A stretch of 63,290 bases of DNA, the filler included, from Caldilineae bacterium (lineage in GTDB: Bacteria; Chloroflexota; Anaerolineae; DTLA01), in NCBI GenBank assembly GCA_037446815.1. It is 6 parts of 6 records of this genome, joined end to end, with 100 filler letters (N's around TTAATTAATTAA, not from the genome) between each part and the next. Parts side by side here need not be neighbours in the genome. Positions count along the whole stretch, not along the records: positions 1 to 10,593 come from JBBIHX010000096.1; positions 10,694 to 21,253 come from JBBIHX010000097.1; positions 21,354 to 31,844 come from JBBIHX010000099.1; positions 31,945 to 42,434 come from JBBIHX010000100.1; 2 more parts are not named here. One strand, written 5' to 3'. Shown in pieces: positions 1-63,290 of the stretch. The first letter of the stretch is position 1, and every line of letters begins with the position of its first letter. Both the position numbers and the translations under genes were made by a program. The notes below the pieces were generated by a model. It did no database searches, was not told where the DNA came from, and was given only the letters and a program-made list of their open reading frames with translations.

Positions 1-27
1 GATGCCAACAGACTTTGAAACCGACTC
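1..27. mobile_element. MITE end (A-type end, partial copy; the rest lies outside the window)
   Basis: GATGCCAACAGACTTTGAAACCGACTC is the reverse complement (one terminal mismatch) of the start of the copy at 10329. Confidence 0.85.
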
Positions 28-42
28 CGGTGGTTGCACTCC

Positions 43-71
43 TTGACTTTTCGCCCCTTGCGTGCTATCCT
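43..71 (+). promoter_or_regulatory. sigma70-type promoter
   Basis: TTGACT(43-48)-17 nt-TATCCT(66-71), with a TG extended -10, upstream of the CDS at 106. Confidence 0.65.
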
Positions 72-105
72 TCGCCCTGCAAATTCCGGAGTGGATGAGT
101 GCCTC

Positions 106-1005
106 ATGGGATACGAGCGAATTGATGATGATGTCTACGTTTTCTCCAGCGACACCTATGCGCAGGTAACGGCGGGTCTGGTGTTCACGAGGGAGGGGGC
201 CATCCTGATTGACACCCTCCCCTTCCCGCGGGAGACGCAGTCCATCCTGCAGTTTGAGCGGCGTCGTGGCGGTATCGGGGTGCGGTATGTCATCAATACC
301 CATCACCACGCCGATCACGTGTACGGCAACTACCTGTTTCCGGGCGCGAGGGTCATCGCTCACGAGGGCTGCCGCGCGGCGATGGTGAAGGATGGGCCGG
401 CGCTGCTGGAGCGAGACCGTCAATCCATGCCGCAACTCATGGACGTGGTGCTCCGCTTCCCAGACGTTACGCTGGACAAGGGCGGGGCCATTCACATCGG
501 CGGCAAATCCATAGAGATCATTCCCCTGCCCGGCCATTCGGACGATCTGCTGGGCGTATATCTGGTGCAGGAGAAGATTCTGTTTGCCAGCGATGCAATG
601 ATGCCGGTGCCATACATCGTGGGGGGAAACCCGGAGGCGTACAAGCGGTCGCTCTTGCGGATGGCGGAGTTGAACCTGGAGAACCTGGTGCAGGGGCATG
701 GCGAGGTGCTCCTGCGCGGCGAGATTCCCGATGCGCTCAATGCCAACATCGCGTACCTGGACATCCTTCGCGAGCGGGTGAGGGAGGGGATTGCGATGGG
801 CCTGACCCGCGACGAGATCGCGGCGCTGGATATTGAGGAATGCGGACTGTCGCGGGTTCCCCTGGGCGGACTGGCGCAGCATTTGCATCGCGCCAACGTG
901 TTGTATCTGTACGATGGGATGCGCCGCGGGGTGATTCCGCTGACGGGCGATGAGCCAGAAGCCCACGGGAATTCGGGGGAAGACGACGATGAGGAAGTTG
1001 CGTAA
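106..1005 (+). CDS. MBL-fold metallo-hydrolase (cyclase-like)
   Basis: THHHADH (HxHxDH), GHS, SD and GHG metal-binding motifs. ATG at 106 chosen because it lies downstream of the promoter. Confidence 0.85.
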   Translation: MGYERIDDDVYVFSSDTYAQVTAGLVFTREGAILIDTLPFPRETQSILQFERRRGGIGVRYVINTHHHADHVYGNYLFPGARVIAHEGCRAAMVKDGPALLERDRQSMPQLMDVVLRFPDVTLDKGGAIHIGGKSIEIIPLPGHSDDLLGVYLVQEKILFASDAMMPVPYIVGGNPEAYKRSLLRMAELNLENLVQGHGEVLLRGEIPDALNANIAYLDILRERVREGIAMGLTRDEIAALDIEECGLSRVPLGGLAQHLHRANVLYLYDGMRRGVIPLTGDEPEAHGNSGEDDDEEVA

Positions 1006-1444
1006 TCGCAAGAGCGCTGCAAGTTCGTCGCCTTCCAAGCCGCCCGATTTTACGGTGATCTTTGACGGCGGGAGCCGGGGGAATCCGGGCCCCGGGTACG
1101 GGAGTTTCCTGCTGGTGCGGCATGCCGATGGCGCGCAACGGCATCAGCGCCTGACGCTCGGAAGCCGCCTTACCAGCAACGAGGCGGAGTATGACACGCT
1201 GGCCCACGCTTTGGAGAACCTGCTGGCGTGGGTTCGTGAGTTGGGGCTGCGACCTGAAGACGTGTCGGTGGGGGTCCGCGGCGATAGCCAGTTGGTGATC
1301 CTCCAGATGCGGGGGGATTGGAAGGTGCGGAACGCGCGGATGGCGGTGCGGCGCGACCGCGTGTTGGCGCTTGCGCAGCAGTTTGGCGCGGTGCAGTGGG
1401 AGCATCATCCGCGCCTCTCGTCGGTGTTGATTCTGGGGCACTGA
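989..1444 (+). CDS. ribonuclease HI family protein
   Basis: FDGGSRGNPGPG, TSNEAEY and GDSQLV motifs typical of RNase HI. The C-terminal helix appears to be missing. Start uncertain. Confidence 0.85.
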   Translation: MRKLRNRKSAASSSPSKPPDFTVIFDGGSRGNPGPGYGSFLLVRHADGAQRHQRLTLGSRLTSNEAEYDTLAHALENLLAWVRELGLRPEDVSVGVRGDSQLVILQMRGDWKVRNARMAVRRDRVLALAQQFGAVQWEHHPRLSSVLILGH

Positions 1445-1473
1445 GCCGACGCGGGCGCAGGGCGGCGTTGGAG

Positions 1474-1893
1474 TTACTCTTCGGGCATTTCCTGCACGGG
1501 CAGGTCCAAATCCACCAATTCTCCGTGGACGTTCACGGTTGCGCGGAAGCCCATCATTCCGAGATAGAGCCGCGCTTCTTCGGGCAGGCCGAACTCCATC
1601 ATCTGATCCACTTGCTTGTCCAGGTTCTGGAGGGTGGCGTCCACGGCTGCTTTGGTGAAGAGGTCGTCGCGGCCGATCATCTCCAGGATTTGCGCCGTAA
1701 CGATGTCGCGGTGCTCCACCAATAGGTCGCGCAGGCGGGCGAGGATTTGCTGGTCCACGTCGCGCGCGGGTACATGCCGAAGGAACCCGTATTCGGGGAT
1801 GGTGTAGCAGGGTTCGTCGCCGACGTAGGCGACGCCGACGGGTTCGCCCTCTTCGTTGTAGATTAGGCCCTCAAACAGAGGCTTCTTGGCCAT
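1474..1893 (-). CDS. hypothetical protein
   Basis: Acidic 139-aa ORF with host-like codon usage. No recognised motif. Confidence 0.7.
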   Translation of the reverse strand: MAKKPLFEGLIYNEEGEPVGVAYVGDEPCYTIPEYGFLRHVPARDVDQQILARLRDLLVEHRDIVTAQILEMIGRDDLFTKAAVDATLQNLDKQVDQMMEFGLPEEARLYLGMMGFRATVNVHGELVDLDLPVQEMPEE

Positions 1894-1955
1894 AGGGTTC
1901 ACCGAGCAGCCGCGTTCGGGCGGGGTTCGGCCACCGCAGGGTCGGGCTGTCCAGG

Positions 1956-2028
1956 TACCCCCGGAGCGACTTGAACGCTCAGCCGACTGCTTAGAAGGCA
2001 GTTGCTCTGTCCGTTGAGCTACGGGGGC
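1956..2028 (-). tRNA. tRNA-Arg(UCU)
   Basis: Minus strand reads GCCCCCGTAGCTCAACGGACAGAGCAACTGCCTTCTAAGCAGTCGGCTGAGCGTTCAAGTCGCTCCGGGGGTA. Cloverleaf with anticodon loop CTTCTAA. CCA not fully encoded (CCT). Confidence 0.95.
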
Positions 2029-2036
2029 TCACGCAA

Positions 2037-2066
2037 ATTATAGCACCAGAGCGCCCGATGTGGCAA
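2037..2066 (-). promoter_or_regulatory. promoter of tRNA-Arg
   Basis: Minus strand TTGCCA(2066-2061)-18 nt-TATAAT(2042-2037), with a TG extended -10. Confidence 0.7.
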
Positions 2067-2081
2067 CTCGCGCAGGCTGCT

Positions 2082-2507
2082 GGCTCGGTTCCGTCTTGTG
2101 CCGGTCCGTCCCACGCACCGCCTCCCGGCCCTGTCATGCTGAGCCGAAGGCGATACGCCCTCGCCCTTCGGGAGAGGGCTGGGGTGAGGGGCGAGATTCT
2201 TCGCGGCTTCGCCGCTCAGAATGACGGTAGATGCCAACAGACTTTTCGGTAACCGCGAAGGACACGAAACTAGGCGAATGGAGCGCGAGATTCCTCGGCG
2301 CTTCGCGCCTCGGAATGACAGGTCGGGGGTGGCTTCGGCGCGTCGCGCCCTCGGAGTGACGGTTCGGTAACCGCGAAGGACACGAAACTAGGCGAATGGA
2401 GCGCGAGATTCCTCGGCGCTTCGCGCCTCGGAATGACAGGTCGGGGGTGGCTTCGGCGCGTCGCGCCCTCGCAATGGCGGGTTACCAACCGACTCTGGAA
2501 CCGAGTG
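2082..2507. mobile_element. composite MITE / palindromic repeat cluster between divergent tRNA-Arg and tmRNA
   Basis: B-type end at 2082 (GGCTCGGTTCCGTCTTGTG), GTCATGCTGAGC...CTCAGAATGAC cargo, truncated A end at 2230-2245, a 118-bp-period duplication, and a second A end at 2483-2507. Confidence 0.8.
2245..2471. repeat. 109-bp direct repeat, period 118
   Basis: TTCGGTAACCGCGAAGGACACGAAA...CGCGCCCTCG at 2245-2353 and 2363-2471. Confidence 0.9.
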
Positions 2508-2513
2508 GTGTTT

Positions 2514-2541
2514 TTGCCTTTTGCGCAATTGCGACTATAAT
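2514..2541 (+). promoter_or_regulatory. promoter of ssrA
   Basis: TTGCCT(2514-2519)-16 nt-TATAAT(2536-2541), 10 nt before the tmRNA 5' end. Confidence 0.7.
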
Positions 2542-2551
2542 AGTACTGCTT

Positions 2552-2939
2552 GGGGATGAATGGTCTCGACGGTGGAGGCTGATCAGGGACTGCAAGCCGA
2601 GGCGCCCAACCGCGTGAAAATGGGCAAAACGAGAAGTGCGACCTTCGCACAGAAGCCGGCTTTGGCCATCGCTGCCTAGTCAGCGAGCGTCAATGCCTTA
2701 GTTACCTGCGGGTAACTACGTCCTGACCATCTCTCTCCCGGTGAGGTGGATCCAGGGCGTCATGAAGACCGGGATGCAGTCCTCCGGATGCCGATACGGG
2801 GGAATCAAGACCATCGGCTGGCTCCATAGAGCCCCTGTTGGCCGGGCGCTCGTGGGGCGAGATACGAAAGGCCGACTACGCTTGTAGATGTCTCTGGTCG
2901 AATCCTTCGGACGCGGGTTCGATTCCCGCCATCTCCACC
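2552..2939 (+). ncRNA. ssrA: tmRNA; tag peptide (A)ATFAQKPALAIAA at 2638-2679
   Basis: 5' GGGGATGAATGGTCTCGAC, 3' GACGCGGGTTCGATTCCCGCCATCTCCACC. Ala-type acceptor stem with G3:U, and a tag ORF ending LAIAA*. Confidence 0.95.
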
Positions 2940-2942
2940 TGG

Positions 2943-2972
2943 AGAAGCGGCTCAAGGGCCGCTTCTTGTTTT
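2943..2972 (+). terminator. intrinsic terminator after ssrA
   Basis: AGAAGCGGC-TCAAGG-GCCGCTTCT hairpin followed by TGTTTT. Confidence 0.75.
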
Positions 2973-3000
2973 GTGCGGCTGCGGCGCCGTCGCAGGCGAT

Positions 3001-3150
3001 GATTCGGTTCCAGAGTCTGTTGGTGCCTGTCATTGCGAGGGCGCGGAGCGCCCGAAGCAATCTCCGGGGCGTGCGATTGCTTCGCTTCGCTCGCAATGAC
3101 ACACGAGGAGAGTACGCCTACGGTTCACCAACACAAGATGAAACCGAATC
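3001..3150. mobile_element. 150-bp MITE, complete, TSD CAGGCGAT
   Basis: Ends GATTCGGTTCCAGAGTCTGTTGGTG and CACCAACACAAGATGAAACCGAATC. CAGGCGAT at 2993-3000 and 3151-3158. Confidence 0.92.
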
Positions 3151-3165
3151 CAGGCGATGGACGCT

Positions 3166-3194
3166 TTGACATGCCCGCGGCGACAGACTATAAT
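3166..3194 (+). promoter_or_regulatory. consensus sigma70 promoter of the DUF177-rpmF operon
   Basis: TTGACA(3166-3171)-17 nt-TATAAT(3189-3194). Confidence 0.85.
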
Positions 3195-3232
3195 GCGCCG
3201 TGCTGTGTTTTGGTTTGCGGAAGGTGTAGGCA

Positions 3233-3754
3233 ATGCGATTCAACGTGGCGCAACTGCTCCTGGGCCCCACCGGCGGGACGCGGGAGTATGATTTGGATGA
3301 CGATATCAGCGGCTTGGATCCGCTCATTGTGCCGCAGAGCACGCTGGTGGGCCATGTGCGCTTCACCCACGTGGGGCCCAACGTGCTGGTGGAGGGCAGC
3401 GCGCACGCGGACTTGGAACTCATCTGCACGCGATGCGCGGAGCCTTTTGTGGAGCGGGTGTCCATTGAACTCATGGAGGAGTTTGAGCCTAGCATAGACG
3501 TGCTGACCGGGCGGGTGCTGCCGAACGTTCACGAGGACCCGGCCCTTGTCATTGACAAGCACAACATGCTGGATCTCAGCGAGGTGGTGCGGCAGAACCT
3601 GCTCCTGGCGATGGATGACCATCCCCATTGCCGGGAGGACTGCGCGGGAATCTGCCCGCACTGCGGTCGCAACCTGAACACCGAGACCTGCACCTGTACG
3701 GACGAGCCGGTGGACCCGCGATGGGCTCCGCTGGCCGACTTGCAGGCGAGTTGA
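3233..3754 (+). CDS. DUF177/YceD family protein
   Basis: CxRC and C...CxGICxxCG..N motifs and a DPRW C-terminus; directly upstream of rpmF. Confidence 0.92.
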   Translation: MRFNVAQLLLGPTGGTREYDLDDDISGLDPLIVPQSTLVGHVRFTHVGPNVLVEGSAHADLELICTRCAEPFVERVSIELMEEFEPSIDVLTGRVLPNVHEDPALVIDKHNMLDLSEVVRQNLLLAMDDHPHCREDCAGICPHCGRNLNTETCTCTDEPVDPRWAPLADLQAS

Positions 3755-3778
3755 CATCATTGGAAGGAGTGTTTTGAC

Positions 3779-3967
3779 ATGGGTGCTCTACCGAAGCGAA
3801 AACTGTCCAAGGGACGGCGAGATCGCCGCAGGTCGCATCTGGCCTTGAAGACCACGTCGCTGGTCGCGTGCCCCCAGTGCAAGAGCCTGCGCCCGCCGCA
3901 CCGAGTGTGTCCGAACTGCGGGTACTATCGCGGCGAGGAACGAATTTCGGTTAAGGACAAGGAATAG
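3779..3967 (+). CDS. rpmF: 50S ribosomal protein L32 (zinc-ribbon type)
   Basis: PKRKLSKGRRDRRRSH followed by CPQC...HRVCPNCGYY. Confidence 0.97.
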   Translation: MGALPKRKLSKGRRDRRRSHLALKTTSLVACPQCKSLRPPHRVCPNCGYYRGEERISVKDKE

Positions 3968-4127
3968 GCGGCGCGTCTGGTCGCCTGGGGTGTTGGTGCT
4001 GTGGCCGTGGTGCGGGATGCCGCTGCACGGCCTTTCTTTTGGGGTTTGCGCCGCGGTCCTGCTTGACGTTAGGCGCGCAATGGGGTAATCTAGGGGACAC
4101 GAGGCTCTTTGGATAAAGGGGGTGTCT

Positions 4128-4487
4128 ATGGAACACGAGACTGCGGGCAAGGTTACCCTGGCTCCCAGCGTCCTGACCACCATCGTAACCCTCACGGTCA
4201 ACGCGGACGAGGGCGTGGCGCACCTGTGCAAGGACTGGCGCAGCGATGTCAGCCGCTTTCTCGGCGTTGGCAGCGCGGAGGACGGGGTCCGGGTAGACGT
4301 GGAGGGTAACAGCGTGGCCATAGATGTCCACCTGGTCGCGAAAGCCAACGTGAACCTGCTGGCGCTGGGGCGCCGGCTGCAATCGGAGATCGCGCGCGCC
4401 ATCAGCGACATGGTGGGCATGGTGGTCCGCGAGGTGAACATCTTCATAGAAGACGTGGAGATTCCCGATTCCGAGGAGCAGGTGTAG
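4128..4487 (+). CDS. Asp23/Gls24 family envelope stress protein
   Basis: GKVTLAPSVL...GVRV...MVGMVVREVNIFIEDV pattern, and the usual position upstream of nusB. Confidence 0.85.
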   Translation: MEHETAGKVTLAPSVLTTIVTLTVNADEGVAHLCKDWRSDVSRFLGVGSAEDGVRVDVEGNSVAIDVHLVAKANVNLLALGRRLQSEIARAISDMVGMVVREVNIFIEDVEIPDSEEQV

Positions 4488-4490
4488 GCT

Positions 4491-4964
4491 GTGAAAGTAC
4501 GGCGGCGTGCTCGCATTGTTGCTTTGCAGGCCCTCTTTGAAACCGATAGCGTGGGCCATCCTCCGGACGCCGTGCTTCAGCACCGCCTGGAAGAGACCCC
4601 GCTTCCCGATGCGGGCGTGGATTTCGCGCGCGCGTTGGTCTTTGGCGTGCTTGAGCACCGCAAGCAACTGGATGCATTCATCCAGAAGAACGCGCCCCAG
4701 TGGCCCGTTGAGCAGATGGCGACCATAGACCGCAACATCTTGCGCATCGCCTTGTTTGAACTCTACGTGGATCGCACGACGCCCATGAAGGTCGTCATCA
4801 ACGAGGCTGTGGAATTGGCCAAGATGTTCGGCAGTGAAAGTTCCCACCGATTTGTGAACGGCGTCCTGGGCAGTTTTGTGGCCCAAATGCAGGCGATGCC
4901 GAAGCCATCCCAGGCGCAGCAAGTGGCCTCCCCCCAAGGTTCGGCGGGAGAGGAGGAGGCATGA
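4491..4964 (+). CDS. nusB: transcription antitermination factor NusB
   Basis: RRRARIVALQALF, IDRNILR, VINEAVELAK and FVNGVL motifs. Confidence 0.96.
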   Translation: MKVRRRARIVALQALFETDSVGHPPDAVLQHRLEETPLPDAGVDFARALVFGVLEHRKQLDAFIQKNAPQWPVEQMATIDRNILRIALFELYVDRTTPMKVVINEAVELAKMFGSESSHRFVNGVLGSFVAQMQAMPKPSQAQQVASPQGSAGEEEA

Positions 4965-5341
4965 CCTTATTCGGAATCGGTCCCGGCGAACTGATCCTCA
5001 TCTTCGTGCTGGCCCTGATTATCTTCGGCCCGCAGCGTCTGCCGGAGGTGGCGCGAACCATCGGGAAGGCGGTCAACGATTTCCGGAAGACGTCGGAAGA
5101 AGTTACCACGGCGGTTGCGCGGGAATTGAACGTGAGCGAAGCCGCGGAGCCGGACAGCACAGCCACGCCACCCATCCGACCCACGCATAGCATTCCGCTG
5201 TCCAAGGTGGGCGAGGTGGTGGCGCACGAAGCCGCACCCGACGCGGCAACCCCGGCGGGTCCTGCGATGCCTGCCGCGCCCGCGGAGCCTGCCGAGAATC
5301 CCGGTGAGCCTGACGAAGGGAGTCGCGTCCAGCATGACTGA
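4961..5341 (+). CDS. TatA/TatB family translocase subunit
   Basis: GIGPGELILI...IIFGPQRLPE helix motif with a disordered Pro/Ala tail; upstream of tatC. Confidence 0.9.
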   Translation: MTLFGIGPGELILIFVLALIIFGPQRLPEVARTIGKAVNDFRKTSEEVTTAVARELNVSEAAEPDSTATPPIRPTHSIPLSKVGEVVAHEAAPDAATPAGPAMPAAPAEPAENPGEPDEGSRVQHD

Positions 5342-6074
5342 GAACAACCGGATGCCATTGCTGGCGCACCTGGGCGAGTTGCGCGATCGCCTCATCAAGT
5401 CCTTTGTCGCGCTCCTTGTGGGCACATTGGTCAGCCTGTTTGTGTTCACGCCGCGGCTGTTTGAAATCGTTATCCGCCCGATGCAACCCAACGTGCCCGT
5501 CGCCTTGCGGCCCACCGAGACCATCATCGTGTACTTCAAGTTGGCGCTCATCGTGGGTGTCGTGCTGGCGATGCCGGTCATCGTGTACCAACTGGTGCGC
5601 TTTGTCGTCCCGGGTCTCACGCCGCAGGAGAAGCGATACCTGTACTACCTTTTGCCCGCCGCGACCCTGTCGTTTGCGGTGGGCGTCCTGTTCGCGGCCC
5701 TGGTCATGCTCCCCTTCGCCATCGCGTATCTCAAAGGGTTCATGAGCGACATTGTGCGGCCAACGTACTCCATAGATTCTTACATCTCCTTTGTAACGGG
5801 GCTGCTGTTCTGGGTGGGCGTTACGTTTGAGACGCCGCTCATCATCTTCTTCCTGGCCAAGTTGGGTGTTGTAACTCCCGCCTTCTTGGCGAAGAACCGC
5901 AAGTACGCGGTGCTGTTGATTGCGGTGCTGGCGGCGGTCATCACGCCGACGCCCGACCCGTTCAACATGATGATCGTCATGCTCCCGCTGATGCTGCTGT
6001 ACGGGGTGGGCGAGATTCTGGCGCGGTTCGCCAGGCCGTTGGCGAAACCTCGCGCAGGCAGCAATTCGCAATAA
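5334..6074 (+). CDS. tatC: twin-arginine translocase TatC
   Basis: MPLLAHLGELR, PGL.P.EK, FETP and AAVITPTPDP motifs. Confidence 0.96.
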   Translation: MTENNRMPLLAHLGELRDRLIKSFVALLVGTLVSLFVFTPRLFEIVIRPMQPNVPVALRPTETIIVYFKLALIVGVVLAMPVIVYQLVRFVVPGLTPQEKRYLYYLLPAATLSFAVGVLFAALVMLPFAIAYLKGFMSDIVRPTYSIDSYISFVTGLLFWVGVTFETPLIIFFLAKLGVVTPAFLAKNRKYAVLLIAVLAAVITPTPDPFNMMIVMLPLMLLYGVGEILARFARPLAKPRAGSNSQ

Positions 6075-6109
6075 TGCAAGGATTCCACGAGGATTAGAGG
6101 AGGCTTTCA

Positions 6110-7426
6110 ATGGAGAAAGAACGCGTTCTCATCATGGGCGCCGCCGGAAGGGACTTCCACAATTTCAACGTGTACTTCCGGAACAATCCCGACTATGAGG
6201 TCGTGGCCTTCACGGCGACGCAGATTCCCAACATTGAGGGGCGAGTGTATCCGGCGGAACTGGCCGGACCAGGCTACCCGAAAGGGATCCCCATCTACCC
6301 CGAATTCGAACTGGTGAACCTGATTCGCGACTTGCATGTGCACCAGGTCGTTTTCGCGTACAGCGACGTGAGCCACGAGTATGTGATGCACAAGGCTTCT
6401 ATTGCGCTGGCGGCCGGGGCGGAGTTTCGGCTCATGGGGGCGAATTCCACCATGCTCAAGGCCAGCGTGCCCGTGGTGTCGGTCTGCGCGGTGCGCACCG
6501 GCAGCGGCAAGAGCCAGACGAGCCGCCGCGTGGCCGGCATCCTGCGCGACATGGGCAAGCGCGTCGTGGCAATCCGCCACCCGATGCCCTACGGCGATTT
6601 GGCCAAGCAAGCCTGCCAGCGATTCGCCACGTATGCGGACATGGATCGGCACCACTGCACCATTGAGGAGCGCGAGGAGTACGAGCCGCACCTAGACCGA
6701 GGCGTCATCGTGTATGCGGGCGTGGACTACGAGCAGATTCTCCGCCAGGCGGAGAAGGAAGCGGACGTGATTCTGTGGGACGGCGGCAACAATGACCTGC
6801 CGTTCTACAGGCCCGACCTGCACATTGTCGTCGTGGATCCGCACAGGCCTGGCCACGAAGTCCGCTACCACCCGGGCGAAACCAATCTTCGCATGGCCGA
6901 TGTGGTTGTCATCAACAAGGTGGACACTGCCGACCTTGCCAATATCGCCGTGGTGCGGGAAAATGTGTACCAGGTGAATCCGCGCGCGACGGTGATAGAA
7001 GCCGCCTCGCCGATCTTCGTGGAAGCCCCCGATGCGATTCGCGGCAAGCGCGTGCTCGTCATTGAGGACGGCCCCACTCTGACGCACGGGGAGATGGCGT
7101 ATGGCGCGGGCACCGTGGTCGCGCGGCGGCTCGGCGCGGCGGAACTGGTGGACCCGCGGCCCTATGCCGTTGGCTCCATCGTGGACACGTTCCGCAAGTA
7201 CCCGAACACGGGGGCGCTACTGCCGGCAATGGGCTATGGCGACAAGCAGGTGCGCGAACTGGAGGAGACCATCAACAACACGCCGTGCGACATGGTTCTC
7301 ATCGCCACGCCCATTGACTTGCGCCGTGTGGTGAACATCAAGCATCCGTCGCAGCGGGTGCGCTATGAATTGCAGGAAATCGGCCAGCCAACGCTGAAGG
7401 ACATCTTGCAGCAACGACTGGGGTGA
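6110..7426 (+). CDS. COG2403 P-loop ligase (cDPG-synthetase-like; probable arginine synthetase, ArcE type)
   Basis: MGAAGRDFHNFN, AVRTGSGKSQ, RHPMPYGDL, TIEEREEYEPH, WDGGNND and EDGPTLTHG family motifs. Confidence 0.8.
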   Translation: MEKERVLIMGAAGRDFHNFNVYFRNNPDYEVVAFTATQIPNIEGRVYPAELAGPGYPKGIPIYPEFELVNLIRDLHVHQVVFAYSDVSHEYVMHKASIALAAGAEFRLMGANSTMLKASVPVVSVCAVRTGSGKSQTSRRVAGILRDMGKRVVAIRHPMPYGDLAKQACQRFATYADMDRHHCTIEEREEYEPHLDRGVIVYAGVDYEQILRQAEKEADVILWDGGNNDLPFYRPDLHIVVVDPHRPGHEVRYHPGETNLRMADVVVINKVDTADLANIAVVRENVYQVNPRATVIEAASPIFVEAPDAIRGKRVLVIEDGPTLTHGEMAYGAGTVVARRLGAAELVDPRPYAVGSIVDTFRKYPNTGALLPAMGYGDKQVRELEETINNTPCDMVLIATPIDLRRVVNIKHPSQRVRYELQEIGQPTLKDILQQRLG

Positions 7427-7464
7427 GTTGGGACCGCGGACCCCGATCGGCAGGAGGTGGAGCC

Positions 7465-8799
7465 ATGTCTCCGGATTGGGTTGCTGTGGAACGCGAGGTC
7501 GTTCAACACCTGCAGAACTTGATTCGCATGGATACGACGAACCCGCCCGGCAACGAATTGCCCGCTGCCGAGTATGTGGCACAGGCGTTGCAGGGCGAGG
7601 GCATTCCCGCCGAGGTGCTGGAGTCGGCGCCCGGGCGCGGGAATGTGGTGGCGCGGCTCAAAGGCGACGGTTCCGCCCGACCGCTCTTGCTCATGTCCCA
7701 CCTGGACGTGGTGCCCGCAGAGCCCGACAAGTGGGAGCATCCGCCTTTCGCCGCCGAACTTGTGGACGGGTTCATCTGGGGTCGCGGCGCGGTGGACACC
7801 AAGAACTTGACCGCCGTCCAAATGATGCTGATGCTGCTGCTGAAGCGCGAGGGCGTCTCGCTCAAGCGCGATGTCATTCTTGCCGCCACGGCGGACGAGG
7901 AGGCGGGCGGCTTGGCGGGGATGGGCTGGTTGGTGGAGCAGCGGCCCGAACTGCTGGAGGCCGAATATGCTATCAACGAAGGCGGCGGGTTCGGCCTGGA
8001 TATCGGCGGCAGGCGGGTGTACGTGTGCCAGAGCGCCGAAAAGGGCGTCTGCTGGATGCGGCTGACGGCAGAAGGCAGGCCGGGCCATGCTTCTACGCCG
8101 AAAGGAGATAACGCGGTGGCCATCCTCGCGGAAGCAGTGGCCCGCCTGTCTCGCGCCCGGCTCCCGCTGCACATCGTGCCGACGGTGCGCGAGTTCGTGC
8201 TGCAATTGAGCCGATTGCTGCCGTTCCCGCAATCCTTGATGCTGCCGCTGATGCTGAACCCCGTGTTTGAGCCGCTCATCGCCAAGGCCCTGGCGCGGGA
8301 AGAGATGCTGGGGCCGCTGCTCCGCGCCTCCGTGCGCAACACGGCCACGCCCACGGTGCTCCGTGCAGGGAGCAAGACCAACGTCATCCCATCAGTGGCC
8401 GAGGCGCAGGTGGACGGGCGCCTGCTTCCCGGCCAGACGCCCGATGACCTGATGCGCGAGATTCGGCCGTACATTGGCAAGAAGGTGCGCGTTGACCTTA
8501 TCGGCACGTCGGAGCCTTCGGAGGCGGGGTACCAAACGCCGCTCTACACCTTGCTGGGGGAGGCGCTTGCGGAGGAAGACCCCGGCGCCGCCTTGCTCCC
8601 GTTCATGATTACCGGTTCCACCGATGGGCGCTTCCTGGCCAAGCGCGGCGTCAAGGTGTACGGCTTCTGTCCCATGAAAAAGGATATCCAGGAGTCGCCG
8701 CTGGAGTTGGCTCACGGGCATAACGAGCGGATTTCCGTGGCGAATCTGGTATTCGCGACGAAGGTGCTGTACAAGGCCGTCATCGGTCTGTGTTCGTAG
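7465..8799 (+). CDS. M20/M25/M40 family metallo-hydrolase
   Basis: SHLDVVP, GRGAVDTK, ADEE, NEGG and HGHNERI motifs; AGGAGG RBS. Confidence 0.92.
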   Translation: MSPDWVAVEREVVQHLQNLIRMDTTNPPGNELPAAEYVAQALQGEGIPAEVLESAPGRGNVVARLKGDGSARPLLLMSHLDVVPAEPDKWEHPPFAAELVDGFIWGRGAVDTKNLTAVQMMLMLLLKREGVSLKRDVILAATADEEAGGLAGMGWLVEQRPELLEAEYAINEGGGFGLDIGGRRVYVCQSAEKGVCWMRLTAEGRPGHASTPKGDNAVAILAEAVARLSRARLPLHIVPTVREFVLQLSRLLPFPQSLMLPLMLNPVFEPLIAKALAREEMLGPLLRASVRNTATPTVLRAGSKTNVIPSVAEAQVDGRLLPGQTPDDLMREIRPYIGKKVRVDLIGTSEPSEAGYQTPLYTLLGEALAEEDPGAALLPFMITGSTDGRFLAKRGVKVYGFCPMKKDIQESPLELAHGHNERISVANLVFATKVLYKAVIGLCS

Positions 8800-8856
8800 T
8801 CGTTTGCGCCGACGGCTGTCCCGGGCGTCGCTCCTGGGTAGCCGCCGGCGATAGGT

Positions 8857-10260
8857 TCAGACCTGGATCGTCTTCCATTTGCCCCCGCGATACCGCAGGA
8901 AGGCGAGCAGCCCGCGGAAGAACAGGTCCGTGCACATGGCGACCCACGCCCACGATAATCCAAGCCCCAGGATGGTGATGAAGAGGATGGCCAGTGGCAC
9001 TCGGATTCCCCAGATGCACCCCGCGACGATGTAGAGCGGGTATTTGGTATCGCCCGCGCCCCGCAGCGCGCCGTTGATGATCATGGCGGCGGCCAATGCC
9101 GGCTGGGCCAGGCCCACGATGCGCAGCGGCGTGATGCCGAGCGCAATCACCTCGGGGTCGGAGGTGAAGAAACTGACGAGCGGGACCGGGAACAAGATGA
9201 ACACGATTCCCATGACGCCCATCAGCGCGGCGCCAATGGCAAAGGCGGTGTAGCCGTTGCGTTCAGCCTCCTTGGGGGCTTGCGCTCCAAGCGCCTGCCC
9301 GACGAGCGTCGTTGCGGCGACGGCGAATCCAAACCCCGGCATGTAGGACAGCGACTCGGCATTGAGCGCCACTTGATGCGCGGCGAAAGCGGCGGTGCCC
9401 AGCGTGGCGACGACGCGGGCATACGACATCTGTCCAAAGCGAAACAGCAGTTGCTCCAGGCCCGACGGGATGCCGACGCGCAGGATGCGCCGAATGATAT
9501 GCCAGTCGGGCCGGAGTTTGTCCAGCACGAGGCAGAGGGCGCCGCGCCCTTTGGCCAGGGTGGTCAAAGCGAGGACGCCACCGGTCAGGCGGGCGGTGGC
9601 CGCACCGATGGCCGACCCGGCGACACCCATCCGCGGCAAGCCGAAGGCCCCGTTGATGAGCGACCACGCCACGACGATGTTGATGGCGTTCACGATGAGC
9701 ATGATGCGCAGAGGGGTGCGCGTGTCGCCGGCGCCGCGCATGGCGGCGTTGCAGATGAACATGAGCGTGGCGGGTAGGAACACGGCGGCGACGATGCGCA
9801 GGTAGGTGGTGCCCAGACCGAGGGCTTCGGGTTCGGCGCCCATGGCCGCTACCGCCGGACGGGCCAGCGCAACGCCCAGCAGTGTGGCGGCAAGCCCGAT
9901 GCCCGCGCCGAGAATCACCGACTGGCGCAGCACGCGGTTGGCAAGGGGCGTATCCTTGGCCCCGACGGAGCGCGCGATGAGGGCCGTGCTGCCGACGCCG
10001 ACGGCTCCGAAAAGCGCGTTGGTGAGGAATACCCACTGATTGGCGAGCCCGACCGCTGCAAGGGCCGCCGCGCCGATGTGCCCCACAAGGAATGTGTCCA
10101 CGATGCCCACCATCATGGCAAGCAGCTGTTCGCCCGCGGCAGGCAGGGCAAGCCGAAGCGTTGCCAGCGCGGCGGACTGGCCCAAGGCGCGCTGGGGGAG
10201 GGAGGCCGCGGCGCGAAGTCGCGTCGCCACGGCGTGAGAAGACCGGTTGATGGATCTCAT
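8857..10260 (-). CDS. MATE family efflux transporter
   Basis: About 12 TM segments; VDT..VGHIG, two RGAGDT repeats, and a RG.KWK C-terminus. Confidence 0.93.
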   Translation of the reverse strand: MRSINRSSHAVATRLRAAASLPQRALGQSAALATLRLALPAAGEQLLAMMVGIVDTFLVGHIGAAALAAVGLANQWVFLTNALFGAVGVGSTALIARSVGAKDTPLANRVLRQSVILGAGIGLAATLLGVALARPAVAAMGAEPEALGLGTTYLRIVAAVFLPATLMFICNAAMRGAGDTRTPLRIMLIVNAINIVVAWSLINGAFGLPRMGVAGSAIGAATARLTGGVLALTTLAKGRGALCLVLDKLRPDWHIIRRILRVGIPSGLEQLLFRFGQMSYARVVATLGTAAFAAHQVALNAESLSYMPGFGFAVAATTLVGQALGAQAPKEAERNGYTAFAIGAALMGVMGIVFILFPVPLVSFFTSDPEVIALGITPLRIVGLAQPALAAAMIINGALRGAGDTKYPLYIVAGCIWGIRVPLAILFITILGLGLSWAWVAMCTDLFFRGLLAFLRYRGGKWKTIQV

Positions 10261-10328
10261 GGGCGATTCTCTCGTGCTGGAATAGGACTGGATACATTAT
10301 ACGCCATGCGCCATTTCTCACAAATGCG

Positions 10329-10503
10329 CAGTCGGTTTCAAAGTCTGTTGGCATCTACCGTCATTCTGATCGGCGAAGCCGCGAAGAATCTCGCCCCTCA
10401 CCCCAGCCCTCTCCCGAAGGGCGAGGGCGTATCGCCTTCGGCTCAGCATGACAGAGTGGGGAGGCGGCGCACGAGACAGGCAAACACCGTTCGGAACCGA
10501 ATC
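10329..10503. mobile_element. 175-bp MITE, TSD CAAATGCG
   Basis: Ends CAGTCGGTTTCAAAGTCTGTTGG and ...GGAACCGAATC. CAAATGCG at 10321-10328 and 10504-10511. Confidence 0.88.
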
Positions 10504-10511
10504 CAAATGCG

Positions 10512-10593
10512 GATTCGGTTCCAAAGTCTGTTGGTATTTGTCATTGCGAGGGCGCAGAGCGCCCGAAGCAATCTCCGGGGCGTGCGATTGCTT
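10512..10593. mobile_element. second MITE in tandem, truncated by the contig end
   Basis: GATTCGGTTCCAAAGTCTGTTGG begins immediately after the TSD of the previous copy. Confidence 0.88.
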
Positions 10594-10693
10594 NNNNNNN
10601 NNNNNNNNNNNNNNNNNNNNNNNNNNNNNNNNNNNNNTTAATTAATTAANNNNNNNNNNNNNNNNNNNNNNNNNNNNNNNNNNNNNNNNNNNN
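10594..10693. other. artificial contig linker
   Basis: N run containing TTAATTAATTAA. The same linker occurs at 21254-21353, 31845-31944, 42435-42534 and 52887-52986. Confidence 0.98.
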
Positions 10694-10708
10694 GAGGTTC
10701 ACTCCACT

Positions 10709-10737
10709 TTGGCGAGGTTGCCGCGGTATGCTATACT
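10709..10737 (+). promoter_or_regulatory. promoter of mutS2
   Basis: TTGGCG-17 nt-TATACT, with a TG extended -10. Confidence 0.6.
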
Positions 10738-10800
10738 CGTCTCGCCTGCATGGCGAACTGGAGGGGCAAGGGACTTGCCCGAACCCGTCAGGAGATTCGC

Positions 10801-13203
10801 TTGGACGCCAAACATCTGCACACGCTGGAATTTGACCGCATCCTGGAGCGCATGGCCGCGCATACCTCGTTCTCTTACGGGCGCGAGCGGGCGCTGGCCA
10901 CCCAGCCCGTAACCGACCTGGACGAGGCGAGACGCCTGCTGCGGTTGACGGGCGAGGCGCGCCTGCTGCTGGACACCAAGGGCGCGCTGTCCGTCGGCGG
11001 GGCACGGGACATCCGCCCCTTGCTAAGCCGCGCCGAGCGCCACGCCATGCTGGACCCGCAGGAACTGCTGGACATCCGCGACACGCTCAACGCGGCGCGG
11101 ACGCTCCGCCGTTCGCTTTCGCGCATGAGCGCGCAGGTCCCGCTCCTGGCGCAGAAGGCCGCCCTCATTGAGGAGTGCGCGCACGTGGCGGCGGAGATCG
11201 GCCGCTGCATCAACGACCGCGGCGAGGTGGTGGATTCCGCCAGCCCCAAACTGGGCCGCATCCGCTCCGAGGTGCGCATCGCCCACGACCGCCTGCTGGA
11301 CAAACTCAACCGCATCATCACCAGCAGCGAGAACGCGCCGTTTCTCCAGGAGCCGATCATCACCCAGCGCAACGGGCGCTACGTGATCCCCCTCAAGGCC
11401 GAGTTCAAGGGCCGCATCCCTGGGCTGATTCACGACCAATCCGGGTCGGGCGCGACGCTGTTTATTGAGCCGCTGGCGACGGTGGAACTGAACAATGCCT
11501 GGCGCGAACTCCAGTTGGAGGAGGAGCGCGAGGTGCGGCGCATCCTGACCGAACTGACCGAGTTGGTGGCAGAGGAAAGCCCGCTGATTCTGCGCACGCT
11601 CCACATCCTGGCCGACTTGGACGTGATCTTCGCCAAGGCCAAGTACGCCGAGGAGATTCGCGCCACGGAGCCAACGCTGGTGCCTTTCGCGCCCAAGCCC
11701 GCGCGCCCCGATGCCGACGGCAGCGAGTTGCCGCCGCACCCGGGTTCGCGCATTCGGCTGCTGCGGGCGCGGCACCCGCTGCTCGCCCCCGAAACGGTGG
11801 TGCCTATTGACGTGGTCTTCACTGACCGCTTCTTCGTCCTCGTCGTTACGGGCCCCAACACGGGCGGCAAGACGGTGTCCCTGAAGACGGTGGGCCTGAT
11901 GGCACTCATGGCGCAATCCGGCCTGCACCTGCCCACCGACGAGGGGAGTGAGCTCACCGTGTTCCGCAACGTGTTCGCCGACATCGGCGACGAGCAGTCC
12001 ATAGAGCAGAGCCTGTCCACCTTCTCGTCGCACATGACGAACATCGTGGACATCCTGCGGCGGGCCGATTCGCAGTCGCTGGTGCTGTTGGATGAAATCG
12101 GCGCGGGCACCGACCCCGTGGAGGGCTCCGCGCTGGCTCGGGCCATCCTGTCCCATCTGGTGGAGCGGCGCGTTACCACCATGGCGACGACCCACTACTC
12201 GGAACTGAAATACTACGCGCAGGTAACGCCCGGCGTGGAAAACGCCAGCGTGGAGTTTGACGTGGAGACGCTGTCGCCCACGTTTGAACTCACCATTGGC
12301 CTGCCCGGGCGGAGCAACGCCTTCGCCATCGCGTCGCGGCTGGGCCTGGACGAGGGCATCGTCCAAGAGGCGCGGTCGCTGGTGGCGCCCGAGACGTTGG
12401 AAGCCGATGTGCTGCTGGGGGAAATCCAGGTGGCGCACCGCGAGGCCCAGGCCGAACTCCAGGCGGCGCGGGCGGCCCGCGAGGAGTTGCAGCACCTGCA
12501 GCGGAGCCTGCAGAAGCAGTTGTCCGAGTTGGAGGCGGCCAAGGCGACGATCATCGCCCAGGCGCGGGAGGAGATGCGCGAGGAACTGGAAGCCTTCCGC
12601 CGCGAACTCCAGCGGGCGCGCCGACAGTTGGAGCGAGGCGCGGCCCTCCCCGATTCGGTCGCCCAGGCGGAGCAGATCGCCCAGGCGCTGGAGTCGCGCT
12701 TGCCCCCGCCCCCTCCGCCGCCTGCGCCTGAGTTCGCGCCGGGGGAATTGCGCGTCGGCGCGTCAGTGTGGGTCAAGTCGCTGAAGGCGGCGGGGGAGGT
12801 TGCCGCCATTGACGGCGACCGCGTAGAGGTGAGCCTGGGGCACTTCCGGCTGTCGCTGGACGCATCCGACCTAGAGGTGCGCGCCGCGCCTGCGCCCGAA
12901 TCGGCGAGGGCCGCGGGGAGCGATTCCATCCGCCAGCCGTCGGTGGGCCGACCGGTGAAGGCGGAACTGGATCTGCGGGGCAGGCGCGCCGAGGAAGTGA
13001 GCGCGGAGTTGGAGCGCTACCTGAACGACGCGTTCCTGACGGGCTTGCCGTGGGTGCGCATCATCCACGGCAGGGGCACGGGCGTGCTGCGCCAGGTTGT
13101 GCGCGAGGCGCTGGCGAATCATCCGCTCGTCGTGGCGTACAAGTCGGGCGCTCCCGAGGAGGGGGGCGACGGCGTTACCATCGCCGAATTGGCCAAGCGA
13201 TAG
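10801..13203 (+). CDS. mutS2: endonuclease MutS2
   Basis: LEFDRI N-terminus, GPNTGGKT P-loop, DEIGAGTDP, coiled coil, and a C-terminal Smr domain (LDLRG, IIHGRGTG). TTG at 10801 has an AGGAG RBS; alternative ATG at 10750. Confidence 0.95.
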   Translation: MDAKHLHTLEFDRILERMAAHTSFSYGRERALATQPVTDLDEARRLLRLTGEARLLLDTKGALSVGGARDIRPLLSRAERHAMLDPQELLDIRDTLNAARTLRRSLSRMSAQVPLLAQKAALIEECAHVAAEIGRCINDRGEVVDSASPKLGRIRSEVRIAHDRLLDKLNRIITSSENAPFLQEPIITQRNGRYVIPLKAEFKGRIPGLIHDQSGSGATLFIEPLATVELNNAWRELQLEEEREVRRILTELTELVAEESPLILRTLHILADLDVIFAKAKYAEEIRATEPTLVPFAPKPARPDADGSELPPHPGSRIRLLRARHPLLAPETVVPIDVVFTDRFFVLVVTGPNTGGKTVSLKTVGLMALMAQSGLHLPTDEGSELTVFRNVFADIGDEQSIEQSLSTFSSHMTNIVDILRRADSQSLVLLDEIGAGTDPVEGSALARAILSHLVERRVTTMATTHYSELKYYAQVTPGVENASVEFDVETLSPTFELTIGLPGRSNAFAIASRLGLDEGIVQEARSLVAPETLEADVLLGEIQVAHREAQAELQAARAAREELQHLQRSLQKQLSELEAAKATIIAQAREEMREELEAFRRELQRARRQLERGAALPDSVAQAEQIAQALESRLPPPPPPPAPEFAPGELRVGASVWVKSLKAAGEVAAIDGDRVEVSLGHFRLSLDASDLEVRAAPAPESARAAGSDSIRQPSVGRPVKAELDLRGRRAEEVSAELERYLNDAFLTGLPWVRIIHGRGTGVLRQVVREALANHPLVVAYKSGAPEEGGDGVTIAELAKR

Positions 13204-13241
13204 GCAGCCTGGATCCGAAGGGCGCGGGTGGCCAGCATTGC

Positions 13242-13406
13242 GATTCGGTTCCAAAGGGTGTTGGTAACCGTCATTGCGAGGCGCGGGCGGAAGCCCCTGA
13301 CCCCAGCCCTCTCCCGGCGGGCGAGGGAGCAACGCCCTCAACGGCCTTCGGCCTCCCCGCGAGGAGAGTGGACATGCGCTTCACCAACCCAAGATGGAAC
13401 CGAATC
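13242..13406. mobile_element. 165-bp MITE variant, no recognisable TSD
   Basis: Ends GATTCGGTTCCAAAGGGTGTTGG and CCAACCCAAGATGGAACCGAATC, with an internal CCCAGCCCTCTCC...GAGGG hairpin. Confidence 0.85.
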
Positions 13407-13447
13407 CGAAAATGATCCGCATATCCCTGTGTAACCGGAGGCGCGCG

Positions 13448-14110
13448 ATGAAACAGGTGCACTTCAAACATCCCGACAAGCCTGGCCCGCTGCTGGAGGG
13501 CATGCTGCACGTGCCCGAAGGGACCGGGCCGTTCCCGGGCGCGGTGGTTTGCCACCCGCACCCCGAGTACGGCGGGAGCATGGACGTGCCGCTCGTCGTG
13601 GCCATCGCCAAAGGGCTAGCGCGGGCCGGCTGGGCGGCGCTCCGCTTCAATTTCCGCGGCGTCGGCCATAGCCAAGGCTCCTATGACGAGGGCCGCGGCG
13701 AGGTGGACGATGTGCAGGCGGCGGTCGCCTCCCTGCGCGCGCAGGACACGGTGCGGGACGCGCCGCTGGCGCTGGTGGGTTACTCCTTCGGCGCGTGGGT
13801 CGCGCTGGAGGCGGCGCGGCGCACAGACCGTATCGCCGCCGTCGTCGCCGTCGCCCTGCCGCTGTGGCGCATGCCCGAAGGGTGGCTGAGCGACCTGGAT
13901 GTGCCCAAACTGTTCATCGCCGGCGACCGCGACACCGTGTGTCCCGTGGCCGAACTGAAGGCGTGGGCGACCCGCCTCCCCGGAACCAACGAACTCGCCA
14001 TCCTGACCCGCGCCGATCACTACCTGGCGGGGCGGGAGGGGCAGGTCGCCGACGAGGTCGCCCGCTTCTTGCGCGCCCATGTCAACCGCGCTCGGGAGGC
14101 CAGCGCATGA
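13448..14110 (+). CDS. alpha/beta hydrolase (CocE/NonD-like, COG2945)
   Basis: HPHP.YGGSM, RFNFRGVG.S.G, GYSFG nucleophile elbow, GDRD and ADH. Confidence 0.9.
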   Translation: MKQVHFKHPDKPGPLLEGMLHVPEGTGPFPGAVVCHPHPEYGGSMDVPLVVAIAKGLARAGWAALRFNFRGVGHSQGSYDEGRGEVDDVQAAVASLRAQDTVRDAPLALVGYSFGAWVALEAARRTDRIAAVVAVALPLWRMPEGWLSDLDVPKLFIAGDRDTVCPVAELKAWATRLPGTNELAILTRADHYLAGREGQVADEVARFLRAHVNRAREASA

Positions 14111-14835
14111 TCCGCGCCATCCTGTTTGACCTGGACGCCACGCTGCTGGACAACGACATGCGCACGTTCCTGCCACCGTACTTCCAGGCGCTCTGCGCCA
14201 AGTTGGGCGACCGCATCCAGCCGGAGAAATTGACGCGCCAGGTTATGGAATCCACCCAGCGGATGATCCAGAACACCGACGCGACGCGCACGAACCAGGA
14301 AATCTTCGCGGCGGACTTCTTTCCCAAGATCGGGCACAGTCCCGAAGAACTAGGGCCGCTGTTCGCGGACTTCTACGAGCGGGACTTCCCGGCCCTCCGA
14401 AGGTACACGAAGCCGCGCCCCGAAGCCCGCGAGGTGGTGCAGGCGTGTTTTGACCTGGGCTACGATGTGGTCATCGCCACAAGCCCCGTTTTCCCGCTGC
14501 GGGCGGTGCAGCACCGTCTGGAGTGGGCGGGCGTCGCCGATTTCCCCTACGCCCTCATCACCACTTACGAGAACATGCACAGTTGCAAGCCGCAGCCGCG
14601 CTACTACTTGGAGATCGCGGAGCGCATCGGGCGAGAGCCGTCCGAGTGCATGATGGTGGGCAACGACGCCGAGGCCGACATCGTTCCGGCGGCGCAGGCG
14701 GGGATGCGAACGTTCTACATCGTGTACGACGCAGCGGAACCCCACGCGGTGGCCGCGGACTACCGAGGGACGCTGATGGACTTCCTGCGCTTGCTCCGCT
14801 CCTGGCCCGCGCCGAAGGACGTCGGACCCCGCTAG
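14107..14835 (+). CDS. HAD family hydrolase
   Basis: FDLDATL motif I, KP motif III and VGND...DI motif IV. ATGA overlap with the upstream gene. Confidence 0.9.
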   Translation: MIRAILFDLDATLLDNDMRTFLPPYFQALCAKLGDRIQPEKLTRQVMESTQRMIQNTDATRTNQEIFAADFFPKIGHSPEELGPLFADFYERDFPALRRYTKPRPEAREVVQACFDLGYDVVIATSPVFPLRAVQHRLEWAGVADFPYALITTYENMHSCKPQPRYYLEIAERIGREPSECMMVGNDAEADIVPAAQAGMRTFYIVYDAAEPHAVAADYRGTLMDFLRLLRSWPAPKDVGPR

Positions 14836-16382
14836 AAGGCCCACACAAGCGTCATGGCCGCGCACACGCCCGTGATGATGAGGGCGATGGCGAAGGCGGT
14901 GCGGATGACCACGGCCTCCTCGCCGATGCGGTCAATGCTGGCCGCCGCGTTCTGCAACTTGGCGGGCGAGATGACGCTGGCCAGCCCGCCGCCGATGCCG
15001 CTGGCCGCCGCGATGAGCAGCCCCGCTGCGCCGATCTTCTGCGCCGTCGTCAGGTGCAGCGTCGTCAGCATGGCGATGGACGATGTCTCCGAGCCGCTGA
15101 TGAACCCGCCCAGAAGCCCCAGGTAGGGCGCCACCAGCGGATACAGCCGCCCGAACGTCTTCGCCGCGGCGTCGGCCACCACGTACACCATGTTGCGCGT
15201 CGGGTCGGCCAGGCGCCAGTCCAGGCCCTTGCCCGAATGGTTGATGACGAAGGCGATGGCAAAGAAGACGGCGGCGGCCAGGACGGGCCGAGGGGCGCGC
15301 TTCCACCATTTGCTGACCGACGCGCGCAGTTGGGCGGGCGTGGGCTTGAGGATGGGCAGCGCCAGCGCCGTGCTGACGAGAATCCAGAAGTACGCCTGCC
15401 AGAAGATGCGCAACTTCTCGGGCGCGCCGGGCACGATCTCCACGGGCATGGCCCACCGCTGGAACGTGAGCGCGAACAGGGGCGAGAAGGGCGCGTTGAC
15501 CAGCAGCGCGGAGACCGTGAGGATGAGCCAGGGCGACAGGGCCGCCGCCAGCGGCATCCGCTTTACCGCCGCGCGGTCGGCCTCGCTCGCGGCGGAGGCG
15601 TCGCGGAGTGGGCGTCCGGTGGCCTTCAGGTAGGCCAGCATCACCAGCATGACGGCCAGCCCCGCCGCCACGCCGGTGAGGGTAATCATCCCCAGCGCGT
15701 TCATGGCGATGGCGGTGAATCCTGCCGTCAGGCCCGCCAGCAGGGCCGGGAGCAGCCCCCGCCGAATGAGCGGCCCGCGGCCCGCGATCCACAGCATGCC
15801 CAGCGCGATGCACGTGCTGATGATGGGCATGTAACGGGCGAAAAGGCCGCCAATCTCGGCCACAGGTTTGCCGACGAAGTTGGCGAAGACCACGGCGGGA
15901 ATCCCCAGCAGCGCGTAGGTGCACAGAGCGTCGTAGCCGATGGCGGGCAGGGCGATGGCGACAAAGGAGGAATAGCCCAGCGCCAGCATGATGGGCGGGA
16001 GCACCGACACGGGCACCGCCCCCAGCGCCGTCAGCAGCGTGCCGAAGCCGATATTGATGATCATGATCTGCACGGCCCTGTCGCCGGGCGCCACGGTCTT
16101 GATGAGGGCGATGATGCGCGCCAAGGCCCCGGTCTCCTGCATCACGGTTACCTGCAGGATGGACGTGGCCACGACCAGCGCAATGGGGAGGGACGCCACC
16201 AATCCGCCCAGGCTGGCGCGGAGCGCGACGCCCGCCGGGGTGCCAAAGTACAGGCAGGCGGCGGCCAGCGCGACGACCCAGCCGATGCCTCCGGCCACAT
16301 CCGCCGCGGTGCGCCGCAGCGTGAGCAGCAGCAAAATCACGAGCACCGGCGATAGCGCCAGCAGAACGGACACGGTGTGCAT
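14832..16382 (-). CDS. L-lactate permease family transporter
   Basis: Highly hydrophobic; GGFISGSETSS and ISPAKLQNAAA motifs resemble LctP. Confidence 0.8.
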   Translation of the reverse strand: MHTVSVLLALSPVLVILLLLTLRRTAADVAGGIGWVVALAAACLYFGTPAGVALRASLGGLVASLPIALVVATSILQVTVMQETGALARIIALIKTVAPGDRAVQIMIINIGFGTLLTALGAVPVSVLPPIMLALGYSSFVAIALPAIGYDALCTYALLGIPAVVFANFVGKPVAEIGGLFARYMPIISTCIALGMLWIAGRGPLIRRGLLPALLAGLTAGFTAIAMNALGMITLTGVAAGLAVMLVMLAYLKATGRPLRDASAASEADRAAVKRMPLAAALSPWLILTVSALLVNAPFSPLFALTFQRWAMPVEIVPGAPEKLRIFWQAYFWILVSTALALPILKPTPAQLRASVSKWWKRAPRPVLAAAVFFAIAFVINHSGKGLDWRLADPTRNMVYVVADAAAKTFGRLYPLVAPYLGLLGGFISGSETSSIAMLTTLHLTTAQKIGAAGLLIAAASGIGGGLASVISPAKLQNAAASIDRIGEEAVVIRTAFAIALIITGVCAAMTLVWAF

Positions 16383-16422
16383 GTCGGCCTCCTTGTGCGT
16401 AGATGGGCGCGCCGCGCGCGGG

Positions 16423-17238
16423 TTACGATTGGACGATGGGCGACGGGTTCGGGACAAACGGGTTCAACCGCACGGCCAGCGAGAACAGATAGGGGTATGC
16501 GGCCTTCAGGTGCTCCATGTACGCCAGCCACTGCACCGCTAGGAGCGCGTAGGCCCGCTCCATGTCCTTGGCGAGATGCGCGAGATCCGACGGCGGCAAC
16601 GCCGACAGGTCGTCGCGGTGCGAGAGTTCGTCGGCCAGGTGGAAGACGGCCCACAGCAGCGACGTGAACGATTCATGCTCGGGAAGCATGGGGTTCTCCA
16701 ATAGGCCCAGGAGGAACTGCCGCTCGCCGACCAGGAAGCCCTTCAGCCACGGGAGGTCAATGGCCCCGATGGCGACGGCGTAGGGGTGCGTTTCCAGGCG
16801 CTGTCGCAACGCGGCGAAATCCTGGGCGCCCCACGACGCGGTGATGCTGCAAGCCTGGCGGAGGCCCGTCAGGTTGGGGTCAGCGTCGGCGAGCGCGCGG
16901 AGGAGCGGCGTTCCGACTTCGCTGAAGAACGCGCCGATGACCATGTTCAGTTTCTCCAGGCGCTCCTGCTTCTCTCGCCGGCTGAGCATGGCTTCGGCGG
17001 TGCCGGCGACAGCGCCGAGGAACGTGCCCACGCCCATCACGATGATACCCACGGCCAGCGCCTTGCCCGCGGGAGTGGCCAGTTGGATGTCGCCATAGCC
17101 CACGGTGCTGACGGTAACGATGGTGAAGTAGAGCGCGTCCAGCGGCGAAAGGCCCTCGGCAAGCATGAAGCCGACAGTGCCCAGCGTCAGGACGCCGATG
17201 AAGAGCGCAAGGTAGATGCGAAGCCGCGATGAGAACAT
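16423..17238 (-). CDS. potassium channel family protein
   Basis: ALYFTIVTVSTVGYGD K+ selectivity filter, two TM segments and a soluble C-terminal domain. Confidence 0.85.
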   Translation of the reverse strand: MFSSRLRIYLALFIGVLTLGTVGFMLAEGLSPLDALYFTIVTVSTVGYGDIQLATPAGKALAVGIIVMGVGTFLGAVAGTAEAMLSRREKQERLEKLNMVIGAFFSEVGTPLLRALADADPNLTGLRQACSITASWGAQDFAALRQRLETHPYAVAIGAIDLPWLKGFLVGERQFLLGLLENPMLPEHESFTSLLWAVFHLADELSHRDDLSALPPSDLAHLAKDMERAYALLAVQWLAYMEHLKAAYPYLFSLAVRLNPFVPNPSPIVQS

Positions 17239-17241
17239 GCC

Positions 17242-17850
17242 CTAACCTGCCTTCTGGGTGGAATCTTGGTGCAGCCAATGCCAGGACTCATATTCGCCGC
17301 CCGGCGGGTGGAGGAGGCGCACCTGCTCGCCGGAGCGGATGGCGCCGGGGCGCTCTACCCACGCCACGATGCCGCGCTTGCCCCACGCGGCCTGGACGAA
17401 ACGCGCCGCAAGCCCGGGGACGCTTGGGTAGGCCTCCTGGATGATGCGCCCTGGGGCGATGCACGGGAGATTCTCGCCCTCCACGGCCAACACCGCGCCG
17501 CCGGAGAAGACCAAGCGCACCCCGCGCGGCAGGCGCGTGAGGCGCGGAATGCCCGACAGGAGCAGGTTCGCGCCGAGCCATTCGGGCCGAAGCGACGCTA
17601 CCCCCAGGTCAGCCGCGATTTCGGCCAGTTCCTCCACCGAGACGATGGAGACCTGGCGGGAGTTGCGGATTTCGGTGCCGCGCGGATAGTGGGGGGTGCG
17701 CCCGTCGGAGGGGCGGGTGAGGCCCGCGTGTCGGTCTCCGGCGAATCCCTCAAACGTAACCCGCGCCTCGTCGGTGCGCGTGGTTACCAGCGTATGCGCG
17801 TCAAGGCCGACGTACACGCCGACGACCTCTCCCAAGATGGGGTTGTCCAC
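17242..17850 (-). CDS. MOSC domain protein
   Basis: GFAGDRH, RQVSIVS, LGANL, ENLPC and G.I..G motifs. Confidence 0.88.
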   Translation of the reverse strand: MDNPILGEVVGVYVGLDAHTLVTTRTDEARVTFEGFAGDRHAGLTRPSDGRTPHYPRGTEIRNSRQVSIVSVEELAEIAADLGVASLRPEWLGANLLLSGIPRLTRLPRGVRLVFSGGAVLAVEGENLPCIAPGRIIQEAYPSVPGLAARFVQAAWGKRGIVAWVERPGAIRSGEQVRLLHPPGGEYESWHWLHQDSTQKAG

Positions 17851-17928
17851 TGCGCGGGCCTCCCCGTAGCGTGCGAGATGTGGAGCGCGAGCCGCGTATC
17901 TGGCGACTTGCGCTATGTTACCACAGAC

Positions 17929-19323
17929 TCAGCGGGTCGGCAAGGTGAAACTGAAGACGCTGCCCTTTCCAAGGCCCTCGCTGGCGGCGCGCACCCGCCC
18001 GCCCTGGGCTTCCACCAGGGCGCGCACGATGGCCAGCCCAAGCCCGGCCCCGCCACCGGCGCGACTGCGCGAGCGGTCGGCCCGCCAGAAGCGGTCAAAC
18101 ACGTGCGGGAGGTCTTCCGGCGCGATGCCCTCGCCGGTGTCAGCGACGGAGACGGTTACGAAGCCGCCGTCCGCAGTCGCCGACAGGGTGATTTGCCCGC
18201 CCTCCGGCGTGTGGCGCAGCGCATTGGTGATGAGGTTGTTGAGGATCTGGCTGACGCGGTCGGGATCGGCCATGGCCTCGGGTAGGCCATCGGGCGCTTG
18301 CCACGCCAGGCAGATGCCCTTCGCCTCGGCGGCAGGCTCAAAGCGCGCGACAGCGGCCTGCAGAAGCCGCCCCACATCCGTCGGGACGATGTTGAAGCGC
18401 AGCGCGCCCGCCTCGGCCTGGGCCAGTTCCTGCAGGTCGTCCACTAGGCGGGCCAGGATGCGGGTCTCGTCGTATAGGCGGGCGATCTCCTCCTTGTCCA
18501 AGGGGTACACGTCGTCCAGGATGGCGCGCAAGTTGCCCTGCAGGACGCTCAACGGCGTGCGGAGTTCATGGGCCACATCCGACACCAGGCTCTGGCGCAA
18601 TTGCTCGGCCTTCTGGAGGGCGGCGGTCATCTCGTTGAACGCGCGCGCCACCTCGGCTACTTCGCTGGTTCCCTCCACATCCACGCGCTTGCCGATGTCG
18701 CCCTGGGCCACGGCGCGGGCGGCGGCCGCCAGACGCTGGAGCGGCGCCGTGAGGCTTCGGCTGAAGACGGCGCTGACGGCAAGGCCGAGGAGCACGGCCA
18801 GGGCGGCGACGGAGATGAGGATGCCGCGCGTTCGGGTGAGGAATCGCTGCTCGGTGGCGCCCAACTGCGGTGCGCCAGGCAGGGCGATGAGCATGTACCC
18901 GAGCACCTCATCGCTACCGACTTCGGTAACGCGGATGGCGTCCTGCAGTTCGCCCGCGCTCAGTCGCCTGCCCGTTCGCTGACCTACGCCGTCAAAGACG
19001 ATCTTGCCGTTCGCATCGGCCAGGACGACGCTGAGCCGCACCTCGGGCATGCCCGGCCGCCGCCCCATCATCCCCCAGCGCGACCCGGTAACGACCACGC
19101 CTGTCTTCAGCAGTTCCTCCACGCCTTCCCACCCGCCGTGCGCCCGGTAGTAGGCGGCCAGGTTCTCCATGCCGTAGGCGGTAACCTCGCTGCGGGTGAT
19201 GTACTGGCGAAACTCGGTGGCGGTGGCGCGGCTCATCCACAAGGCGATGGCGCCGACGACGATGAGAATGATGAGGGTGAATGTCAACGTGAGGCGCACC
19301 CAAAGCGAGTTCAGGATCTTCAT
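17929..19323 (-). CDS. HAMP-domain sensor histidine kinase (BaeS-like)
   Basis: Two TM segments, HAMP, VAHELRTPL H-box, and N, G1, F and G2 boxes. Confidence 0.95.
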   Translation of the reverse strand: MKILNSLWVRLTLTFTLIILIVVGAIALWMSRATATEFRQYITRSEVTAYGMENLAAYYRAHGGWEGVEELLKTGVVVTGSRWGMMGRRPGMPEVRLSVVLADANGKIVFDGVGQRTGRRLSAGELQDAIRVTEVGSDEVLGYMLIALPGAPQLGATEQRFLTRTRGILISVAALAVLLGLAVSAVFSRSLTAPLQRLAAAARAVAQGDIGKRVDVEGTSEVAEVARAFNEMTAALQKAEQLRQSLVSDVAHELRTPLSVLQGNLRAILDDVYPLDKEEIARLYDETRILARLVDDLQELAQAEAGALRFNIVPTDVGRLLQAAVARFEPAAEAKGICLAWQAPDGLPEAMADPDRVSQILNNLITNALRHTPEGGQITLSATADGGFVTVSVADTGEGIAPEDLPHVFDRFWRADRSRSRAGGGAGLGLAIVRALVEAQGGRVRAASEGLGKGSVFSFTLPTR

Positions 19324-20024
19324 GCTTCCCCTCGGAGGCGATATCCGACGCCGTACACCGTCTCAATGTAGGTTGGCTTCTGCGGGTCGGGTTCAATCTT
19401 GCGGCGCAGGTTCTTGATGTGGCTGTCCACGGTGCGCTCCATCCCCTCGTACTCGTAACCCAGGGCGCTGTCAATCAACTCGCTGCGGGTGAAGACGTGG
19501 GACGGGCGCTCCATCAGCGCGCGGAGGAATTCAAACTCGGTGGCGGTCAGTTCCACGCGCCTGTCTCCGACGGTTACCTCGCGGCGGTCCAGGTCCATCG
19601 TCAGGTCGCGGCAGCGCAGAACACGCGGCGCAGCCGGCCCCACCGTGGCCCGCCGCAGAACCGCGCGGACATGGGCCACCACGACCTGCGGGTTGAAGGG
19701 CTTGGTCAGGTAGTCGTCCGCGCCCAGGTTCAGCCCGACGATCTTGTCCGTGTCTTCCACCCGCGCGGTGAGCATGACGATGGGGATGTCCGCCAGGGTT
19801 GGGTCGCCGCGCACGATGCGGGTGATTTCCCAGCCGTCGCGGTCGGGCAGCATCAGGTCCAGCAGGACCAGGTCGGGGCGCTCGCGGCGGATGGCATAGA
19901 GCGCGCTTTCGCCGTCGTAGGCGACCAGCACCTGAAACCCGGCCTGCTCAAGGTAGGTTCGCAGCAGGCGGGCGATTCCCTTGTCGTCATCCACGACCAA
20001 AATGCGCTGCGCTTGTGTGCTCAC
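19320..20024 (-). CDS. OmpR-family response regulator
   Basis: VVDDD, LLDLMLP, GADDYLTKPF and ETVYGVGYR motifs. Confidence 0.96.
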   Translation of the reverse strand: MSTQAQRILVVDDDKGIARLLRTYLEQAGFQVLVAYDGESALYAIRRERPDLVLLDLMLPDRDGWEITRIVRGDPTLADIPIVMLTARVEDTDKIVGLNLGADDYLTKPFNPQVVVAHVRAVLRRATVGPAAPRVLRCRDLTMDLDRREVTVGDRRVELTATEFEFLRALMERPSHVFTRSELIDSALGYEYEGMERTVDSHIKNLRRKIEPDPQKPTYIETVYGVGYRLRGEA

Positions 20025-20070
20025 GGTGCCGCCACCTCAACCCCCGTCACGCTCTGTGCTGCCTAGGGCT

Positions 20071-20157
20071 CACCGCCGAGGCGCGGGGTTCGCAGAGGAA
20101 TCTCAAAGATTCCCCCGGATTCTGCTCCCCCCAAGCGTCCTCTGTGTCTCCCCGGTG
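20071..20157. repeat. CACCGCNGAG-type imperfect inverted repeat
   Basis: CACCGCCGAGGCGCGGGGTTCGCAGAG...CTCTGTGTCTCCCCGGTG; related copies at 33966-34045 and 43708-43772. Confidence 0.7.
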
Positions 20158-20196
20158 AATCCTATTATGATGCCAAATGCGTGGTGCCGCAAGACG

Positions 20197-20230
20197 AAAA
20201 GAGAAGGGCGAACGCCCTCGTCCGCCCTTC
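20197..20230 (-). terminator. intrinsic terminator after the secreted-protein gene
   Basis: GAAGGGCG/CGCCCTTC stem followed by a T-rich tail on the minus strand. Confidence 0.6.
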
Positions 20231-20251
20231 CCCTTTGCTGCGGGTTGCTCA

Positions 20252-20803
20252 CTATAGGGTTGTTGAGAAACTGCTCGTGGATGGCGTGGGTGTGGCTTGA
20301 GGCGTTGTGCCCTTGGGCCAGCCGAACCCGCGGAAGCCGCCGAAGCGGCCGCCCCGCATGTGGCCGAACCCGAAGCCCCGACCCATGGGCATGTACCCCT
20401 TCTCAATGCCCTGGAGGAGCCAGTCGGCCTGCTCCTGGGTGATCTTGCCGTCCTTCACCATCTGCTCAATCTGGGCCTTCATCGCCTCGGTGGGGTTCAG
20501 CATCCACTGCGCCTGCTCCTCGGTGATCTTGCCGTCCTTGACCATCTGCTCAATGACTTCCTTGCGGGCGGCTTCCATGGCCGAGTCCAGGTCGCTTCGC
20601 TGGATACCCAACTTGCTGGCGAGGGTGTCCAGGAACTGGCTGCCGTAGTCACCGAGTTTGCCGAAGCCCCAGCCGAAGCATCCGAAGAAACTCTTGGTGC
20701 CCGGAGTCGGGGTCGGATCCTGAGCGTAGGCCACGCCGAGGGCCGCCACCCCGATAGCCATCACGAGCGCGGCAATTCCGACAATCTTCCAAATCTTTCG
20801 CAT
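20252..20803 (-). CDS. secreted hypothetical protein with two EQMVKDGKITxEQAxW repeats
   Basis: Signal peptide (AYA-Q), tandem internal repeat and Gly-rich tail; GGAGG RBS. Confidence 0.8.
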   Translation of the reverse strand: MRKIWKIVGIAALVMAIGVAALGVAYAQDPTPTPGTKSFFGCFGWGFGKLGDYGSQFLDTLASKLGIQRSDLDSAMEAARKEVIEQMVKDGKITEEQAQWMLNPTEAMKAQIEQMVKDGKITQEQADWLLQGIEKGYMPMGRGFGFGHMRGGRFGGFRGFGWPKGTTPQATPTPSTSSFSTTL

Positions 20804-20899
20804 ACGCTACCTCCATGTACTGGACTGAGATCCTTCAGTTGGTGTCACCTTGTGCGGTTGGTGTGGTTGTCGGGCCTCACCTCCTTATACTCCGCCTAT

Positions 20900-20934
20900 A
20901 TTCTAGCACGCGATTATGGAGAACTTGTGGAGAA
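20900..20934 (-). promoter_or_regulatory. extended -10 promoter with an OmpR-type direct repeat
   Basis: Minus strand TTCTCCACAA-G-TTCTCCATAA (11-bp period) upstream of TGC-TAGAAT. Confidence 0.55.
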
Positions 20935-21163
20935 GCCGTGATTCTTTGTAAATTCTGGCCCGACATCACGGCTTCTCCACCGCCGCCTGCACACCACCTC
21001 CTTCCTCGGTTCAGGGGAGCGGAAGTCGTGCCGTTCGCTACTCTGCCCCCAGTGTAGCACCTGAATCTGCAGAGGTTGCGCAGGAGTTGTGGAGAATCTG
21101 CAAAATGCGGCGAGCGCTGTCTCACCCCCTGCCCATCCGCACGGGTTCGCGGTTACTGCCTTG

Positions 21164-21253
21164 TCATTCCGAGCGGCGAAGCCGCGAGGAATCTCGGCCC
21201 CTCACCCCAGCCCTCTCCCGCTGACGCGGGCGAGGGGGCACTTGTGTCATTCC
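21164..21253. repeat. palindromic repeat cluster at a contig end
   Basis: GTCATTCCGAGCGGCGAAGCCGCGAGGAATCTC followed by a CCCTCACCCCAGCCCTCTCCC...GAGGG hairpin. Confidence 0.8.
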
Positions 21254-21369
21254 NNNNNNNNNNNNNNNNNNNNNNNNNNNNNNNNNNNNNNNNNNNNTTA
21301 ATTAATTAANNNNNNNNNNNNNNNNNNNNNNNNNNNNNNNNNNNNNNNNNNNNAGCCGCGAGGAATCTC

Positions 21370-21396
21370 GTAGAGCAAATTGCCAATTGGCTCTAC
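21370..21396. repeat. 27-bp REP-like hairpin
   Basis: GTAGAGCAAATTGCCAATTGGCTCTAC; relatives at 40319-40345 and 53007-53033. Confidence 0.8.
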
Positions 21397-21412
21397 TCTG
21401 CCCCATCCGGCC

Positions 21413-22798
21413 CTATTTGAGTTGCCGCAGGAGGTCGCGGGCCAGCGCGGCGAAACGGCCGTCGGGCTGCACGTCCAGCACCCGCGTCAGGTGGTGCGTG
21501 GCCCGGGCGCGGTCGCCGAGGGCGTAGTACAGGCTCCCGGCGTGGTAGTGCGCCGAGGGGCTGCGGTCGTCCAGCCGCAGGGCCGTCTCCAGCGCGGCGC
21601 GAGCGCCCGCGAGGTCGTTGGAGAGGAACAGCGCCCACCCTAGCGTGTCATGGGCGGCGGCGTCATCGGGCAGGAGCGCCACGGCTTTGCGCGCGGCTGC
21701 CACGCCCTTGTCCGCGACGCCGGTCAGGTGCTCCACGTAGAATCGCGCCAGCGCCAGCCAGAACCGGCCCTCCTGGGGCGAGAGTTCCGTCGCGCGGCGA
21801 TACCACGCCTCGGCCTCGGCGAAGCGGTTCTCGGCGGCGTAGGCGTCGGCCAGCGCCACGCACGCAGCGGCGTTTCCGGGGTCAAGGCGGAGGAGCGCGA
21901 CATAGTGGGCGCGGGCCGCTGCGAAGCGCCCGGCGCTGCGCTCCACCTCGCCCAGGAAGTACCACGCCAGCGGGTATGTGGGCCACTGCCTCGCGGCATC
22001 CCGCAGCAGACCCAGGGCTCCGGCGTCGTCGCCTGTCAGATGCAGGCAGTAGGCGTAGTAGGTCTGCGCCACCGGCGAATCCGGCGCCAGTTCCCGCGCC
22101 CGCCCGAAGGAGGCGCGCGCGGCGTGATGCTCGCCCATGGAGAGCAACGCAACGCCGACGCGCAGGTAGAACTCGGCCGATGCGGGGCTGTCGGCCGCGC
22201 TGACGGCGGCTACCAGCGGCCTTGCTGAGTCCAGCCCCCGCAGGATCGCCATCGCCTCGTCGGGCGCGCCATCCAGCAGGAGCAGGATACCCGCGCGCAA
22301 GCGGGCCTGCGCGTCCTTCGGCGCAAGGCGCAGGTAGCGGCTCACGGCGGGGCGGGCCTGCCCGAATTCGCCGCGCTGCCACAGGTGTTCCACATAGTCG
22401 CCCAGGACCTGCGTGTCATTCCACCCGGCGCGGAGGGCCTCATCCCACAGGCGCGCGGCGATGTAGGTGTCGTCCTGTGCCTGCGCCAGCCCGGCCAGCG
22501 CCCGCGCCCGTGTCCAGGGGGCGGCGGTTGCCCCGTCCAGCGCCTCGCGGGCGCCATCCCAATCGCGAAGGGCGGCCCGCGCGGTGCCGAGTCGGAGGAG
22601 GAGCGTCGCGCGCGCCGGAAGGGTAGCGGCGGCTTCGGCGTAGGCTTGCTCCGCCAGGGTGTACTCGCCCAGGCGAGCATGCGCATCGCCCGCCTGCACG
22701 CGCGCCACGGGGCCCGCGAACGGATCGCCCAGGGCGCACGTCAGCGCCACGAGCGCGGCTGCAAGGAGGATCGCCCGCCAGGTCGCGCCTCTTGCCAT
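21413..22798 (-). CDS. tetratricopeptide repeat protein, N-terminal signal/TM
   Basis: Repeated A...LG/A..Y..A..L.P helical motifs. ATG at 22798 follows GGAGG. Confidence 0.85.
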   Translation of the reverse strand: MARGATWRAILLAAALVALTCALGDPFAGPVARVQAGDAHARLGEYTLAEQAYAEAAATLPARATLLLRLGTARAALRDWDGAREALDGATAAPWTRARALAGLAQAQDDTYIAARLWDEALRAGWNDTQVLGDYVEHLWQRGEFGQARPAVSRYLRLAPKDAQARLRAGILLLLDGAPDEAMAILRGLDSARPLVAAVSAADSPASAEFYLRVGVALLSMGEHHAARASFGRARELAPDSPVAQTYYAYCLHLTGDDAGALGLLRDAARQWPTYPLAWYFLGEVERSAGRFAAARAHYVALLRLDPGNAAACVALADAYAAENRFAEAEAWYRRATELSPQEGRFWLALARFYVEHLTGVADKGVAAARKAVALLPDDAAAHDTLGWALFLSNDLAGARAALETALRLDDRSPSAHYHAGSLYYALGDRARATHHLTRVLDVQPDGRFAALARDLLRQLK

Positions 22799-22811
22799 CG
22801 TGAGCGCCTCC

Positions 22812-24017
22812 TCAGCGGGCGGCGCGAACGCCTGCCACGGACAGCAGGGCGTCTTCCAGCGCAGGCCCGAGCGCATCGGCGGAGAACTCGGCCTGGGCGC
22901 GCAGGCGCAGCGCCTCGCCGAGGGCATGCGCCTCGTCGGATGCCGCCAACTCCGCCAGGCGCATGGCCAGCGCGGCCGAGTCGCCGATAGGGGCATAGCG
23001 CCCCAGGTCGGCCAGGTACTCGCGGCTCACGGGCGAGTCAAAGGCCACCGTCGGCAGGCCCATCGCCATGTAGTTCAGCAGTTTGCCGTGCCCCTCCGAG
23101 TCGGAGACCTTCGGCGCCACGGCGATGTCTCCGATGGACAGGTAGCGCGGCGCGTCCTCATACGACACCTTTCCGGTGAACGTAACGCGGCCCGCCAGGC
23201 CCATCTCCTCGGCGAGTTTGCGATAGGCATCGGCCCGCGGGTAGCCCATCACGAGGAAGTGCGCCGGCGGGGCGTCCTGGGGCCACGCGGCTGCCGCTTG
23301 GAGCAGGTGCGCAATGCCCTGGTGCCTGCCCAACAGGCCGAGATAGACGATGACCTTGCGGTCGGGCGGGATGCCCAGCGCGGCCCTCAAATCGCGCCGC
23401 GCGTCATCCCGAATCCGATGGGGGCCAAAGAACGCCGTGTCCACGCGGTCGGGGAAGGCGAGGACGCGTGGGCAGTCGCCCTCCTGTCGCAGCGTGGCGG
23501 TGGCGTGCTGGGAACTGCACAGGATGGCATCGGAGCGGCGGTGAACCCAGCGCTCCAGTCGCCGCACCAGGCGGTAGGCGGCATTGCCCCGCTTGAGCCA
23601 GCCATGCCCGACGAGTTCGCCGGCCAGGCTGCCCTGGTAGTCAAAGACCAGGGGGACGCGCAGGCGATTGGCGGCAAAACGCCCGATGAGCGCGCCTTCG
23701 TGCAGGTAGCCGAGCACGATGTCGGCAGGCCAGCGCCGCGCCCACGCCAGGGTGTGCCCAAGCAGCGAAGCGTCCAGGAGGAGTTTCGTCGGGGTGGGGC
23801 CGATTTGCAGCCCCTTGGTTCCGGGCAAGCCGCGCGCGCGGGAGATGTGGATGCCCGGCACGTCTCGGCCCGTCGGGTAGGTCAGCAGCCGAATGTCGTG
23901 CCCGCGTTCCTGCAAGGCGCGCACCTGCTGGAGGATGCGCACGTGGCAGCCGTAGTCGGCGAAGAAGGACGTGGGGGCCACCGCCAGGATGCGCAGGGGA
24001 CGTGAATTGCCTAGCAT
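22812..24017 (-). CDS. glycosyltransferase family 4
   Basis: GT-B pattern: VYLG.L...QG, FTGKV, KLLNYMAMGLPTVAFD. Confidence 0.9.
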   Translation of the reverse strand: MLGNSRPLRILAVAPTSFFADYGCHVRILQQVRALQERGHDIRLLTYPTGRDVPGIHISRARGLPGTKGLQIGPTPTKLLLDASLLGHTLAWARRWPADIVLGYLHEGALIGRFAANRLRVPLVFDYQGSLAGELVGHGWLKRGNAAYRLVRRLERWVHRRSDAILCSSQHATATLRQEGDCPRVLAFPDRVDTAFFGPHRIRDDARRDLRAALGIPPDRKVIVYLGLLGRHQGIAHLLQAAAAWPQDAPPAHFLVMGYPRADAYRKLAEEMGLAGRVTFTGKVSYEDAPRYLSIGDIAVAPKVSDSEGHGKLLNYMAMGLPTVAFDSPVSREYLADLGRYAPIGDSAALAMRLAELAASDEAHALGEALRLRAQAEFSADALGPALEDALLSVAGVRAAR

Positions 24018-24111
24018 GTTTCGCTACTCTCCCACGGCGCAACGCCCTGCCGGCGTGGGGTGCGAGGCGGTTATGATGTGCGGTTGCGGCGCGAGTTGCA
24101 GCCAGCTCAAT

Positions 24112-24822
24112 TCACGCGCGCCCCTCTTTGCCTTCTCTCCAAAGCCGAAGCCGGAATCGGAACAGTTCCCGAAAGGCGCGGCTGATAACGCTCCATTTCG
24201 CCCCGGTCGGGCTGCCCGCCAGCCGCGGCAAATGGCTCACGGGGACCTCGGCGATGCGGTAGCCCGCGCGCTTGGCCCGCACCAGGAACTCTATGCTGAA
24301 CGTCGCGCCGCGGGAGTCCACGCGGATGTGATTCAGAATGTCGCGGCGGAACAACTTGAACGCGCAGTCTATGTCGCGCGCGGTGTACCCGAACAGGATG
24401 GTGCACAGCGCAAACCACCCGAACGCGAACACTTTGCGCAGGAAGGGGTCGGCCCGAGGCGCGCGGTAGCCCGCGATGATGTCGGCCTTCTCGGTCAGCG
24501 GCAGGAGTTTGCGTATCTCTTCCACCTTGAACTGGCGGTCGGCGTCGGTGTAGAAGACCCACTCCTTGGTCGCGCTGGTGAATCCGGTGTGCACCGCCGC
24601 GCCGAACCCCTGATTCACCGGATGGCGAACCAGGCGCACCCTCGGATACTGCGCCTGGAGTTCCATCACCCGCTCCGCGGTCTTGTCCTTGCTCCCGTCG
24701 TCCACGATGATGATCTCGTAGTCGTCGGTGATGGATGCGAGGACGGGGTCAAGGGCCTGCACCATGGGGCCGACGTTTTCCTCTTCGTTGTAGGCCGGCA
24801 TCGCCGCCGAGATACTGATCAC
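24112..24822 (-). CDS. glycosyltransferase family 2 (DPM1-like)
   Basis: PAYNEE, IVDDGSKD, NQGFGAA and DAD motifs. Confidence 0.92.
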   Translation of the reverse strand: MISISAAMPAYNEEENVGPMVQALDPVLASITDDYEIIIVDDGSKDKTAERVMELQAQYPRVRLVRHPVNQGFGAAVHTGFTSATKEWVFYTDADRQFKVEEIRKLLPLTEKADIIAGYRAPRADPFLRKVFAFGWFALCTILFGYTARDIDCAFKLFRRDILNHIRVDSRGATFSIEFLVRAKRAGYRIAEVPVSHLPRLAGSPTGAKWSVISRAFRELFRFRLRLWREGKEGRA

Positions 24823-25085
24823 GTTGGCACCTCCTCCTGTGCGGCGTGCGTCGCCGCAAGTCGTCGTTTCTGCGCGCGCGACATGCGCTTCAGCGCGGCC
24901 TCGCGCCTGAGGGCCGCCGGCACATCGGGCACGCGCTCCCAATACACCAGGCGCACGGGCCGTCGGCCACGGGTGTACCGCGCGCCGGTCCCCGCGTTGT
25001 GGGCCGCCACCCGCGCCTGGAGGTCCGCCGTCCAGCCGGTGTAGTACGTCCCGTCCGCGCACTCTACCATGTACACGTAGGCCAT
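24819..25085 (-). CDS. GIY-YIG nuclease (YazA/UPF0213 type)
   Basis: YVYMVECADGTYYTGWT...R...HNAG.GARYTRGRRPV...ALRREAALK. Confidence 0.92.
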   Translation of the reverse strand: MAYVYMVECADGTYYTGWTADLQARVAAHNAGTGARYTRGRRPVRLVYWERVPDVPAALRREAALKRMSRAQKRRLAATHAAQEEVPT

Positions 25086-25086
25086 A

Positions 25087-26082
25087 TCAGCGCGTCGTCG
25101 GGCCTTTCTTCCCCTCGTCCTTGCGCGACGGGGGCAGGCCGCCGCCAAGGAGCGCCTGGCGCAGGAAACTGGGGCGCGGCGGCTCCGACAGGCGCTGCTC
25201 CGAGCGGTCCCACTCCTTCTCGGCGCGCTCCTTCATCCAGGAGCGGCGCATTTCCAGCGCCCTGCGGAAGGACTCATCCAGCCCTTCCTCGTCGCCTTCT
25301 GCAATCTGTCGGCGCAATTCGCCCAGCGATCGCATGAACTCGTCAATCCAGCGCACGAGGTTGGCCGAGTTGGCGCGGCACGCGTCGCGGTACGCCGCCG
25401 AGTCGCCAGGCCCCAGGTACGCCCCCGCCTCATAGGCCGCCCCGGCCACTTTGCGCATCTCGCGCCAACTGACCGCGCCCTGGGTCGCGTGCAAGAGCGC
25501 CGCCGCGATGACCATGGGCAGGTGCTCGCCGCCCGCGATGAGACCATCGTGCTCTGCCGCGTCCAGGAAGAACGGCTGCGCTCCCACCAGCCTTGCCAGG
25601 TCCGTCACGAAATCCAGCGCCACGGGCGCGGCAGTGGGCGACGGGGTGAGACAATAGACTCCCCCGCTGAACAGGTCCGCGTCGGGTTCTAGGCCCGTCT
25701 TGCCCATGGGCAGGATGGGGTTGCCGCCCACAAAACTGACGTGCTCGGGCAGCAACTCCTTGGCCCAGGCCATGACCGGCACCTTGACATTGGCCGTGTC
25801 GGTGATGACCACGCCGCTCTTGAGGTAGGGCGCGATGGGTTTGAGCGTCTCGTGAATCGCTTGCAGGGGCAGCGCCAGGATAACGGCGTCGGCGTCCTCC
25901 ACGGCGGCGATGAGGTTCCACTCGGTCTTGTGCACGGCGCCCGCCTTCCCCGCGCCGCGCGAGATGCCAGGGTCTCGGTCGTGGCCGATGAGTTCGTACT
26001 CCGCGTTCGCCTTGCGCAGCGCCAACCCCAGCGAAGTCCCGATAACCCCCAGCCCGATAATCGCAATCTTCGGTTTCGTCAT
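25087..26082 (-). CDS. prephenate/arogenate dehydrogenase family protein
   Basis: IIGLGVIGTS Rossmann motif, D.ANVK and EHD......HLP. Confidence 0.85.
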   Translation of the reverse strand: MTKPKIAIIGLGVIGTSLGLALRKANAEYELIGHDRDPGISRGAGKAGAVHKTEWNLIAAVEDADAVILALPLQAIHETLKPIAPYLKSGVVITDTANVKVPVMAWAKELLPEHVSFVGGNPILPMGKTGLEPDADLFSGGVYCLTPSPTAAPVALDFVTDLARLVGAQPFFLDAAEHDGLIAGGEHLPMVIAAALLHATQGAVSWREMRKVAGAAYEAGAYLGPGDSAAYRDACRANSANLVRWIDEFMRSLGELRRQIAEGDEEGLDESFRRALEMRRSWMKERAEKEWDRSEQRLSEPPRPSFLRQALLGGGLPPSRKDEGKKGPTTR

Positions 26083-26112
26083 CCTATCCTCCTCCAGCAA
26101 ACACCAGGCCCA

Positions 26113-26592
26113 TCATGCCGTCTCATCGGCGAAGTGCAAGGCGATGAGCCAATCGTCCAACCGGTTGCGCGGCGGCAGCGGCAGCGGCGCGTGGTGCCGA
26201 CGAATGAGCGCCACCACATCCGGCGAACTCCCCGCGCGATGCGCCGCCTCCGCGCCGATCTCCGCGTGGCGGGCGTAACCATTGCGCGGCAGGTCGTCCG
26301 AGCGGGCGGCCCAGAGCAACACGTGCGCCACGCGCTTCCACAGGTTGGCGCCGACGAACGCTTTGCCCACGTCGTGCAGCAGCGCCGCCTGCATGAGTTC
26401 CGCGTCCCGCCAGCCCTGCCGCCGCAGGCGGTTCAGCACGTCCACGGCGTGCTCCTGGTCATAGAGCGACATCCGCTTGAACAGCGCCAACTGGCTCGGC
26501 GACAGATGCGCTTGTGCGACGGCGACGAATGTCCTCGGGTCGCGCCGGCGGAACGCGCGGAAGAACTGCTTGGCTCGGTACACAGGCCGCAC
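26113..26592 (-). CDS. HD domain protein
   Basis: H...ALLHDVGK...H...GA...HH...AD. Start approximate. Confidence 0.8.
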   Translation of the reverse strand: MRPVYRAKQFFRAFRRRDPRTFVAVAQAHLSPSQLALFKRMSLYDQEHAVDVLNRLRRQGWRDAELMQAALLHDVGKAFVGANLWKRVAHVLLWAARSDDLPRNGYARHAEIGAEAAHRAGSSPDVVALIRRHHAPLPLPPRNRLDDWLIALHFADETA

Positions 26593-26594
26593 GG

Positions 26595-27248
26595 CTACGT
26601 TCCCGTTACCAGTCTCAAGAGCAGCCACACCGGCTGATCCAAGATGGCCCCGAGGATGCTGCGGCCGGTTACCCACCCCACGGCCAGAATCATCAGCAGC
26701 ACCATGGGGCCGTAGGCTTCCACCTGTGACAGGGCTTGCGTTACCTTGCGCATGGACGGCGAACGGATGCTGCTCAGGATGCCCATGAGCACGCTGAACC
26801 CATCCAGCGGCGGCAACGGAATCAGGTTGAAGACGGTCAAGATTACGTTCACGAAGGCCCACGTGAACAAGATGAAACTCAGAGCCTCGGGCATGGCCGT
26901 GCCGAAGATTCGGTACGGCAGCATCAGGATGAACGCGGTCAGCAGGTTGGACAGGGGCCCCGCCAGCGACACCAACGCCATGCCCACCCGCGGCCCGTAC
27001 TTCAGCCGATACGGGTTCACGGGCGTGGGCTTACCCCACCCGATGCCGTAGCCGGAAATAGAACTCATGAGGATCATCATGGTGCCAATCGGGTCCAGGT
27101 GCTTGATAGGGTTGAGCGTAATCCGCCCCTGGAACCGCGCGGTGGGGTCGCCCAGTCGGTCGGCGCTCCACGCGTGGGCGCACTCGTGAACATCTATGGC
27201 CAGAATGACGCCGATGAAAACCAGCAGGAATTCGCGCAAATCCAGCAT
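26595..27248 (-). CDS. site-2 protease (M50) family
   Basis: HECAH (HExxH), LAGPLSN and FNLIPLPPLDG motifs. Confidence 0.93.
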   Translation of the reverse strand: MLDLREFLLVFIGVILAIDVHECAHAWSADRLGDPTARFQGRITLNPIKHLDPIGTMMILMSSISGYGIGWGKPTPVNPYRLKYGPRVGMALVSLAGPLSNLLTAFILMLPYRIFGTAMPEALSFILFTWAFVNVILTVFNLIPLPPLDGFSVLMGILSSIRSPSMRKVTQALSQVEAYGPMVLLMILAVGWVTGRSILGAILDQPVWLLLRLVTGT

Positions 27249-27356
27249 CCTCGCCCTTCTCCTTTCGCCGTGCATTATAACACAACTCGCTAGGTAGCGC
27301 AGAAATTGACCGCAGGGAAGAGAGCGGGTAGTATTGGGGCGGAGGCGTTGGGGAAT

Positions 27357-27563
27357 ATGGACATCCGGATGGGCGACATCGTCCGGCTGCGCAAGCCACA
27401 CCCATGTGGGGGCTACGAGTGGCGCGTGATGCGCGTGGGCGCCGACATCGGCCTGAAGTGCCAGACGTGCGGCCGCGTGGTCATGCTCCCGCGCGGAGAG
27501 TTTGAGCGCAGGCTGAAGGCCATCGTCTCGCGCTGGCCCGACAACCGACCGGACACGTTGTGA
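27357..27563 (+). CDS. DUF951 family protein
   Basis: [14 protein letters not shown]...RVGADI.LKC..CGR motif. Confidence 0.9.
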
Positions 27564-27570
27564 AGCCGCG

Positions 27571-29587
27571 CTAGGCGGGTGTTCCCTGTGCGCCGCCCTG
27601 GGCCACAAGGGTGCAGAGCGCACCCTTGCACTCCTCTGCGACAAGCGCCGTCAGTTTGTCCCCGGGTTGCAGGACGGTATCGCCATGGGGAATAATCAGC
27701 CTGCGCCCGCGCCGCACCGACACGAGCACGCACTCATGGGGCAGTTGCAGATCCCGCAGCGCCTTGCCTGCCACGGCGGAATCGGAGCCAACCTCCACTT
27801 CCACGAACTCCGTGCCCGTCAATTTGCCCAGGCGCAGGCGCTCCGTGCGCTGTTGGAGTTCCATGCGGCGGATGATGGCGGTGTTGTACGCCTTGATGAT
27901 GTCGGCGCGGCGGATGAGGCCCACGAGTCGCTTCGGATTCTCCCGCGAGACGACGGGCAAGCGCCCAATGTCCCGCGTTCCCATGCGCTTCAGGGCCGCC
28001 CACAACGGCTCGTCCGGATAGGCGACGAGCAGGCTTCGCGTGGCAATTTCGCCCGCGGTCAGGTTGAGCACGTCCCCGCGGGAAGCGGCGCGTTCCAAAT
28101 CCTGTATGGTAACCACACCCGCCAGGTCGCCGTTGGCATCCAGCACCGGGAAGCCATGGTGGTGGCTTTCCCTGAACAGTCGCGCCAGGTCGGGGAGCGG
28201 CATGTCCGCCGGCACAGTGGCGAACTGCGTGGTCATCGCCTCGCCGACCTCAATCCCCTGCATCACATCAATGTCGTGGCCGCGCTCCAGGTGAATGCCC
28301 CTGCGGGTGAGTTTCAGCGTGTAGATGGAGTCGCGGCGCAGGTGCTCGGACAACAGCGTCGCCAGAACCGTCGCCAACATCAGCGGCAGGATGAGCCGAT
28401 AGTCGCGCGACATCTCAAACACGATGAGCACCGCCGTGATGGGCGCGTGCGCCGCGGCGGCGAAGACGGCGGACATCCCCACCAGTGCATACGCGCCGGA
28501 ACCGGCCGTGATGGTCGGGAACAGCGCGTTGGCGACCTTGCCGAAGGCCCCGCCGAACATGGCCCCCATGAACAGCGCCGGCGCAAATACGCCGCCCGAA
28601 TTCCCCGACCCCAGCGTGAGGGATGTGGTGAGGATCTTCCCGAAGGCCAGCACGAACATAATCTGCGCGAAGAGGCCGCCGGAAACTGCCTCCTCTATGT
28701 GGGCAAACCCCGTGCCCAGCGCCTGGGGAATCGCCAGCCCGACGAATCCGAGAGGAATCGCGCCCAGGGCTGGCTTCAGGGCGTCGGGGAAGCGCAGTCC
28801 GTCAAAGCGGTCCTCGGCCCAGTACAGTACCGTTACGAACAGCCACGCGACGCCCGCCGCCGCCAGCCCCAGCGCCGCGTACAGCAGCAGTTCCCACGGA
28901 GACACCATGGAGTAGGCAGGCACCGCGAAGGCGGGGTTATCCCCCAGCACCGTGCGGCTGACGATGCTGGCGGTTACGGAACTGATGACGACGGTGGCGA
29001 AGTAGCGCGTCGTGAACTCGCCCAGGATAACCTCCAGCGCGAAGATTACGCCAGCGATGGGGGCGTTGAACGTGGCCGCGATGCCGCCTGCCGCCCCGCA
29101 GGCTACCAGGTTGCGGATGCGCTCGTCGGACAGCCGGAACAACTGCCCGATGGTGGAGCCCAGCGCCGAGCCGATTTGCACGATGGGGCCTTCGCGGCCG
29201 GCCGACCCGCCGCTGCCGATGCACGCTGCGGAGGCCAGCGCCTTGACGATCACAACTACTGGACGGATGCGCCCGCCCCGCAGCGCGATGGCCTTCATCA
29301 CCTCGGGCACGCCGTGGCCCTTGGCTTCGCTGGCGAAATAGGTGATGAGGGGGCCCGCGATGAGCGCGCCCGCGAGCGGCACAAACGCCGGCGCGATGGG
29401 CCCCAGAAAAGCCAGTGCGCCCAGCACGGGACCGTTGAAAAGCCGCTGGAAGCCGGCGATCAACTCAATGAACAGAATCGCGCCAACTCCCGTGCCGATG
29501 CCCACGATGAGCGCGGTTGCGATGAGTACGGATGTCTCCGAAGGCTGAAGGCGATCCAGCAGACGAGCCAGGCGGCCGTTGAGCCGC
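27571..29587 (-). CDS. CLC chloride channel/antiporter with 2xCBS and TrkA-C domains (5' end in the gap)
   Basis: GHGVPE, GREGP, FNAP, GGVFAP and SIYT motifs, followed by a CBS pair and an RCK-C domain. Confidence 0.92.
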
Positions 29588-29687
29588 NNNNNNNNNNNNN
29601 NNNNNNNNNNNNNNNNNNNNNNNNNNNNNNNNNNNNNNNNNNNNNNNNNNNNNNNNNNNNNNNNNNNNNNNNNNNNNNNNNNNNNNN

Positions 29688-29809
29688 CCCTCGCCCGTCG
29701 GGAGAGGGCTGGGGGTGAGGGGCGATACGCCCTCGCCCTTTGGGAGAGGGCTGGGGTGAGGGCCGCGCTCCCTCGCAATGACAGGTACCAACAGACTCTG
29801 AACCGAATG
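29688..29809. mobile_element. partial MITE (A end) with two GGAGAGGGCTGGGGTGAGGG hairpins
   Basis: ...CTCGCAATGACAGGTACCAACAGACTCTGAACCGAATG, next to a scaffold gap. Confidence 0.75.
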
Positions 29810-29831
29810 CAGCGGAAGGAGAGCCAACACG

Positions 29832-30464
29832 ATGCTCATTACGCCAGATGAGGCCCGAAAATGGTACGCGGCTGACGACTCGGCCCACGATTTTGACCAC
29901 GTTCTGCGGGTGCACGCCCTTGCCCTCCGCATCGCTGCCGCCGAGGGCGCGGACGCGGAGATCGTGTCGGCGGCCGCCCTGCTCCACGATGTGGCCAGGG
30001 TGGAGGCCGACCGCGTGGGCGCGTGCCATGCGGAGTTGGGAGCGCGCCGCGCCCGCGAAATCCTGCGGGGACACCCGCCGGACAAAGTGGACGCCATTGC
30101 CGCGGCCATCGCCAGCCACCGCTTCCGCAACTCGGCCGAGCCGCTCACCCTGGAGGCCAAAGTGCTGTACGACGCCGACAAACTGGACGCCATCGGCGCC
30201 ATCGGCATCGCCCGGGCCTACGCCATCGCGGGCAAGTGGAATCAGCGGCTGTGGTCTCCCTGGGCCGAAGCCGCCCACCTGGACGCGGGCGCAGGCGACC
30301 TACAGAACGCGGACCATACCCCCGTGCGCGAGTTCCAGGTGAAACTGTCCAAGTTGCGGGATTCGCTGTACACGGAGACGGCGCGCGCCATCGCCGAAAG
30401 CCGCCATCGGTACATGGCCGACTTCTTCGCGCGCCTGGAGAAGGAGGTGGCGGGTGAACTCTGA
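29832..30464 (+). CDS. HD domain protein (YpgQ-like)
   Basis: AHDFDH, LLHDV and DADKLDAIGAIGIAR motifs. Confidence 0.9.
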   Translation: MLITPDEARKWYAADDSAHDFDHVLRVHALALRIAAAEGADAEIVSAAALLHDVARVEADRVGACHAELGARRAREILRGHPPDKVDAIAAAIASHRFRNSAEPLTLEAKVLYDADKLDAIGAIGIARAYAIAGKWNQRLWSPWAEAAHLDAGAGDLQNADHTPVREFQVKLSKLRDSLYTETARAIAESRHRYMADFFARLEKEVAGEL

Positions 30465-31710
30465 AGGTGAGCGGCGGACGCTGCGGATTGAGAGCCTGGC
30501 GCATCTGGGGGCCGGCATCGCGCGCGACAGCGGCAAGGTCGTGTTCGTGCCGTACACCGCCCCCGGAGACCTGGTGCGCGCCCGGGTGGTGGAGGAGAAG
30601 TCGCGTTTTGCGCGGGCGGCGCTGGAGGAGGTCCTGGAGCCATCCCCCCACCGCGTTGACCCCCTCTGCCCCTACTTCGGCTACTGCGGCGGGTGTCAGT
30701 GGCAACATGTGGACTACGCCACGCAAATCCGGTACAAGGCGCGCATCGTGGCCGAGCAGTTGGAACACGTGGGGCGCTTGCCGGGGGTGGACGTGCGCGA
30801 GACCGCGGGCATGGCCGAGCCGTGGGGCTACCGCAACTCGGCCCGCCTCACCGTGGGCCCGGATGGCGCGCTGGGGTTCCAGCGATTTGAGAGTCACGAG
30901 GTCGTCGCCATAGAGGATTGCCTGATTTTGCACCCGTCGTTGCGCGATCTGCTCCGGACGCTGGACGTGGAGTTCCCCGAATTGCGGGCCTTGACGCTCC
31001 GCGCCGGAACCCGGACGGGCGAGCGCATGATCGTGCTGGAAACGGCGGGCGATGAGCCGCCGGAGATGGAGGTGGACATCCCGGTCTCCTGCGCCCTGGC
31101 GTTGGAAGATGGCAGCGCGGCGACGCTCATCGGCGAGACGGCGATTCATGAGGAGGTCGCCGGGCGCCGCTACCGCATATCGCCCACAAGTTTCTTCCAG
31201 GTGAACACGCAGGGGGCCGAGCGGCTTGTGGCCATCGTAACCGAGGCGCTGGAGCCACAGGCCGGGGAGCGGCTGCTGGACCTCTACTGCGGCGTGGGGC
31301 TGTTCGGGCTGGCGCTGGCGGGCCGCGTCGGCGAGGTCGTGGGCGTGGAGAGCGCCCCGTCGGCCGTGCAAGACGCCGTGGTCAACGCCGAGGGGTTGGA
31401 CAACGTTACCCTTGTGGAGGGCCCGGCGGAGGAGGCGCTGGATGTCCTGGAGGGCGCGTTTGACCTGGCGGTGGTAGACCCGCCCCGTGGCGGAATTCAC
31501 CCGACGGCCCTGCGCGCGCTGGTGGAGAAACACCCGCGCCGCGTTGCCTACGTCTCGTGCGAGCCGACCACGCTGGCGCGGGATTGCGCCGAACTCGTGC
31601 GGGCGGGCTATCGTGTGCGGTGGGTGCAGCCGGTGGACATGTTCCCGCAGACGTATCACATAGAGGCGGTGGCGTTGCTGGAGGCCCCGCGGCCTCTGGG
31701 CTCGCGGTGA
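30454..31710 (+). CDS. rlmD: 23S rRNA m5U methyltransferase, RlmD/TrmA family
   Basis: TRAM domain, C...CGGC Fe-S motif, SFFQVN, DLYCGVG, DPPR, YVSC and DMFPQT.H.E. Confidence 0.88.
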   Translation: MNSEGERRTLRIESLAHLGAGIARDSGKVVFVPYTAPGDLVRARVVEEKSRFARAALEEVLEPSPHRVDPLCPYFGYCGGCQWQHVDYATQIRYKARIVAEQLEHVGRLPGVDVRETAGMAEPWGYRNSARLTVGPDGALGFQRFESHEVVAIEDCLILHPSLRDLLRTLDVEFPELRALTLRAGTRTGERMIVLETAGDEPPEMEVDIPVSCALALEDGSAATLIGETAIHEEVAGRRYRISPTSFFQVNTQGAERLVAIVTEALEPQAGERLLDLYCGVGLFGLALAGRVGEVVGVESAPSAVQDAVVNAEGLDNVTLVEGPAEEALDVLEGAFDLAVVDPPRGGIHPTALRALVEKHPRRVAYVSCEPTTLARDCAELVRAGYRVRWVQPVDMFPQTYHIEAVALLEAPRPLGSR

Positions 31711-31771
31711 GCCGAAGGGCGTATCCACGGATGGCACGGATTGGGGTCGGGATGAGGTGTGCCCGCCAGAC

Positions 31772-31836
31772 GCCCGAGTCTAAAGCCTCGGGCTGAACGG
31801 GCAAAGCCCTACGGGCTGTCAGCCCCGAAGGGGCTT
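31772..31836. repeat. REP-like hairpin trio at a contig end
   Basis: GCCCGAG..CTCGGGC, AGCCC..GGGCT and AGCCCCGAAGGGGCT. Confidence 0.65.
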
Positions 31837-31944
31837 ATGCCCTCNNNNNNNNNNNNNNNNNNNNNNNNNNNNNNNNNNNNNNNNNNNNTTAATTAATTAA
31901 NNNNNNNNNNNNNNNNNNNNNNNNNNNNNNNNNNNNNNNNNNNN

Positions 31945-31992
31945 CTGCGTGCCCTCGCAATGACAGCCACCAACAAACTTTGGAACCGACTC
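31945..31992. mobile_element. partial MITE (A end)
   Basis: CTCGCAATGACAGCCACCAACAAACTTTGGAACCGACTC. Confidence 0.85.
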
Positions 31993-32007
31993 GCGCGCCC
32001 GCTCCAC

Positions 32008-33317
<1,310 letters not shown>

Positions 33318-33347
33318 GCGGCCGTGCGGGTGCATAGGGAGGGTTTC

Positions 33348-33956
33348 ATGCGACTTGGCGTGTTCGGCGGGACCTTTGACCCCGTGCACTACGGCCATCT
33401 CGTCGCCGCCGAGGAGGTGCGCTATCGGCTGCGGCTGGACAAGGTGCTGTTCGTGCCCGCGGGCATGCCGCCGCACAAACTGGACCACGACATCACGCCG
33501 ACGCGCCATCGCCTGGCCATGCTGGAACTGGCTATCGCGTCCAACCCGGGGTTCGCCCTGTCGCGCGTGGACATAGACCGCCACGGCCCGTGCTACACGG
33601 TGGATACCCTGGCGCTCCTGCACGAGGAGTATGGGCCGGGCACGGAGTTGTTCTTCCTGATGGGGATGGACTCGCTGGCCGACATCCTCACGTGGAAAGA
33701 CCCGGAGCGCCTTATCCGCCTGGCGTGGATCGTGGTGGTGGGCCGGCCCGGATTCCAGGCTGACGTGGATGAACTGGACAAGGTGCTGCCGGGGGCCGCC
33801 GAGCGCATTTGCATTGTGGACACGCCGCTGATGGAGGTGTCGTCCAGCGACATTCGGCAGCGGGTGCGGGAGGGCGCGCCGATTCGGTACCAGGTGCCCG
33901 AGGCCGTGGAAGCCTACATCCGCGCGCATCGGCTGTACGTCGGCGACGCCGTGTAG
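33348..33956 (+). CDS. nadD: nicotinate-nucleotide adenylyltransferase
   Basis: GGTFDPVHYGH, YTVDTL, GMDS and VSSSDIR motifs. Confidence 0.95.
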   Translation: MRLGVFGGTFDPVHYGHLVAAEEVRYRLRLDKVLFVPAGMPPHKLDHDITPTRHRLAMLELAIASNPGFALSRVDIDRHGPCYTVDTLALLHEEYGPGTELFFLMGMDSLADILTWKDPERLIRLAWIVVVGRPGFQADVDELDKVLPGAAERICIVDTPLMEVSSSDIRQRVREGAPIRYQVPEAVEAYIRAHRLYVGDAV

Positions 33957-33965
33957 AAATCATTG

Positions 33966-34045
33966 CACCGCGGAGACCCAGAGGGCGCAGAGAGGGGCTA
34001 GAGGAATCCTTATGATTCCTCTGCGTACTCTGTGCCTCGGCGGTG
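33966..34045. repeat. CACCGCNGAG-type imperfect inverted repeat
   Basis: CACCGCGGAGACCCAGAGGGCGCAGAG...CTCTGCGTACTCTGTGCCTCGGCGGTG. Confidence 0.75.
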
Positions 34046-34065
34046 AATCAGCACCTAGCGAGGGA

Positions 34066-35439
34066 ATGGCTATGCTCTGGGGTGGACGGTTCTCCGGCGC
34101 GCCGGACGAAACCATGCGGCGATTCGGCGACTCCATCGCCTTTGACGTGCGCCTGTATGCCGCCGACATCCGCGGCAGCATCGCGTGGGCGCGGGCGCTG
34201 GCGCGGGCGGGCCTGCTCACCGACGACGAGCGCGACCGACTGGTGGCCGGCCTGGAACAGGTGCGCGCCGAGTTTGACGCGGGCGCGTTTGCCATCAGGC
34301 CCGGCGACGAGGACATCCACACCGCCGTGGAGCGCAGGCTGGGCGAACTCATCGGCCCGGTCGCGGGCAAACTGCACACGGGCCGCTCCCGCAACGACCA
34401 GGTGGCTACCGACCTGCGCCTGTACGTGATGCAGGCCGCCCGCGACCTGGATGCCGCCCTCGCAGACCTGCAGCGGGCCGTCGTGGACAAGGCCGAGGCG
34501 CACCTGGACGTCCTCATGCCCGGCTATACCCACATGCAGCAGGCCCAGCCCATCCTGTTCAGCCACTACCTCATGTCGTTCTTCTGGAAGTTCCAGCGCG
34601 ACCGCGAGCGCCTGGCCGACGTGGCCCGGCGGACATCCGTCTTGCCGCTGGGGTGCGGAGCCATCGCCGGGACGCCCTTCGCCGTTGACCGCGAGGCGCT
34701 GGCCGCCGACTTGGGGTTTGCCGCCGTGGCCGAGAACAGCGTGGACGCCGTCGCCGACCGAGATTTCGTGGCCGAGTTCCTCGCCTGGGCCGCGCTCCTG
34801 CAAGCGCACATCAGCACGCTGGCCGAAGACCTCATCATCTGGGCCGGCCGCGAGTTCGGCTTCGTTACGCTGGACGACGCCTACTCCACCGGCTCCAGCC
34901 TCATGCCGCAGAAGAAGAATCCCGACCCTCTGGAACTGATGCGCGGCAAGACCGGTCGCATCATCGGCCATTTGTCGGGCTTCCTCGCCACGCTCAAGGG
35001 GGTGCCTTCGGGCTACAACAAGGACTTGCAGGAGGACAAGGAGCCGCTCTTTGACGTTGTGGACACGCTGGCGCTGGAACTGCCCGTCGCCGCCGGGGTC
35101 ATCCGCACGCTGCGGGTGAACGCCGAGCGGATGGCAGCCGCCCTGGACGACGCCGTGCTTGCCACCGACCTGGCCGACTACCTGGTGCGGCGCGGCGTGC
35201 CGTTCCGCGAGAGCCACCACATTGTGGGCCAGGCGGTCAAGCGGGCCGAGGCGCTGGGCGTGGCGCTGGGCCAGATGTCGCTGGATGAGTACCGCGCGAT
35301 TCACCCCGCGTTCGGCGAGGATGTGCACGCCGTGTTTGACTTCCGGCGGTCGGTGGAGATGCGGCGGGCGCGCGGCGGCACAGCGCCCGATGCGGTGCGC
35401 GCGCAGATACGGCTGGCCCGGTCGCGGCTGGGGGTGTGA
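34066..35439 (+). CDS. argH: argininosuccinate lyase
   Basis: LWGGRF, HTGRSRNDQ, GSSLMPQKKNPD and YNKDLQEDK motifs. Confidence 0.97.
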   Translation: MAMLWGGRFSGAPDETMRRFGDSIAFDVRLYAADIRGSIAWARALARAGLLTDDERDRLVAGLEQVRAEFDAGAFAIRPGDEDIHTAVERRLGELIGPVAGKLHTGRSRNDQVATDLRLYVMQAARDLDAALADLQRAVVDKAEAHLDVLMPGYTHMQQAQPILFSHYLMSFFWKFQRDRERLADVARRTSVLPLGCGAIAGTPFAVDREALAADLGFAAVAENSVDAVADRDFVAEFLAWAALLQAHISTLAEDLIIWAGREFGFVTLDDAYSTGSSLMPQKKNPDPLELMRGKTGRIIGHLSGFLATLKGVPSGYNKDLQEDKEPLFDVVDTLALELPVAAGVIRTLRVNAERMAAALDDAVLATDLADYLVRRGVPFRESHHIVGQAVKRAEALGVALGQMSLDEYRAIHPAFGEDVHAVFDFRRSVEMRRARGGTAPDAVRAQIRLARSRLGV

Positions 35440-35446
35440 AAGGGCG

Positions 35447-35475
35447 TTGACACTCTCGCGGGCTCCGTCTATAAC
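35447..35475 (+). promoter_or_regulatory. sigma70-type promoter
   Basis: TTGACA-17 nt-TATAAC. Confidence 0.7.
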
Positions 35476-35515
35476 TGCACACTGAAACGCGACTCTGTAC
35501 ACAGGGAGTTCTTGC

Positions 35516-35911
35516 ATGATTTCGGCCCTTGCGAGGAAACTGCGCTTGCAGGCCGGTCAGCGGGCGCTCATCCTCAATGCCCCCGCTGGATACCTGAACG
35601 AACTGGGCGAACTGCCCGAAGGCGTGAGCGTGGCCACCGAACCCGACGGCGACTTTGACTTCGTGCAAGTGTTCGTGGGCAACCGCGCCGAACTGGAGCG
35701 CCTCGGCCCCGTGGCACTTCGGGCCGTCAAGTACGACGGGCTGCTGTGGCTCTGCTATCCCAAGCAGAGCGCAGGGGTCAAGACCGACATCACCCGCGAC
35801 GTGGGGTGGGATGTGATTCTGCAAGCGGGGATGCGGCCGGTAACCCAAGTCGCCATCAACGCCACGTGGTCGGCGCTGCGGTTCCGGCCCACGGAAAAGG
35901 TGGGCAAGTAG
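35516..35911 (+). CDS. DUF3052-like hypothetical protein
   Basis: LARKL, LWLCYPK..., TDITRD and WSALRFR pattern. Confidence 0.75.
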   Translation: MISALARKLRLQAGQRALILNAPAGYLNELGELPEGVSVATEPDGDFDFVQVFVGNRAELERLGPVALRAVKYDGLLWLCYPKQSAGVKTDITRDVGWDVILQAGMRPVTQVAINATWSALRFRPTEKVGK

Positions 35912-35949
35912 CCCGCGCACCGTTGAGATTCTGCCCGGAGGGGACGCCC

Positions 35950-36489
35950 ATGGCCAATCATGCACAACTGGAGGCCTTGTTCCAGCAGCACGGGTTCCAC
36001 GACTTCCGCTGGATTGACCCGTCCGATATCGTCGTAGCCGAGTGGGTTCGGATGAAGTGCGCCTACGGCTGCGACAGTTACGGCCGCCGCGCCTCCTGTC
36101 CGCCGAACCTGCCGTCGGTGGCCGAGTGCCGCGAGTTCATCCGCGAGTACGAGACGGCTGCCGTCTTCCACCTGGCGAAGGCCGTGGACAAGCCCGAGGA
36201 CAGGTGGCCGTGGGGGCGGGACGTGGGCCGCGAACTCATGCGCTTGGAGCGCGCGGTATTCCTCGCGGACTATCCCAAGGCATTCCTGCTCCTCCCGGCG
36301 CCGTGCTCCTTATGCGAGACCTGCGCCGGCGTCCGCGCCGAGTGCAAGCATCCGAAACTGGCGCGGCCCACGCCGGAGGGCATGGCGATAGACGTGTTCA
36401 CCACGGTGCGCAGTATCGGCTATCCCATCCAAGTCCTGTCAGACTACACCCAGACGATGAACCGGTACGCGTTTCTGCTCGTGGAATAG
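35950..36489 (+). CDS. DUF2284 family metal-binding protein
   Basis: VRMKC.YGC..Y....CPP, C.LC..C...C and RP.PE.MAIDV. Confidence 0.85.
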   Translation: MANHAQLEALFQQHGFHDFRWIDPSDIVVAEWVRMKCAYGCDSYGRRASCPPNLPSVAECREFIREYETAAVFHLAKAVDKPEDRWPWGRDVGRELMRLERAVFLADYPKAFLLLPAPCSLCETCAGVRAECKHPKLARPTPEGMAIDVFTTVRSIGYPIQVLSDYTQTMNRYAFLLVE

Positions 36490-36559
36490 GCAACAAGGGC
36501 CTGGACACGCGCCGGGCAGACATCGGCGCCGACCGACAACTTACCAGGGAGGGAAAGCG

Positions 36560-36967
36560 ATGACTTTCGGGTACTACGTGAAACTCTATCTCCTCACCGT
36601 CGTGGCATTCCTCGCCATTGACGGCGTGTGGCTGGGGGTGGTGGCGCGCAACCTGTACAGCAAGTACCTGGGCTACCTGCTGGCCCCGAAGACCGTGTGG
36701 GCTGCTGCCCTCCTGTTCTACCTGCTGTATGTCGTCGGCGTACTCGTCTTTGCCGTGGTGCCCGGGCTCCAGGCGGGATCGCTGGGCAAGGCGGCTCTGC
36801 TGGGCGCGCTCTTCGGCCTCATTGCCTACGCCACGTATGACCTCACGAACCTGGCGACGGTCAAGGGGTGGCCTGTGCTGATTACCGTCATAGACCTGGC
36901 GTGGGGCACTGTGCTGACGGCCGCCGTCGCTGCCGTCGGCTTCCTCATCGGGCGGTACCTGGCGTAA
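36560..36967 (+). CDS. DUF2177 family membrane protein
   Basis: AID.VWL, YATYDLTNLAT and DLAWG motifs. Confidence 0.88.
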   Translation: MTFGYYVKLYLLTVVAFLAIDGVWLGVVARNLYSKYLGYLLAPKTVWAAALLFYLLYVVGVLVFAVVPGLQAGSLGKAALLGALFGLIAYATYDLTNLATVKGWPVLITVIDLAWGTVLTAAVAAVGFLIGRYLA

Positions 36968-36997
36968 GAGCGACAGCCCGGACATAGGTGCCCGACA

Positions 36998-37026
36998 TTG
37001 ACGCAAACGGCGAATTGACCTATACT
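36998..37026 (+). promoter_or_regulatory. promoter of the DUF4258 pair
   Basis: TTGACG-17 nt-TATACT. Confidence 0.7.
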
Positions 37027-37046
37027 CACCGCGTAGGTGAGAGCCG

Positions 37047-37370
37047 ATGAGCCTGATAGATGATATCCGAGTGAAGTTCGCGCGAGGCGAGTTTGAGTTC
37101 TCTCAGCACGCCGTGGATCAGACCATTCTCCGTCGGATCCGCGTTCAGGAAATTCGGGAGGCGATTGCCTGCGGAGAGGTGATTGAGGATAACCCGCACG
37201 ACAAGTACGGGCCGAGTTGTCTGATACTGGGGTTCACAGAAGCAGGCAGGCCCTTGCACATCCAATGCAGTCATCCGTCGCGCCCCCTCGTGAAGGTGAT
37301 AACCGTCCACGAGCCCGATGCAGACCTGTGGGGCGATTTCAGAACCAGGAGGCGCCAGGATGGAACGTAA
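37047..37370 (+). CDS. DUF4258 family protein (putative toxin)
   Basis: FSQHA...R.I, GEVIED.P.DKYGPSCLILG...RPLHI, VITV.EPD...W. Confidence 0.85.
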   Translation: MSLIDDIRVKFARGEFEFSQHAVDQTILRRIRVQEIREAIACGEVIEDNPHDKYGPSCLILGFTEAGRPLHIQCSHPSRPLVKVITVHEPDADLWGDFRTRRRQDGT

Positions 37371-37587
37371 CACAGCGCAAGAGACGATGGTAGAGCAGAA
37401 AGTAACATACGTGATTGAGATTGAGGGCAGAATTGTCGTTATTGAGAACGTGCCGGCGCGCGTCTGCCTGGAAACGGGCGAGCGATTCTTTGCACCGGAA
37501 ACGGTAGAGCGTTTGCAGCAGATGATCTGGGAAGACAGAAAACCCACCCGCATCGTTGAGGCCGCGGTGTTTGAATATGCCGCGTGA
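37360..37587 (+). CDS. YgiT-type zinc-finger-like protein (putative antitoxin)
   Basis: IENVPARVCLETGE.FF.PET; overlaps the DUF4258 gene; AGGAGG RBS. Confidence 0.8.
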   Translation: MERNTAQETMVEQKVTYVIEIEGRIVVIENVPARVCLETGERFFAPETVERLQQMIWEDRKPTRIVEAAVFEYAA

Positions 37588-37792
37588 TGGAGCCCCTTTG
37601 CGGCCAACCCGAGGTTTGTGTTTCTCCGCGCTGCCCGCGTTCTCTACGGCGAATTGCGGCCATTGCCATCTGCACGCCACGTGTGTTGTTCGGGGATGAC
37701 CCCAGCCCCGCGCGGGGCAGCGGCGACGAGCCTTGCGCTCCCTATCTGTGAAATCCGTGTTATTCGTGGATACATCCTGCCCGGCGCCGATT

Positions 37793-37821
37793 TTGACACA
37801 ATCCGCAACCCGTGGTACACT
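37793..37821 (+). promoter_or_regulatory. thrS promoter
   Basis: TTGACA-17 nt-TACACT, with a TG extension. Confidence 0.75.
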
Positions 37822-37839
37822 TCTTGCAACGGCACATGC

Positions 37840-38089
37840 CAAAGGCGATGACCAGGACGAGTACCCGGACGCCGGGCGTCAGGGAGAGGGGGCCACTGAC
37901 TGCAAGCCCCCTTCGCACCGGGCCGAGGGAAAACCCCCTGTGAGCCGGCACCAGAACGCGATGCTGCAAGTAAGGTCGCCCGGGATGCCCCCGTTATCGG
38001 CGCAATGAGATGAGAGCGTATGCGCGCTCTCAACCTTGGGTGGAACCGCGAGACAACCCCTCGCCCCTTGGGCGTGGGGTTTTTTGTTT
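37840..38089 (+). ncRNA. T-box riboswitch (Thr, specifier ACC)
   Basis: GCGATGA/AGTA/GAGAG/CTGA stem I elements, GAAA-ACC specifier at about 37933, GTTA, T-box GGGTGGAACCGCG at 38038-38050, and a terminator with a T run at 38055-38086. Confidence 0.92.
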
Positions 38090-38100
38090 AGGTGCAGGCT

Positions 38101-38165
38101 GTCAGCAATCAGCAGTCAGCAGGGAGTCGGGCGGGCTGATGGCTGAACGCTGACCGCTGAAGGCT
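38101..38165. repeat. heptamer-periodic inverted repeat in the thrS leader
   Basis: (TCAGCAA/TCAGCAG)x3 ... (GCTGATG GCTGAAC GCTGACC GCTGAAG). Confidence 0.75.
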
Positions 38166-38185
38166 TGACACCAAGGAGGAACGAG

Positions 38186-39949
38186 ATGGAACACGAACAC
38201 ATGGACGAGCACAGCGAACTGGACCGAATGCGGCATTCGGCGTCCCACGTCATGGCCCAGGCCGTGATGGACCTGATTCCCGACGCCAAACTGGCCATCG
38301 GCCCCGCCATTGAGGATGGCTTCTACTACGACTTTGACCTGCCCAGGCCGCTCACGCCCGAGGACCTGGAGCAGATTGAAGCCCGCATGCGCGACGCCAT
38401 CCGCGCGGACCATCCCTTCGTGCGGCGTGTCATCAGCCGCGCCGAGGCCGAGGCCATGTTCGCCGACCAGCCCTACAAACTGGAACTCATCCGCGAGATT
38501 CCGGAGGGCGAGGAAATCTCCATCTACACGCACGACCGCTTCACGGACTTGTGCGCGGGGCCCCACGTGGCCAGCACGGGCCAGATCAACCCCGACGGCA
38601 TCAAACTGCTGAACGTGGCGGGGGCTTACTGGCGCGGCGACGAGAGGCGCCCCATGCTCCAGCGCATCTACGGCACGGCCTGGCCCACGAAAGCAGAACT
38701 GGACGCCTATCTGGCCAAACTGGCCGAGATTGAGCGCCGCGACCATCGCAAACTGGGCAAGCAACTGGACTTGTACAGTTTCCACGAGATCGGCGGCGCG
38801 GGCCTGGCTTACTGGCATCCGAAGGGCGCGCGCATCCGCAGCATCATTGAGCAGTTCTGGCGCGAGGAGCACTTCCGCCGCGGCTACGACATCCTGTACA
38901 CGCCCCACATCGGGCGCGTGGACCTGTGGAAGATCAGCGGCCACTGGGACTTCTACCGCGAGAACATGTACTCGCCCATGGACATTGAGGGGCAGGAGTA
39001 CTTGCTCAAGCCCATGAACTGCCCCTTCGCCGTCCTCATCTACAAAACGCAGATGCGCTCCTACCGCGACCTGCCCTTGCGCTGGGGCGAGTTGGGCACG
39101 GTGTACCGCTACGAGCGGTCGGGCGTGCTCCATGGGATGCTGCGCGTGCGCGGGTTCACGCAGGACGACGCCCACATCTTCTGCCGCCCCGACCAACTGG
39201 AGGACGAGATCGTCGGCGTCATCAACCTAGCCCAGTTCATGCTCAAGACTTTCGGCTACGACGAGTACCTGATTGAACTGTCGGTGCGCGACCCGCAGAA
39301 CAAGGCCAAGTACGTCGGCTCGGAGGAGAACTGGATTCTGGCCGAGCAGGCGCTGCTCCGCGCGCTGGAGCGCGAGGGCCTGTCCTTCACACGCATGGAA
39401 GGCGAGGCCAAGTTCTACGGCCCGGCCATTGACATCAAGATGAAGGATGCGCTGGGCCGCGCTTGGCAGGGGCCGACGATTCAGGTGGACTTCAACTTCC
39501 CGGAGCGGTTTGACCTCACCTACGTCGGCGAGGACGGCCAACCCCATCGCCCCGTCATGGTACACCGCACGGTGCTCGGCTCCATGGAGCGGTTCGTCGC
39601 GGGGCTGGTGGAACAGTACGCCGGGGCGTTTCCCGTGTGGCTCGCGCCGGTGCAGGCGGTGCTCATCCCCATCGCCGACCGCCACAACGCCTATGCCCAC
39701 GACGTAGCGCGGAAACTCAAGGACGCTGGCTACCGCGTCGTCGTGGACGACTCCGGCGAACGGATGAATGCCAAGATTCGCAAAGCGCAACTGGACAAGG
39801 TGCCGTACATGCTCGTCATCGGCGACCGCGAGATGGAAGCGGGCGCCGTGGCGGTCCGCAAGCGCACGGGCGAGGACCTGAAGGCGAAGCCCCTGGCCGA
39901 GTTCATGGCGATGATCGCCGAGGACGTGCGGAGCAAGGCCATCTGGTAG
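38186..39949 (+). CDS. thrS: threonine--tRNA ligase (no N-terminal TGS domain)
   Basis: RHSASH, DLCAGPH editing domain, RDHRKLG, KPMNCP, RVRGFTQDDAHIF and an anticodon domain. Confidence 0.97.
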   Translation: MEHEHMDEHSELDRMRHSASHVMAQAVMDLIPDAKLAIGPAIEDGFYYDFDLPRPLTPEDLEQIEARMRDAIRADHPFVRRVISRAEAEAMFADQPYKLELIREIPEGEEISIYTHDRFTDLCAGPHVASTGQINPDGIKLLNVAGAYWRGDERRPMLQRIYGTAWPTKAELDAYLAKLAEIERRDHRKLGKQLDLYSFHEIGGAGLAYWHPKGARIRSIIEQFWREEHFRRGYDILYTPHIGRVDLWKISGHWDFYRENMYSPMDIEGQEYLLKPMNCPFAVLIYKTQMRSYRDLPLRWGELGTVYRYERSGVLHGMLRVRGFTQDDAHIFCRPDQLEDEIVGVINLAQFMLKTFGYDEYLIELSVRDPQNKAKYVGSEENWILAEQALLRALEREGLSFTRMEGEAKFYGPAIDIKMKDALGRAWQGPTIQVDFNFPERFDLTYVGEDGQPHRPVMVHRTVLGSMERFVAGLVEQYAGAFPVWLAPVQAVLIPIADRHNAYAHDVARKLKDAGYRVVVDDSGERMNAKIRKAQLDKVPYMLVIGDREMEAGAVAVRKRTGEDLKAKPLAEFMAMIAEDVRSKAIW

Positions 39950-40318
39950 GGTAAGACTTGCGGACACCCGTGCGCAACGTTGCGGATGAACCTCATCTTA
40001 TGCGACCGGTGCGGCAGGCGTCGCGCGGCGGGTTTGCATTGGCCAGCGCCCGCTCCGCGACGCCTGCTGCTGGGCAGCGGATGCTCCAGTCCGCGCCTGC
40101 GAACCTAACCCCATTCTGGGAGACCCGTCGTGAGCCATGGCCTGCTTGACATTCGCATCGTCCAGCGGTACAACCGGCCGTACTTCCTGCGGCTGCTGTC
40201 GGAGCGCGAAGACGCCGCCGGTCAGCCGCTCCCCGCCGATACACGTCCGGCAACGGCGCCCGATCCGTGCCCTTGACAAGAACACACCATGTGGTGGCGA
40301 AGCACCATGAGACCTGAA

Positions 40319-40507
40319 GTTGGGCAAATTGTCAATTTGCCCAACCAGCGCGGGGCTGAAGCCGCGAGGAATCCCACGCCCCCGGGCGCACACTGTAGGG
40401 GCGCCCAGCCGGTCGCCCTACTCGCGATGACATAACGTGCGACGCACCTCGGAGGTGCGTCGCACGTTACCTATCCTCACCCCAGCCCTCTCCCGTGGGC
40501 GAGGGCG
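40319..40507. repeat. cluster of several palindromic repeat families
   Basis: 27-bp hairpin at 40319-40345, GTAGGGGCG hairpin at 40395-40421, perfect 18-bp-arm palindrome at 40433-40469, and a CCTCACCCCAGCCCTCTCCC hairpin. Confidence 0.8.
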
Positions 40508-40543
40508 TGTCGTCACGCCTGCCGCGCCAACCACGGGTCCGCC

Positions 40544-41281
40544 TCAGTCCCCCTGTCGCGCCTCCGCGCACGCGGCCCGGACATACCGCTGCGTCCAGGG
40601 GCACGCCGCGATGCACGCGCCGCAGATGCCGATGCTCGGCTCTGCGCCGATGGCCGGGGCGAAGCGGCGCGTCGTCCGATAGCAAGCGTCGGCGTCCACC
40701 ATCGCCTCGCGGGGGAGTCCCGCGCGCCACAGCCCGCCCGCGATGGCCCCGCCCGGGCACGCCTCCACGCAGGCCGTGCACGCCCCGCAGCGGCTGGCGT
40801 CCACAGGCGCGGCGGGTTCCAGCGGCGCGTCGGTGAGCACCGACATGAGCCGCACCGCCGAGCCGTACTGCTCCGTAATCAGCAGGGCGCAGCGGCCGAT
40901 CCAGCCCAGGCCCGCCCGCGTGGCCACGGTCTTATGGGGCAAGGGCGTGTCGTACTGGCCGAACTCCACGCCTGCGACCGTCGCCGTGCCGAAGGTCGCC
41001 CGGTACCCCCATCCGCGCAGGGCTTCCGCAGCGAGCCGCGCGAGTTCCCCCAGCAGCGCGTTGGCGCGGTGGTACTCGGCGAGGTACTCCGGCGTGGGGC
41101 CGTGGCGGATGCCGGCGATGACGCGCGGGTTGAGGGGGACGGCGATGGAGACGGCGCGGGGCAGATCATGTCGCGCATGCGCCGCGATGCCCGACAGGTC
41201 GGCGAACCCCACCAGCCCCGCGCCCGACCCGAGGAGAAGAGTTATCAGCAGATCGCGTGGACAGTCGGCGCCGGTTGTCAT
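40544..41281 (-). CDS. epoxyqueuosine reductase-like 4Fe-4S protein
   Basis: HK.VA.RAGLGWIG, VLTDAPL, CGACTACVEACP and CGACIAACPW. Confidence 0.82.
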   Translation of the reverse strand: MTTGADCPRDLLITLLLGSGAGLVGFADLSGIAAHARHDLPRAVSIAVPLNPRVIAGIRHGPTPEYLAEYHRANALLGELARLAAEALRGWGYRATFGTATVAGVEFGQYDTPLPHKTVATRAGLGWIGRCALLITEQYGSAVRLMSVLTDAPLEPAAPVDASRCGACTACVEACPGGAIAGGLWRAGLPREAMVDADACYRTTRRFAPAIGAEPSIGICGACIAACPWTQRYVRAACAEARQGD

Positions 41282-41329
41282 TGTGTTTTCCCGATGCGCG
41301 TGCGGCAATAGTAGCACATGCGGCAAGTG

Positions 41330-41827
41330 CTATAGTTCGTTGAGAATCCTCATCACTTCGGCTTTCAGATGAGGGATATCTTCCGTTGCGGTTAGCCAGA
41401 CCTTCTCAATATCCACGCCGAAGTAGTCATGGATGAGTTTGTTGCGCATCCCGGCTATGTTTTGCCACGGTATGTGCGGGTGCGCCCTTATGCAATTCAT
41501 CAGGAATGTGTCGCACGGCTTCGCCGATGATCTCAAGTTGACGGATGACGGCATCTTGGACCATGCCGCGCTCATAGAAATCCGCCTCGGTAACGCCTGC
41601 GAGGATTCGGTTCCATTTTGTGTTGGTGAAACGCCTGGGCACTCTCCTCATGTGTCGTTGCGAGCGAAGCGAAGCAACCTCACGCCCCAGAGATTGCTTC
41701 GGGCGCTCCGCGCCCTCGCAATGACAAATACCAACAGACTTTGGAACCGAATCCCTGCGAGGTACGACTCCACCCTGGCAATGGCATCCCGTATGTGCTG
41801 CAAGTACACCGAGTCATCACGCTTCAT
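41330..41827 (-). pseudogene. DUF86/HepT-like HEPN toxin, disrupted by a MITE and a +1 frameshift
   Basis: Removing 41604-41753, one CCTGCGAG copy and one base at about 41486 restores a 112-aa MKRDDSVYLQHI...GMRNKLIHDYFGVD... protein with the RX4HXY motif. Confidence 0.9.
41604..41753. mobile_element. 150-bp MITE, TSD CCTGCGAG
   Basis: Ends GATTCGGTTCCATTTTGTGTTGG and CCAACAGACTTTGGAACCGAATC. TSD at 41596-41603 and 41754-41761. Confidence 0.93.
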
Positions 41828-42107
41828 AGATCACCTTGCGGTCGCGTTGGATACGGTCGCGCAAGTAGGGGCTGATGGATGCCTCCGTCAGCAAGTCCAC
41901 TTTCCGCCCGATGGCCGCAGACAACTGCCGCTCCAGCGCGACCAATGCGAGCAGACTCTTGCGCTTGGAGAACTCCACAAGCATGTCCACATCGCTTGCG
42001 GCCGTGGACTCGCCTCGCGCGACGGATCCGAAGACGGACAGCCGCGCAACGTCATTTCGGCGGCAGATTTCTATCAGTTCGTTGACATCAAAAGGCAGGC
42101 CAGCCAT
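41817..42107 (-). CDS. minimal nucleotidyltransferase (MNT/MntA-type antitoxin)
   Basis: FGSVARGE....SDVD (GSX10DXD) and GRKVDL; overlaps the HEPN start. Confidence 0.92.
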   Translation of the reverse strand: MAGLPFDVNELIEICRRNDVARLSVFGSVARGESTAASDVDMLVEFSKRKSLLALVALERQLSAAIGRKVDLLTEASISPYLRDRIQRDRKVIYEA

Positions 42108-42124
42108 GCATCTCTCCCACCGTC

Positions 42125-42153
42125 ATTGTACCCGCCGCGCGGCTTTGCGTCAA
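42125..42153 (-). promoter_or_regulatory. MNT-HEPN promoter
   Basis: Minus strand TTGACG(42153-42148)-17 nt-TACAAT(42130-42125). Confidence 0.75.
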
Positions 42154-42169
42154 TCTGCATGTGCGCTCG

Positions 42170-42434
42170 GACACGGCTCATCTTGTGTTGTTCCGTCCCA
42201 CACGCAGCCTTTCCATCTTCTGTCATGCCAGGCCGAAGACGGTACGCCCTCGCCCCTCGGGAGAGGGCCGGGGTGAGGGCCACGCCCCCTCGCCCTTCGG
42301 GAGAGGGCTGGGGTGAGGGCCACGCCCCCTCGCCCTTCGGGAGAGGGCTGGGGTGAGGGGAGGATTCTTCGGCGCCTCGCGCATCAGAATGACGGCTCTT
42401 GTAACCGCGAATAACACGAATCCACGCGAATAGG
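42170..42434. mobile_element. degenerate MITE (B end) with a 3x40-bp tandem hairpin array
   Basis: GACACGGCTCATCTTGTGTTG resembles the B end. CCCTCGCCCYTCGGGAGAGGGCYGGGGTGAGGG occurs three times with period 40 (42247-42359). Confidence 0.7.
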
Positions 42435-42780
42435 NNNNNNNNNNNNNNNNNNNNNNNNNNNNNNNNNNNNNNNNNNNNTTAATTAATTAANNNNNNNNNN
42501 NNNNNNNNNNNNNNNNNNNNNNNNNNNNNNNNNNTGCTCCCTCGCCCGCCGGGAGAGGGCTGGGGTGAGGGGTGCCTGCGATGCACCTCACTCTATCCGC
42601 ACTATCCGCGTTATTCGTGGATGCCGTCCTGCGAGTAGGGGGCGACGCATGCGTCGTCCCCTACGTGTGCAACCCTCATCCTGAGCGGCGAGGCCGCGCC
42701 ACACCTCACCCATCCGCGCCATCCGTGCATGCGCGCCGCGTACATGGCGTCTCTGTGGTAAATCGCTTGCCCTGGCGGGC

Positions 42781-42808
42781 TTGACCGCGCGCGGCGATTG
42801 GGTATACT
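42781..42808 (+). promoter_or_regulatory. UDG promoter
   Basis: TTGACC-16 nt-TATACT. Confidence 0.6.
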
Positions 42809-42860
42809 ACGGGTGTGCCTTTGGGAAACCCTTTCGTTCCGATGCATTGGGAGGCGTGCC

Positions 42861-43472
42861 GTGTCCGAGTTGACCCGCTTGTACGAGGAAGTCAGCCAAT
42901 GCCAGCGTTGCCCGCTAGGGCGATCCCGCACCCGCGCCGTCCCGGGCGAAGGCCCCGAAGACGCGCAGATTATGTTCATCGGGGAGGCGCCCGGGTTTCA
43001 CGAAGACCAGCAGGGACGGCCCTTTGTGGGAGCGGCGGGGCATTTCCTGGAGCAGTTGTTGGCCAGCATCAACCTGAAGCGGCGCGATGTGTACATCTGC
43101 AACGTCATCAAGTGTCGCCCGCCCGGCAACCGCGACCCGCTGCCCAATGAGATTGAGGCATGCGCCGAGTTCCTGGACAGGCAGATTGCCCTCATCAAGC
43201 CGCGCGTCATCGTAACGCTGGGGCGCTACTCCATGGCCAAGTACTTCCCCCAGGCGTCCATCAGCCGCGTCCACGGGCGGCCCCAGCGCGTCGGCAACGT
43301 CATCGTGCTGCCGTTGTACCACCCGGCGGCTGCGCTCCATCAGCCACGCTACAAGGCCGACATAGAGGAAGATTTCAAGAAAATCCCGTCGCTGCTGCAG
43401 GAATCCATGCCCACGGACGAGCCGCCCGCTTCTGCCGGGCCGGTGGAGGCCGAGCAATTGCGCCTGTTTTAG
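42861..43472 (+). CDS. uracil-DNA glycosylase family 4
   Basis: C..C, GEAPG..ED..G.PFVG, KCRPP.NR and HPAA motifs. GTG start after GGAGG. Confidence 0.94.
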   Translation: MSELTRLYEEVSQCQRCPLGRSRTRAVPGEGPEDAQIMFIGEAPGFHEDQQGRPFVGAAGHFLEQLLASINLKRRDVYICNVIKCRPPGNRDPLPNEIEACAEFLDRQIALIKPRVIVTLGRYSMAKYFPQASISRVHGRPQRVGNVIVLPLYHPAAALHQPRYKADIEEDFKKIPSLLQESMPTDEPPASAGPVEAEQLRLF

Positions 43473-43622
43473 GTTTCGGTTCCAAAGTCTGTTGGTAGCC
43501 GTCATTGCGAGGGCACGCAGTGCCCGAAGCAATCTCCGGGGCGTGGGATTGCTTCGCTTCGCTCGCAATGACACACGGGTAGTGTACGCCTGCGGTTCAC
43601 CAACACAAGATGAAACCGAATC
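43473..43622. mobile_element. 150-bp MITE, TSD TGTTTTAG (includes the UDG stop codon)
   Basis: TSD at 43465-43472 and 43623-43630; sequence closely matches the 3001-3150 copy. Confidence 0.92.
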
Positions 43623-43823
43623 TGTTTTAGCAGTTCGCACATTTGTGCTATAATTGGGCACGATGTTTGAACTCTTGTGTTTTGGCCGATCTCGCGGCAG
43701 CCTTGCTCACCGTAGAGACACAGAGAACGCTGAGCATAGTCTAGGCTCCGTGCCCTCTGCGCCTCCGCGGTGTGTTTCTGCTCACATGAAAACGGAAACT
43801 GCAAAGATAGTAACATAGGGGAG

Positions 43824-46052
43824 ATGGCGAAGACGGGCAAGAGCAAGAAACGAAAACCCTCCACGGCGCTCCGCTTCCGGGGCGAGGTTGTCGGGCTGCT
43901 TCTCGTCGCCCTCGCCCTCGTAACGCTGCTCAGCATCATCTCGGTGAGCCAGGGCAGCATCACGGAGACGTGGCTCAACCTGCTGTTCCTGACGTTCGGG
44001 TACGGCGCCTACGCGACGCCTTTCGGCTTCGGCGCGGCGGGCCTGTGGCTGATTCTCAAGAGCATTGGCCGCGAGCCGGAGGTGGAGCCGGAGAAGCCGC
44101 TGGGTGTTGTGGTGCTGTTCCTGCTGACGGTCGCCGTGCTGCACATGCTCCCCTCGGCGGTGCCCCCGCGCCAACTGGCCGCCAGCGGCAACGGCGGCGG
44201 CTACCTCGGGTGGCTCCTCAGCCAGGCGCTCATCCGCGGGTTGGGCGGGGTGGGCGCGTGGATTGCGGCCATCGCGGGCCTGCTGGTCGGCGTGCTGATG
44301 ACGGCGGGCGTCTCGCTGGCGGAGATGGCCTCCTTTGTGCGGCAGGTAATAGAGCGCGTGCGCAGGGGCAAGGCTCCGCCGTACTCCATCAACGATGGGA
44401 GGGCCGCGGCAGGGCCGCCCGCGGAGCCGGTGGCCGAGCCTGCACCCGCTCCCGCGCGGGCCGCCGAACCCGCGCCGAAGCCTGTGATCATCGGCGGCGA
44501 AGGCACGCAACCGGCGCGACCCACGGGGCCGCTGTTCCCCCGCATCATCGGCGGGGCGCAGAAGTGGGAACTGCCCAAGATCGCCGATATCCTGGAGCAG
44601 AACGTAGAGATTGAAATCAGCCAGTCGGAGATTCGCGAGCGGGTTCGCATCATTGAGGAGACCCTGGCGAGTTTCGGCGTGCCGGCCCGCGTGATAGAGG
44701 TCAACCAGGGGCCTACCGTTACGCAGTTCGGCGTAGAACCGGGCTACGTGGAGCGCAAGGACGAACGGGGCCAGGTGCGCAAGTCCAAGATCAAGGTCAG
44801 CAAGATTAGCGCGCTGGCCAACGATTTGGCGCTTGCTCTGGCGGCCAGCCCCATCCGCATTGAGGCGCCGGTCCCCGGCCGCTCCATCGTTGGGATAGAG
44901 GTGCCCAACGGGCAGACCTCGCTGGTGGGGCTGCGCGGCGTGATGGAGTCCGAGCCGTTTCGCAGCATGACGTCCAAACTGCGCATCGCGCTGGGGCAAG
45001 ATGTGTCGGGGCAGCCGGTGGTGGCCGATTTGGCCGCCATGCCCCACCTGCTCATCGCCGGAGCGACCGGTTCGGGCAAGTCGGTGTGCATCAACTCCAT
45101 CATCGCCTGTCTTCTGCTCAACAACACGCCTGACGATTTGCGCCTCATCATGGTAGACCCCAAGATGGTGGAATTGGTGCCGTTCAACGGCGTGCCGCAC
45201 CTGCTGTCGCCGGTGGTGGTGGATTTGGAGCGGGTGGTCGGCGTGCTGAAGTGGACGACCCGCGAGATGGATCGCCGCTACAAACTCTTCTCCAAGGCGG
45301 GCGCGCGCCATCTGGATGCCTACAACCGCATGGCGGCCTCCCGCGGCGAAAAGCCGTTACCCTACATCGTGGTCATCATTGACGAACTGGCCGACCTGAT
45401 GATGGTGTCGCCGGAAGAGGTGGAGCGGTCTATCTGTCGTATCGCGCAGATGGCGCGGGCTACCGGCATTCATCTGGTCATCGCCACGCAGCGCCCATCG
45501 GTGGATGTGGTAACCGGCCTCATCAAGGCCAATTTCCCCGCGCGCATCTCGTTCGCCGTAACGTCGCAGGTGGATTCGCGCGTTATTCTGGACACGCCCG
45601 GGGCCGAGAAACTGCTGGGGCGCGGCGACATGCTGTTCATGTCGCCCGATTCCAGCAAGTTGCAGCGGTTGCAGGGATGCTTCGTCTCCGATGCGGAACT
45701 GACCCGCCTGGTGAATCACTGGAAGGGGATGCACGCGGTGAGCGAACCCCAGCCCGCCGAAGTGGTGCAGCCGTCGCTGTGGGGCGACATGGAGCCGGTC
45801 CAGGTCGGGGCCGAGGGCGAGGGGGACGAGGATGCGCTGCTGGAGCGGGCGATACAGGAGGTGCGCGCGGCCAATCGGGCGTCCATATCCCTGCTCCAGC
45901 GGCGGTTGCGCATCGGGTACTCGCGCGCGGCCAGGCTGATTGACATTTTGGAAGAAAAGGGTATCATAGGGCCGGAGGAGGGCCCGGCGCGAACCCGCCG
46001 AGTGCTGGTAGGGGGTAGCGGAGACACCCTCCCGCCGCTTGACAGCGAATAG
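43824..46052 (+). CDS. ftsK: DNA translocase FtsK
   Basis: N-terminal TM segments, RIEAPVPG, AGATGSGKS, DELADLM, ATQRPSVD and a gamma domain (LQRRLRIGYSRAAR). Confidence 0.96.
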   Translation: MAKTGKSKKRKPSTALRFRGEVVGLLLVALALVTLLSIISVSQGSITETWLNLLFLTFGYGAYATPFGFGAAGLWLILKSIGREPEVEPEKPLGVVVLFLLTVAVLHMLPSAVPPRQLAASGNGGGYLGWLLSQALIRGLGGVGAWIAAIAGLLVGVLMTAGVSLAEMASFVRQVIERVRRGKAPPYSINDGRAAAGPPAEPVAEPAPAPARAAEPAPKPVIIGGEGTQPARPTGPLFPRIIGGAQKWELPKIADILEQNVEIEISQSEIRERVRIIEETLASFGVPARVIEVNQGPTVTQFGVEPGYVERKDERGQVRKSKIKVSKISALANDLALALAASPIRIEAPVPGRSIVGIEVPNGQTSLVGLRGVMESEPFRSMTSKLRIALGQDVSGQPVVADLAAMPHLLIAGATGSGKSVCINSIIACLLLNNTPDDLRLIMVDPKMVELVPFNGVPHLLSPVVVDLERVVGVLKWTTREMDRRYKLFSKAGARHLDAYNRMAASRGEKPLPYIVVIIDELADLMMVSPEEVERSICRIAQMARATGIHLVIATQRPSVDVVTGLIKANFPARISFAVTSQVDSRVILDTPGAEKLLGRGDMLFMSPDSSKLQRLQGCFVSDAELTRLVNHWKGMHAVSEPQPAEVVQPSLWGDMEPVQVGAEGEGDEDALLERAIQEVRAANRASISLLQRRLRIGYSRAARLIDILEEKGIIGPEEGPARTRRVLVGGSGDTLPPLDSE

Positions 46053-46067
46053 GGCCGCTGATATAAT
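46039..46067 (+). promoter_or_regulatory. consensus promoter of the ABC operon
   Basis: TTGACA(46039-46044)-17 nt-TATAAT(46062-46067), overlapping the ftsK 3' end. Confidence 0.8.
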
Positions 46068-46104
46068 CGCGCTGCGCATGCACGAGCACGCGCAACCCGT
46101 TGGC

Positions 46105-46298
46105 GAGTCGGTTCCAGAGTCTGATGGTAACCGTCATTGCGAGGGCGCGGGACGCCCGAAGCAATCCCTGGGAACTGTCATTCTGAGCGGCGAAGCCGCG
46201 AAGAATCTCGCTGACCGAGATGCTTCGCCTTCGGCTCAGCATGACAGAGAGAGGGAAGGCGGTGCATGGGGCAGACCAACGCAGTTTGGGGCCGAATC
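46105..46298. mobile_element. 194-bp hybrid MITE, TSD CCGTTGGC/CAGTTGGC (7/8)
   Basis: Starts GAGTCGGTTCCAGAGTCTG, ends GCCGAATC, and carries both cargo types. Confidence 0.82.
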
Positions 46299-46497
46299 CA
46301 GTTGGCGGTGGGGCGTCTAGAACGCAAGACCGAGGTTGTCCCATTCTGGTTTCTGACAAGCGTTCCTCGTACCTTCCACTTGCGAATATGGGCAACGCAT
46401 AGAAAGGAGGTGAAGACCAGAGCAGAGGTTTTTGCCAGGAACATCGTGAGTACAGAAATCCCCAGAACATACTCTTTAGTTTAGGGAGGAGAAAGAC

Positions 46498-48468
46498 ATG
46501 CGTAACCGTGCGTTTGCTGCACTGAGCATCTTGCTCATCCTGTCCATGGTGCTGGTGGCGTGTGGTGCCAAACCGACCCCCACCGCGCCCGCTCCGTATC
46601 AGGCGAAGCCGACCCCCACGCCGGAGCCGACAACTCCGCCGCCCCCGCCCGCCATCGGGACCGAAGCGCAGCCGCTGACGATGGTCTTCGTGCCGTCGGG
46701 CGACACGCAGAAGATTCTGGCCGGCGCGGAGAAACTGGACAAACTCATCAAGGAGAAGACCGGCCTGGTAACCAAGTCCAGCGTCGCCACGTCCTATGCG
46801 GCGGTGATTGAGGGCATGGGCGCCGAGAAGATTGACATCGGCTGGCTGGCCCCGCTGTCCTACGTCCTGGCCAAGGACAAGTACGACGTGCAGTTGCTGC
46901 TCATCACGATGCGCTACGGCTCGGCCACCTACAAGGGCCAGATCAACATCCGGGCCGATTCGGGCATCAAGACGCTGCAGGACCTGAAGGGCAAGAAGTT
47001 CGCCTTCACCGACCCGGTCTCCACGTCGGGGTATCTGTATCCCTACGCCCTGTTCAAGAAGAACGGGATTGACCCGGCCAAGGACTTCGCCGAGACCGTC
47101 TTCACCGGCGGGCACACGGCGGCCGTGCTGGCCGTGTACAATGGGCAGGTGGACGCGTCGGCGTCCTACGATGATGCCCGCGGCACCCTGGCCAGTTCCT
47201 ATCCGGACATCAAGGACAAGGTGGCCGTCCTGGCGTACACCGACGAGATCCCCAACGACACCGTGTCCGTCCGCAAGGGCCTGCCCGAGGATGTGGTGGC
47301 CAAGTTGAAGCAGGGCCTGTTGGACATCGCCCAGACCGACGAAGGCAAGGCCGTCCTCCAGGAGATTTACGAGATCGGCGGCCTGACCGAGGGCACCGAT
47401 GCCATGTTTGACCCCATCCGCCAGACGGCGACAGCCCTGGGCATTGAACTGTCCAACTGGAAGGGCGCGTCGGTTCCGTTCAAGGTGGGCCAGGTTACCG
47501 ACACGGGCGGCATTGACGACAAGTCCTTCAACGCCACGGCCTGGAAGGGCGTTGAGGACGCGACGAAGAAACTGTTCGTGGAAGGCAAGTACCTGGAGTC
47601 CCAGCAGCAGGCCGACTACGCCAAGAACATCACCGAGTTCCTGCAGCAGAAGTACGACCTCATCATCACGGTGGGCTTCTTGCTGGGCGTGGACACGGCG
47701 AAGTTCGCCAAGGAGAACCCGAACGTCAAGTTCGCCATCGTGGACTACGCGTATCCCGACTGCTGGCCGGGCGCGGTTGTGGGCAAGGACTGCGGCTCGG
47801 ATACGCCCATCCCGAACGTGCGCGGCCTGACGTTCAAGACGGACGAGGCGGCGTTCCTGGCCGGCTACGTGGCGGCTGCCATGACCAAGACCGGCAAGGT
47901 GGGCACCTTCGGCGGCATGAAGATCCCGACCGTTACCATCTTCATGGATGGGTTTGAGTACGGCGTGAAGTACTACAACGAGAAGCACGGCACCAAGGTG
48001 CAGGTGCTCGGTTGGGACTCGGCCAAGCAGGAAGGCACCTTCACCAACGACTTCAGTGACGTCCAGAAGGGCCGCCAGACGGGTGAGTCGCTCTTTGACG
48101 AGGGCTGCGACATCGTCATGCCGGTGGCCGGGCCTGTGGGCCTGGGCGCGGCGGCAGTGGCAAAGGAGCGCGGCCTGATGATCATCGGCGTGGACACCGA
48201 CTGGTACATCAGCGCGCCCGAGTACAAGGAGACCTACCTGACCAGCGTCCTGAAGAACATGGACGTGGCCGTGTACGACACCATCAACTCCGTGGTCAAG
48301 GGCACCTTCAAGGGCGGCGAGAACTATGTCGGCACGCTCAAGAACAAGGGCGTGGGCATCGCGCCGTTCCACGACTACGAGAGCAAGATCCCCGCGGGCC
48401 TGACCGACGAACTGAAGCAGATCACCGACGACATCATCGCCGGCAAGATCAAGACCAGCCCGCAATAG
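46498..48468 (+). CDS. lipoprotein with fused PhnD-like and BMP-family substrate-binding domains
   Basis: LVAC lipobox, Pro/Thr linker, PhnD-like domain (FVPS, STSGY, GGH, IPND) at about 46663-47460, and a BMP domain (TDTGGIDDKSFN, FLAGY.AA, IGVDTD, TSVLK) at about 47479-48465. Confidence 0.88.
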   Translation: MRNRAFAALSILLILSMVLVACGAKPTPTAPAPYQAKPTPTPEPTTPPPPPAIGTEAQPLTMVFVPSGDTQKILAGAEKLDKLIKEKTGLVTKSSVATSYAAVIEGMGAEKIDIGWLAPLSYVLAKDKYDVQLLLITMRYGSATYKGQINIRADSGIKTLQDLKGKKFAFTDPVSTSGYLYPYALFKKNGIDPAKDFAETVFTGGHTAAVLAVYNGQVDASASYDDARGTLASSYPDIKDKVAVLAYTDEIPNDTVSVRKGLPEDVVAKLKQGLLDIAQTDEGKAVLQEIYEIGGLTEGTDAMFDPIRQTATALGIELSNWKGASVPFKVGQVTDTGGIDDKSFNATAWKGVEDATKKLFVEGKYLESQQQADYAKNITEFLQQKYDLIITVGFLLGVDTAKFAKENPNVKFAIVDYAYPDCWPGAVVGKDCGSDTPIPNVRGLTFKTDEAAFLAGYVAAAMTKTGKVGTFGGMKIPTVTIFMDGFEYGVKYYNEKHGTKVQVLGWDSAKQEGTFTNDFSDVQKGRQTGESLFDEGCDIVMPVAGPVGLGAAAVAKERGLMIIGVDTDWYISAPEYKETYLTSVLKNMDVAVYDTINSVVKGTFKGGENYVGTLKNKGVGIAPFHDYESKIPAGLTDELKQITDDIIAGKIKTSPQ

Positions 48469-48482
48469 ACATGTTGGGAATC

Positions 48483-48517
48483 GCGGTTGGGCGGCGCGGC
48501 CTGCGTCGCCCAACCGC
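48483..48517. repeat. intercistronic hairpin
   Basis: GCGGTTGGGCGGCGC...GCGTCGCCCAACCGC between the binding-protein and ATPase genes. Confidence 0.65.
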
Positions 48518-48581
48518 ATGTGGAGACAAACTGAACAAGCCGACAGCGCCGTCGTGCGAATTCACATAGGCAAGGAGAGAC

Positions 48582-50150
48582 ATGGCCCCTGTCCTTGAGT
48601 TGCGAGGAATTACCAAGGCGTTTCCGGGCGTGCTGGCCAACGACCACATTGACTTGACGCTGGAAGAAGGGGAGATTCTCGCCTTGTTGGGCGAGAACGG
48701 CGCCGGCAAGACGACGTTGATGAACATCCTGTACGGATTGTATCAACCTGATGCCGGCGAAATCTTTGTCCGCGGCAAGAAGGCCGAGATTCACCAACCC
48801 AACGACGCCATCCGCCTGGGCATCGGCATGGTGCACCAGCACTTCATGCTCGTACCCGTCTTCACCGTTACCGAGAACGTGATGCTGGGCGTGGAGTCCA
48901 TGCGGTATGGGCTATTCCTGGACCGCAGGCGGGCCGCCGCGAAAGTCCGCGAAATCTCAGACCAGTACAAACTGGAAGTGAATCCCGATGACTACATCAA
49001 GGACTTGCCCGTGGGCGTGCAGCAGCGCGTGGAAATCATCAAAGTGCTGTACCGCAAGGCAGACATCTTGATTCTGGACGAACCCACCGCCGTGCTCACG
49101 CCGCAAGAGGTGGAGGAATTATTCAAAATCATCCGTTCCTTGAAGGCGCAAGGCAAGTCCATCATCTTCATCACCCACAAGTTGAAGGAGGTCATGGCCA
49201 TTGCGGACCGCATCACGGTGCTGCGCCAGGGCCGGGCCGTGGGCACTACGACGCCCGCCGAGGCCACCATGGAGCGCCTCGCGCAGATGATGGTGGGCCG
49301 CGAAGTGGAATTGGTGGTGAAGAAGAAGGAAGCCAAGCCGGGCGACGTGGTGCTGGACGTGGAGAACCTGCACGTGCTGGACCACCGCGGGAACCCGGCG
49401 GTGCGCGGCGTTACGTTCACCGTGCGCGCCGGCGAGGTGCTGGGCGTGGCCGGCGTGCAAGGCAACGGGCAGACCGAACTGGTGCGCGCGCTCACGGGTC
49501 TCCTGCGCCCGGAGACGGGGCACATCCGCATCAACGGCCAGGACGTTACCCATGCGTCGCCGCGCGAAATCCTGGAGCAGGGCGTGGCCCATGTGCCCGA
49601 AGACCGCCAGAAGGATGGCCTCATTCTGAAGTACCCCGTGCACGACAACCTCGTGCTGAATACCTACTACCTCCCGCCATTTGCCAAGGGGCTCAACCTT
49701 CAGTTCCGGGAAATCTACAATGCCGCCGCGGAGCGCGCCTATCAGTTTGACATTCGCACGCCCAACATCTATGTGCCCGTGGCTACACTGTCGGGCGGCA
49801 ACCAGCAGAAGACCATCGTGGCGCGGGAGTTCAGCCGCCCCATTCGGCTGCTCATCGCGTCGCAGCCCACCCGCGGGCTGGACGTGGGCTCCATTGAGTA
49901 CATCCACCAGCGGATTGTGCAGAAGCGAGACGAGGGGTGCGCGGTGCTCCTCGTGTCGCCGGAACTGGACGAGATTCTGGCGCTTTCGGACCGCATCGCG
50001 GTCATGTACAGGGGGCAGTTCGTGGCGATTCTCCCCGCCGCCGAGGCGACCCGCCAGCGCTTGGGGCTTCTGATGGCCGGCGTGAGCGCGGCGGAAGTCG
50101 CGGCAGCGGAAGCGGCCCCCGCGGCAGTAGAAGAGAATCCCGCTTTGTGA
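48582..50150 (+). CDS. CUT2/nucleoside ABC transporter ATPase (tandem NBD)
   Basis: GENGAGKT, GMVHQHF, DEPTAVL, LSGGNQQK and QPTRGLD motifs. Confidence 0.95.
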   Translation: MAPVLELRGITKAFPGVLANDHIDLTLEEGEILALLGENGAGKTTLMNILYGLYQPDAGEIFVRGKKAEIHQPNDAIRLGIGMVHQHFMLVPVFTVTENVMLGVESMRYGLFLDRRRAAAKVREISDQYKLEVNPDDYIKDLPVGVQQRVEIIKVLYRKADILILDEPTAVLTPQEVEELFKIIRSLKAQGKSIIFITHKLKEVMAIADRITVLRQGRAVGTTTPAEATMERLAQMMVGREVELVVKKKEAKPGDVVLDVENLHVLDHRGNPAVRGVTFTVRAGEVLGVAGVQGNGQTELVRALTGLLRPETGHIRINGQDVTHASPREILEQGVAHVPEDRQKDGLILKYPVHDNLVLNTYYLPPFAKGLNLQFREIYNAAAERAYQFDIRTPNIYVPVATLSGGNQQKTIVAREFSRPIRLLIASQPTRGLDVGSIEYIHQRIVQKRDEGCAVLLVSPELDEILALSDRIAVMYRGQFVAILPAAEATRQRLGLLMAGVSAAEVAAAEAAPAAVEENPAL

Positions 50151-50175
50151 ACCTCCCGGATGTGAGGAGAGAGAC

Positions 50176-51465
50176 TTGAGCGAACAGAAGGAACGCGCTG
50201 TGCAGAACGATCAAGATTCCCGCGCTCAGGCCCTTGCGAGACTGCTCCTGCGGCCCGCGCGCGGTAGCGTGTGGCAGGCGATTCTCCTGCCCGTGTTGGC
50301 CGTGTTCACCGCGCTCATCATCGGGGCGCTGGTGATCGTCTTCACCGATTTGCAGGTGCTGAACCTGTACAAGGATTTCTTCTCGGCGCCGGGCAAGGCG
50401 TTGGCCGCGTCTTGGAAGGCCATCGCCAGCGCCTACAGCGCGCTGTTCAAAGGCTCCCTCGGCAACCCCGCCGAGTTTGCCAATGCGTTCAACGTCCTGC
50501 GCGAGACAGGCGACACGGCCCCGCTGCGGCAGGCGTTTTGGCCCATCAGCGAGAGCCTGGTAACGTCGGTGCCATACATGTTCGCGGGGTTGGCGGTGGC
50601 CCTGGGCTTCCAGTGCGGCCTGTTCAACATCGGGGCCGAGGGGCAGATTTTCATCGGGGCGCTGGCGTCGGTGTACGTAGGCTACAGCGTCAAAGGGCTG
50701 CCCCAGTACATCCACCTGCCGCTGGCCTTCTTGGCCGGCGCGGCGGCGGCGGGCCTGTGGGCGGCTGTGGCCGGCGTCCTGAAGGCGAAGACCGGTGCGC
50801 ACGAGGTCATCAACACCATCATGATGAATTACATCGCCTTCCTGCTGAGCGACTGGCTGCTGAACGGCCCCATGAAGCGGCCCGGCTGGGCGCCCATCAG
50901 CCCGGCCATCCAGGACTCCGCCTGGCTCCCCAAGTTCTTCCCCGACCCGTTGCGGTTCCACGCGGGGTTCTTCGTGGCGCTGGGGATTGCCGCGGTGGTG
51001 TACTGGCTGCTGTTCAAGACGACCATCGGGTTTGAGATTCGGAGCGTGGGCGCGAACCCCGACGCCGCGCGGTACGCAGGCGTCAGCGTTACGCGCAACT
51101 TCATCCTGGCCATGTCCCTGAGCGGGGCGCTGGCAGGGATGGCTGGCGCCAACGAGGTGCTGGGCGTGAACCACCAACTGGCCAGCGCCTTCTCGTCGGG
51201 CTATGGGTTTGACAGCATCGCGCTGGCGCTGCTGGGCAAGAGCCACCCCGCGGGGGTCGTCCTGGCGGCGTTGCTCTTCGGCACGCTCCGCAGCGGGGCC
51301 ACCCGAATGCAGTCGCTGGCGGGGGTGCCCGTAGACATCATTTCCATCCTGCAAGCGTTGGTGATCATCTTCATCGCCGCGCCGGCCATCATCCGCTGGC
51401 TGTATCGGCTGCGCCTGGAGCGCGAGGTGGGCGAGACGGTGTTCACCCGCGGCTGGGGCCAATAG
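50176..51465 (+). CDS. nucleoside-type ABC permease
   Basis: GLFNIGAEGQ, HEVI.TIMMNY and GF..IALALLG motifs. Confidence 0.93.
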   Translation: MSEQKERAVQNDQDSRAQALARLLLRPARGSVWQAILLPVLAVFTALIIGALVIVFTDLQVLNLYKDFFSAPGKALAASWKAIASAYSALFKGSLGNPAEFANAFNVLRETGDTAPLRQAFWPISESLVTSVPYMFAGLAVALGFQCGLFNIGAEGQIFIGALASVYVGYSVKGLPQYIHLPLAFLAGAAAAGLWAAVAGVLKAKTGAHEVINTIMMNYIAFLLSDWLLNGPMKRPGWAPISPAIQDSAWLPKFFPDPLRFHAGFFVALGIAAVVYWLLFKTTIGFEIRSVGANPDAARYAGVSVTRNFILAMSLSGALAGMAGANEVLGVNHQLASAFSSGYGFDSIALALLGKSHPAGVVLAALLFGTLRSGATRMQSLAGVPVDIISILQALVIIFIAAPAIIRWLYRLRLEREVGETVFTRGWGQ

Positions 51466-51478
51466 TAGGGGGACGGAC

Positions 51479-52744
51479 ATGGCAGTTGCTGCACGGAACG
51501 CTGAATTGACCATCGCAAGACGGCGACACGTCGGGATGGGGATCTTCTTCCTCGCCGTTGCGCTGGTGATCGTGGGCATCTTCGTCCGCACCACGCCGAC
51601 AGGTCTGGATACGACGTTCGGCCTGAATCCCGCCCGCCTGACCACGGCGGTGAAATTGCCCGATTTGGTGCTCCCCTCGCTCCCCAGCCTGTGGTTCCTG
51701 GCGGCGGCATGCGCGTTTCTGGGCGGCTGGCAGGTTGCCAAAGGGTTCCGCAGCACCGGCTGGGCGCTGGGCGTGGTGGCTTTCGCCTTCGTCGCGGCGT
51801 TTCTCATCTGGGCCGCGCGGGGCAAGTCCATGAACCTGGTCGGGATGCTGTCGTCCAGCGTGCTGCGGGCGATTCCCGTCGCGCTGGGTGCATTCTGCGG
51901 CATCCTGTGCGAGCGGGCCGCCGTCATCAACATCGCCATTGAGGGGATGATGCTGACCGCCGCGTTCATGGCGGCGTGGATTGGGAGCATCACGCACAAC
52001 CTCTGGATCGCGCTGCTGGCGGCTATGCTGTCCAGCGCATTCCTGTCGGCGATCCTCGCGGTTCTGTCCATCAAGTTCAAGGTGGACCAAATCGTGAGCG
52101 GCACGGTCATCAACATCTTCGCCACCGGCCTCACCAGTTACCTGAGCGCCAAGTTCTTGCAGGTGTATCAGAACCTGAACAATCCGGGCATCTTCAAGCC
52201 GATTTCACTCCCGATCCTGTCGCGCATTCCCATCATTGGCCCCGTCCTGTTTGAGCACAACATCATTGTATACATCACGTTCCTGCTGCTCATCCTCATC
52301 CACGTGATGCTGTTCTACACGCGGTGGGGGCTGCGCACGCGGGCCGTGGGCGAGCACCCCAAGGCGGCGGATACGCTGGGCGTGAACGTGTTCCGCACCC
52401 GCTATGTCAACGTTATCCTGGGCGGGCTGGTGGCCGGTATCGGCGGGGCGTTCTTCACCATCGGCTCCGTGGGGCGCTTTGACGAGGTGATGACCGCGGG
52501 CAAGGGGTTCATCGGCCTGGCCGCCATGATCTTCGGCAAGTGGACGCCGTTCGGGGCCTTCGGGTCTTCGCTCATCTTCGGGTTTGCCGACTCGCTCCAG
52601 ACCAAGTTGCAGATTCTGCAGGTGCCCATCCCGTCGGAGTTCCTGCTGATGGCGCCGTACCTGGTTACGATGGTGGTGCTGGCGGGGGTCATCGGGCGCG
52701 CCATACCGCCCGCCGCCGACGGCCAGCCCTACGAGAAGCAGTAG
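51479..52744 (+). CDS. nucleoside-type ABC permease
   Basis: ER..VINIAIEG, RAVGEHP.AA, GFIGLAAMIFGKW and P.A.GQPY motifs. Confidence 0.93.
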   Translation: MAVAARNAELTIARRRHVGMGIFFLAVALVIVGIFVRTTPTGLDTTFGLNPARLTTAVKLPDLVLPSLPSLWFLAAACAFLGGWQVAKGFRSTGWALGVVAFAFVAAFLIWAARGKSMNLVGMLSSSVLRAIPVALGAFCGILCERAAVINIAIEGMMLTAAFMAAWIGSITHNLWIALLAAMLSSAFLSAILAVLSIKFKVDQIVSGTVINIFATGLTSYLSAKFLQVYQNLNNPGIFKPISLPILSRIPIIGPVLFEHNIIVYITFLLLILIHVMLFYTRWGLRTRAVGEHPKAADTLGVNVFRTRYVNVILGGLVAGIGGAFFTIGSVGRFDEVMTAGKGFIGLAAMIFGKWTPFGAFGSSLIFGFADSLQTKLQILQVPIPSEFLLMAPYLVTMVVLAGVIGRAIPPAADGQPYEKQ

Positions 52745-52806
52745 CCGCGCACGCGCAACAGGCCCGTCGCTGCGGAGACGCGGGGCGAGATACGCGGGGG
52801 CGGGTT

Positions 52807-52848
52807 GTAGGGGCAGGTCGTAGGGGCAGGTCTCAGACCTGCCCCTAC
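52807..52848. repeat. GTAG-type REP hairpin with a duplicated 5' arm
   Basis: GTAGGGGCAGGTC-GTAGGGGCAGGTCTCAGACCTGCCCCTAC. Confidence 0.8.
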
Positions 52849-53076
52849 TGCTGTGTTTGCGCCCTCCGCAGTGTAGAATGAGCCGGNNNNNNNNNNNNNN
52901 NNNNNNNNNNNNNNNNNNNNNNNNNNNNNNTTAATTAATTAANNNNNNNNNNNNNNNNNNNNNNNNNNNNNNNNNNNNNNNNNNNNAAGCCGCCGCGGAT
53001 GGGGATGTGGAGCAAATTGGCAATTTGCTCCACGGGCGCTTCGCGCCTCGGAATGACAGCGGCAATGCTTGGATTT

Positions 53077-53105
53077 TTGCGCCGAGCATCAATCTGTGTT
53101 ATACT
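53077..53105 (+). promoter_or_regulatory. atp operon promoter
   Basis: TTGCGC-17 nt-TATACT, with a TG extension. Confidence 0.6.
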
Positions 53106-53195
53106 TGCCGACGGCCTGGCACCGAGGGCGCGGCACCGGTTCCGGTACCGCCGATGACTCATTCGGCGGTCATGGATACATGAGGGGAATCAGGG

Positions 53196-53453
53196 GTGAA
53201 ACTGGACAGGAAAACCCTGCGCGCCCTAGGCTTAGCATCTGGAGTCGGATTCTCCATTGTAGGGAGCATTGCGTTTTGGGTTCTCGTGGGCCGCTGGCTG
53301 GACAAGCGCCTGGGGACCGAGCCATGCGCCCTCATCGCAGGTATCCTGATTGGCCTGATCTCCGCGGGCAGCATCCTCTACGAACTGGCCGCGGTGCGCG
53401 AGAGGACGAATGACGAAGGGCAGCATCATCTGGATAACAACACTGACGACTAG
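53196..53453 (+). CDS. AtpZ/AtpI family protein
   Basis: Two TM segments with G.WLD..LGT.P; first gene of the atp operon. Confidence 0.85.
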   Translation: MKLDRKTLRALGLASGVGFSIVGSIAFWVLVGRWLDKRLGTEPCALIAGILIGLISAGSILYELAAVRERTNDEGQHHLDNNTDD

Positions 53454-53835
53454 CGCGGCTTCTGCGGTCTTGCTGGCGCTGGGTCAGCCGATCTGGGCGA
53501 GTGTCAGTCTGGGTATTGCGCTTTGCGCTGCCAACGATTTGTTCTTCATCCTCGCGATGCGTGTGCTGTCTCTGCCGGTTGCGACGCTGTGGCCCAAAGC
53601 CACGGCGTTGCTTTTGCCCCTGGCCTGGCTGGGCAAGCAGGCCGTGCTGTTCGCGGGCGCGTATGTGATCCTGACGCGCACGCATCTGCCCGTGGCCCCC
53701 TTCGCGCTGGCCGTGGCGGCCTATCAGATTCTGCGGGTTGTTGCCATGATGATCTGGCCTGAGCAATACGCGCGGTATTTCGCGCATGAACCTTCCGCTG
53801 CAAAACACGCCCTGACCGGAGGAAACGCGGAATGA
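53410..53835 (+). CDS. ATP synthase subunit I-like membrane protein
   Basis: Four hydrophobic segments; lies immediately before atpB. Confidence 0.7.
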   Translation: MTKGSIIWITTLTTSAASAVLLALGQPIWASVSLGIALCAANDLFFILAMRVLSLPVATLWPKATALLLPLAWLGKQAVLFAGAYVILTRTHLPVAPFALAVAAYQILRVVAMMIWPEQYARYFAHEPSAAKHALTGGNAE

Positions 53836-54617
53836 AAATCCACGCACCCCTGGCTGCTGAAACGATTGCCCATCTGGGGCCGATCGCCATCACCAACTCC
53901 ATGCTGACATCGGTCCTGGTGGTGATTCTCCTGCTGGTGCTCGCCTGGCTGGCCACCCGGAAGATGCAACTCATCCCGGGCCGTTACCAGGCCATGTGGG
54001 AGATGGTCGTGGAGTTCCTGCTGGACCTGTCGGTGGACACCGCCGGCAAGCGCGTGGGGCGAAAGGTCTTCCCGCTCATCGCGACGTTCTTCATCTTCAT
54101 TCTGACGGCGAACTGGATGGGCCTTCTTCCGGGCATCGGCCCGGCAATTTACATCAAGGAAGTTGCCGAGTCTGCGGGGCACGGCGCCGGGGAGGTGTTG
54201 CATGTGCCCTTGTTCCGCGCCGCCAATGCTGACCTGAACATGACGGCGGCGATGGCGCTCTTGTCCATCACCGTGGTGCAGATCGCGGGCATCGCGGTCA
54301 ACGGCATCAAGGGATACCTGAAGCACCTGGCGACGCCGCCCATGCTGGCGCCGGTGCACATCATCAGCGAGTTGTCGCACATCATCTCGCTGTCGGCCCG
54401 ACTTTTCGGCAACATCTTCGGCGGGGAGGTGCTGGTAACCGTCATGTACTCCCTGGTGCCCTATGTCCTTCCCGCCGTGTTCTTGGGCTTGGAAGTGCTG
54501 TTCGGCTTCATTCAGGCGCTCATCTTTACCGTGTTGAGCATCGTGTACATGGCCCTGGCCACTTCTGGCGACCATGAGGAGCACGGGGAGCACGCGCACG
54601 CCGTCCCTGCCCATTGA
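53832..54617 (+). CDS. atpB: ATP synthase F0 subunit a
   Basis: SLSARLFGNIFGGE and IQALIF motifs. Confidence 0.96.
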   Translation: MKIHAPLAAETIAHLGPIAITNSMLTSVLVVILLLVLAWLATRKMQLIPGRYQAMWEMVVEFLLDLSVDTAGKRVGRKVFPLIATFFIFILTANWMGLLPGIGPAIYIKEVAESAGHGAGEVLHVPLFRAANADLNMTAAMALLSITVVQIAGIAVNGIKGYLKHLATPPMLAPVHIISELSHIISLSARLFGNIFGGEVLVTVMYSLVPYVLPAVFLGLEVLFGFIQALIFTVLSIVYMALATSGDHEEHGEHAHAVPAH

Positions 54618-54667
54618 GATGCGCGGAACTGCCCTGCAGTCATACCCGCAAGGCGGTCCAGATTTGA

Positions 54668-54931
<264 letters not shown>

Positions 54932-55070
54932 GTTCTTCGCAAGGCGGTCAAGGGAAGCGCCGCAGGGCCTTCCCTTGCGCCTTTGCCTGTGCGGGTGGGG
55001 CGGTGGCCCCATGGCCGGGGCGCGCCCCCCGCCTGGCAGGATTTGGAATCTCTAGGGAGGCATAGAACGG

Positions 55071-55565
55071 ATGGACAAACTGGGAATCAACCCGGTCGCC
55101 CTCCTATGGCAATTGGTCGCCTTCGGCCTACTGGTCTTCGGGCTGTACAAACTCCTGTACAGGCCCGTCTTGCGCATGTTGGACGAGCGCGCCGAGCGCA
55201 TCCGCAAGGGGATGGAAGACGCGGCCAAGGCTCGCGAGATGGCCGAGCGCGCCCAAGAGGAGTTTGAGAAGCGCATCGCCGAGGCCAGGAAGGAAGGGCA
55301 GGAAATCGTCACCCAAGCGACACAGATGAGCGAGAAACTGCGCCAGGAGATTCTGGAGCAGGCCCGCGCCGAGGCCGAGCGGATGATTGCGAAGGAGCGC
55401 GAGCGCCTCACCCAGGAGCGGGAACAGGCCATGAGCGAATTGCGCGCACAGGTGGCCGACCTGTCCATCATGGTGGCGCAGAAGATCGTGGGCGTGTCGC
55501 TGGACGAGGCGGCGCAGCGCAAACTCATCGCCGATTTCTTGCGTGAAGCGGGAGACCTGAAGTGA
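55071..55565 (+). CDS. atpF: ATP synthase F0 subunit b
   Basis: N-terminal TM segment, LDERAERI and a coiled coil. Confidence 0.94.
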   Translation: MDKLGINPVALLWQLVAFGLLVFGLYKLLYRPVLRMLDERAERIRKGMEDAAKAREMAERAQEEFEKRIAEARKEGQEIVTQATQMSEKLRQEILEQARAEAERMIAKERERLTQEREQAMSELRAQVADLSIMVAQKIVGVSLDEAAQRKLIADFLREAGDLK

Positions 55566-56089
55566 GAACGAATCGCCTAGCCCAGACCTATGCGGAAGCG
55601 GCCTACGAGGCGGCCACGGGCATCTGGTTGCGGACGTTGTCGGCGCTCCAGCAGGCGCTGGAGAACAACCCGGGCGTGTTCGCCGGCCTGCGCGACCCCG
55701 GCGCGGCCCTGGCGGACAAGCAGGCGCTGGTGGCTCCGCTCCTGCCCGACGACGCGCCGCAGGAGGTGCGCAACTTCGTGTCGGTGCTTCTGTCGCGCAA
55801 CGACATCGGGTTGCTGCCCGAGATTGTGGAGCAGTTCCGGCGACTGGCCGCGCGTGGCCCCAGGGCGCAGATTGTGCGCGTAACCAGCGCGGTGCCGCTC
55901 ACCGACGACGAGAAGCGCGCGCTGGCCGAGAAACTCGTGGCCCAATTCGGCGAGAACCTGGAGTTTGACTATCGGGAAGATCCCAGCATTCTGGGCGGGC
56001 TGATTATCCGAGTTGGCGACCGAGTGATTGACGCCAGCGTGGCCGGGAAACTGAAGGCGCTGCGGGAGACGCTGGTGGCACGGGAGTAG
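55562..56089 (+). CDS. atpH: ATP synthase F1 delta
   Basis: YAEA, VTSAVPL and DPSILGGLIIRVGD.VIDAS motifs. Confidence 0.95.
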   Translation: MRTNRLAQTYAEAAYEAATGIWLRTLSALQQALENNPGVFAGLRDPGAALADKQALVAPLLPDDAPQEVRNFVSVLLSRNDIGLLPEIVEQFRRLAARGPRAQIVRVTSAVPLTDDEKRALAEKLVAQFGENLEFDYREDPSILGGLIIRVGDRVIDASVAGKLKALRETLVARE

Positions 56090-56114
56090 GCCGCGCACCT
56101 GCCCCGCACGTTGA

Positions 56115-57647
<1,533 letters not shown>

Positions 57648-57678
57648 TCTCCGGGGCACAACGACCAAGGAGCCGCCC

Positions 57679-58593
57679 GTGTCCAGCATCCGAGAGATAC
57701 GCCGACACATCCGCAGCGTGCGCAACATCGCGAAAGTTACGCGGGCGATGCAGATGGTGGCCGCGTCCAAGATGCGACGCGCCCAGGATCAGGTGCTCGC
57801 CACGCGCCCCTACGCGCAGAAGGCGTGGGAGTTGTTGACGCACCTGGCCGCGCTGAGTGTGCGCACCGAGCAGGAAGAGCATCCCCTGCTGGCCGTGCGA
57901 CCCGTGCAGGCCATCGGCCTTGTCGTCATCACGTCGGACAAGGGGCTGTGTGGCGGGTACAATCACAACCTGCTGCGTGTGGTAACCGAATACTTGCAGG
58001 CCCAGGAGAAGCCGGTCAAGGTCATCACCGTGGGGCGCAAGGGCCGCGATTTCTTGCTGCGCACCCGCGTGAACCTGGTGGCGGAATTCACGGGCGTGCC
58101 GGCGCTCCCGACGCTCCTGGACGTGCTGCCTATCGCGCGCACGATTTTGGACGATTACCTGACAGGCGTGTACGATGAGGTGCAACTAGCCTACACCGAC
58201 TTCGTGAACACGCTGGTGCAGCGGCCCGTGATTCGCAGGCTGTTGCCCCTGCGGGTCGCGGAGGGCCTGGAGGAACAGGCGGTGAGTGAGTATGTCGCCG
58301 GAGGGGCGGGGATTCGGATTCCGGAGTACATCTACGAGCCCGACCCGCAGGCGGTGCTGGCGCAGATTGTGCCCCGCTTCACCGAACTGCAAATCTACCA
58401 GGCGATTCTAGAGTCCATCGCCAGCGAGCACAGCGCGCGCATGGTGGCCATGCGCAACGCCACAGACAACGCCAACGACTTGCTGGAACAACTGACCCTC
58501 TCCTTCAACCGCGCCCGTCAAACGGCTATCACGAAGGAGATTCTGGACATCGTAGGCGGCGCAGAGGCCCTTGCGAAGTCCATGCAGATGTAG
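57679..58593 (+). CDS. atpG: ATP synthase F1 gamma
   Basis: TRAMQMVAASK, DKGLCG, ARMVAM.NAT.NA and RQ.AIT.E motifs. Confidence 0.97.
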   Translation: MSSIREIRRHIRSVRNIAKVTRAMQMVAASKMRRAQDQVLATRPYAQKAWELLTHLAALSVRTEQEEHPLLAVRPVQAIGLVVITSDKGLCGGYNHNLLRVVTEYLQAQEKPVKVITVGRKGRDFLLRTRVNLVAEFTGVPALPTLLDVLPIARTILDDYLTGVYDEVQLAYTDFVNTLVQRPVIRRLLPLRVAEGLEEQAVSEYVAGGAGIRIPEYIYEPDPQAVLAQIVPRFTELQIYQAILESIASEHSARMVAMRNATDNANDLLEQLTLSFNRARQTAITKEILDIVGGAEALAKSMQM

Positions 58594-58600
58594 CACGTAA

Positions 58601-60028
<1,428 letters not shown>

Positions 60029-60041
60029 CGGGGGCGGAACG

Positions 60042-60479
60042 ATGCCCACTACCCGACTGGAAGTGATTACAGCGGAGCGCGTCGTCTACTCGGACGATGT
60101 GGATATGGTGCTGGTGCCCGGCGTGGAGGGGCAACTGGGCATCCTGCCGCGCCATGCGTACCTACTCACGGCGCTGGCCGAGGGCGAGTTGGTGATACGC
60201 AAGGCCGGCCAGGAAGATGAGTACATCGCCATCGGGGGCGGGTTCATGGAGGTCGGGCCGGACCACGTAACGATCCTGGCCGATAGCGCCGAGCGGGCCG
60301 AGGAGATTGACATCGCCCGCGCCGAAGCGGCCCGAAAGCGCGCCGAGGCGCTGCTGGCGGAGAAGCGCGACGTAACGGCCCTGGCCGAGGCCGCGGCAGC
60401 CCTGCGGCGATCGCGGGTGCGGTTGCAGGTCGCCCGCCGCCGCAAACGGGGCGGGATGGGGCCGTCGGAGAGCGAATAG
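60042..60479 (+). CDS. atpC: ATP synthase F1 epsilon
   Basis: G.LGILP.H, GGFMEV and ID..RA..A motifs. Confidence 0.96.
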   Translation: MPTTRLEVITAERVVYSDDVDMVLVPGVEGQLGILPRHAYLLTALAEGELVIRKAGQEDEYIAIGGGFMEVGPDHVTILADSAERAEEIDIARAEAARKRAEALLAEKRDVTALAEAAAALRRSRVRLQVARRRKRGGMGPSESE

Positions 60480-60636
60480 GGGCGNNNNNNNNNNNNNNNN
60501 NNNNNNNNNNNNNNNNNNNNNNNNNNNNNNNNNNNNNNNNNNNNNNNNNNNNNNNNNNNNNNNNNNNNNNNNNNNNNNNNNNNNCGTTCGTCCTGCGTGC
60601 GCGCCCGCTTCCAACGAAGCCAAGAGGGATACATAC

Positions 60637-61656
60637 ATGCTGGAAAAGCAAATCGGGGTGGACCTCGGAACGGTCAACATCCGAGTGTTCGTGAGAGGCA
60701 AGGGCGTCGTCCTGCACGAGCCATCCATCGTTGCCATTTCGGTGCTGGAGAACAAGATTGTGGCCGTGGGCAACGAGGCGCGCACGATGCTGGGACGCAC
60801 GCCGGAGAGCATAGAGGTGGCGCGCCCGCTCAAGGATGGCGTCATCGCCGAGTTTGACGTTACCGAGAGCATGTTGCGCTACTTCATAGAGAAGGTCTGC
60901 GGCAGGTTCCGCCTGTTCCGGCCCGAGGTGATGATTAGCGTGCCGGTGGGCGTTACGTCGGTGGAAAGCCGCGCGGTGCGCGATGCGGCCCTCCAGGCGG
61001 GCGGCAAGCAGGCGTACCTCATCCCCGAACCGCTGGCGGCGGCGCTGGGCGCGGGCCTGCCCACGGGAACGCCCACGGGCAACATGGTGGTGGACATCGG
61101 CGGGGGCACAACGGAAGCCGCCGTCGTCTCCATGAACGACATCGTGGTGTCCAACTCCGTGCGCGTGGGCGGCAACAAACTGGATGAGGCCATCGCCGCC
61201 TACATCCGCAAGAAGTACAATCTCCTCGTCGGCGATGCGACGGCCGAGGAGATCAAGATACAAATCGGCAGCGCGCTCCCGCTGAATGAGGAATTGGTGA
61301 TGGAGGTGCGGGGGCGCGACCAGGTTGCCGGCCTGCCGCGCACCATCCAGATTAGTTCCGGCGAGATTACCGAGGCCATCGCCGAGCCGCTGGCAGCCAT
61401 CGTCGGTGTGGTGAAGGGCGTGCTGGAGAAGACCCCGCCCGAACTGGCCGCCGACATCATTGACCGAGGCATGGTCATCGTGGGCGGCGGCGCGCTCCTG
61501 CGCCAGGTGGATGCGATGCTCACCCAGGCCACAGGCGTGCCCTGCTTCGTGGCCGATGAGCCGCAGTTGTGCGTGGCGCTCGGAACCGGCAAGGCCTTTG
61601 AAAGCGGCCACATCATGCGCCGCTTGACGTTGCAGGCGAAGACAAGCCCCTTCTAG
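60637..61656 (+). CDS. mreB: rod shape-determining protein MreB/Mbl
   Basis: [24 protein letters not shown] and GGGALL motifs. Confidence 0.95.
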
Positions 61657-61669
61657 TCGCCAGCGTTCC

Positions 61670-62881
61670 CTACAGCGTGAGGGCGATACCCACGCCTACC
61701 GCCAGGACGATAGCCTGCGCGAACAGCACCGGCCGCATCATCCGACCGAAGTCGGCGCGGAAATAGTCGCGCGTCAGGATGAGGCACAGGTGCACCGGCG
61801 ACAGCATCAGGCCCGTCATTCCCCCCGCGTACATCAGCAGGACGTAGGGCAGGTGCAAACTGCCGCCGACGTACAACAGCGGGAGCACTACGGGCACGCT
61901 GATGCTGAACGCGGCGGTGGTAACGCCCGTGGCCAGCCCCACGATGAGCGGAATGACCGCGATCATCGCCAGCGAGGGCACTCCCGCCGAGGCCATCGTT
62001 GCCGAAATCTGCTCCACCACGCCGGTGCTCTCCATGACCTGCTTGAAGACCATGGCCCCCACCAGCACCAGCGCGATGTGCCAGTCCAGCCCCCTGCGCA
62101 GGACGCCGCGAATCTGCGCCCACGAGAACCGCGCCGCTACGCCCAGGATGATGAGCACCACCGGCAGCGTGATGAGCAGGTCCACATCCAGCGCCATCGT
62201 CGCAACGACGACCAAAAGCACCGGCCAGATGCTCCGCGCCAGGTTCCAGAGGCTTCGGCGGCGGTTGATATGGGGCACGTCGCTGTCGTTCTTGCGGAAG
62301 CGGGCCAACACGACGATCCACCCCCCAACCACGGCAGCCAGCGTGAGGGGCCACTGATTCCGGGTGAACACGCCCAGGGGAACGGCCAGAAGCGCCGAGC
62401 AGAGCACCAGCGCGGGGTACAAGGGCATGATGTACTCCCAGATGTGGCGGAACCAGTAGTTGGCGAAAGCCTTCTGATTGTTGTCCACCTGGAAGTGGCG
62501 CCCCACTTCGGCCACCATGGGGGCCGAGAACATGGCGCCGCCGGGCATGGGCAGCAGGCCGGCCAGCGCCGGGACCATGGCCAGCACCACCCGCGCGTCG
62601 GTGATGAGTTCCAGCAGCGATTGTACCATGGATTCCATGTAGCGGGAGGCCTTCAGCGCCTCGGTGAGGGTGAGGATGAGGATGACGATGACCACCAGGC
62701 GGAGGGTGTCGGCGCTGGATGCGGCGCTCCATGCGTCCAGCGCCAGGGCCACAGGCGCGCGCCCCATGAGCAGGCCCAGGGCCAACGCCCCCGCCAGGAG
62801 CGTCGCGCCCACGTCCGCGCGGCGGTTGAGCGCGACGATGACGGCGGCGAAGACAAGCAGCAGTTTCAGGAGGGCGATCAT
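61670..62881 (-). CDS. DUF401 family membrane protein
   Basis: GLLPMPGGA.FSAP, NYWFRH.WE and SP.HLC motifs. Confidence 0.88.
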   Translation of the reverse strand: MIALLKLLLVFAAVIVALNRRADVGATLLAGALALGLLMGRAPVALALDAWSAASSADTLRLVVIVILILTLTEALKASRYMESMVQSLLELITDARVVLAMVPALAGLLPMPGGAMFSAPMVAEVGRHFQVDNNQKAFANYWFRHIWEYIMPLYPALVLCSALLAVPLGVFTRNQWPLTLAAVVGGWIVVLARFRKNDSDVPHINRRRSLWNLARSIWPVLLVVVATMALDVDLLITLPVVLIILGVAARFSWAQIRGVLRRGLDWHIALVLVGAMVFKQVMESTGVVEQISATMASAGVPSLAMIAVIPLIVGLATGVTTAAFSISVPVVLPLLYVGGSLHLPYVLLMYAGGMTGLMLSPVHLCLILTRDYFRADFGRMMRPVLFAQAIVLAVGVGIALTL

Positions 62882-62938
62882 GGCGTTGTCGGCAATGCTC
62901 CTTGCGTGCGGAAGATTGGCCGTGGACGGCCACGCGTG

Positions 62939-62967
62939 AGTATAGGCGGAAGGGGCCGCCGCGTCAA
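62939..62967 (-). promoter_or_regulatory. promoter of the DUF401 gene
   Basis: Minus strand TTGACG-17 nt-TATACT. Confidence 0.7.
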
Positions 62968-63075
62968 CATCGCAGGGTCGGCAGCGCCCCCGCAGACGCG
63001 TGGGGGTTGCGTCCACGAATAACACGAATGTGCACGAATGGAATTGAGATGGGGTGCGCCCGAGGGCGAGATTGT

Positions 63076-63226
63076 GATTCGGTTCCGTCTTGTGTTGGTC
63101 TGTCCCGCGCGCCGCGTCCCCGGTCTGTCATGCTGAGCCGAAGGCGAAGCCTCTCGGTTAACGAGATTCTTCGCGGCTTCGCCGCTCAGAATGACGGTAG
63201 ATGCCAGCAGACTTTGAAGCCGACGC
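63076..63226. mobile_element. 151-bp MITE (second cargo type)
   Basis: GATTCGGTTCCGTCTTGTGTTGG...GTCATGCTGAGC...CTCAGAATGAC...CCAGCAGACTTTGAAGCCGACGC. No TSD seen. Confidence 0.85.
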
Positions 63227-63235
63227 CAGACCCCC

Positions 63236-63290
63236 GATTCGGTTCCAAAGTCTGTTGGTGTTTGTCATTGCGAGGGCGCGCAGCGCCCGA
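63236..63290. mobile_element. adjacent MITE, cut by the window end
   Basis: GATTCGGTTCCAAAGTCTGTTGG...GTCATTGCGAGGGCGCG. Confidence 0.85.

Follow-up and report, generated by a model that had tools for sequence, protein, structure and literature searches.

The MITE family and its copies in the window

The window, which is the whole 63,290-nt stretch analysed (filler included), consists of eight contigs of a 3.19-Mb Anaerolineae MAG (bin 93.6% complete) joined by N linkers. Because the contigs are joined in this way, several of the element "ends" in it are cut by contig breaks. It holds complete, composite and truncated copies of a MITE, a number of them next to predicted promoters (Table 1). 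The genes downstream of the promoters at 43..71 and 32008..32036 we take, with the preliminary description, to be a metallo-beta-lactamase-fold gene and obgE, and the promoter at 42126..42154 lies upstream of a 96-aa minus-strand ORF (41817-42107). The composite element between the tRNA-Arg and tmRNA promoters has an internal 118-bp tandem duplication (2240-2475), and the spacer of the tandem pair at 10329, CAAATGCG (10504-10511), is the same 8 nt that flank its left end.

Table 1. MITE copies and predicted promoters, in window coordinates
Feature	Position	Strand	Remarks
MITE terminal 27 nt, type-A inverted repeat	1..27	-	cut by contig start; 3 mismatches to 24-nt consensus; outer end 27
Promoter TTGACT (43-48), 17-nt spacer, TATCCT (66-71)	43..71	+	9/12; 15 nt from end 27
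tRNA-Arg promoter TTGCCA (2066-2061), 18-nt spacer, TATAAT (2042-2037)	2037..2066	-	15 nt from end 2082
Composite 426-bp element between divergent tRNA-Arg and tmRNA promoters	2082..2507		right end 2507
Complete 150-bp MITE, type A left, type B right	3001..3150	+	duplication CAGGCGAT at 2993-3000 and 3151-3158
Promoter TTGACA, 17-nt spacer, TATAAT	3166..3194	+	12/12; 15 nt from end 3150
Tandem pair: 175-bp element (10329-10503), 8-nt spacer, second element	10329..10593		second element cut by contig end
165-bp family member	13242..13406		promoterless at both ends
MITE terminal part	31945..31992	-	cut by contig start after linker; outer end 31992
Promoter TTGACA (32008-32013), 17-nt spacer, TATCCT (32031-32036)	32008..32036	+	10/12; 15 nt from end 31992
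Complete 150-bp MITE between two small minus-strand ORFs	41604..41753		duplication CCTGCGAG; promoterless at both ends
Promoter TTGACG (42154-42149), 17-nt spacer, TACAAT (42131-42126)	42126..42154	-	16 nt from degenerate element end
Degenerate composite element, type-B-like end with 1-nt deletion, then 40-nt tandem modules	42171..42434		runs into contig end
Complete 150-bp MITE	43473..43622	+	duplication TGTTTTAG
194-bp family member	46105..46298		no convincing promoter at either end
Two abutting elements, 63076-63226 and 63236 to window end	63076..63290		9-nt spacer

The family is made up mainly of 150-bp elements, together with a 175-bp subfamily and composites. Genome-wide there are 666 terminal-inverted-repeat ends with at most 5 mismatches to the 24-nt consensus, as compared to 0 for the reversed consensus, and 219 paired elements with a modal size of 150 bp. 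The 24-nt ends are of two types, type A (...CCAAAGTCTGTTGGT) and type B (...CATCTTGTGTTGGT). The target duplication of 8 bp is exact in 81 of 213 elements and has at most one mismatch in 123, and alternative lengths of 7 and 9 bp were found in 4 and 2 of them. The inverted repeats, the exact duplication and the lack of a transposase in the bin support that the MITE is a bona fide non-autonomous element, as had been proposed. Of 44 cases in which elements abut, 29 have a spacer of exactly 8 nt, often with the same sequence as the outer duplication, which shows repeated insertion at one site. The copies have a mean identity to the consensus of 91.7% (about 8% divergence), which means that the insertions are old enough to have been open to filtering by selection.

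Insertion sites are phased on pre-existing promoters

The preliminary description had noted 15 nt between the element end and a -35 box at four loci (ends 27, 2082, 3150 and 31992), and this spacing was verified at all four. A degenerate end reported at 42169-42170 near TTGACG was also recovered, at about 42171 and with a gap of 16 nt. The further class of ends said to lie closer to a TATAAT (2507, 10329 and 43622) is real, with -35-like hexamers 6, 5 and 4 nt away and an exact TATAAT in each case, but it is minor and gives no separate peak in this genome, being instead the main register of autonomous copies elsewhere. End 2507 is 6–8 nt from the tmRNA -35 (TTGCCT), end 10329 faces TTGTGA and a 16-nt spacer on the minus strand, and end 43622 faces TTAGCA, likewise with a 16-nt spacer; the left end of the same element, at 43473, has TTGCTC 15 nt away and a weak -10. 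We agree that the copies at 13242, 41604, 46105 and 63076 do not fit, and no promoters were found at these ends.

For the genome as a whole, promoters were predicted as sigma70-type sequences that agree with the consensus at 9 or more of 12 positions, in the 636 outward flanks of element ends. A promoter begins 14–17 nt from the end in 188 flanks, at a chance rate of about 0.5%, and the peak is at 15 nt. The -35 gap of these promoter-facing ends is 14 nt in 20, 15 nt in 125, 16 nt in 30 and 17 nt in 11. Promoters at this threshold were found in 208 of the 636 flanks as compared to 148 of 20,000 random positions, and at other gaps there were 8 ends at 3–7 nt, 7 at 8–12 nt and 7 at 19–23 nt. Counting TTG alone gives 153 flanks at gap 15 and 43 at gap 16, with 2–18 at most other offsets, and TTGAC occurs at gap 15 in 72. 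Additional TTG peaks at offsets 27 (64 flanks) and 22 (32 flanks) are due to neighbouring elements that abut and whose inverted repeat lies 8 nt away. In the base profile of all 636 flanks, positions 1–15 are unconserved and are followed by TTG at 16–18 and TAnnnT at 39–44, and T reaches 53% and 55% at positions 16 and 17 against a background of 17%. Enrichment of the -10 equals that of the -35, with the canonical 17 nt between them.

Complete insertion loci number 153. A promoter at 14–17 nt is present on one side of 91 of them and on both sides of 11, and 51 have none, against a chance rate per flank of 199/40,000. The 51 loci with no recognisable promoter in this range count against the explanation preferred below. 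Either end type can face the promoter, as had been claimed (type A 60 times, type B 53). Seen from the promoters, 588 sites in the genome score 10/12 or better, and in 127 of them a MITE end lies 14–17 nt upstream, so that about one fifth of the best-consensus promoters of the genome carry one.

In the 164 callable promoter flanks, the coding phase 150–540 nt downstream runs away from the element 151 times and toward it 13 times, so that 92% of these promoters head genes, as compared to 149 away and 155 toward in promoterless flanks. At two loci the promoter is conserved without the insertion in genomes of the same genus. The promoter at 3166..3194 is present in four of them, two of which (G001 and G002) have no MITE there, and the tRNA-Arg promoter is present in G003 and G004, both insertion-free at the site. 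These data show that the predicted promoters are authentic and pre-date the insertions, and that the MITE sites keep in phase with sigma70-type promoters that were already there, in both orientations.

The association is also seen in other genomes. G001 and G002 together have 35 ends, 6 of which reach a score of 9 or more, all 6 at gaps of 15–16 nt; G048 has 4 of 11 and G075 3 of 7 promoter-scoring ends, and the single copy in G003 is followed by its duplication, 7 further nt and TTGACG.

The probable partner insertion sequence

In other Anaerolineae, the same ends are found paired about 1.5 kb apart around a 427-aa ORF, forming an IS of about 1.52 kb, whose left and right inverted repeats correspond to the type A and type B ends. 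This shows that the MITE ends match those of an autonomous IS. The search for a transposase gene proposed earlier was thus successful outside the bin, but not inside it. A search of the MAG (tblastn, best E 0.079) and of the 5 genomes of its genus did not recover the family transposase, so we can only infer mobilisation in trans here, and the MITE may now be immobile in this genome.

The 427-aa protein matches Pfam Transposase_mut (24.4 bits, cut-off 21). Its structure model (pLDDT 78.7) places an N-terminal zinc ribbon and a helical DNA-binding region before an RNase-H-like core (D170, D233, C254-x2-H257) with a long helical insert, and among solved structures it matches the ISCth4 transposase 6xg8 best (E 2.6e-8, TM 0.47–0.50), along about 400 residues. 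Judged from its sequence and predicted fold, the partner belongs to the DDE transposases within the Mutator superfamily, in a clade that has no name and combines an IS256-like fold with a C-x2-H motif. With the IS256 family (transpososome structures 6xg8, 6xgx and 6xgw) it also shares the QRC..H..RN motif that follows the second catalytic Asp, the 8-bp duplication and a single ORF in an element of about 1.3–1.5 kb. It differs by the extra zinc ribbon and by reaching only 38 bits of the 150 required by the IS256 model, and IS256 insertion is reported in PMC3942029 as random and not enriched at promoters, unlike that of the MITE family.

The superfamily had been recognised correctly in the preliminary description, but the assignment to the TnGBS/ISLre2 group does not stand, and we consider it to have very little chance of being right. 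What speaks for it is the shared superfamily, the shared register and the duplication length. The earlier reading of the literature was correct in that the Mutator-like TnGBS/ISLre2 elements insert 15–17 bp upstream of the -35 with duplications of 8–9 bp, and part of the ISKra4 group uses the same position (Guerillot et al. 2014, PMC3942029). TnGBS ICEs and ISLre2 (p-MULT 3) also leave the promoter intact, and have been proposed to interact with the RNA polymerase initiation complex. However, none of the 8 members of the transposase family reaches an NCBIfam IS-family cut-off; one touches the ISLre2 model (E 0.009) and none the ISKra4 model at E <=0.01, whereas all 8 match IS256 and ISH6 weakly, and in profile comparison the family is equidistant from IS256 and ISKra4. 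Matches to UPF0236, ISKra4 and Transposase_mut are absent from the MAG itself, although the UPF0236 control matched nowhere and so carries no information. Most ISLre2 elements insert in a single orientation, with the right inverted repeat beside the promoter, unlike the unoriented MITE, and the group is described in PMC9208149 as almost confined to Firmicutes. Its transposases are of another family, and the MITE host is an Anaerolineae. The ISKra4 group (p-MULT 4), which PMC3942029 reports from Chloroflexi among other phyla, is more similar in that its near-perfect inverted repeats go with insertion in both orientations, as in the Mutator-like elements with such repeats, at a fixed short distance upstream of the sigmaA -35 and with 8–9-bp duplications. 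Its proteins have D-x2-H instead of C-x2-H, and MITE ends were found at 0 of 30 ISKra4 loci of the class. The main text of PMC3942029 describes no 150-bp non-autonomous derivative with hundreds of copies, and contains 0 occurrences of "MITE", "miniature" or "non-autonomous".

Bacterial MITEs, for instance MITEAba12, are likewise short and non-coding, with inverted repeats, target duplications and high copy numbers, and are mobilised in trans by an IS. Other examples are Correia and RUP/BOX-type elements. What has been described for such MITEs is that they create or alter promoters or target short sequence motifs, and our literature search found no MITE reported to be in phase with -35 boxes already present.

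Autonomous copies on metagenome contigs have a promoter facing outward in 45 of 111 flanks, as compared to 9 facing inward. They are mostly about 5 nt (4–5) from the -35, some 10 nt closer than the MITE, and the register varies among lineages (15–16, 5 or 6–8 nt). The closer register may reflect either a difference between transposase variants or selection. A matching 8-bp duplication flanks only 12 of 56 of these copies, which we tentatively attribute to assembly or to recombination between copies. The register of 4–5 nt, the low duplication count, the age of the MITE copies and the absence of the transposase from searches of bin and genus are points against the explanation given below.

Proposed mechanism and alternatives

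We propose, with a probability of roughly 85%, that the MITE ends are those of the 1.52-kb IS and that its transposase, acting in trans, inserts the MITE at phased promoter sites. Insertion by the transposase would proceed through a staggered cut of 8 bp, which in this genome would put the duplicated stretch at 15 to 8 nt upstream of the -35 hexamer's first T, a position of about -50 to -43 relative to the transcription start. This would leave the -35, spacer and -10 intact, with either MITE end toward the promoter. As the target is regenerated beside the promoter, later insertions would reuse the same 8 bp and build the tandem arrays with 8-nt spacers. By analogy with IS256/ISCth4 the chemistry may be copy-out/paste-in, and by analogy with the proposal for TnGBS the site may be found by contact with promoter-bound RNA polymerase holoenzyme.

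It is also possible, if rather unlikely, that the targeting is real but that the transposase reads the promoter DNA, as a TTGAC hexamer or a DNA shape, instead of RNA polymerase or sigma. The strongest single signal is TTG or TTGAC at a fixed distance, the transposase model has a zinc ribbon and a helical DNA-binding region, and changes in a DNA-reading domain would easily explain the lineage-specific registers. The equal enrichment of the -10 and the position of 92% of the sites at the head of genes argue against this, but not decisively, because TTGAC outside promoters lies mostly in genes, where insertions would be lost. The two registers are about one helical turn apart, as would suit a transposase that docks to a single face of the bound complex.

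Alternatively, insertion into intergenic DNA could be unspecific, with selection keeping elements at the 15-nt spacing because they do no harm there or bring a benefit, for instance as an insulator or activator site upstream. The age of the copies and the third of complete loci that are promoterless are compatible with this, and the 15 nt between end and -35 are unusually G+C-rich, which could reflect a functional constraint. We find this explanation very improbable, since the peak is sharp to one nucleotide, the exact 8-nt tandem spacers represent the same target used again, and the promoter fraction is independent of divergence (22/33, 28/45, 20/36 and 4/5 across classes of copy identity) and thus no higher in older copies. 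Furthermore, the autonomous and presumably recent copies in other genomes are likewise promoter-phased, and related transposases are known to target the same position (PMC3942029). The recurrence of a promoter consensus at a fixed distance from the repeat could even suggest a mobile promoter, carried by the element itself. The gap, the spacer and the downstream sequence are, however, unique to each locus, the 188 promoter-facing ends forming 186 independent flank clusters that share no 16-mer, and the 8-bp duplication sits between element and -35. This candidate is refuted by the empty sites, where the same promoters stand in sister genomes without the element.

On the reading we prefer, insertion by the IS transposase in trans, the region upstream of promoters may be regarded as a safe harbour for the MITE. 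If the mechanism is true, this is a small transposon family that homes on promoters without breaking them.

Promoters at a fixed distance from the MITE ends

The preliminary description placed promoters 15-16 nt from the MITE ends at five loci, and on re-inspection of the window all five proved correct; the gaps, meaning the nucleotides between the element end and the first base of the -35 hexamer, are listed in the table together with the promoter sequences. The window is made up of eight contigs of the MAG and seven linkers of 100 nt (N...TTAATTAATTAA...N). Several of its "ends" are elements severed at contig breaks, and the five loci are still independent. At the ends 2507, 10329 and 43622, said to lie closer to a promoter, there are -35-like hexamers at 6, 5 and 4 nt, each with an exact TATAAT, and at two of these three elements the opposite end sits 15 nt from another -35-like hexamer. 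No promoter was seen at the ends 13242, 41604, 46105 and 63076, in agreement with the copies that had been described as not fitting.

Positions of the linkers and of the five MITE ends facing a predicted promoter 15-16 nt away
Feature	Position	Strand	Gap (nt)	-35	Spacer (nt)	-10	Downstream
Linkers	10594, 21254, 29588, 31845, 42435, 52887, 60485
MITE end	27		15	TTGACT	17	TATCCT
MITE end	2082	minus	15	TTGCCA	18	TATAAT	tRNA-Arg
MITE end	3150		15	TTGACA	17	TATAAT
MITE end	31992		15	TTGACA	17	TATCCT
MITE end, degenerate	~42171	minus	16	TTGACG	17	TACAAT	96-aa ORF

The same arrangement is found throughout the MAG (3,187,165 bases in 265 contigs, 65.6% G+C, 93.6% complete), where promoters were predicted from the sequence and scored, out of 12, by their matches to TTGACA and TATAAT separated by 16-18 nt. 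When 636 outward flanks were aligned on the element end, positions 1-15 held almost no information, T made up 53% of position 16 and 55% of position 17 against a background of 17%, G made up 39% of position 18, and positions 39-44 were TAnAAT-like. The trinucleotide TTG occurs at a gap of 15 nt in 153 of the flanks and at 16 nt in 43, with 2-18 flanks at most other gaps; TTGAC occurs at 15 nt in 72 of the 636, and TATAAT at gaps of 37, 38 and 39 nt in 13, 44 and 25. A score of at least 9 was reached in 208 of the 636 flanks as compared to 148 of 20000 random positions. Among the ends with such a score, 188 have gaps of 14-17 nt (20 at 14, 125 at 15, 30 at 16 and 11 at 17), and since these 188 fall into 186 clusters without a common 16-mer, duplicated contigs do not swell the count. 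At 153 loci both outer flanks were readable, and with a score of at least 8 a promoter was present on one side in 91, on both in 11 and on neither in 51, the chance rate being 199 in 40000 per flank. Seen from the side of the promoters, 588 sites of the genome reach a score of at least 10, and 127 of them (21.6%) are preceded by a MITE end at a distance of 14-17 nt. The end-to--35 distances have a sharp peak at 15 nt, and the phasing noticed in the window is confirmed and far stronger than could have been known from the window itself. The closer register does not form a distinct peak in this genome, with 8 ends at gaps of 3-7 nt, 7 at 8-12 and 7 at 19-23.

Positions 1-13 of the 125 flanks with a gap of 15 nt, which take in the 8-bp duplication, have no sequence consensus, and they are markedly G+C-rich, the A+T content often being below 25% as compared to 34% for the genome. 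Either a target preference or a general trait of upstream regions in this organism could account for it.

The element and its target

With two 24-nt end consensus sequences and at most five mismatches, 666 ends were located in the genome, and the reversed consensus sequences gave no match in it at the same threshold. Pairing of the ends gave 219 elements, mostly 150 bp long, plus a 175-bp subfamily and some composites. The 150-bp form has type A and type B ends (...CCAAAGTCTGTTGGT + ...CATCTTGTGTTGGT) in 148 copies and two type A ends in 24; its interior is a long palindrome, and the mean identity of the copies to the consensus is 91.7%. The target duplication is exactly 8 bp, without mismatch in 81 of 213 elements and with at most one mismatch in 123, while other lengths account for at most four elements for the ends as defined (7 bp in 4, 9 bp in 2). 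Short, without coding capacity, bounded by 24-nt terminal inverted repeats and by a duplication of fixed length, the element has the make-up of a MITE. A strict pattern of it matches 220 times in the MAG, once each in two of the four same-genus genomes and never in 36 other genomes of the class; the burst is lineage-specific.

Contig ends of the MAG often fall in repeats: for 143 of the 228 MITE ends without a partner, the contig stops before the element is complete. An autonomous copy was sought behind the remaining 85, which have inward room, and all of them proved to be composite or degenerate MITEs. Two contigs, C72 and C73, have identical sequence around a MITE end near 9916/9917, which points to a redundant bin or to the presence of strain variants in it. 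In the window, the composite element that separates the tRNA-Arg and tmRNA promoters contains a 118-bp unit twice in tandem (97% identical, 2240-2475), and a separate unit of about 40 nt, CCCTCGCCCTTCGGGAGAGGGCTGGGGTGAGGG, is repeated in tandem a few times within or next to composite elements (42241-42360, 2155-2191 and 29685-29763). Without the MITE ends, the 73-nt palindromic core of the 150-bp MITE (3028-3101) also forms tandem arrays in the same-genus genomes G003 and G004 (79 and 116 matches), where it recurs about every 82 nt. It seems that the MITE took up a palindromic repeat that already existed, or that the opposite happened.

The promoters could be the target of the element or a cargo that it carries along. 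Longest-ORF calling of the downstream genes was dropped in a genome of this G+C content (121 "+" and 65 "-" at promoter flanks, 224 and 156 at the rest) and replaced by a codon-phase G+C test, verified on two window genes. At the callable promoter flanks, the coding sequence 150-540 nt downstream runs away from the element in 151 cases and toward it in 13, as compared to 149 and 155 at flanks without a promoter. In the spacer between tmRNA and DUF177-rpmF, TTGACA-N17-TATAAT is kept in all four same-genus genomes, and there is no element at this place in G001 and G002; in the MAG, CAGGCGAT stands on either side of the element, and 7 nt separate its promoter-side copy from the -35 hexamer. The divergent tRNA-Arg/tmRNA spacer is uninterrupted in G003 and G004, with both promoters present. 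The direction of the downstream coding sequences and the empty sites in the same-genus genomes together imply that the promoter is the target and not the cargo. The lone MITE of G003, at another site, is likewise flanked by TGCGCACC, followed by 7 nt and then TTGACG-N17-TAACAT. At the DUF177 promoter, which carries the MITE in the MAG, G004 and G003 (loci L003 and L006) have a sequence resembling a degenerate end, ACCAACGAAAGCC.CAA...GATTG, at a distance of about 15 nt from the -35 hexamer; a related element may have inserted there earlier and independently.

The flanks also bear signs of repeated hits. TTG has secondary peaks at gaps of 27 nt (64 flanks) and 22 nt (32 flanks), because the inverted repeat of a second element begins 8 nt off. 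Where two elements abut, 29 of 44 spacers measure exactly 8 nt, and in several pairs the spacer is identical to the duplication that flanks the pair on one side or on both, CCGTTACA and TTGGGCCA, for instance, each occurring three times. Such spacers would result from a second insertion into the 8-bp target that the first had regenerated beside the same promoter. Selection alone, as their source, does not readily explain them, and against it stands also the promoter fraction, which is flat across the classes of copy identity (22/33, 28/45, 20/36 and 4/5).

A candidate autonomous partner and its transposase

A scan of 401 class genomes with the core of the end sequence, searching for paired ends, revealed in several of them end pairs about 1.5 kb apart. 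The insertion sequences (IS) concerned are about 1.51-1.54 kb long, with a type A end upstream and a type B end downstream of an ORF of 427-440 aa, and in these other Anaerolineae 21-22 of the 24 end positions are identical to those of the MITE. The transposase family was found in 19 of the 401 class genomes at E ≤1e-20 and in none of the five genomes of the MAG's genus, and it occurs in at least 1698 metagenome clusters at E ≤1e-5 (8000 scored), where its members are labelled only as "transposase-like" or hypothetical. A tblastn search with the transposase against the 93.6%-complete MAG gave no match (best E 0.079); a copy may have been missed, as ISs often stay unassembled. A scan of public contigs with the 20-nt end core gave at least 103 stretches, mostly chance single matches in unrelated taxa; among the matches listed, records with genuine ends were titled Anaerolineae, Caldilineales or Chloroflexota. 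Also among the matches listed were a contig binned as Planctomycetota (L143) with genuine ends, a MITE of about 125 bp and the duplication CAGCAACG, and a 1799-nt contig binned as Propionicimonas (L140/L141) that carries a full-length IS. Either horizontal spread or mis-binning would account for family ends in these two bins.

The transposase scores 24.4 bits on Pfam Transposase_mut (PF00872; cut-off 21). D170, D233, C254 and H257 are the same in all of 38 sequences, C254-x2-H257 being part of the motif QRCVWHLWRN. The AlphaFold model (pLDDT 78.7) predicts a zinc ribbon, helices, an RNase-H-like sheet and a long helical insert, with the helices 255-344 coming after the strand 250-253. In a structure search, the best solved fold match was the transposase of ISCth4 (6xg8; E 2.6e-8, TM 0.47-0.50), which we take to be a member of the IS256 family and which reportedly served to describe copy-out/paste-in transposition. 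A sequence search of the PDB with the family profile gave no credible match, the best (E 0.0068) being an unrelated protein. The Mutator superfamily (p-MULT) is characterised by a DDE RNase-H-like core in which C/D-x2-H follows the second Asp and a long insert of helices comes before the Glu, and the transposase conforms to this, with C-x2-H. Elements of the p-MULT type end in inverted repeats of 18-39 bp with a C at the terminus and duplicate 8-9 bp of the target; the ends seen here, 5'-GA.TCGG...CCGA.TC-3', and the 8-bp duplication agree with this.

It had been proposed that the MITE is mobilised by a transposase of the TnGBS/ISLre2 group. The kind of mechanism stands, and so does the Mutator superfamily, on PF00872 and the ISCth4 fold; the assignment to ISLre2/TnGBS does not, as the ISLre2 model NF033529 matched one of eight family members, at E 0.0092 and far below any family score. 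Compared to ISLre2/TnGBS insertion, the gap of 14-17 nt agrees with the distance, and the single orientation was not seen, the promoter-facing end being of type A in 60 cases and of type B in 53. The IS256 model NF033543 (cut-off 150 bits) matched all eight members weakly, member 1 with 38 bits and the best E being 3.5e-11, which is short of the family cut-off; the NCBIfam ISH6 model also matched all eight weakly (37.8 bits for member 1), and the ISKra4 model NF033572 (cut-off 205 bits) none at E ≤0.01. Profile comparison (hhalign) with alignments made from class genomes gave a 94.3% probability and E 9.6e-8 for IS256, and 93.9% and E 1.6e-7 for ISKra4, which places the family equidistant from both; such a profile-profile relation, of 93.9-95.9% probability, is the only one to ISKra4. 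ISKra4 elements were also considered as partner and rejected: 30 class loci lack MITE ends, and three matches at eight mismatches are noise. Within the MAG, profile searches for Transposase_mut (PF00872) and ISKra4 (NF033572) gave no match. The PF06782 (UPF0236) profile was also without a match in the MAG, which says nothing, because it found none in any control genome either.

Registers in related genomes and the meaning of the phasing

G001 and G002 each have about 50 ends of a MITE variant of about 100 bp, and in a sample of 35 ends from both, a promoter reaches a score of at least 9 next to 6 ends, always at a gap of 15-16 nt. Other families of the class use the same distance in G048 (4 of 11 ends) and G075 (3 of 7), while 3 of 11 ends in G251 are at 5 nt and, among 16 ends in G249, one each is at 6, 8 and 21 nt. 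For the autonomous copies at 80 metagenome loci, 45 of 111 flanks have a site scoring at least 9 that faces outward, as compared to 9 with one that faces inward. These sites concentrate at gaps of 4-5 nt (20 of 52), with TTGAC at 5 nt in 10 flanks, a TAnnnT peak at 27-28 nt (22) and a lesser one at 38-39 nt (13), and both ends are used next to promoters. A matching 8-bp duplication was found in only 12 of 56 autonomous metagenome copies, a scarcity that we ascribe, without proof, to chimeric assembly or recombination between copies. Sites at both 15-16 and 4-5 nt in the relatives imply that promoter proximity is a trait of the family, with two or more registers that differ by about one helical turn.

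Promoter-phased integration is known in a few Mutator-like elements, chiefly in Firmicutes, and to our knowledge its mechanism has never been resolved. According to the main text of Guerillot et al. 2014 (PMC3942029), insertion at 15-17 bp from sigmaA -35 boxes, on their upstream side, is common to TnGBS/ISLre2 and to 13 ISs of the ISKra4 group, near-perfect inverted repeats go with insertion in both orientations, the duplications of Mutator-like elements are 8-9 bp, and IS256 is without promoter enrichment. In the same text, contact with the RNA polymerase initiation complex is proposed by analogy with Ty3, an Asp-bearing motif between N1 and N2 is common to the promoter-targeting p-MULT 3 and ISKra4 transposases, and the terms "MITE", "miniature" and "non-autonomous" are absent. 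The portion of a 2022 survey (PMC9208149) drawn on here has ISLre2 nearly restricted to Firmicutes, and ISLre2 and ISKra4 at 50-250 bp from genes. Our system shares promoter-phased, Mutator-type integration with TnGBS, ISLre2 and ISKra4, but concerns a MITE, in Anaerolineae, an unnamed IS256-like clade and lineage-specific registers. The IS family or its ends might already be under an ISfinder name and in the supplementary tables of PMC3942029.

A search of the full-text literature, subscription journals being outside its scope, brought up no MITE of bacteria whose insertions are in phase with -35 boxes, and within that literature this is the first non-autonomous element with promoter-phased insertion. 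It offers hundreds of natural insertion sites in one genome, and its transposase would be a third lineage with the trait, structurally near the only Mutator-type transposase with solved transpososomes; the lineage-specific registers about 10 nt apart are a further new point. A small single-ORF enzyme and a 150-bp substrate make the promoter-finding of the transposase testable. The element ends are also free, genome-wide promoter markers in an uncultured phylum, and they explain that contigs of these bins break at promoters.

It is conceivable, at a probability of roughly 0.3, that an unnamed IS256-like Mutator clade gained promoter-guided integration independently of TnGBS/ISLre2 and ISKra4, with two registers one helical turn apart, the duplication ending 7 nt upstream of the -35 hexamer in the one and overlapping its first bases in the other, as would be expected of a transpososome docked on one face of the promoter-bound RNA polymerase holoenzyme, and that its MITE colonised about one fifth of the strongest promoters in one Anaerolineae lineage, where it may now be a standard upstream module that replaces the UP-element region and insulates the promoter by a long hairpin.
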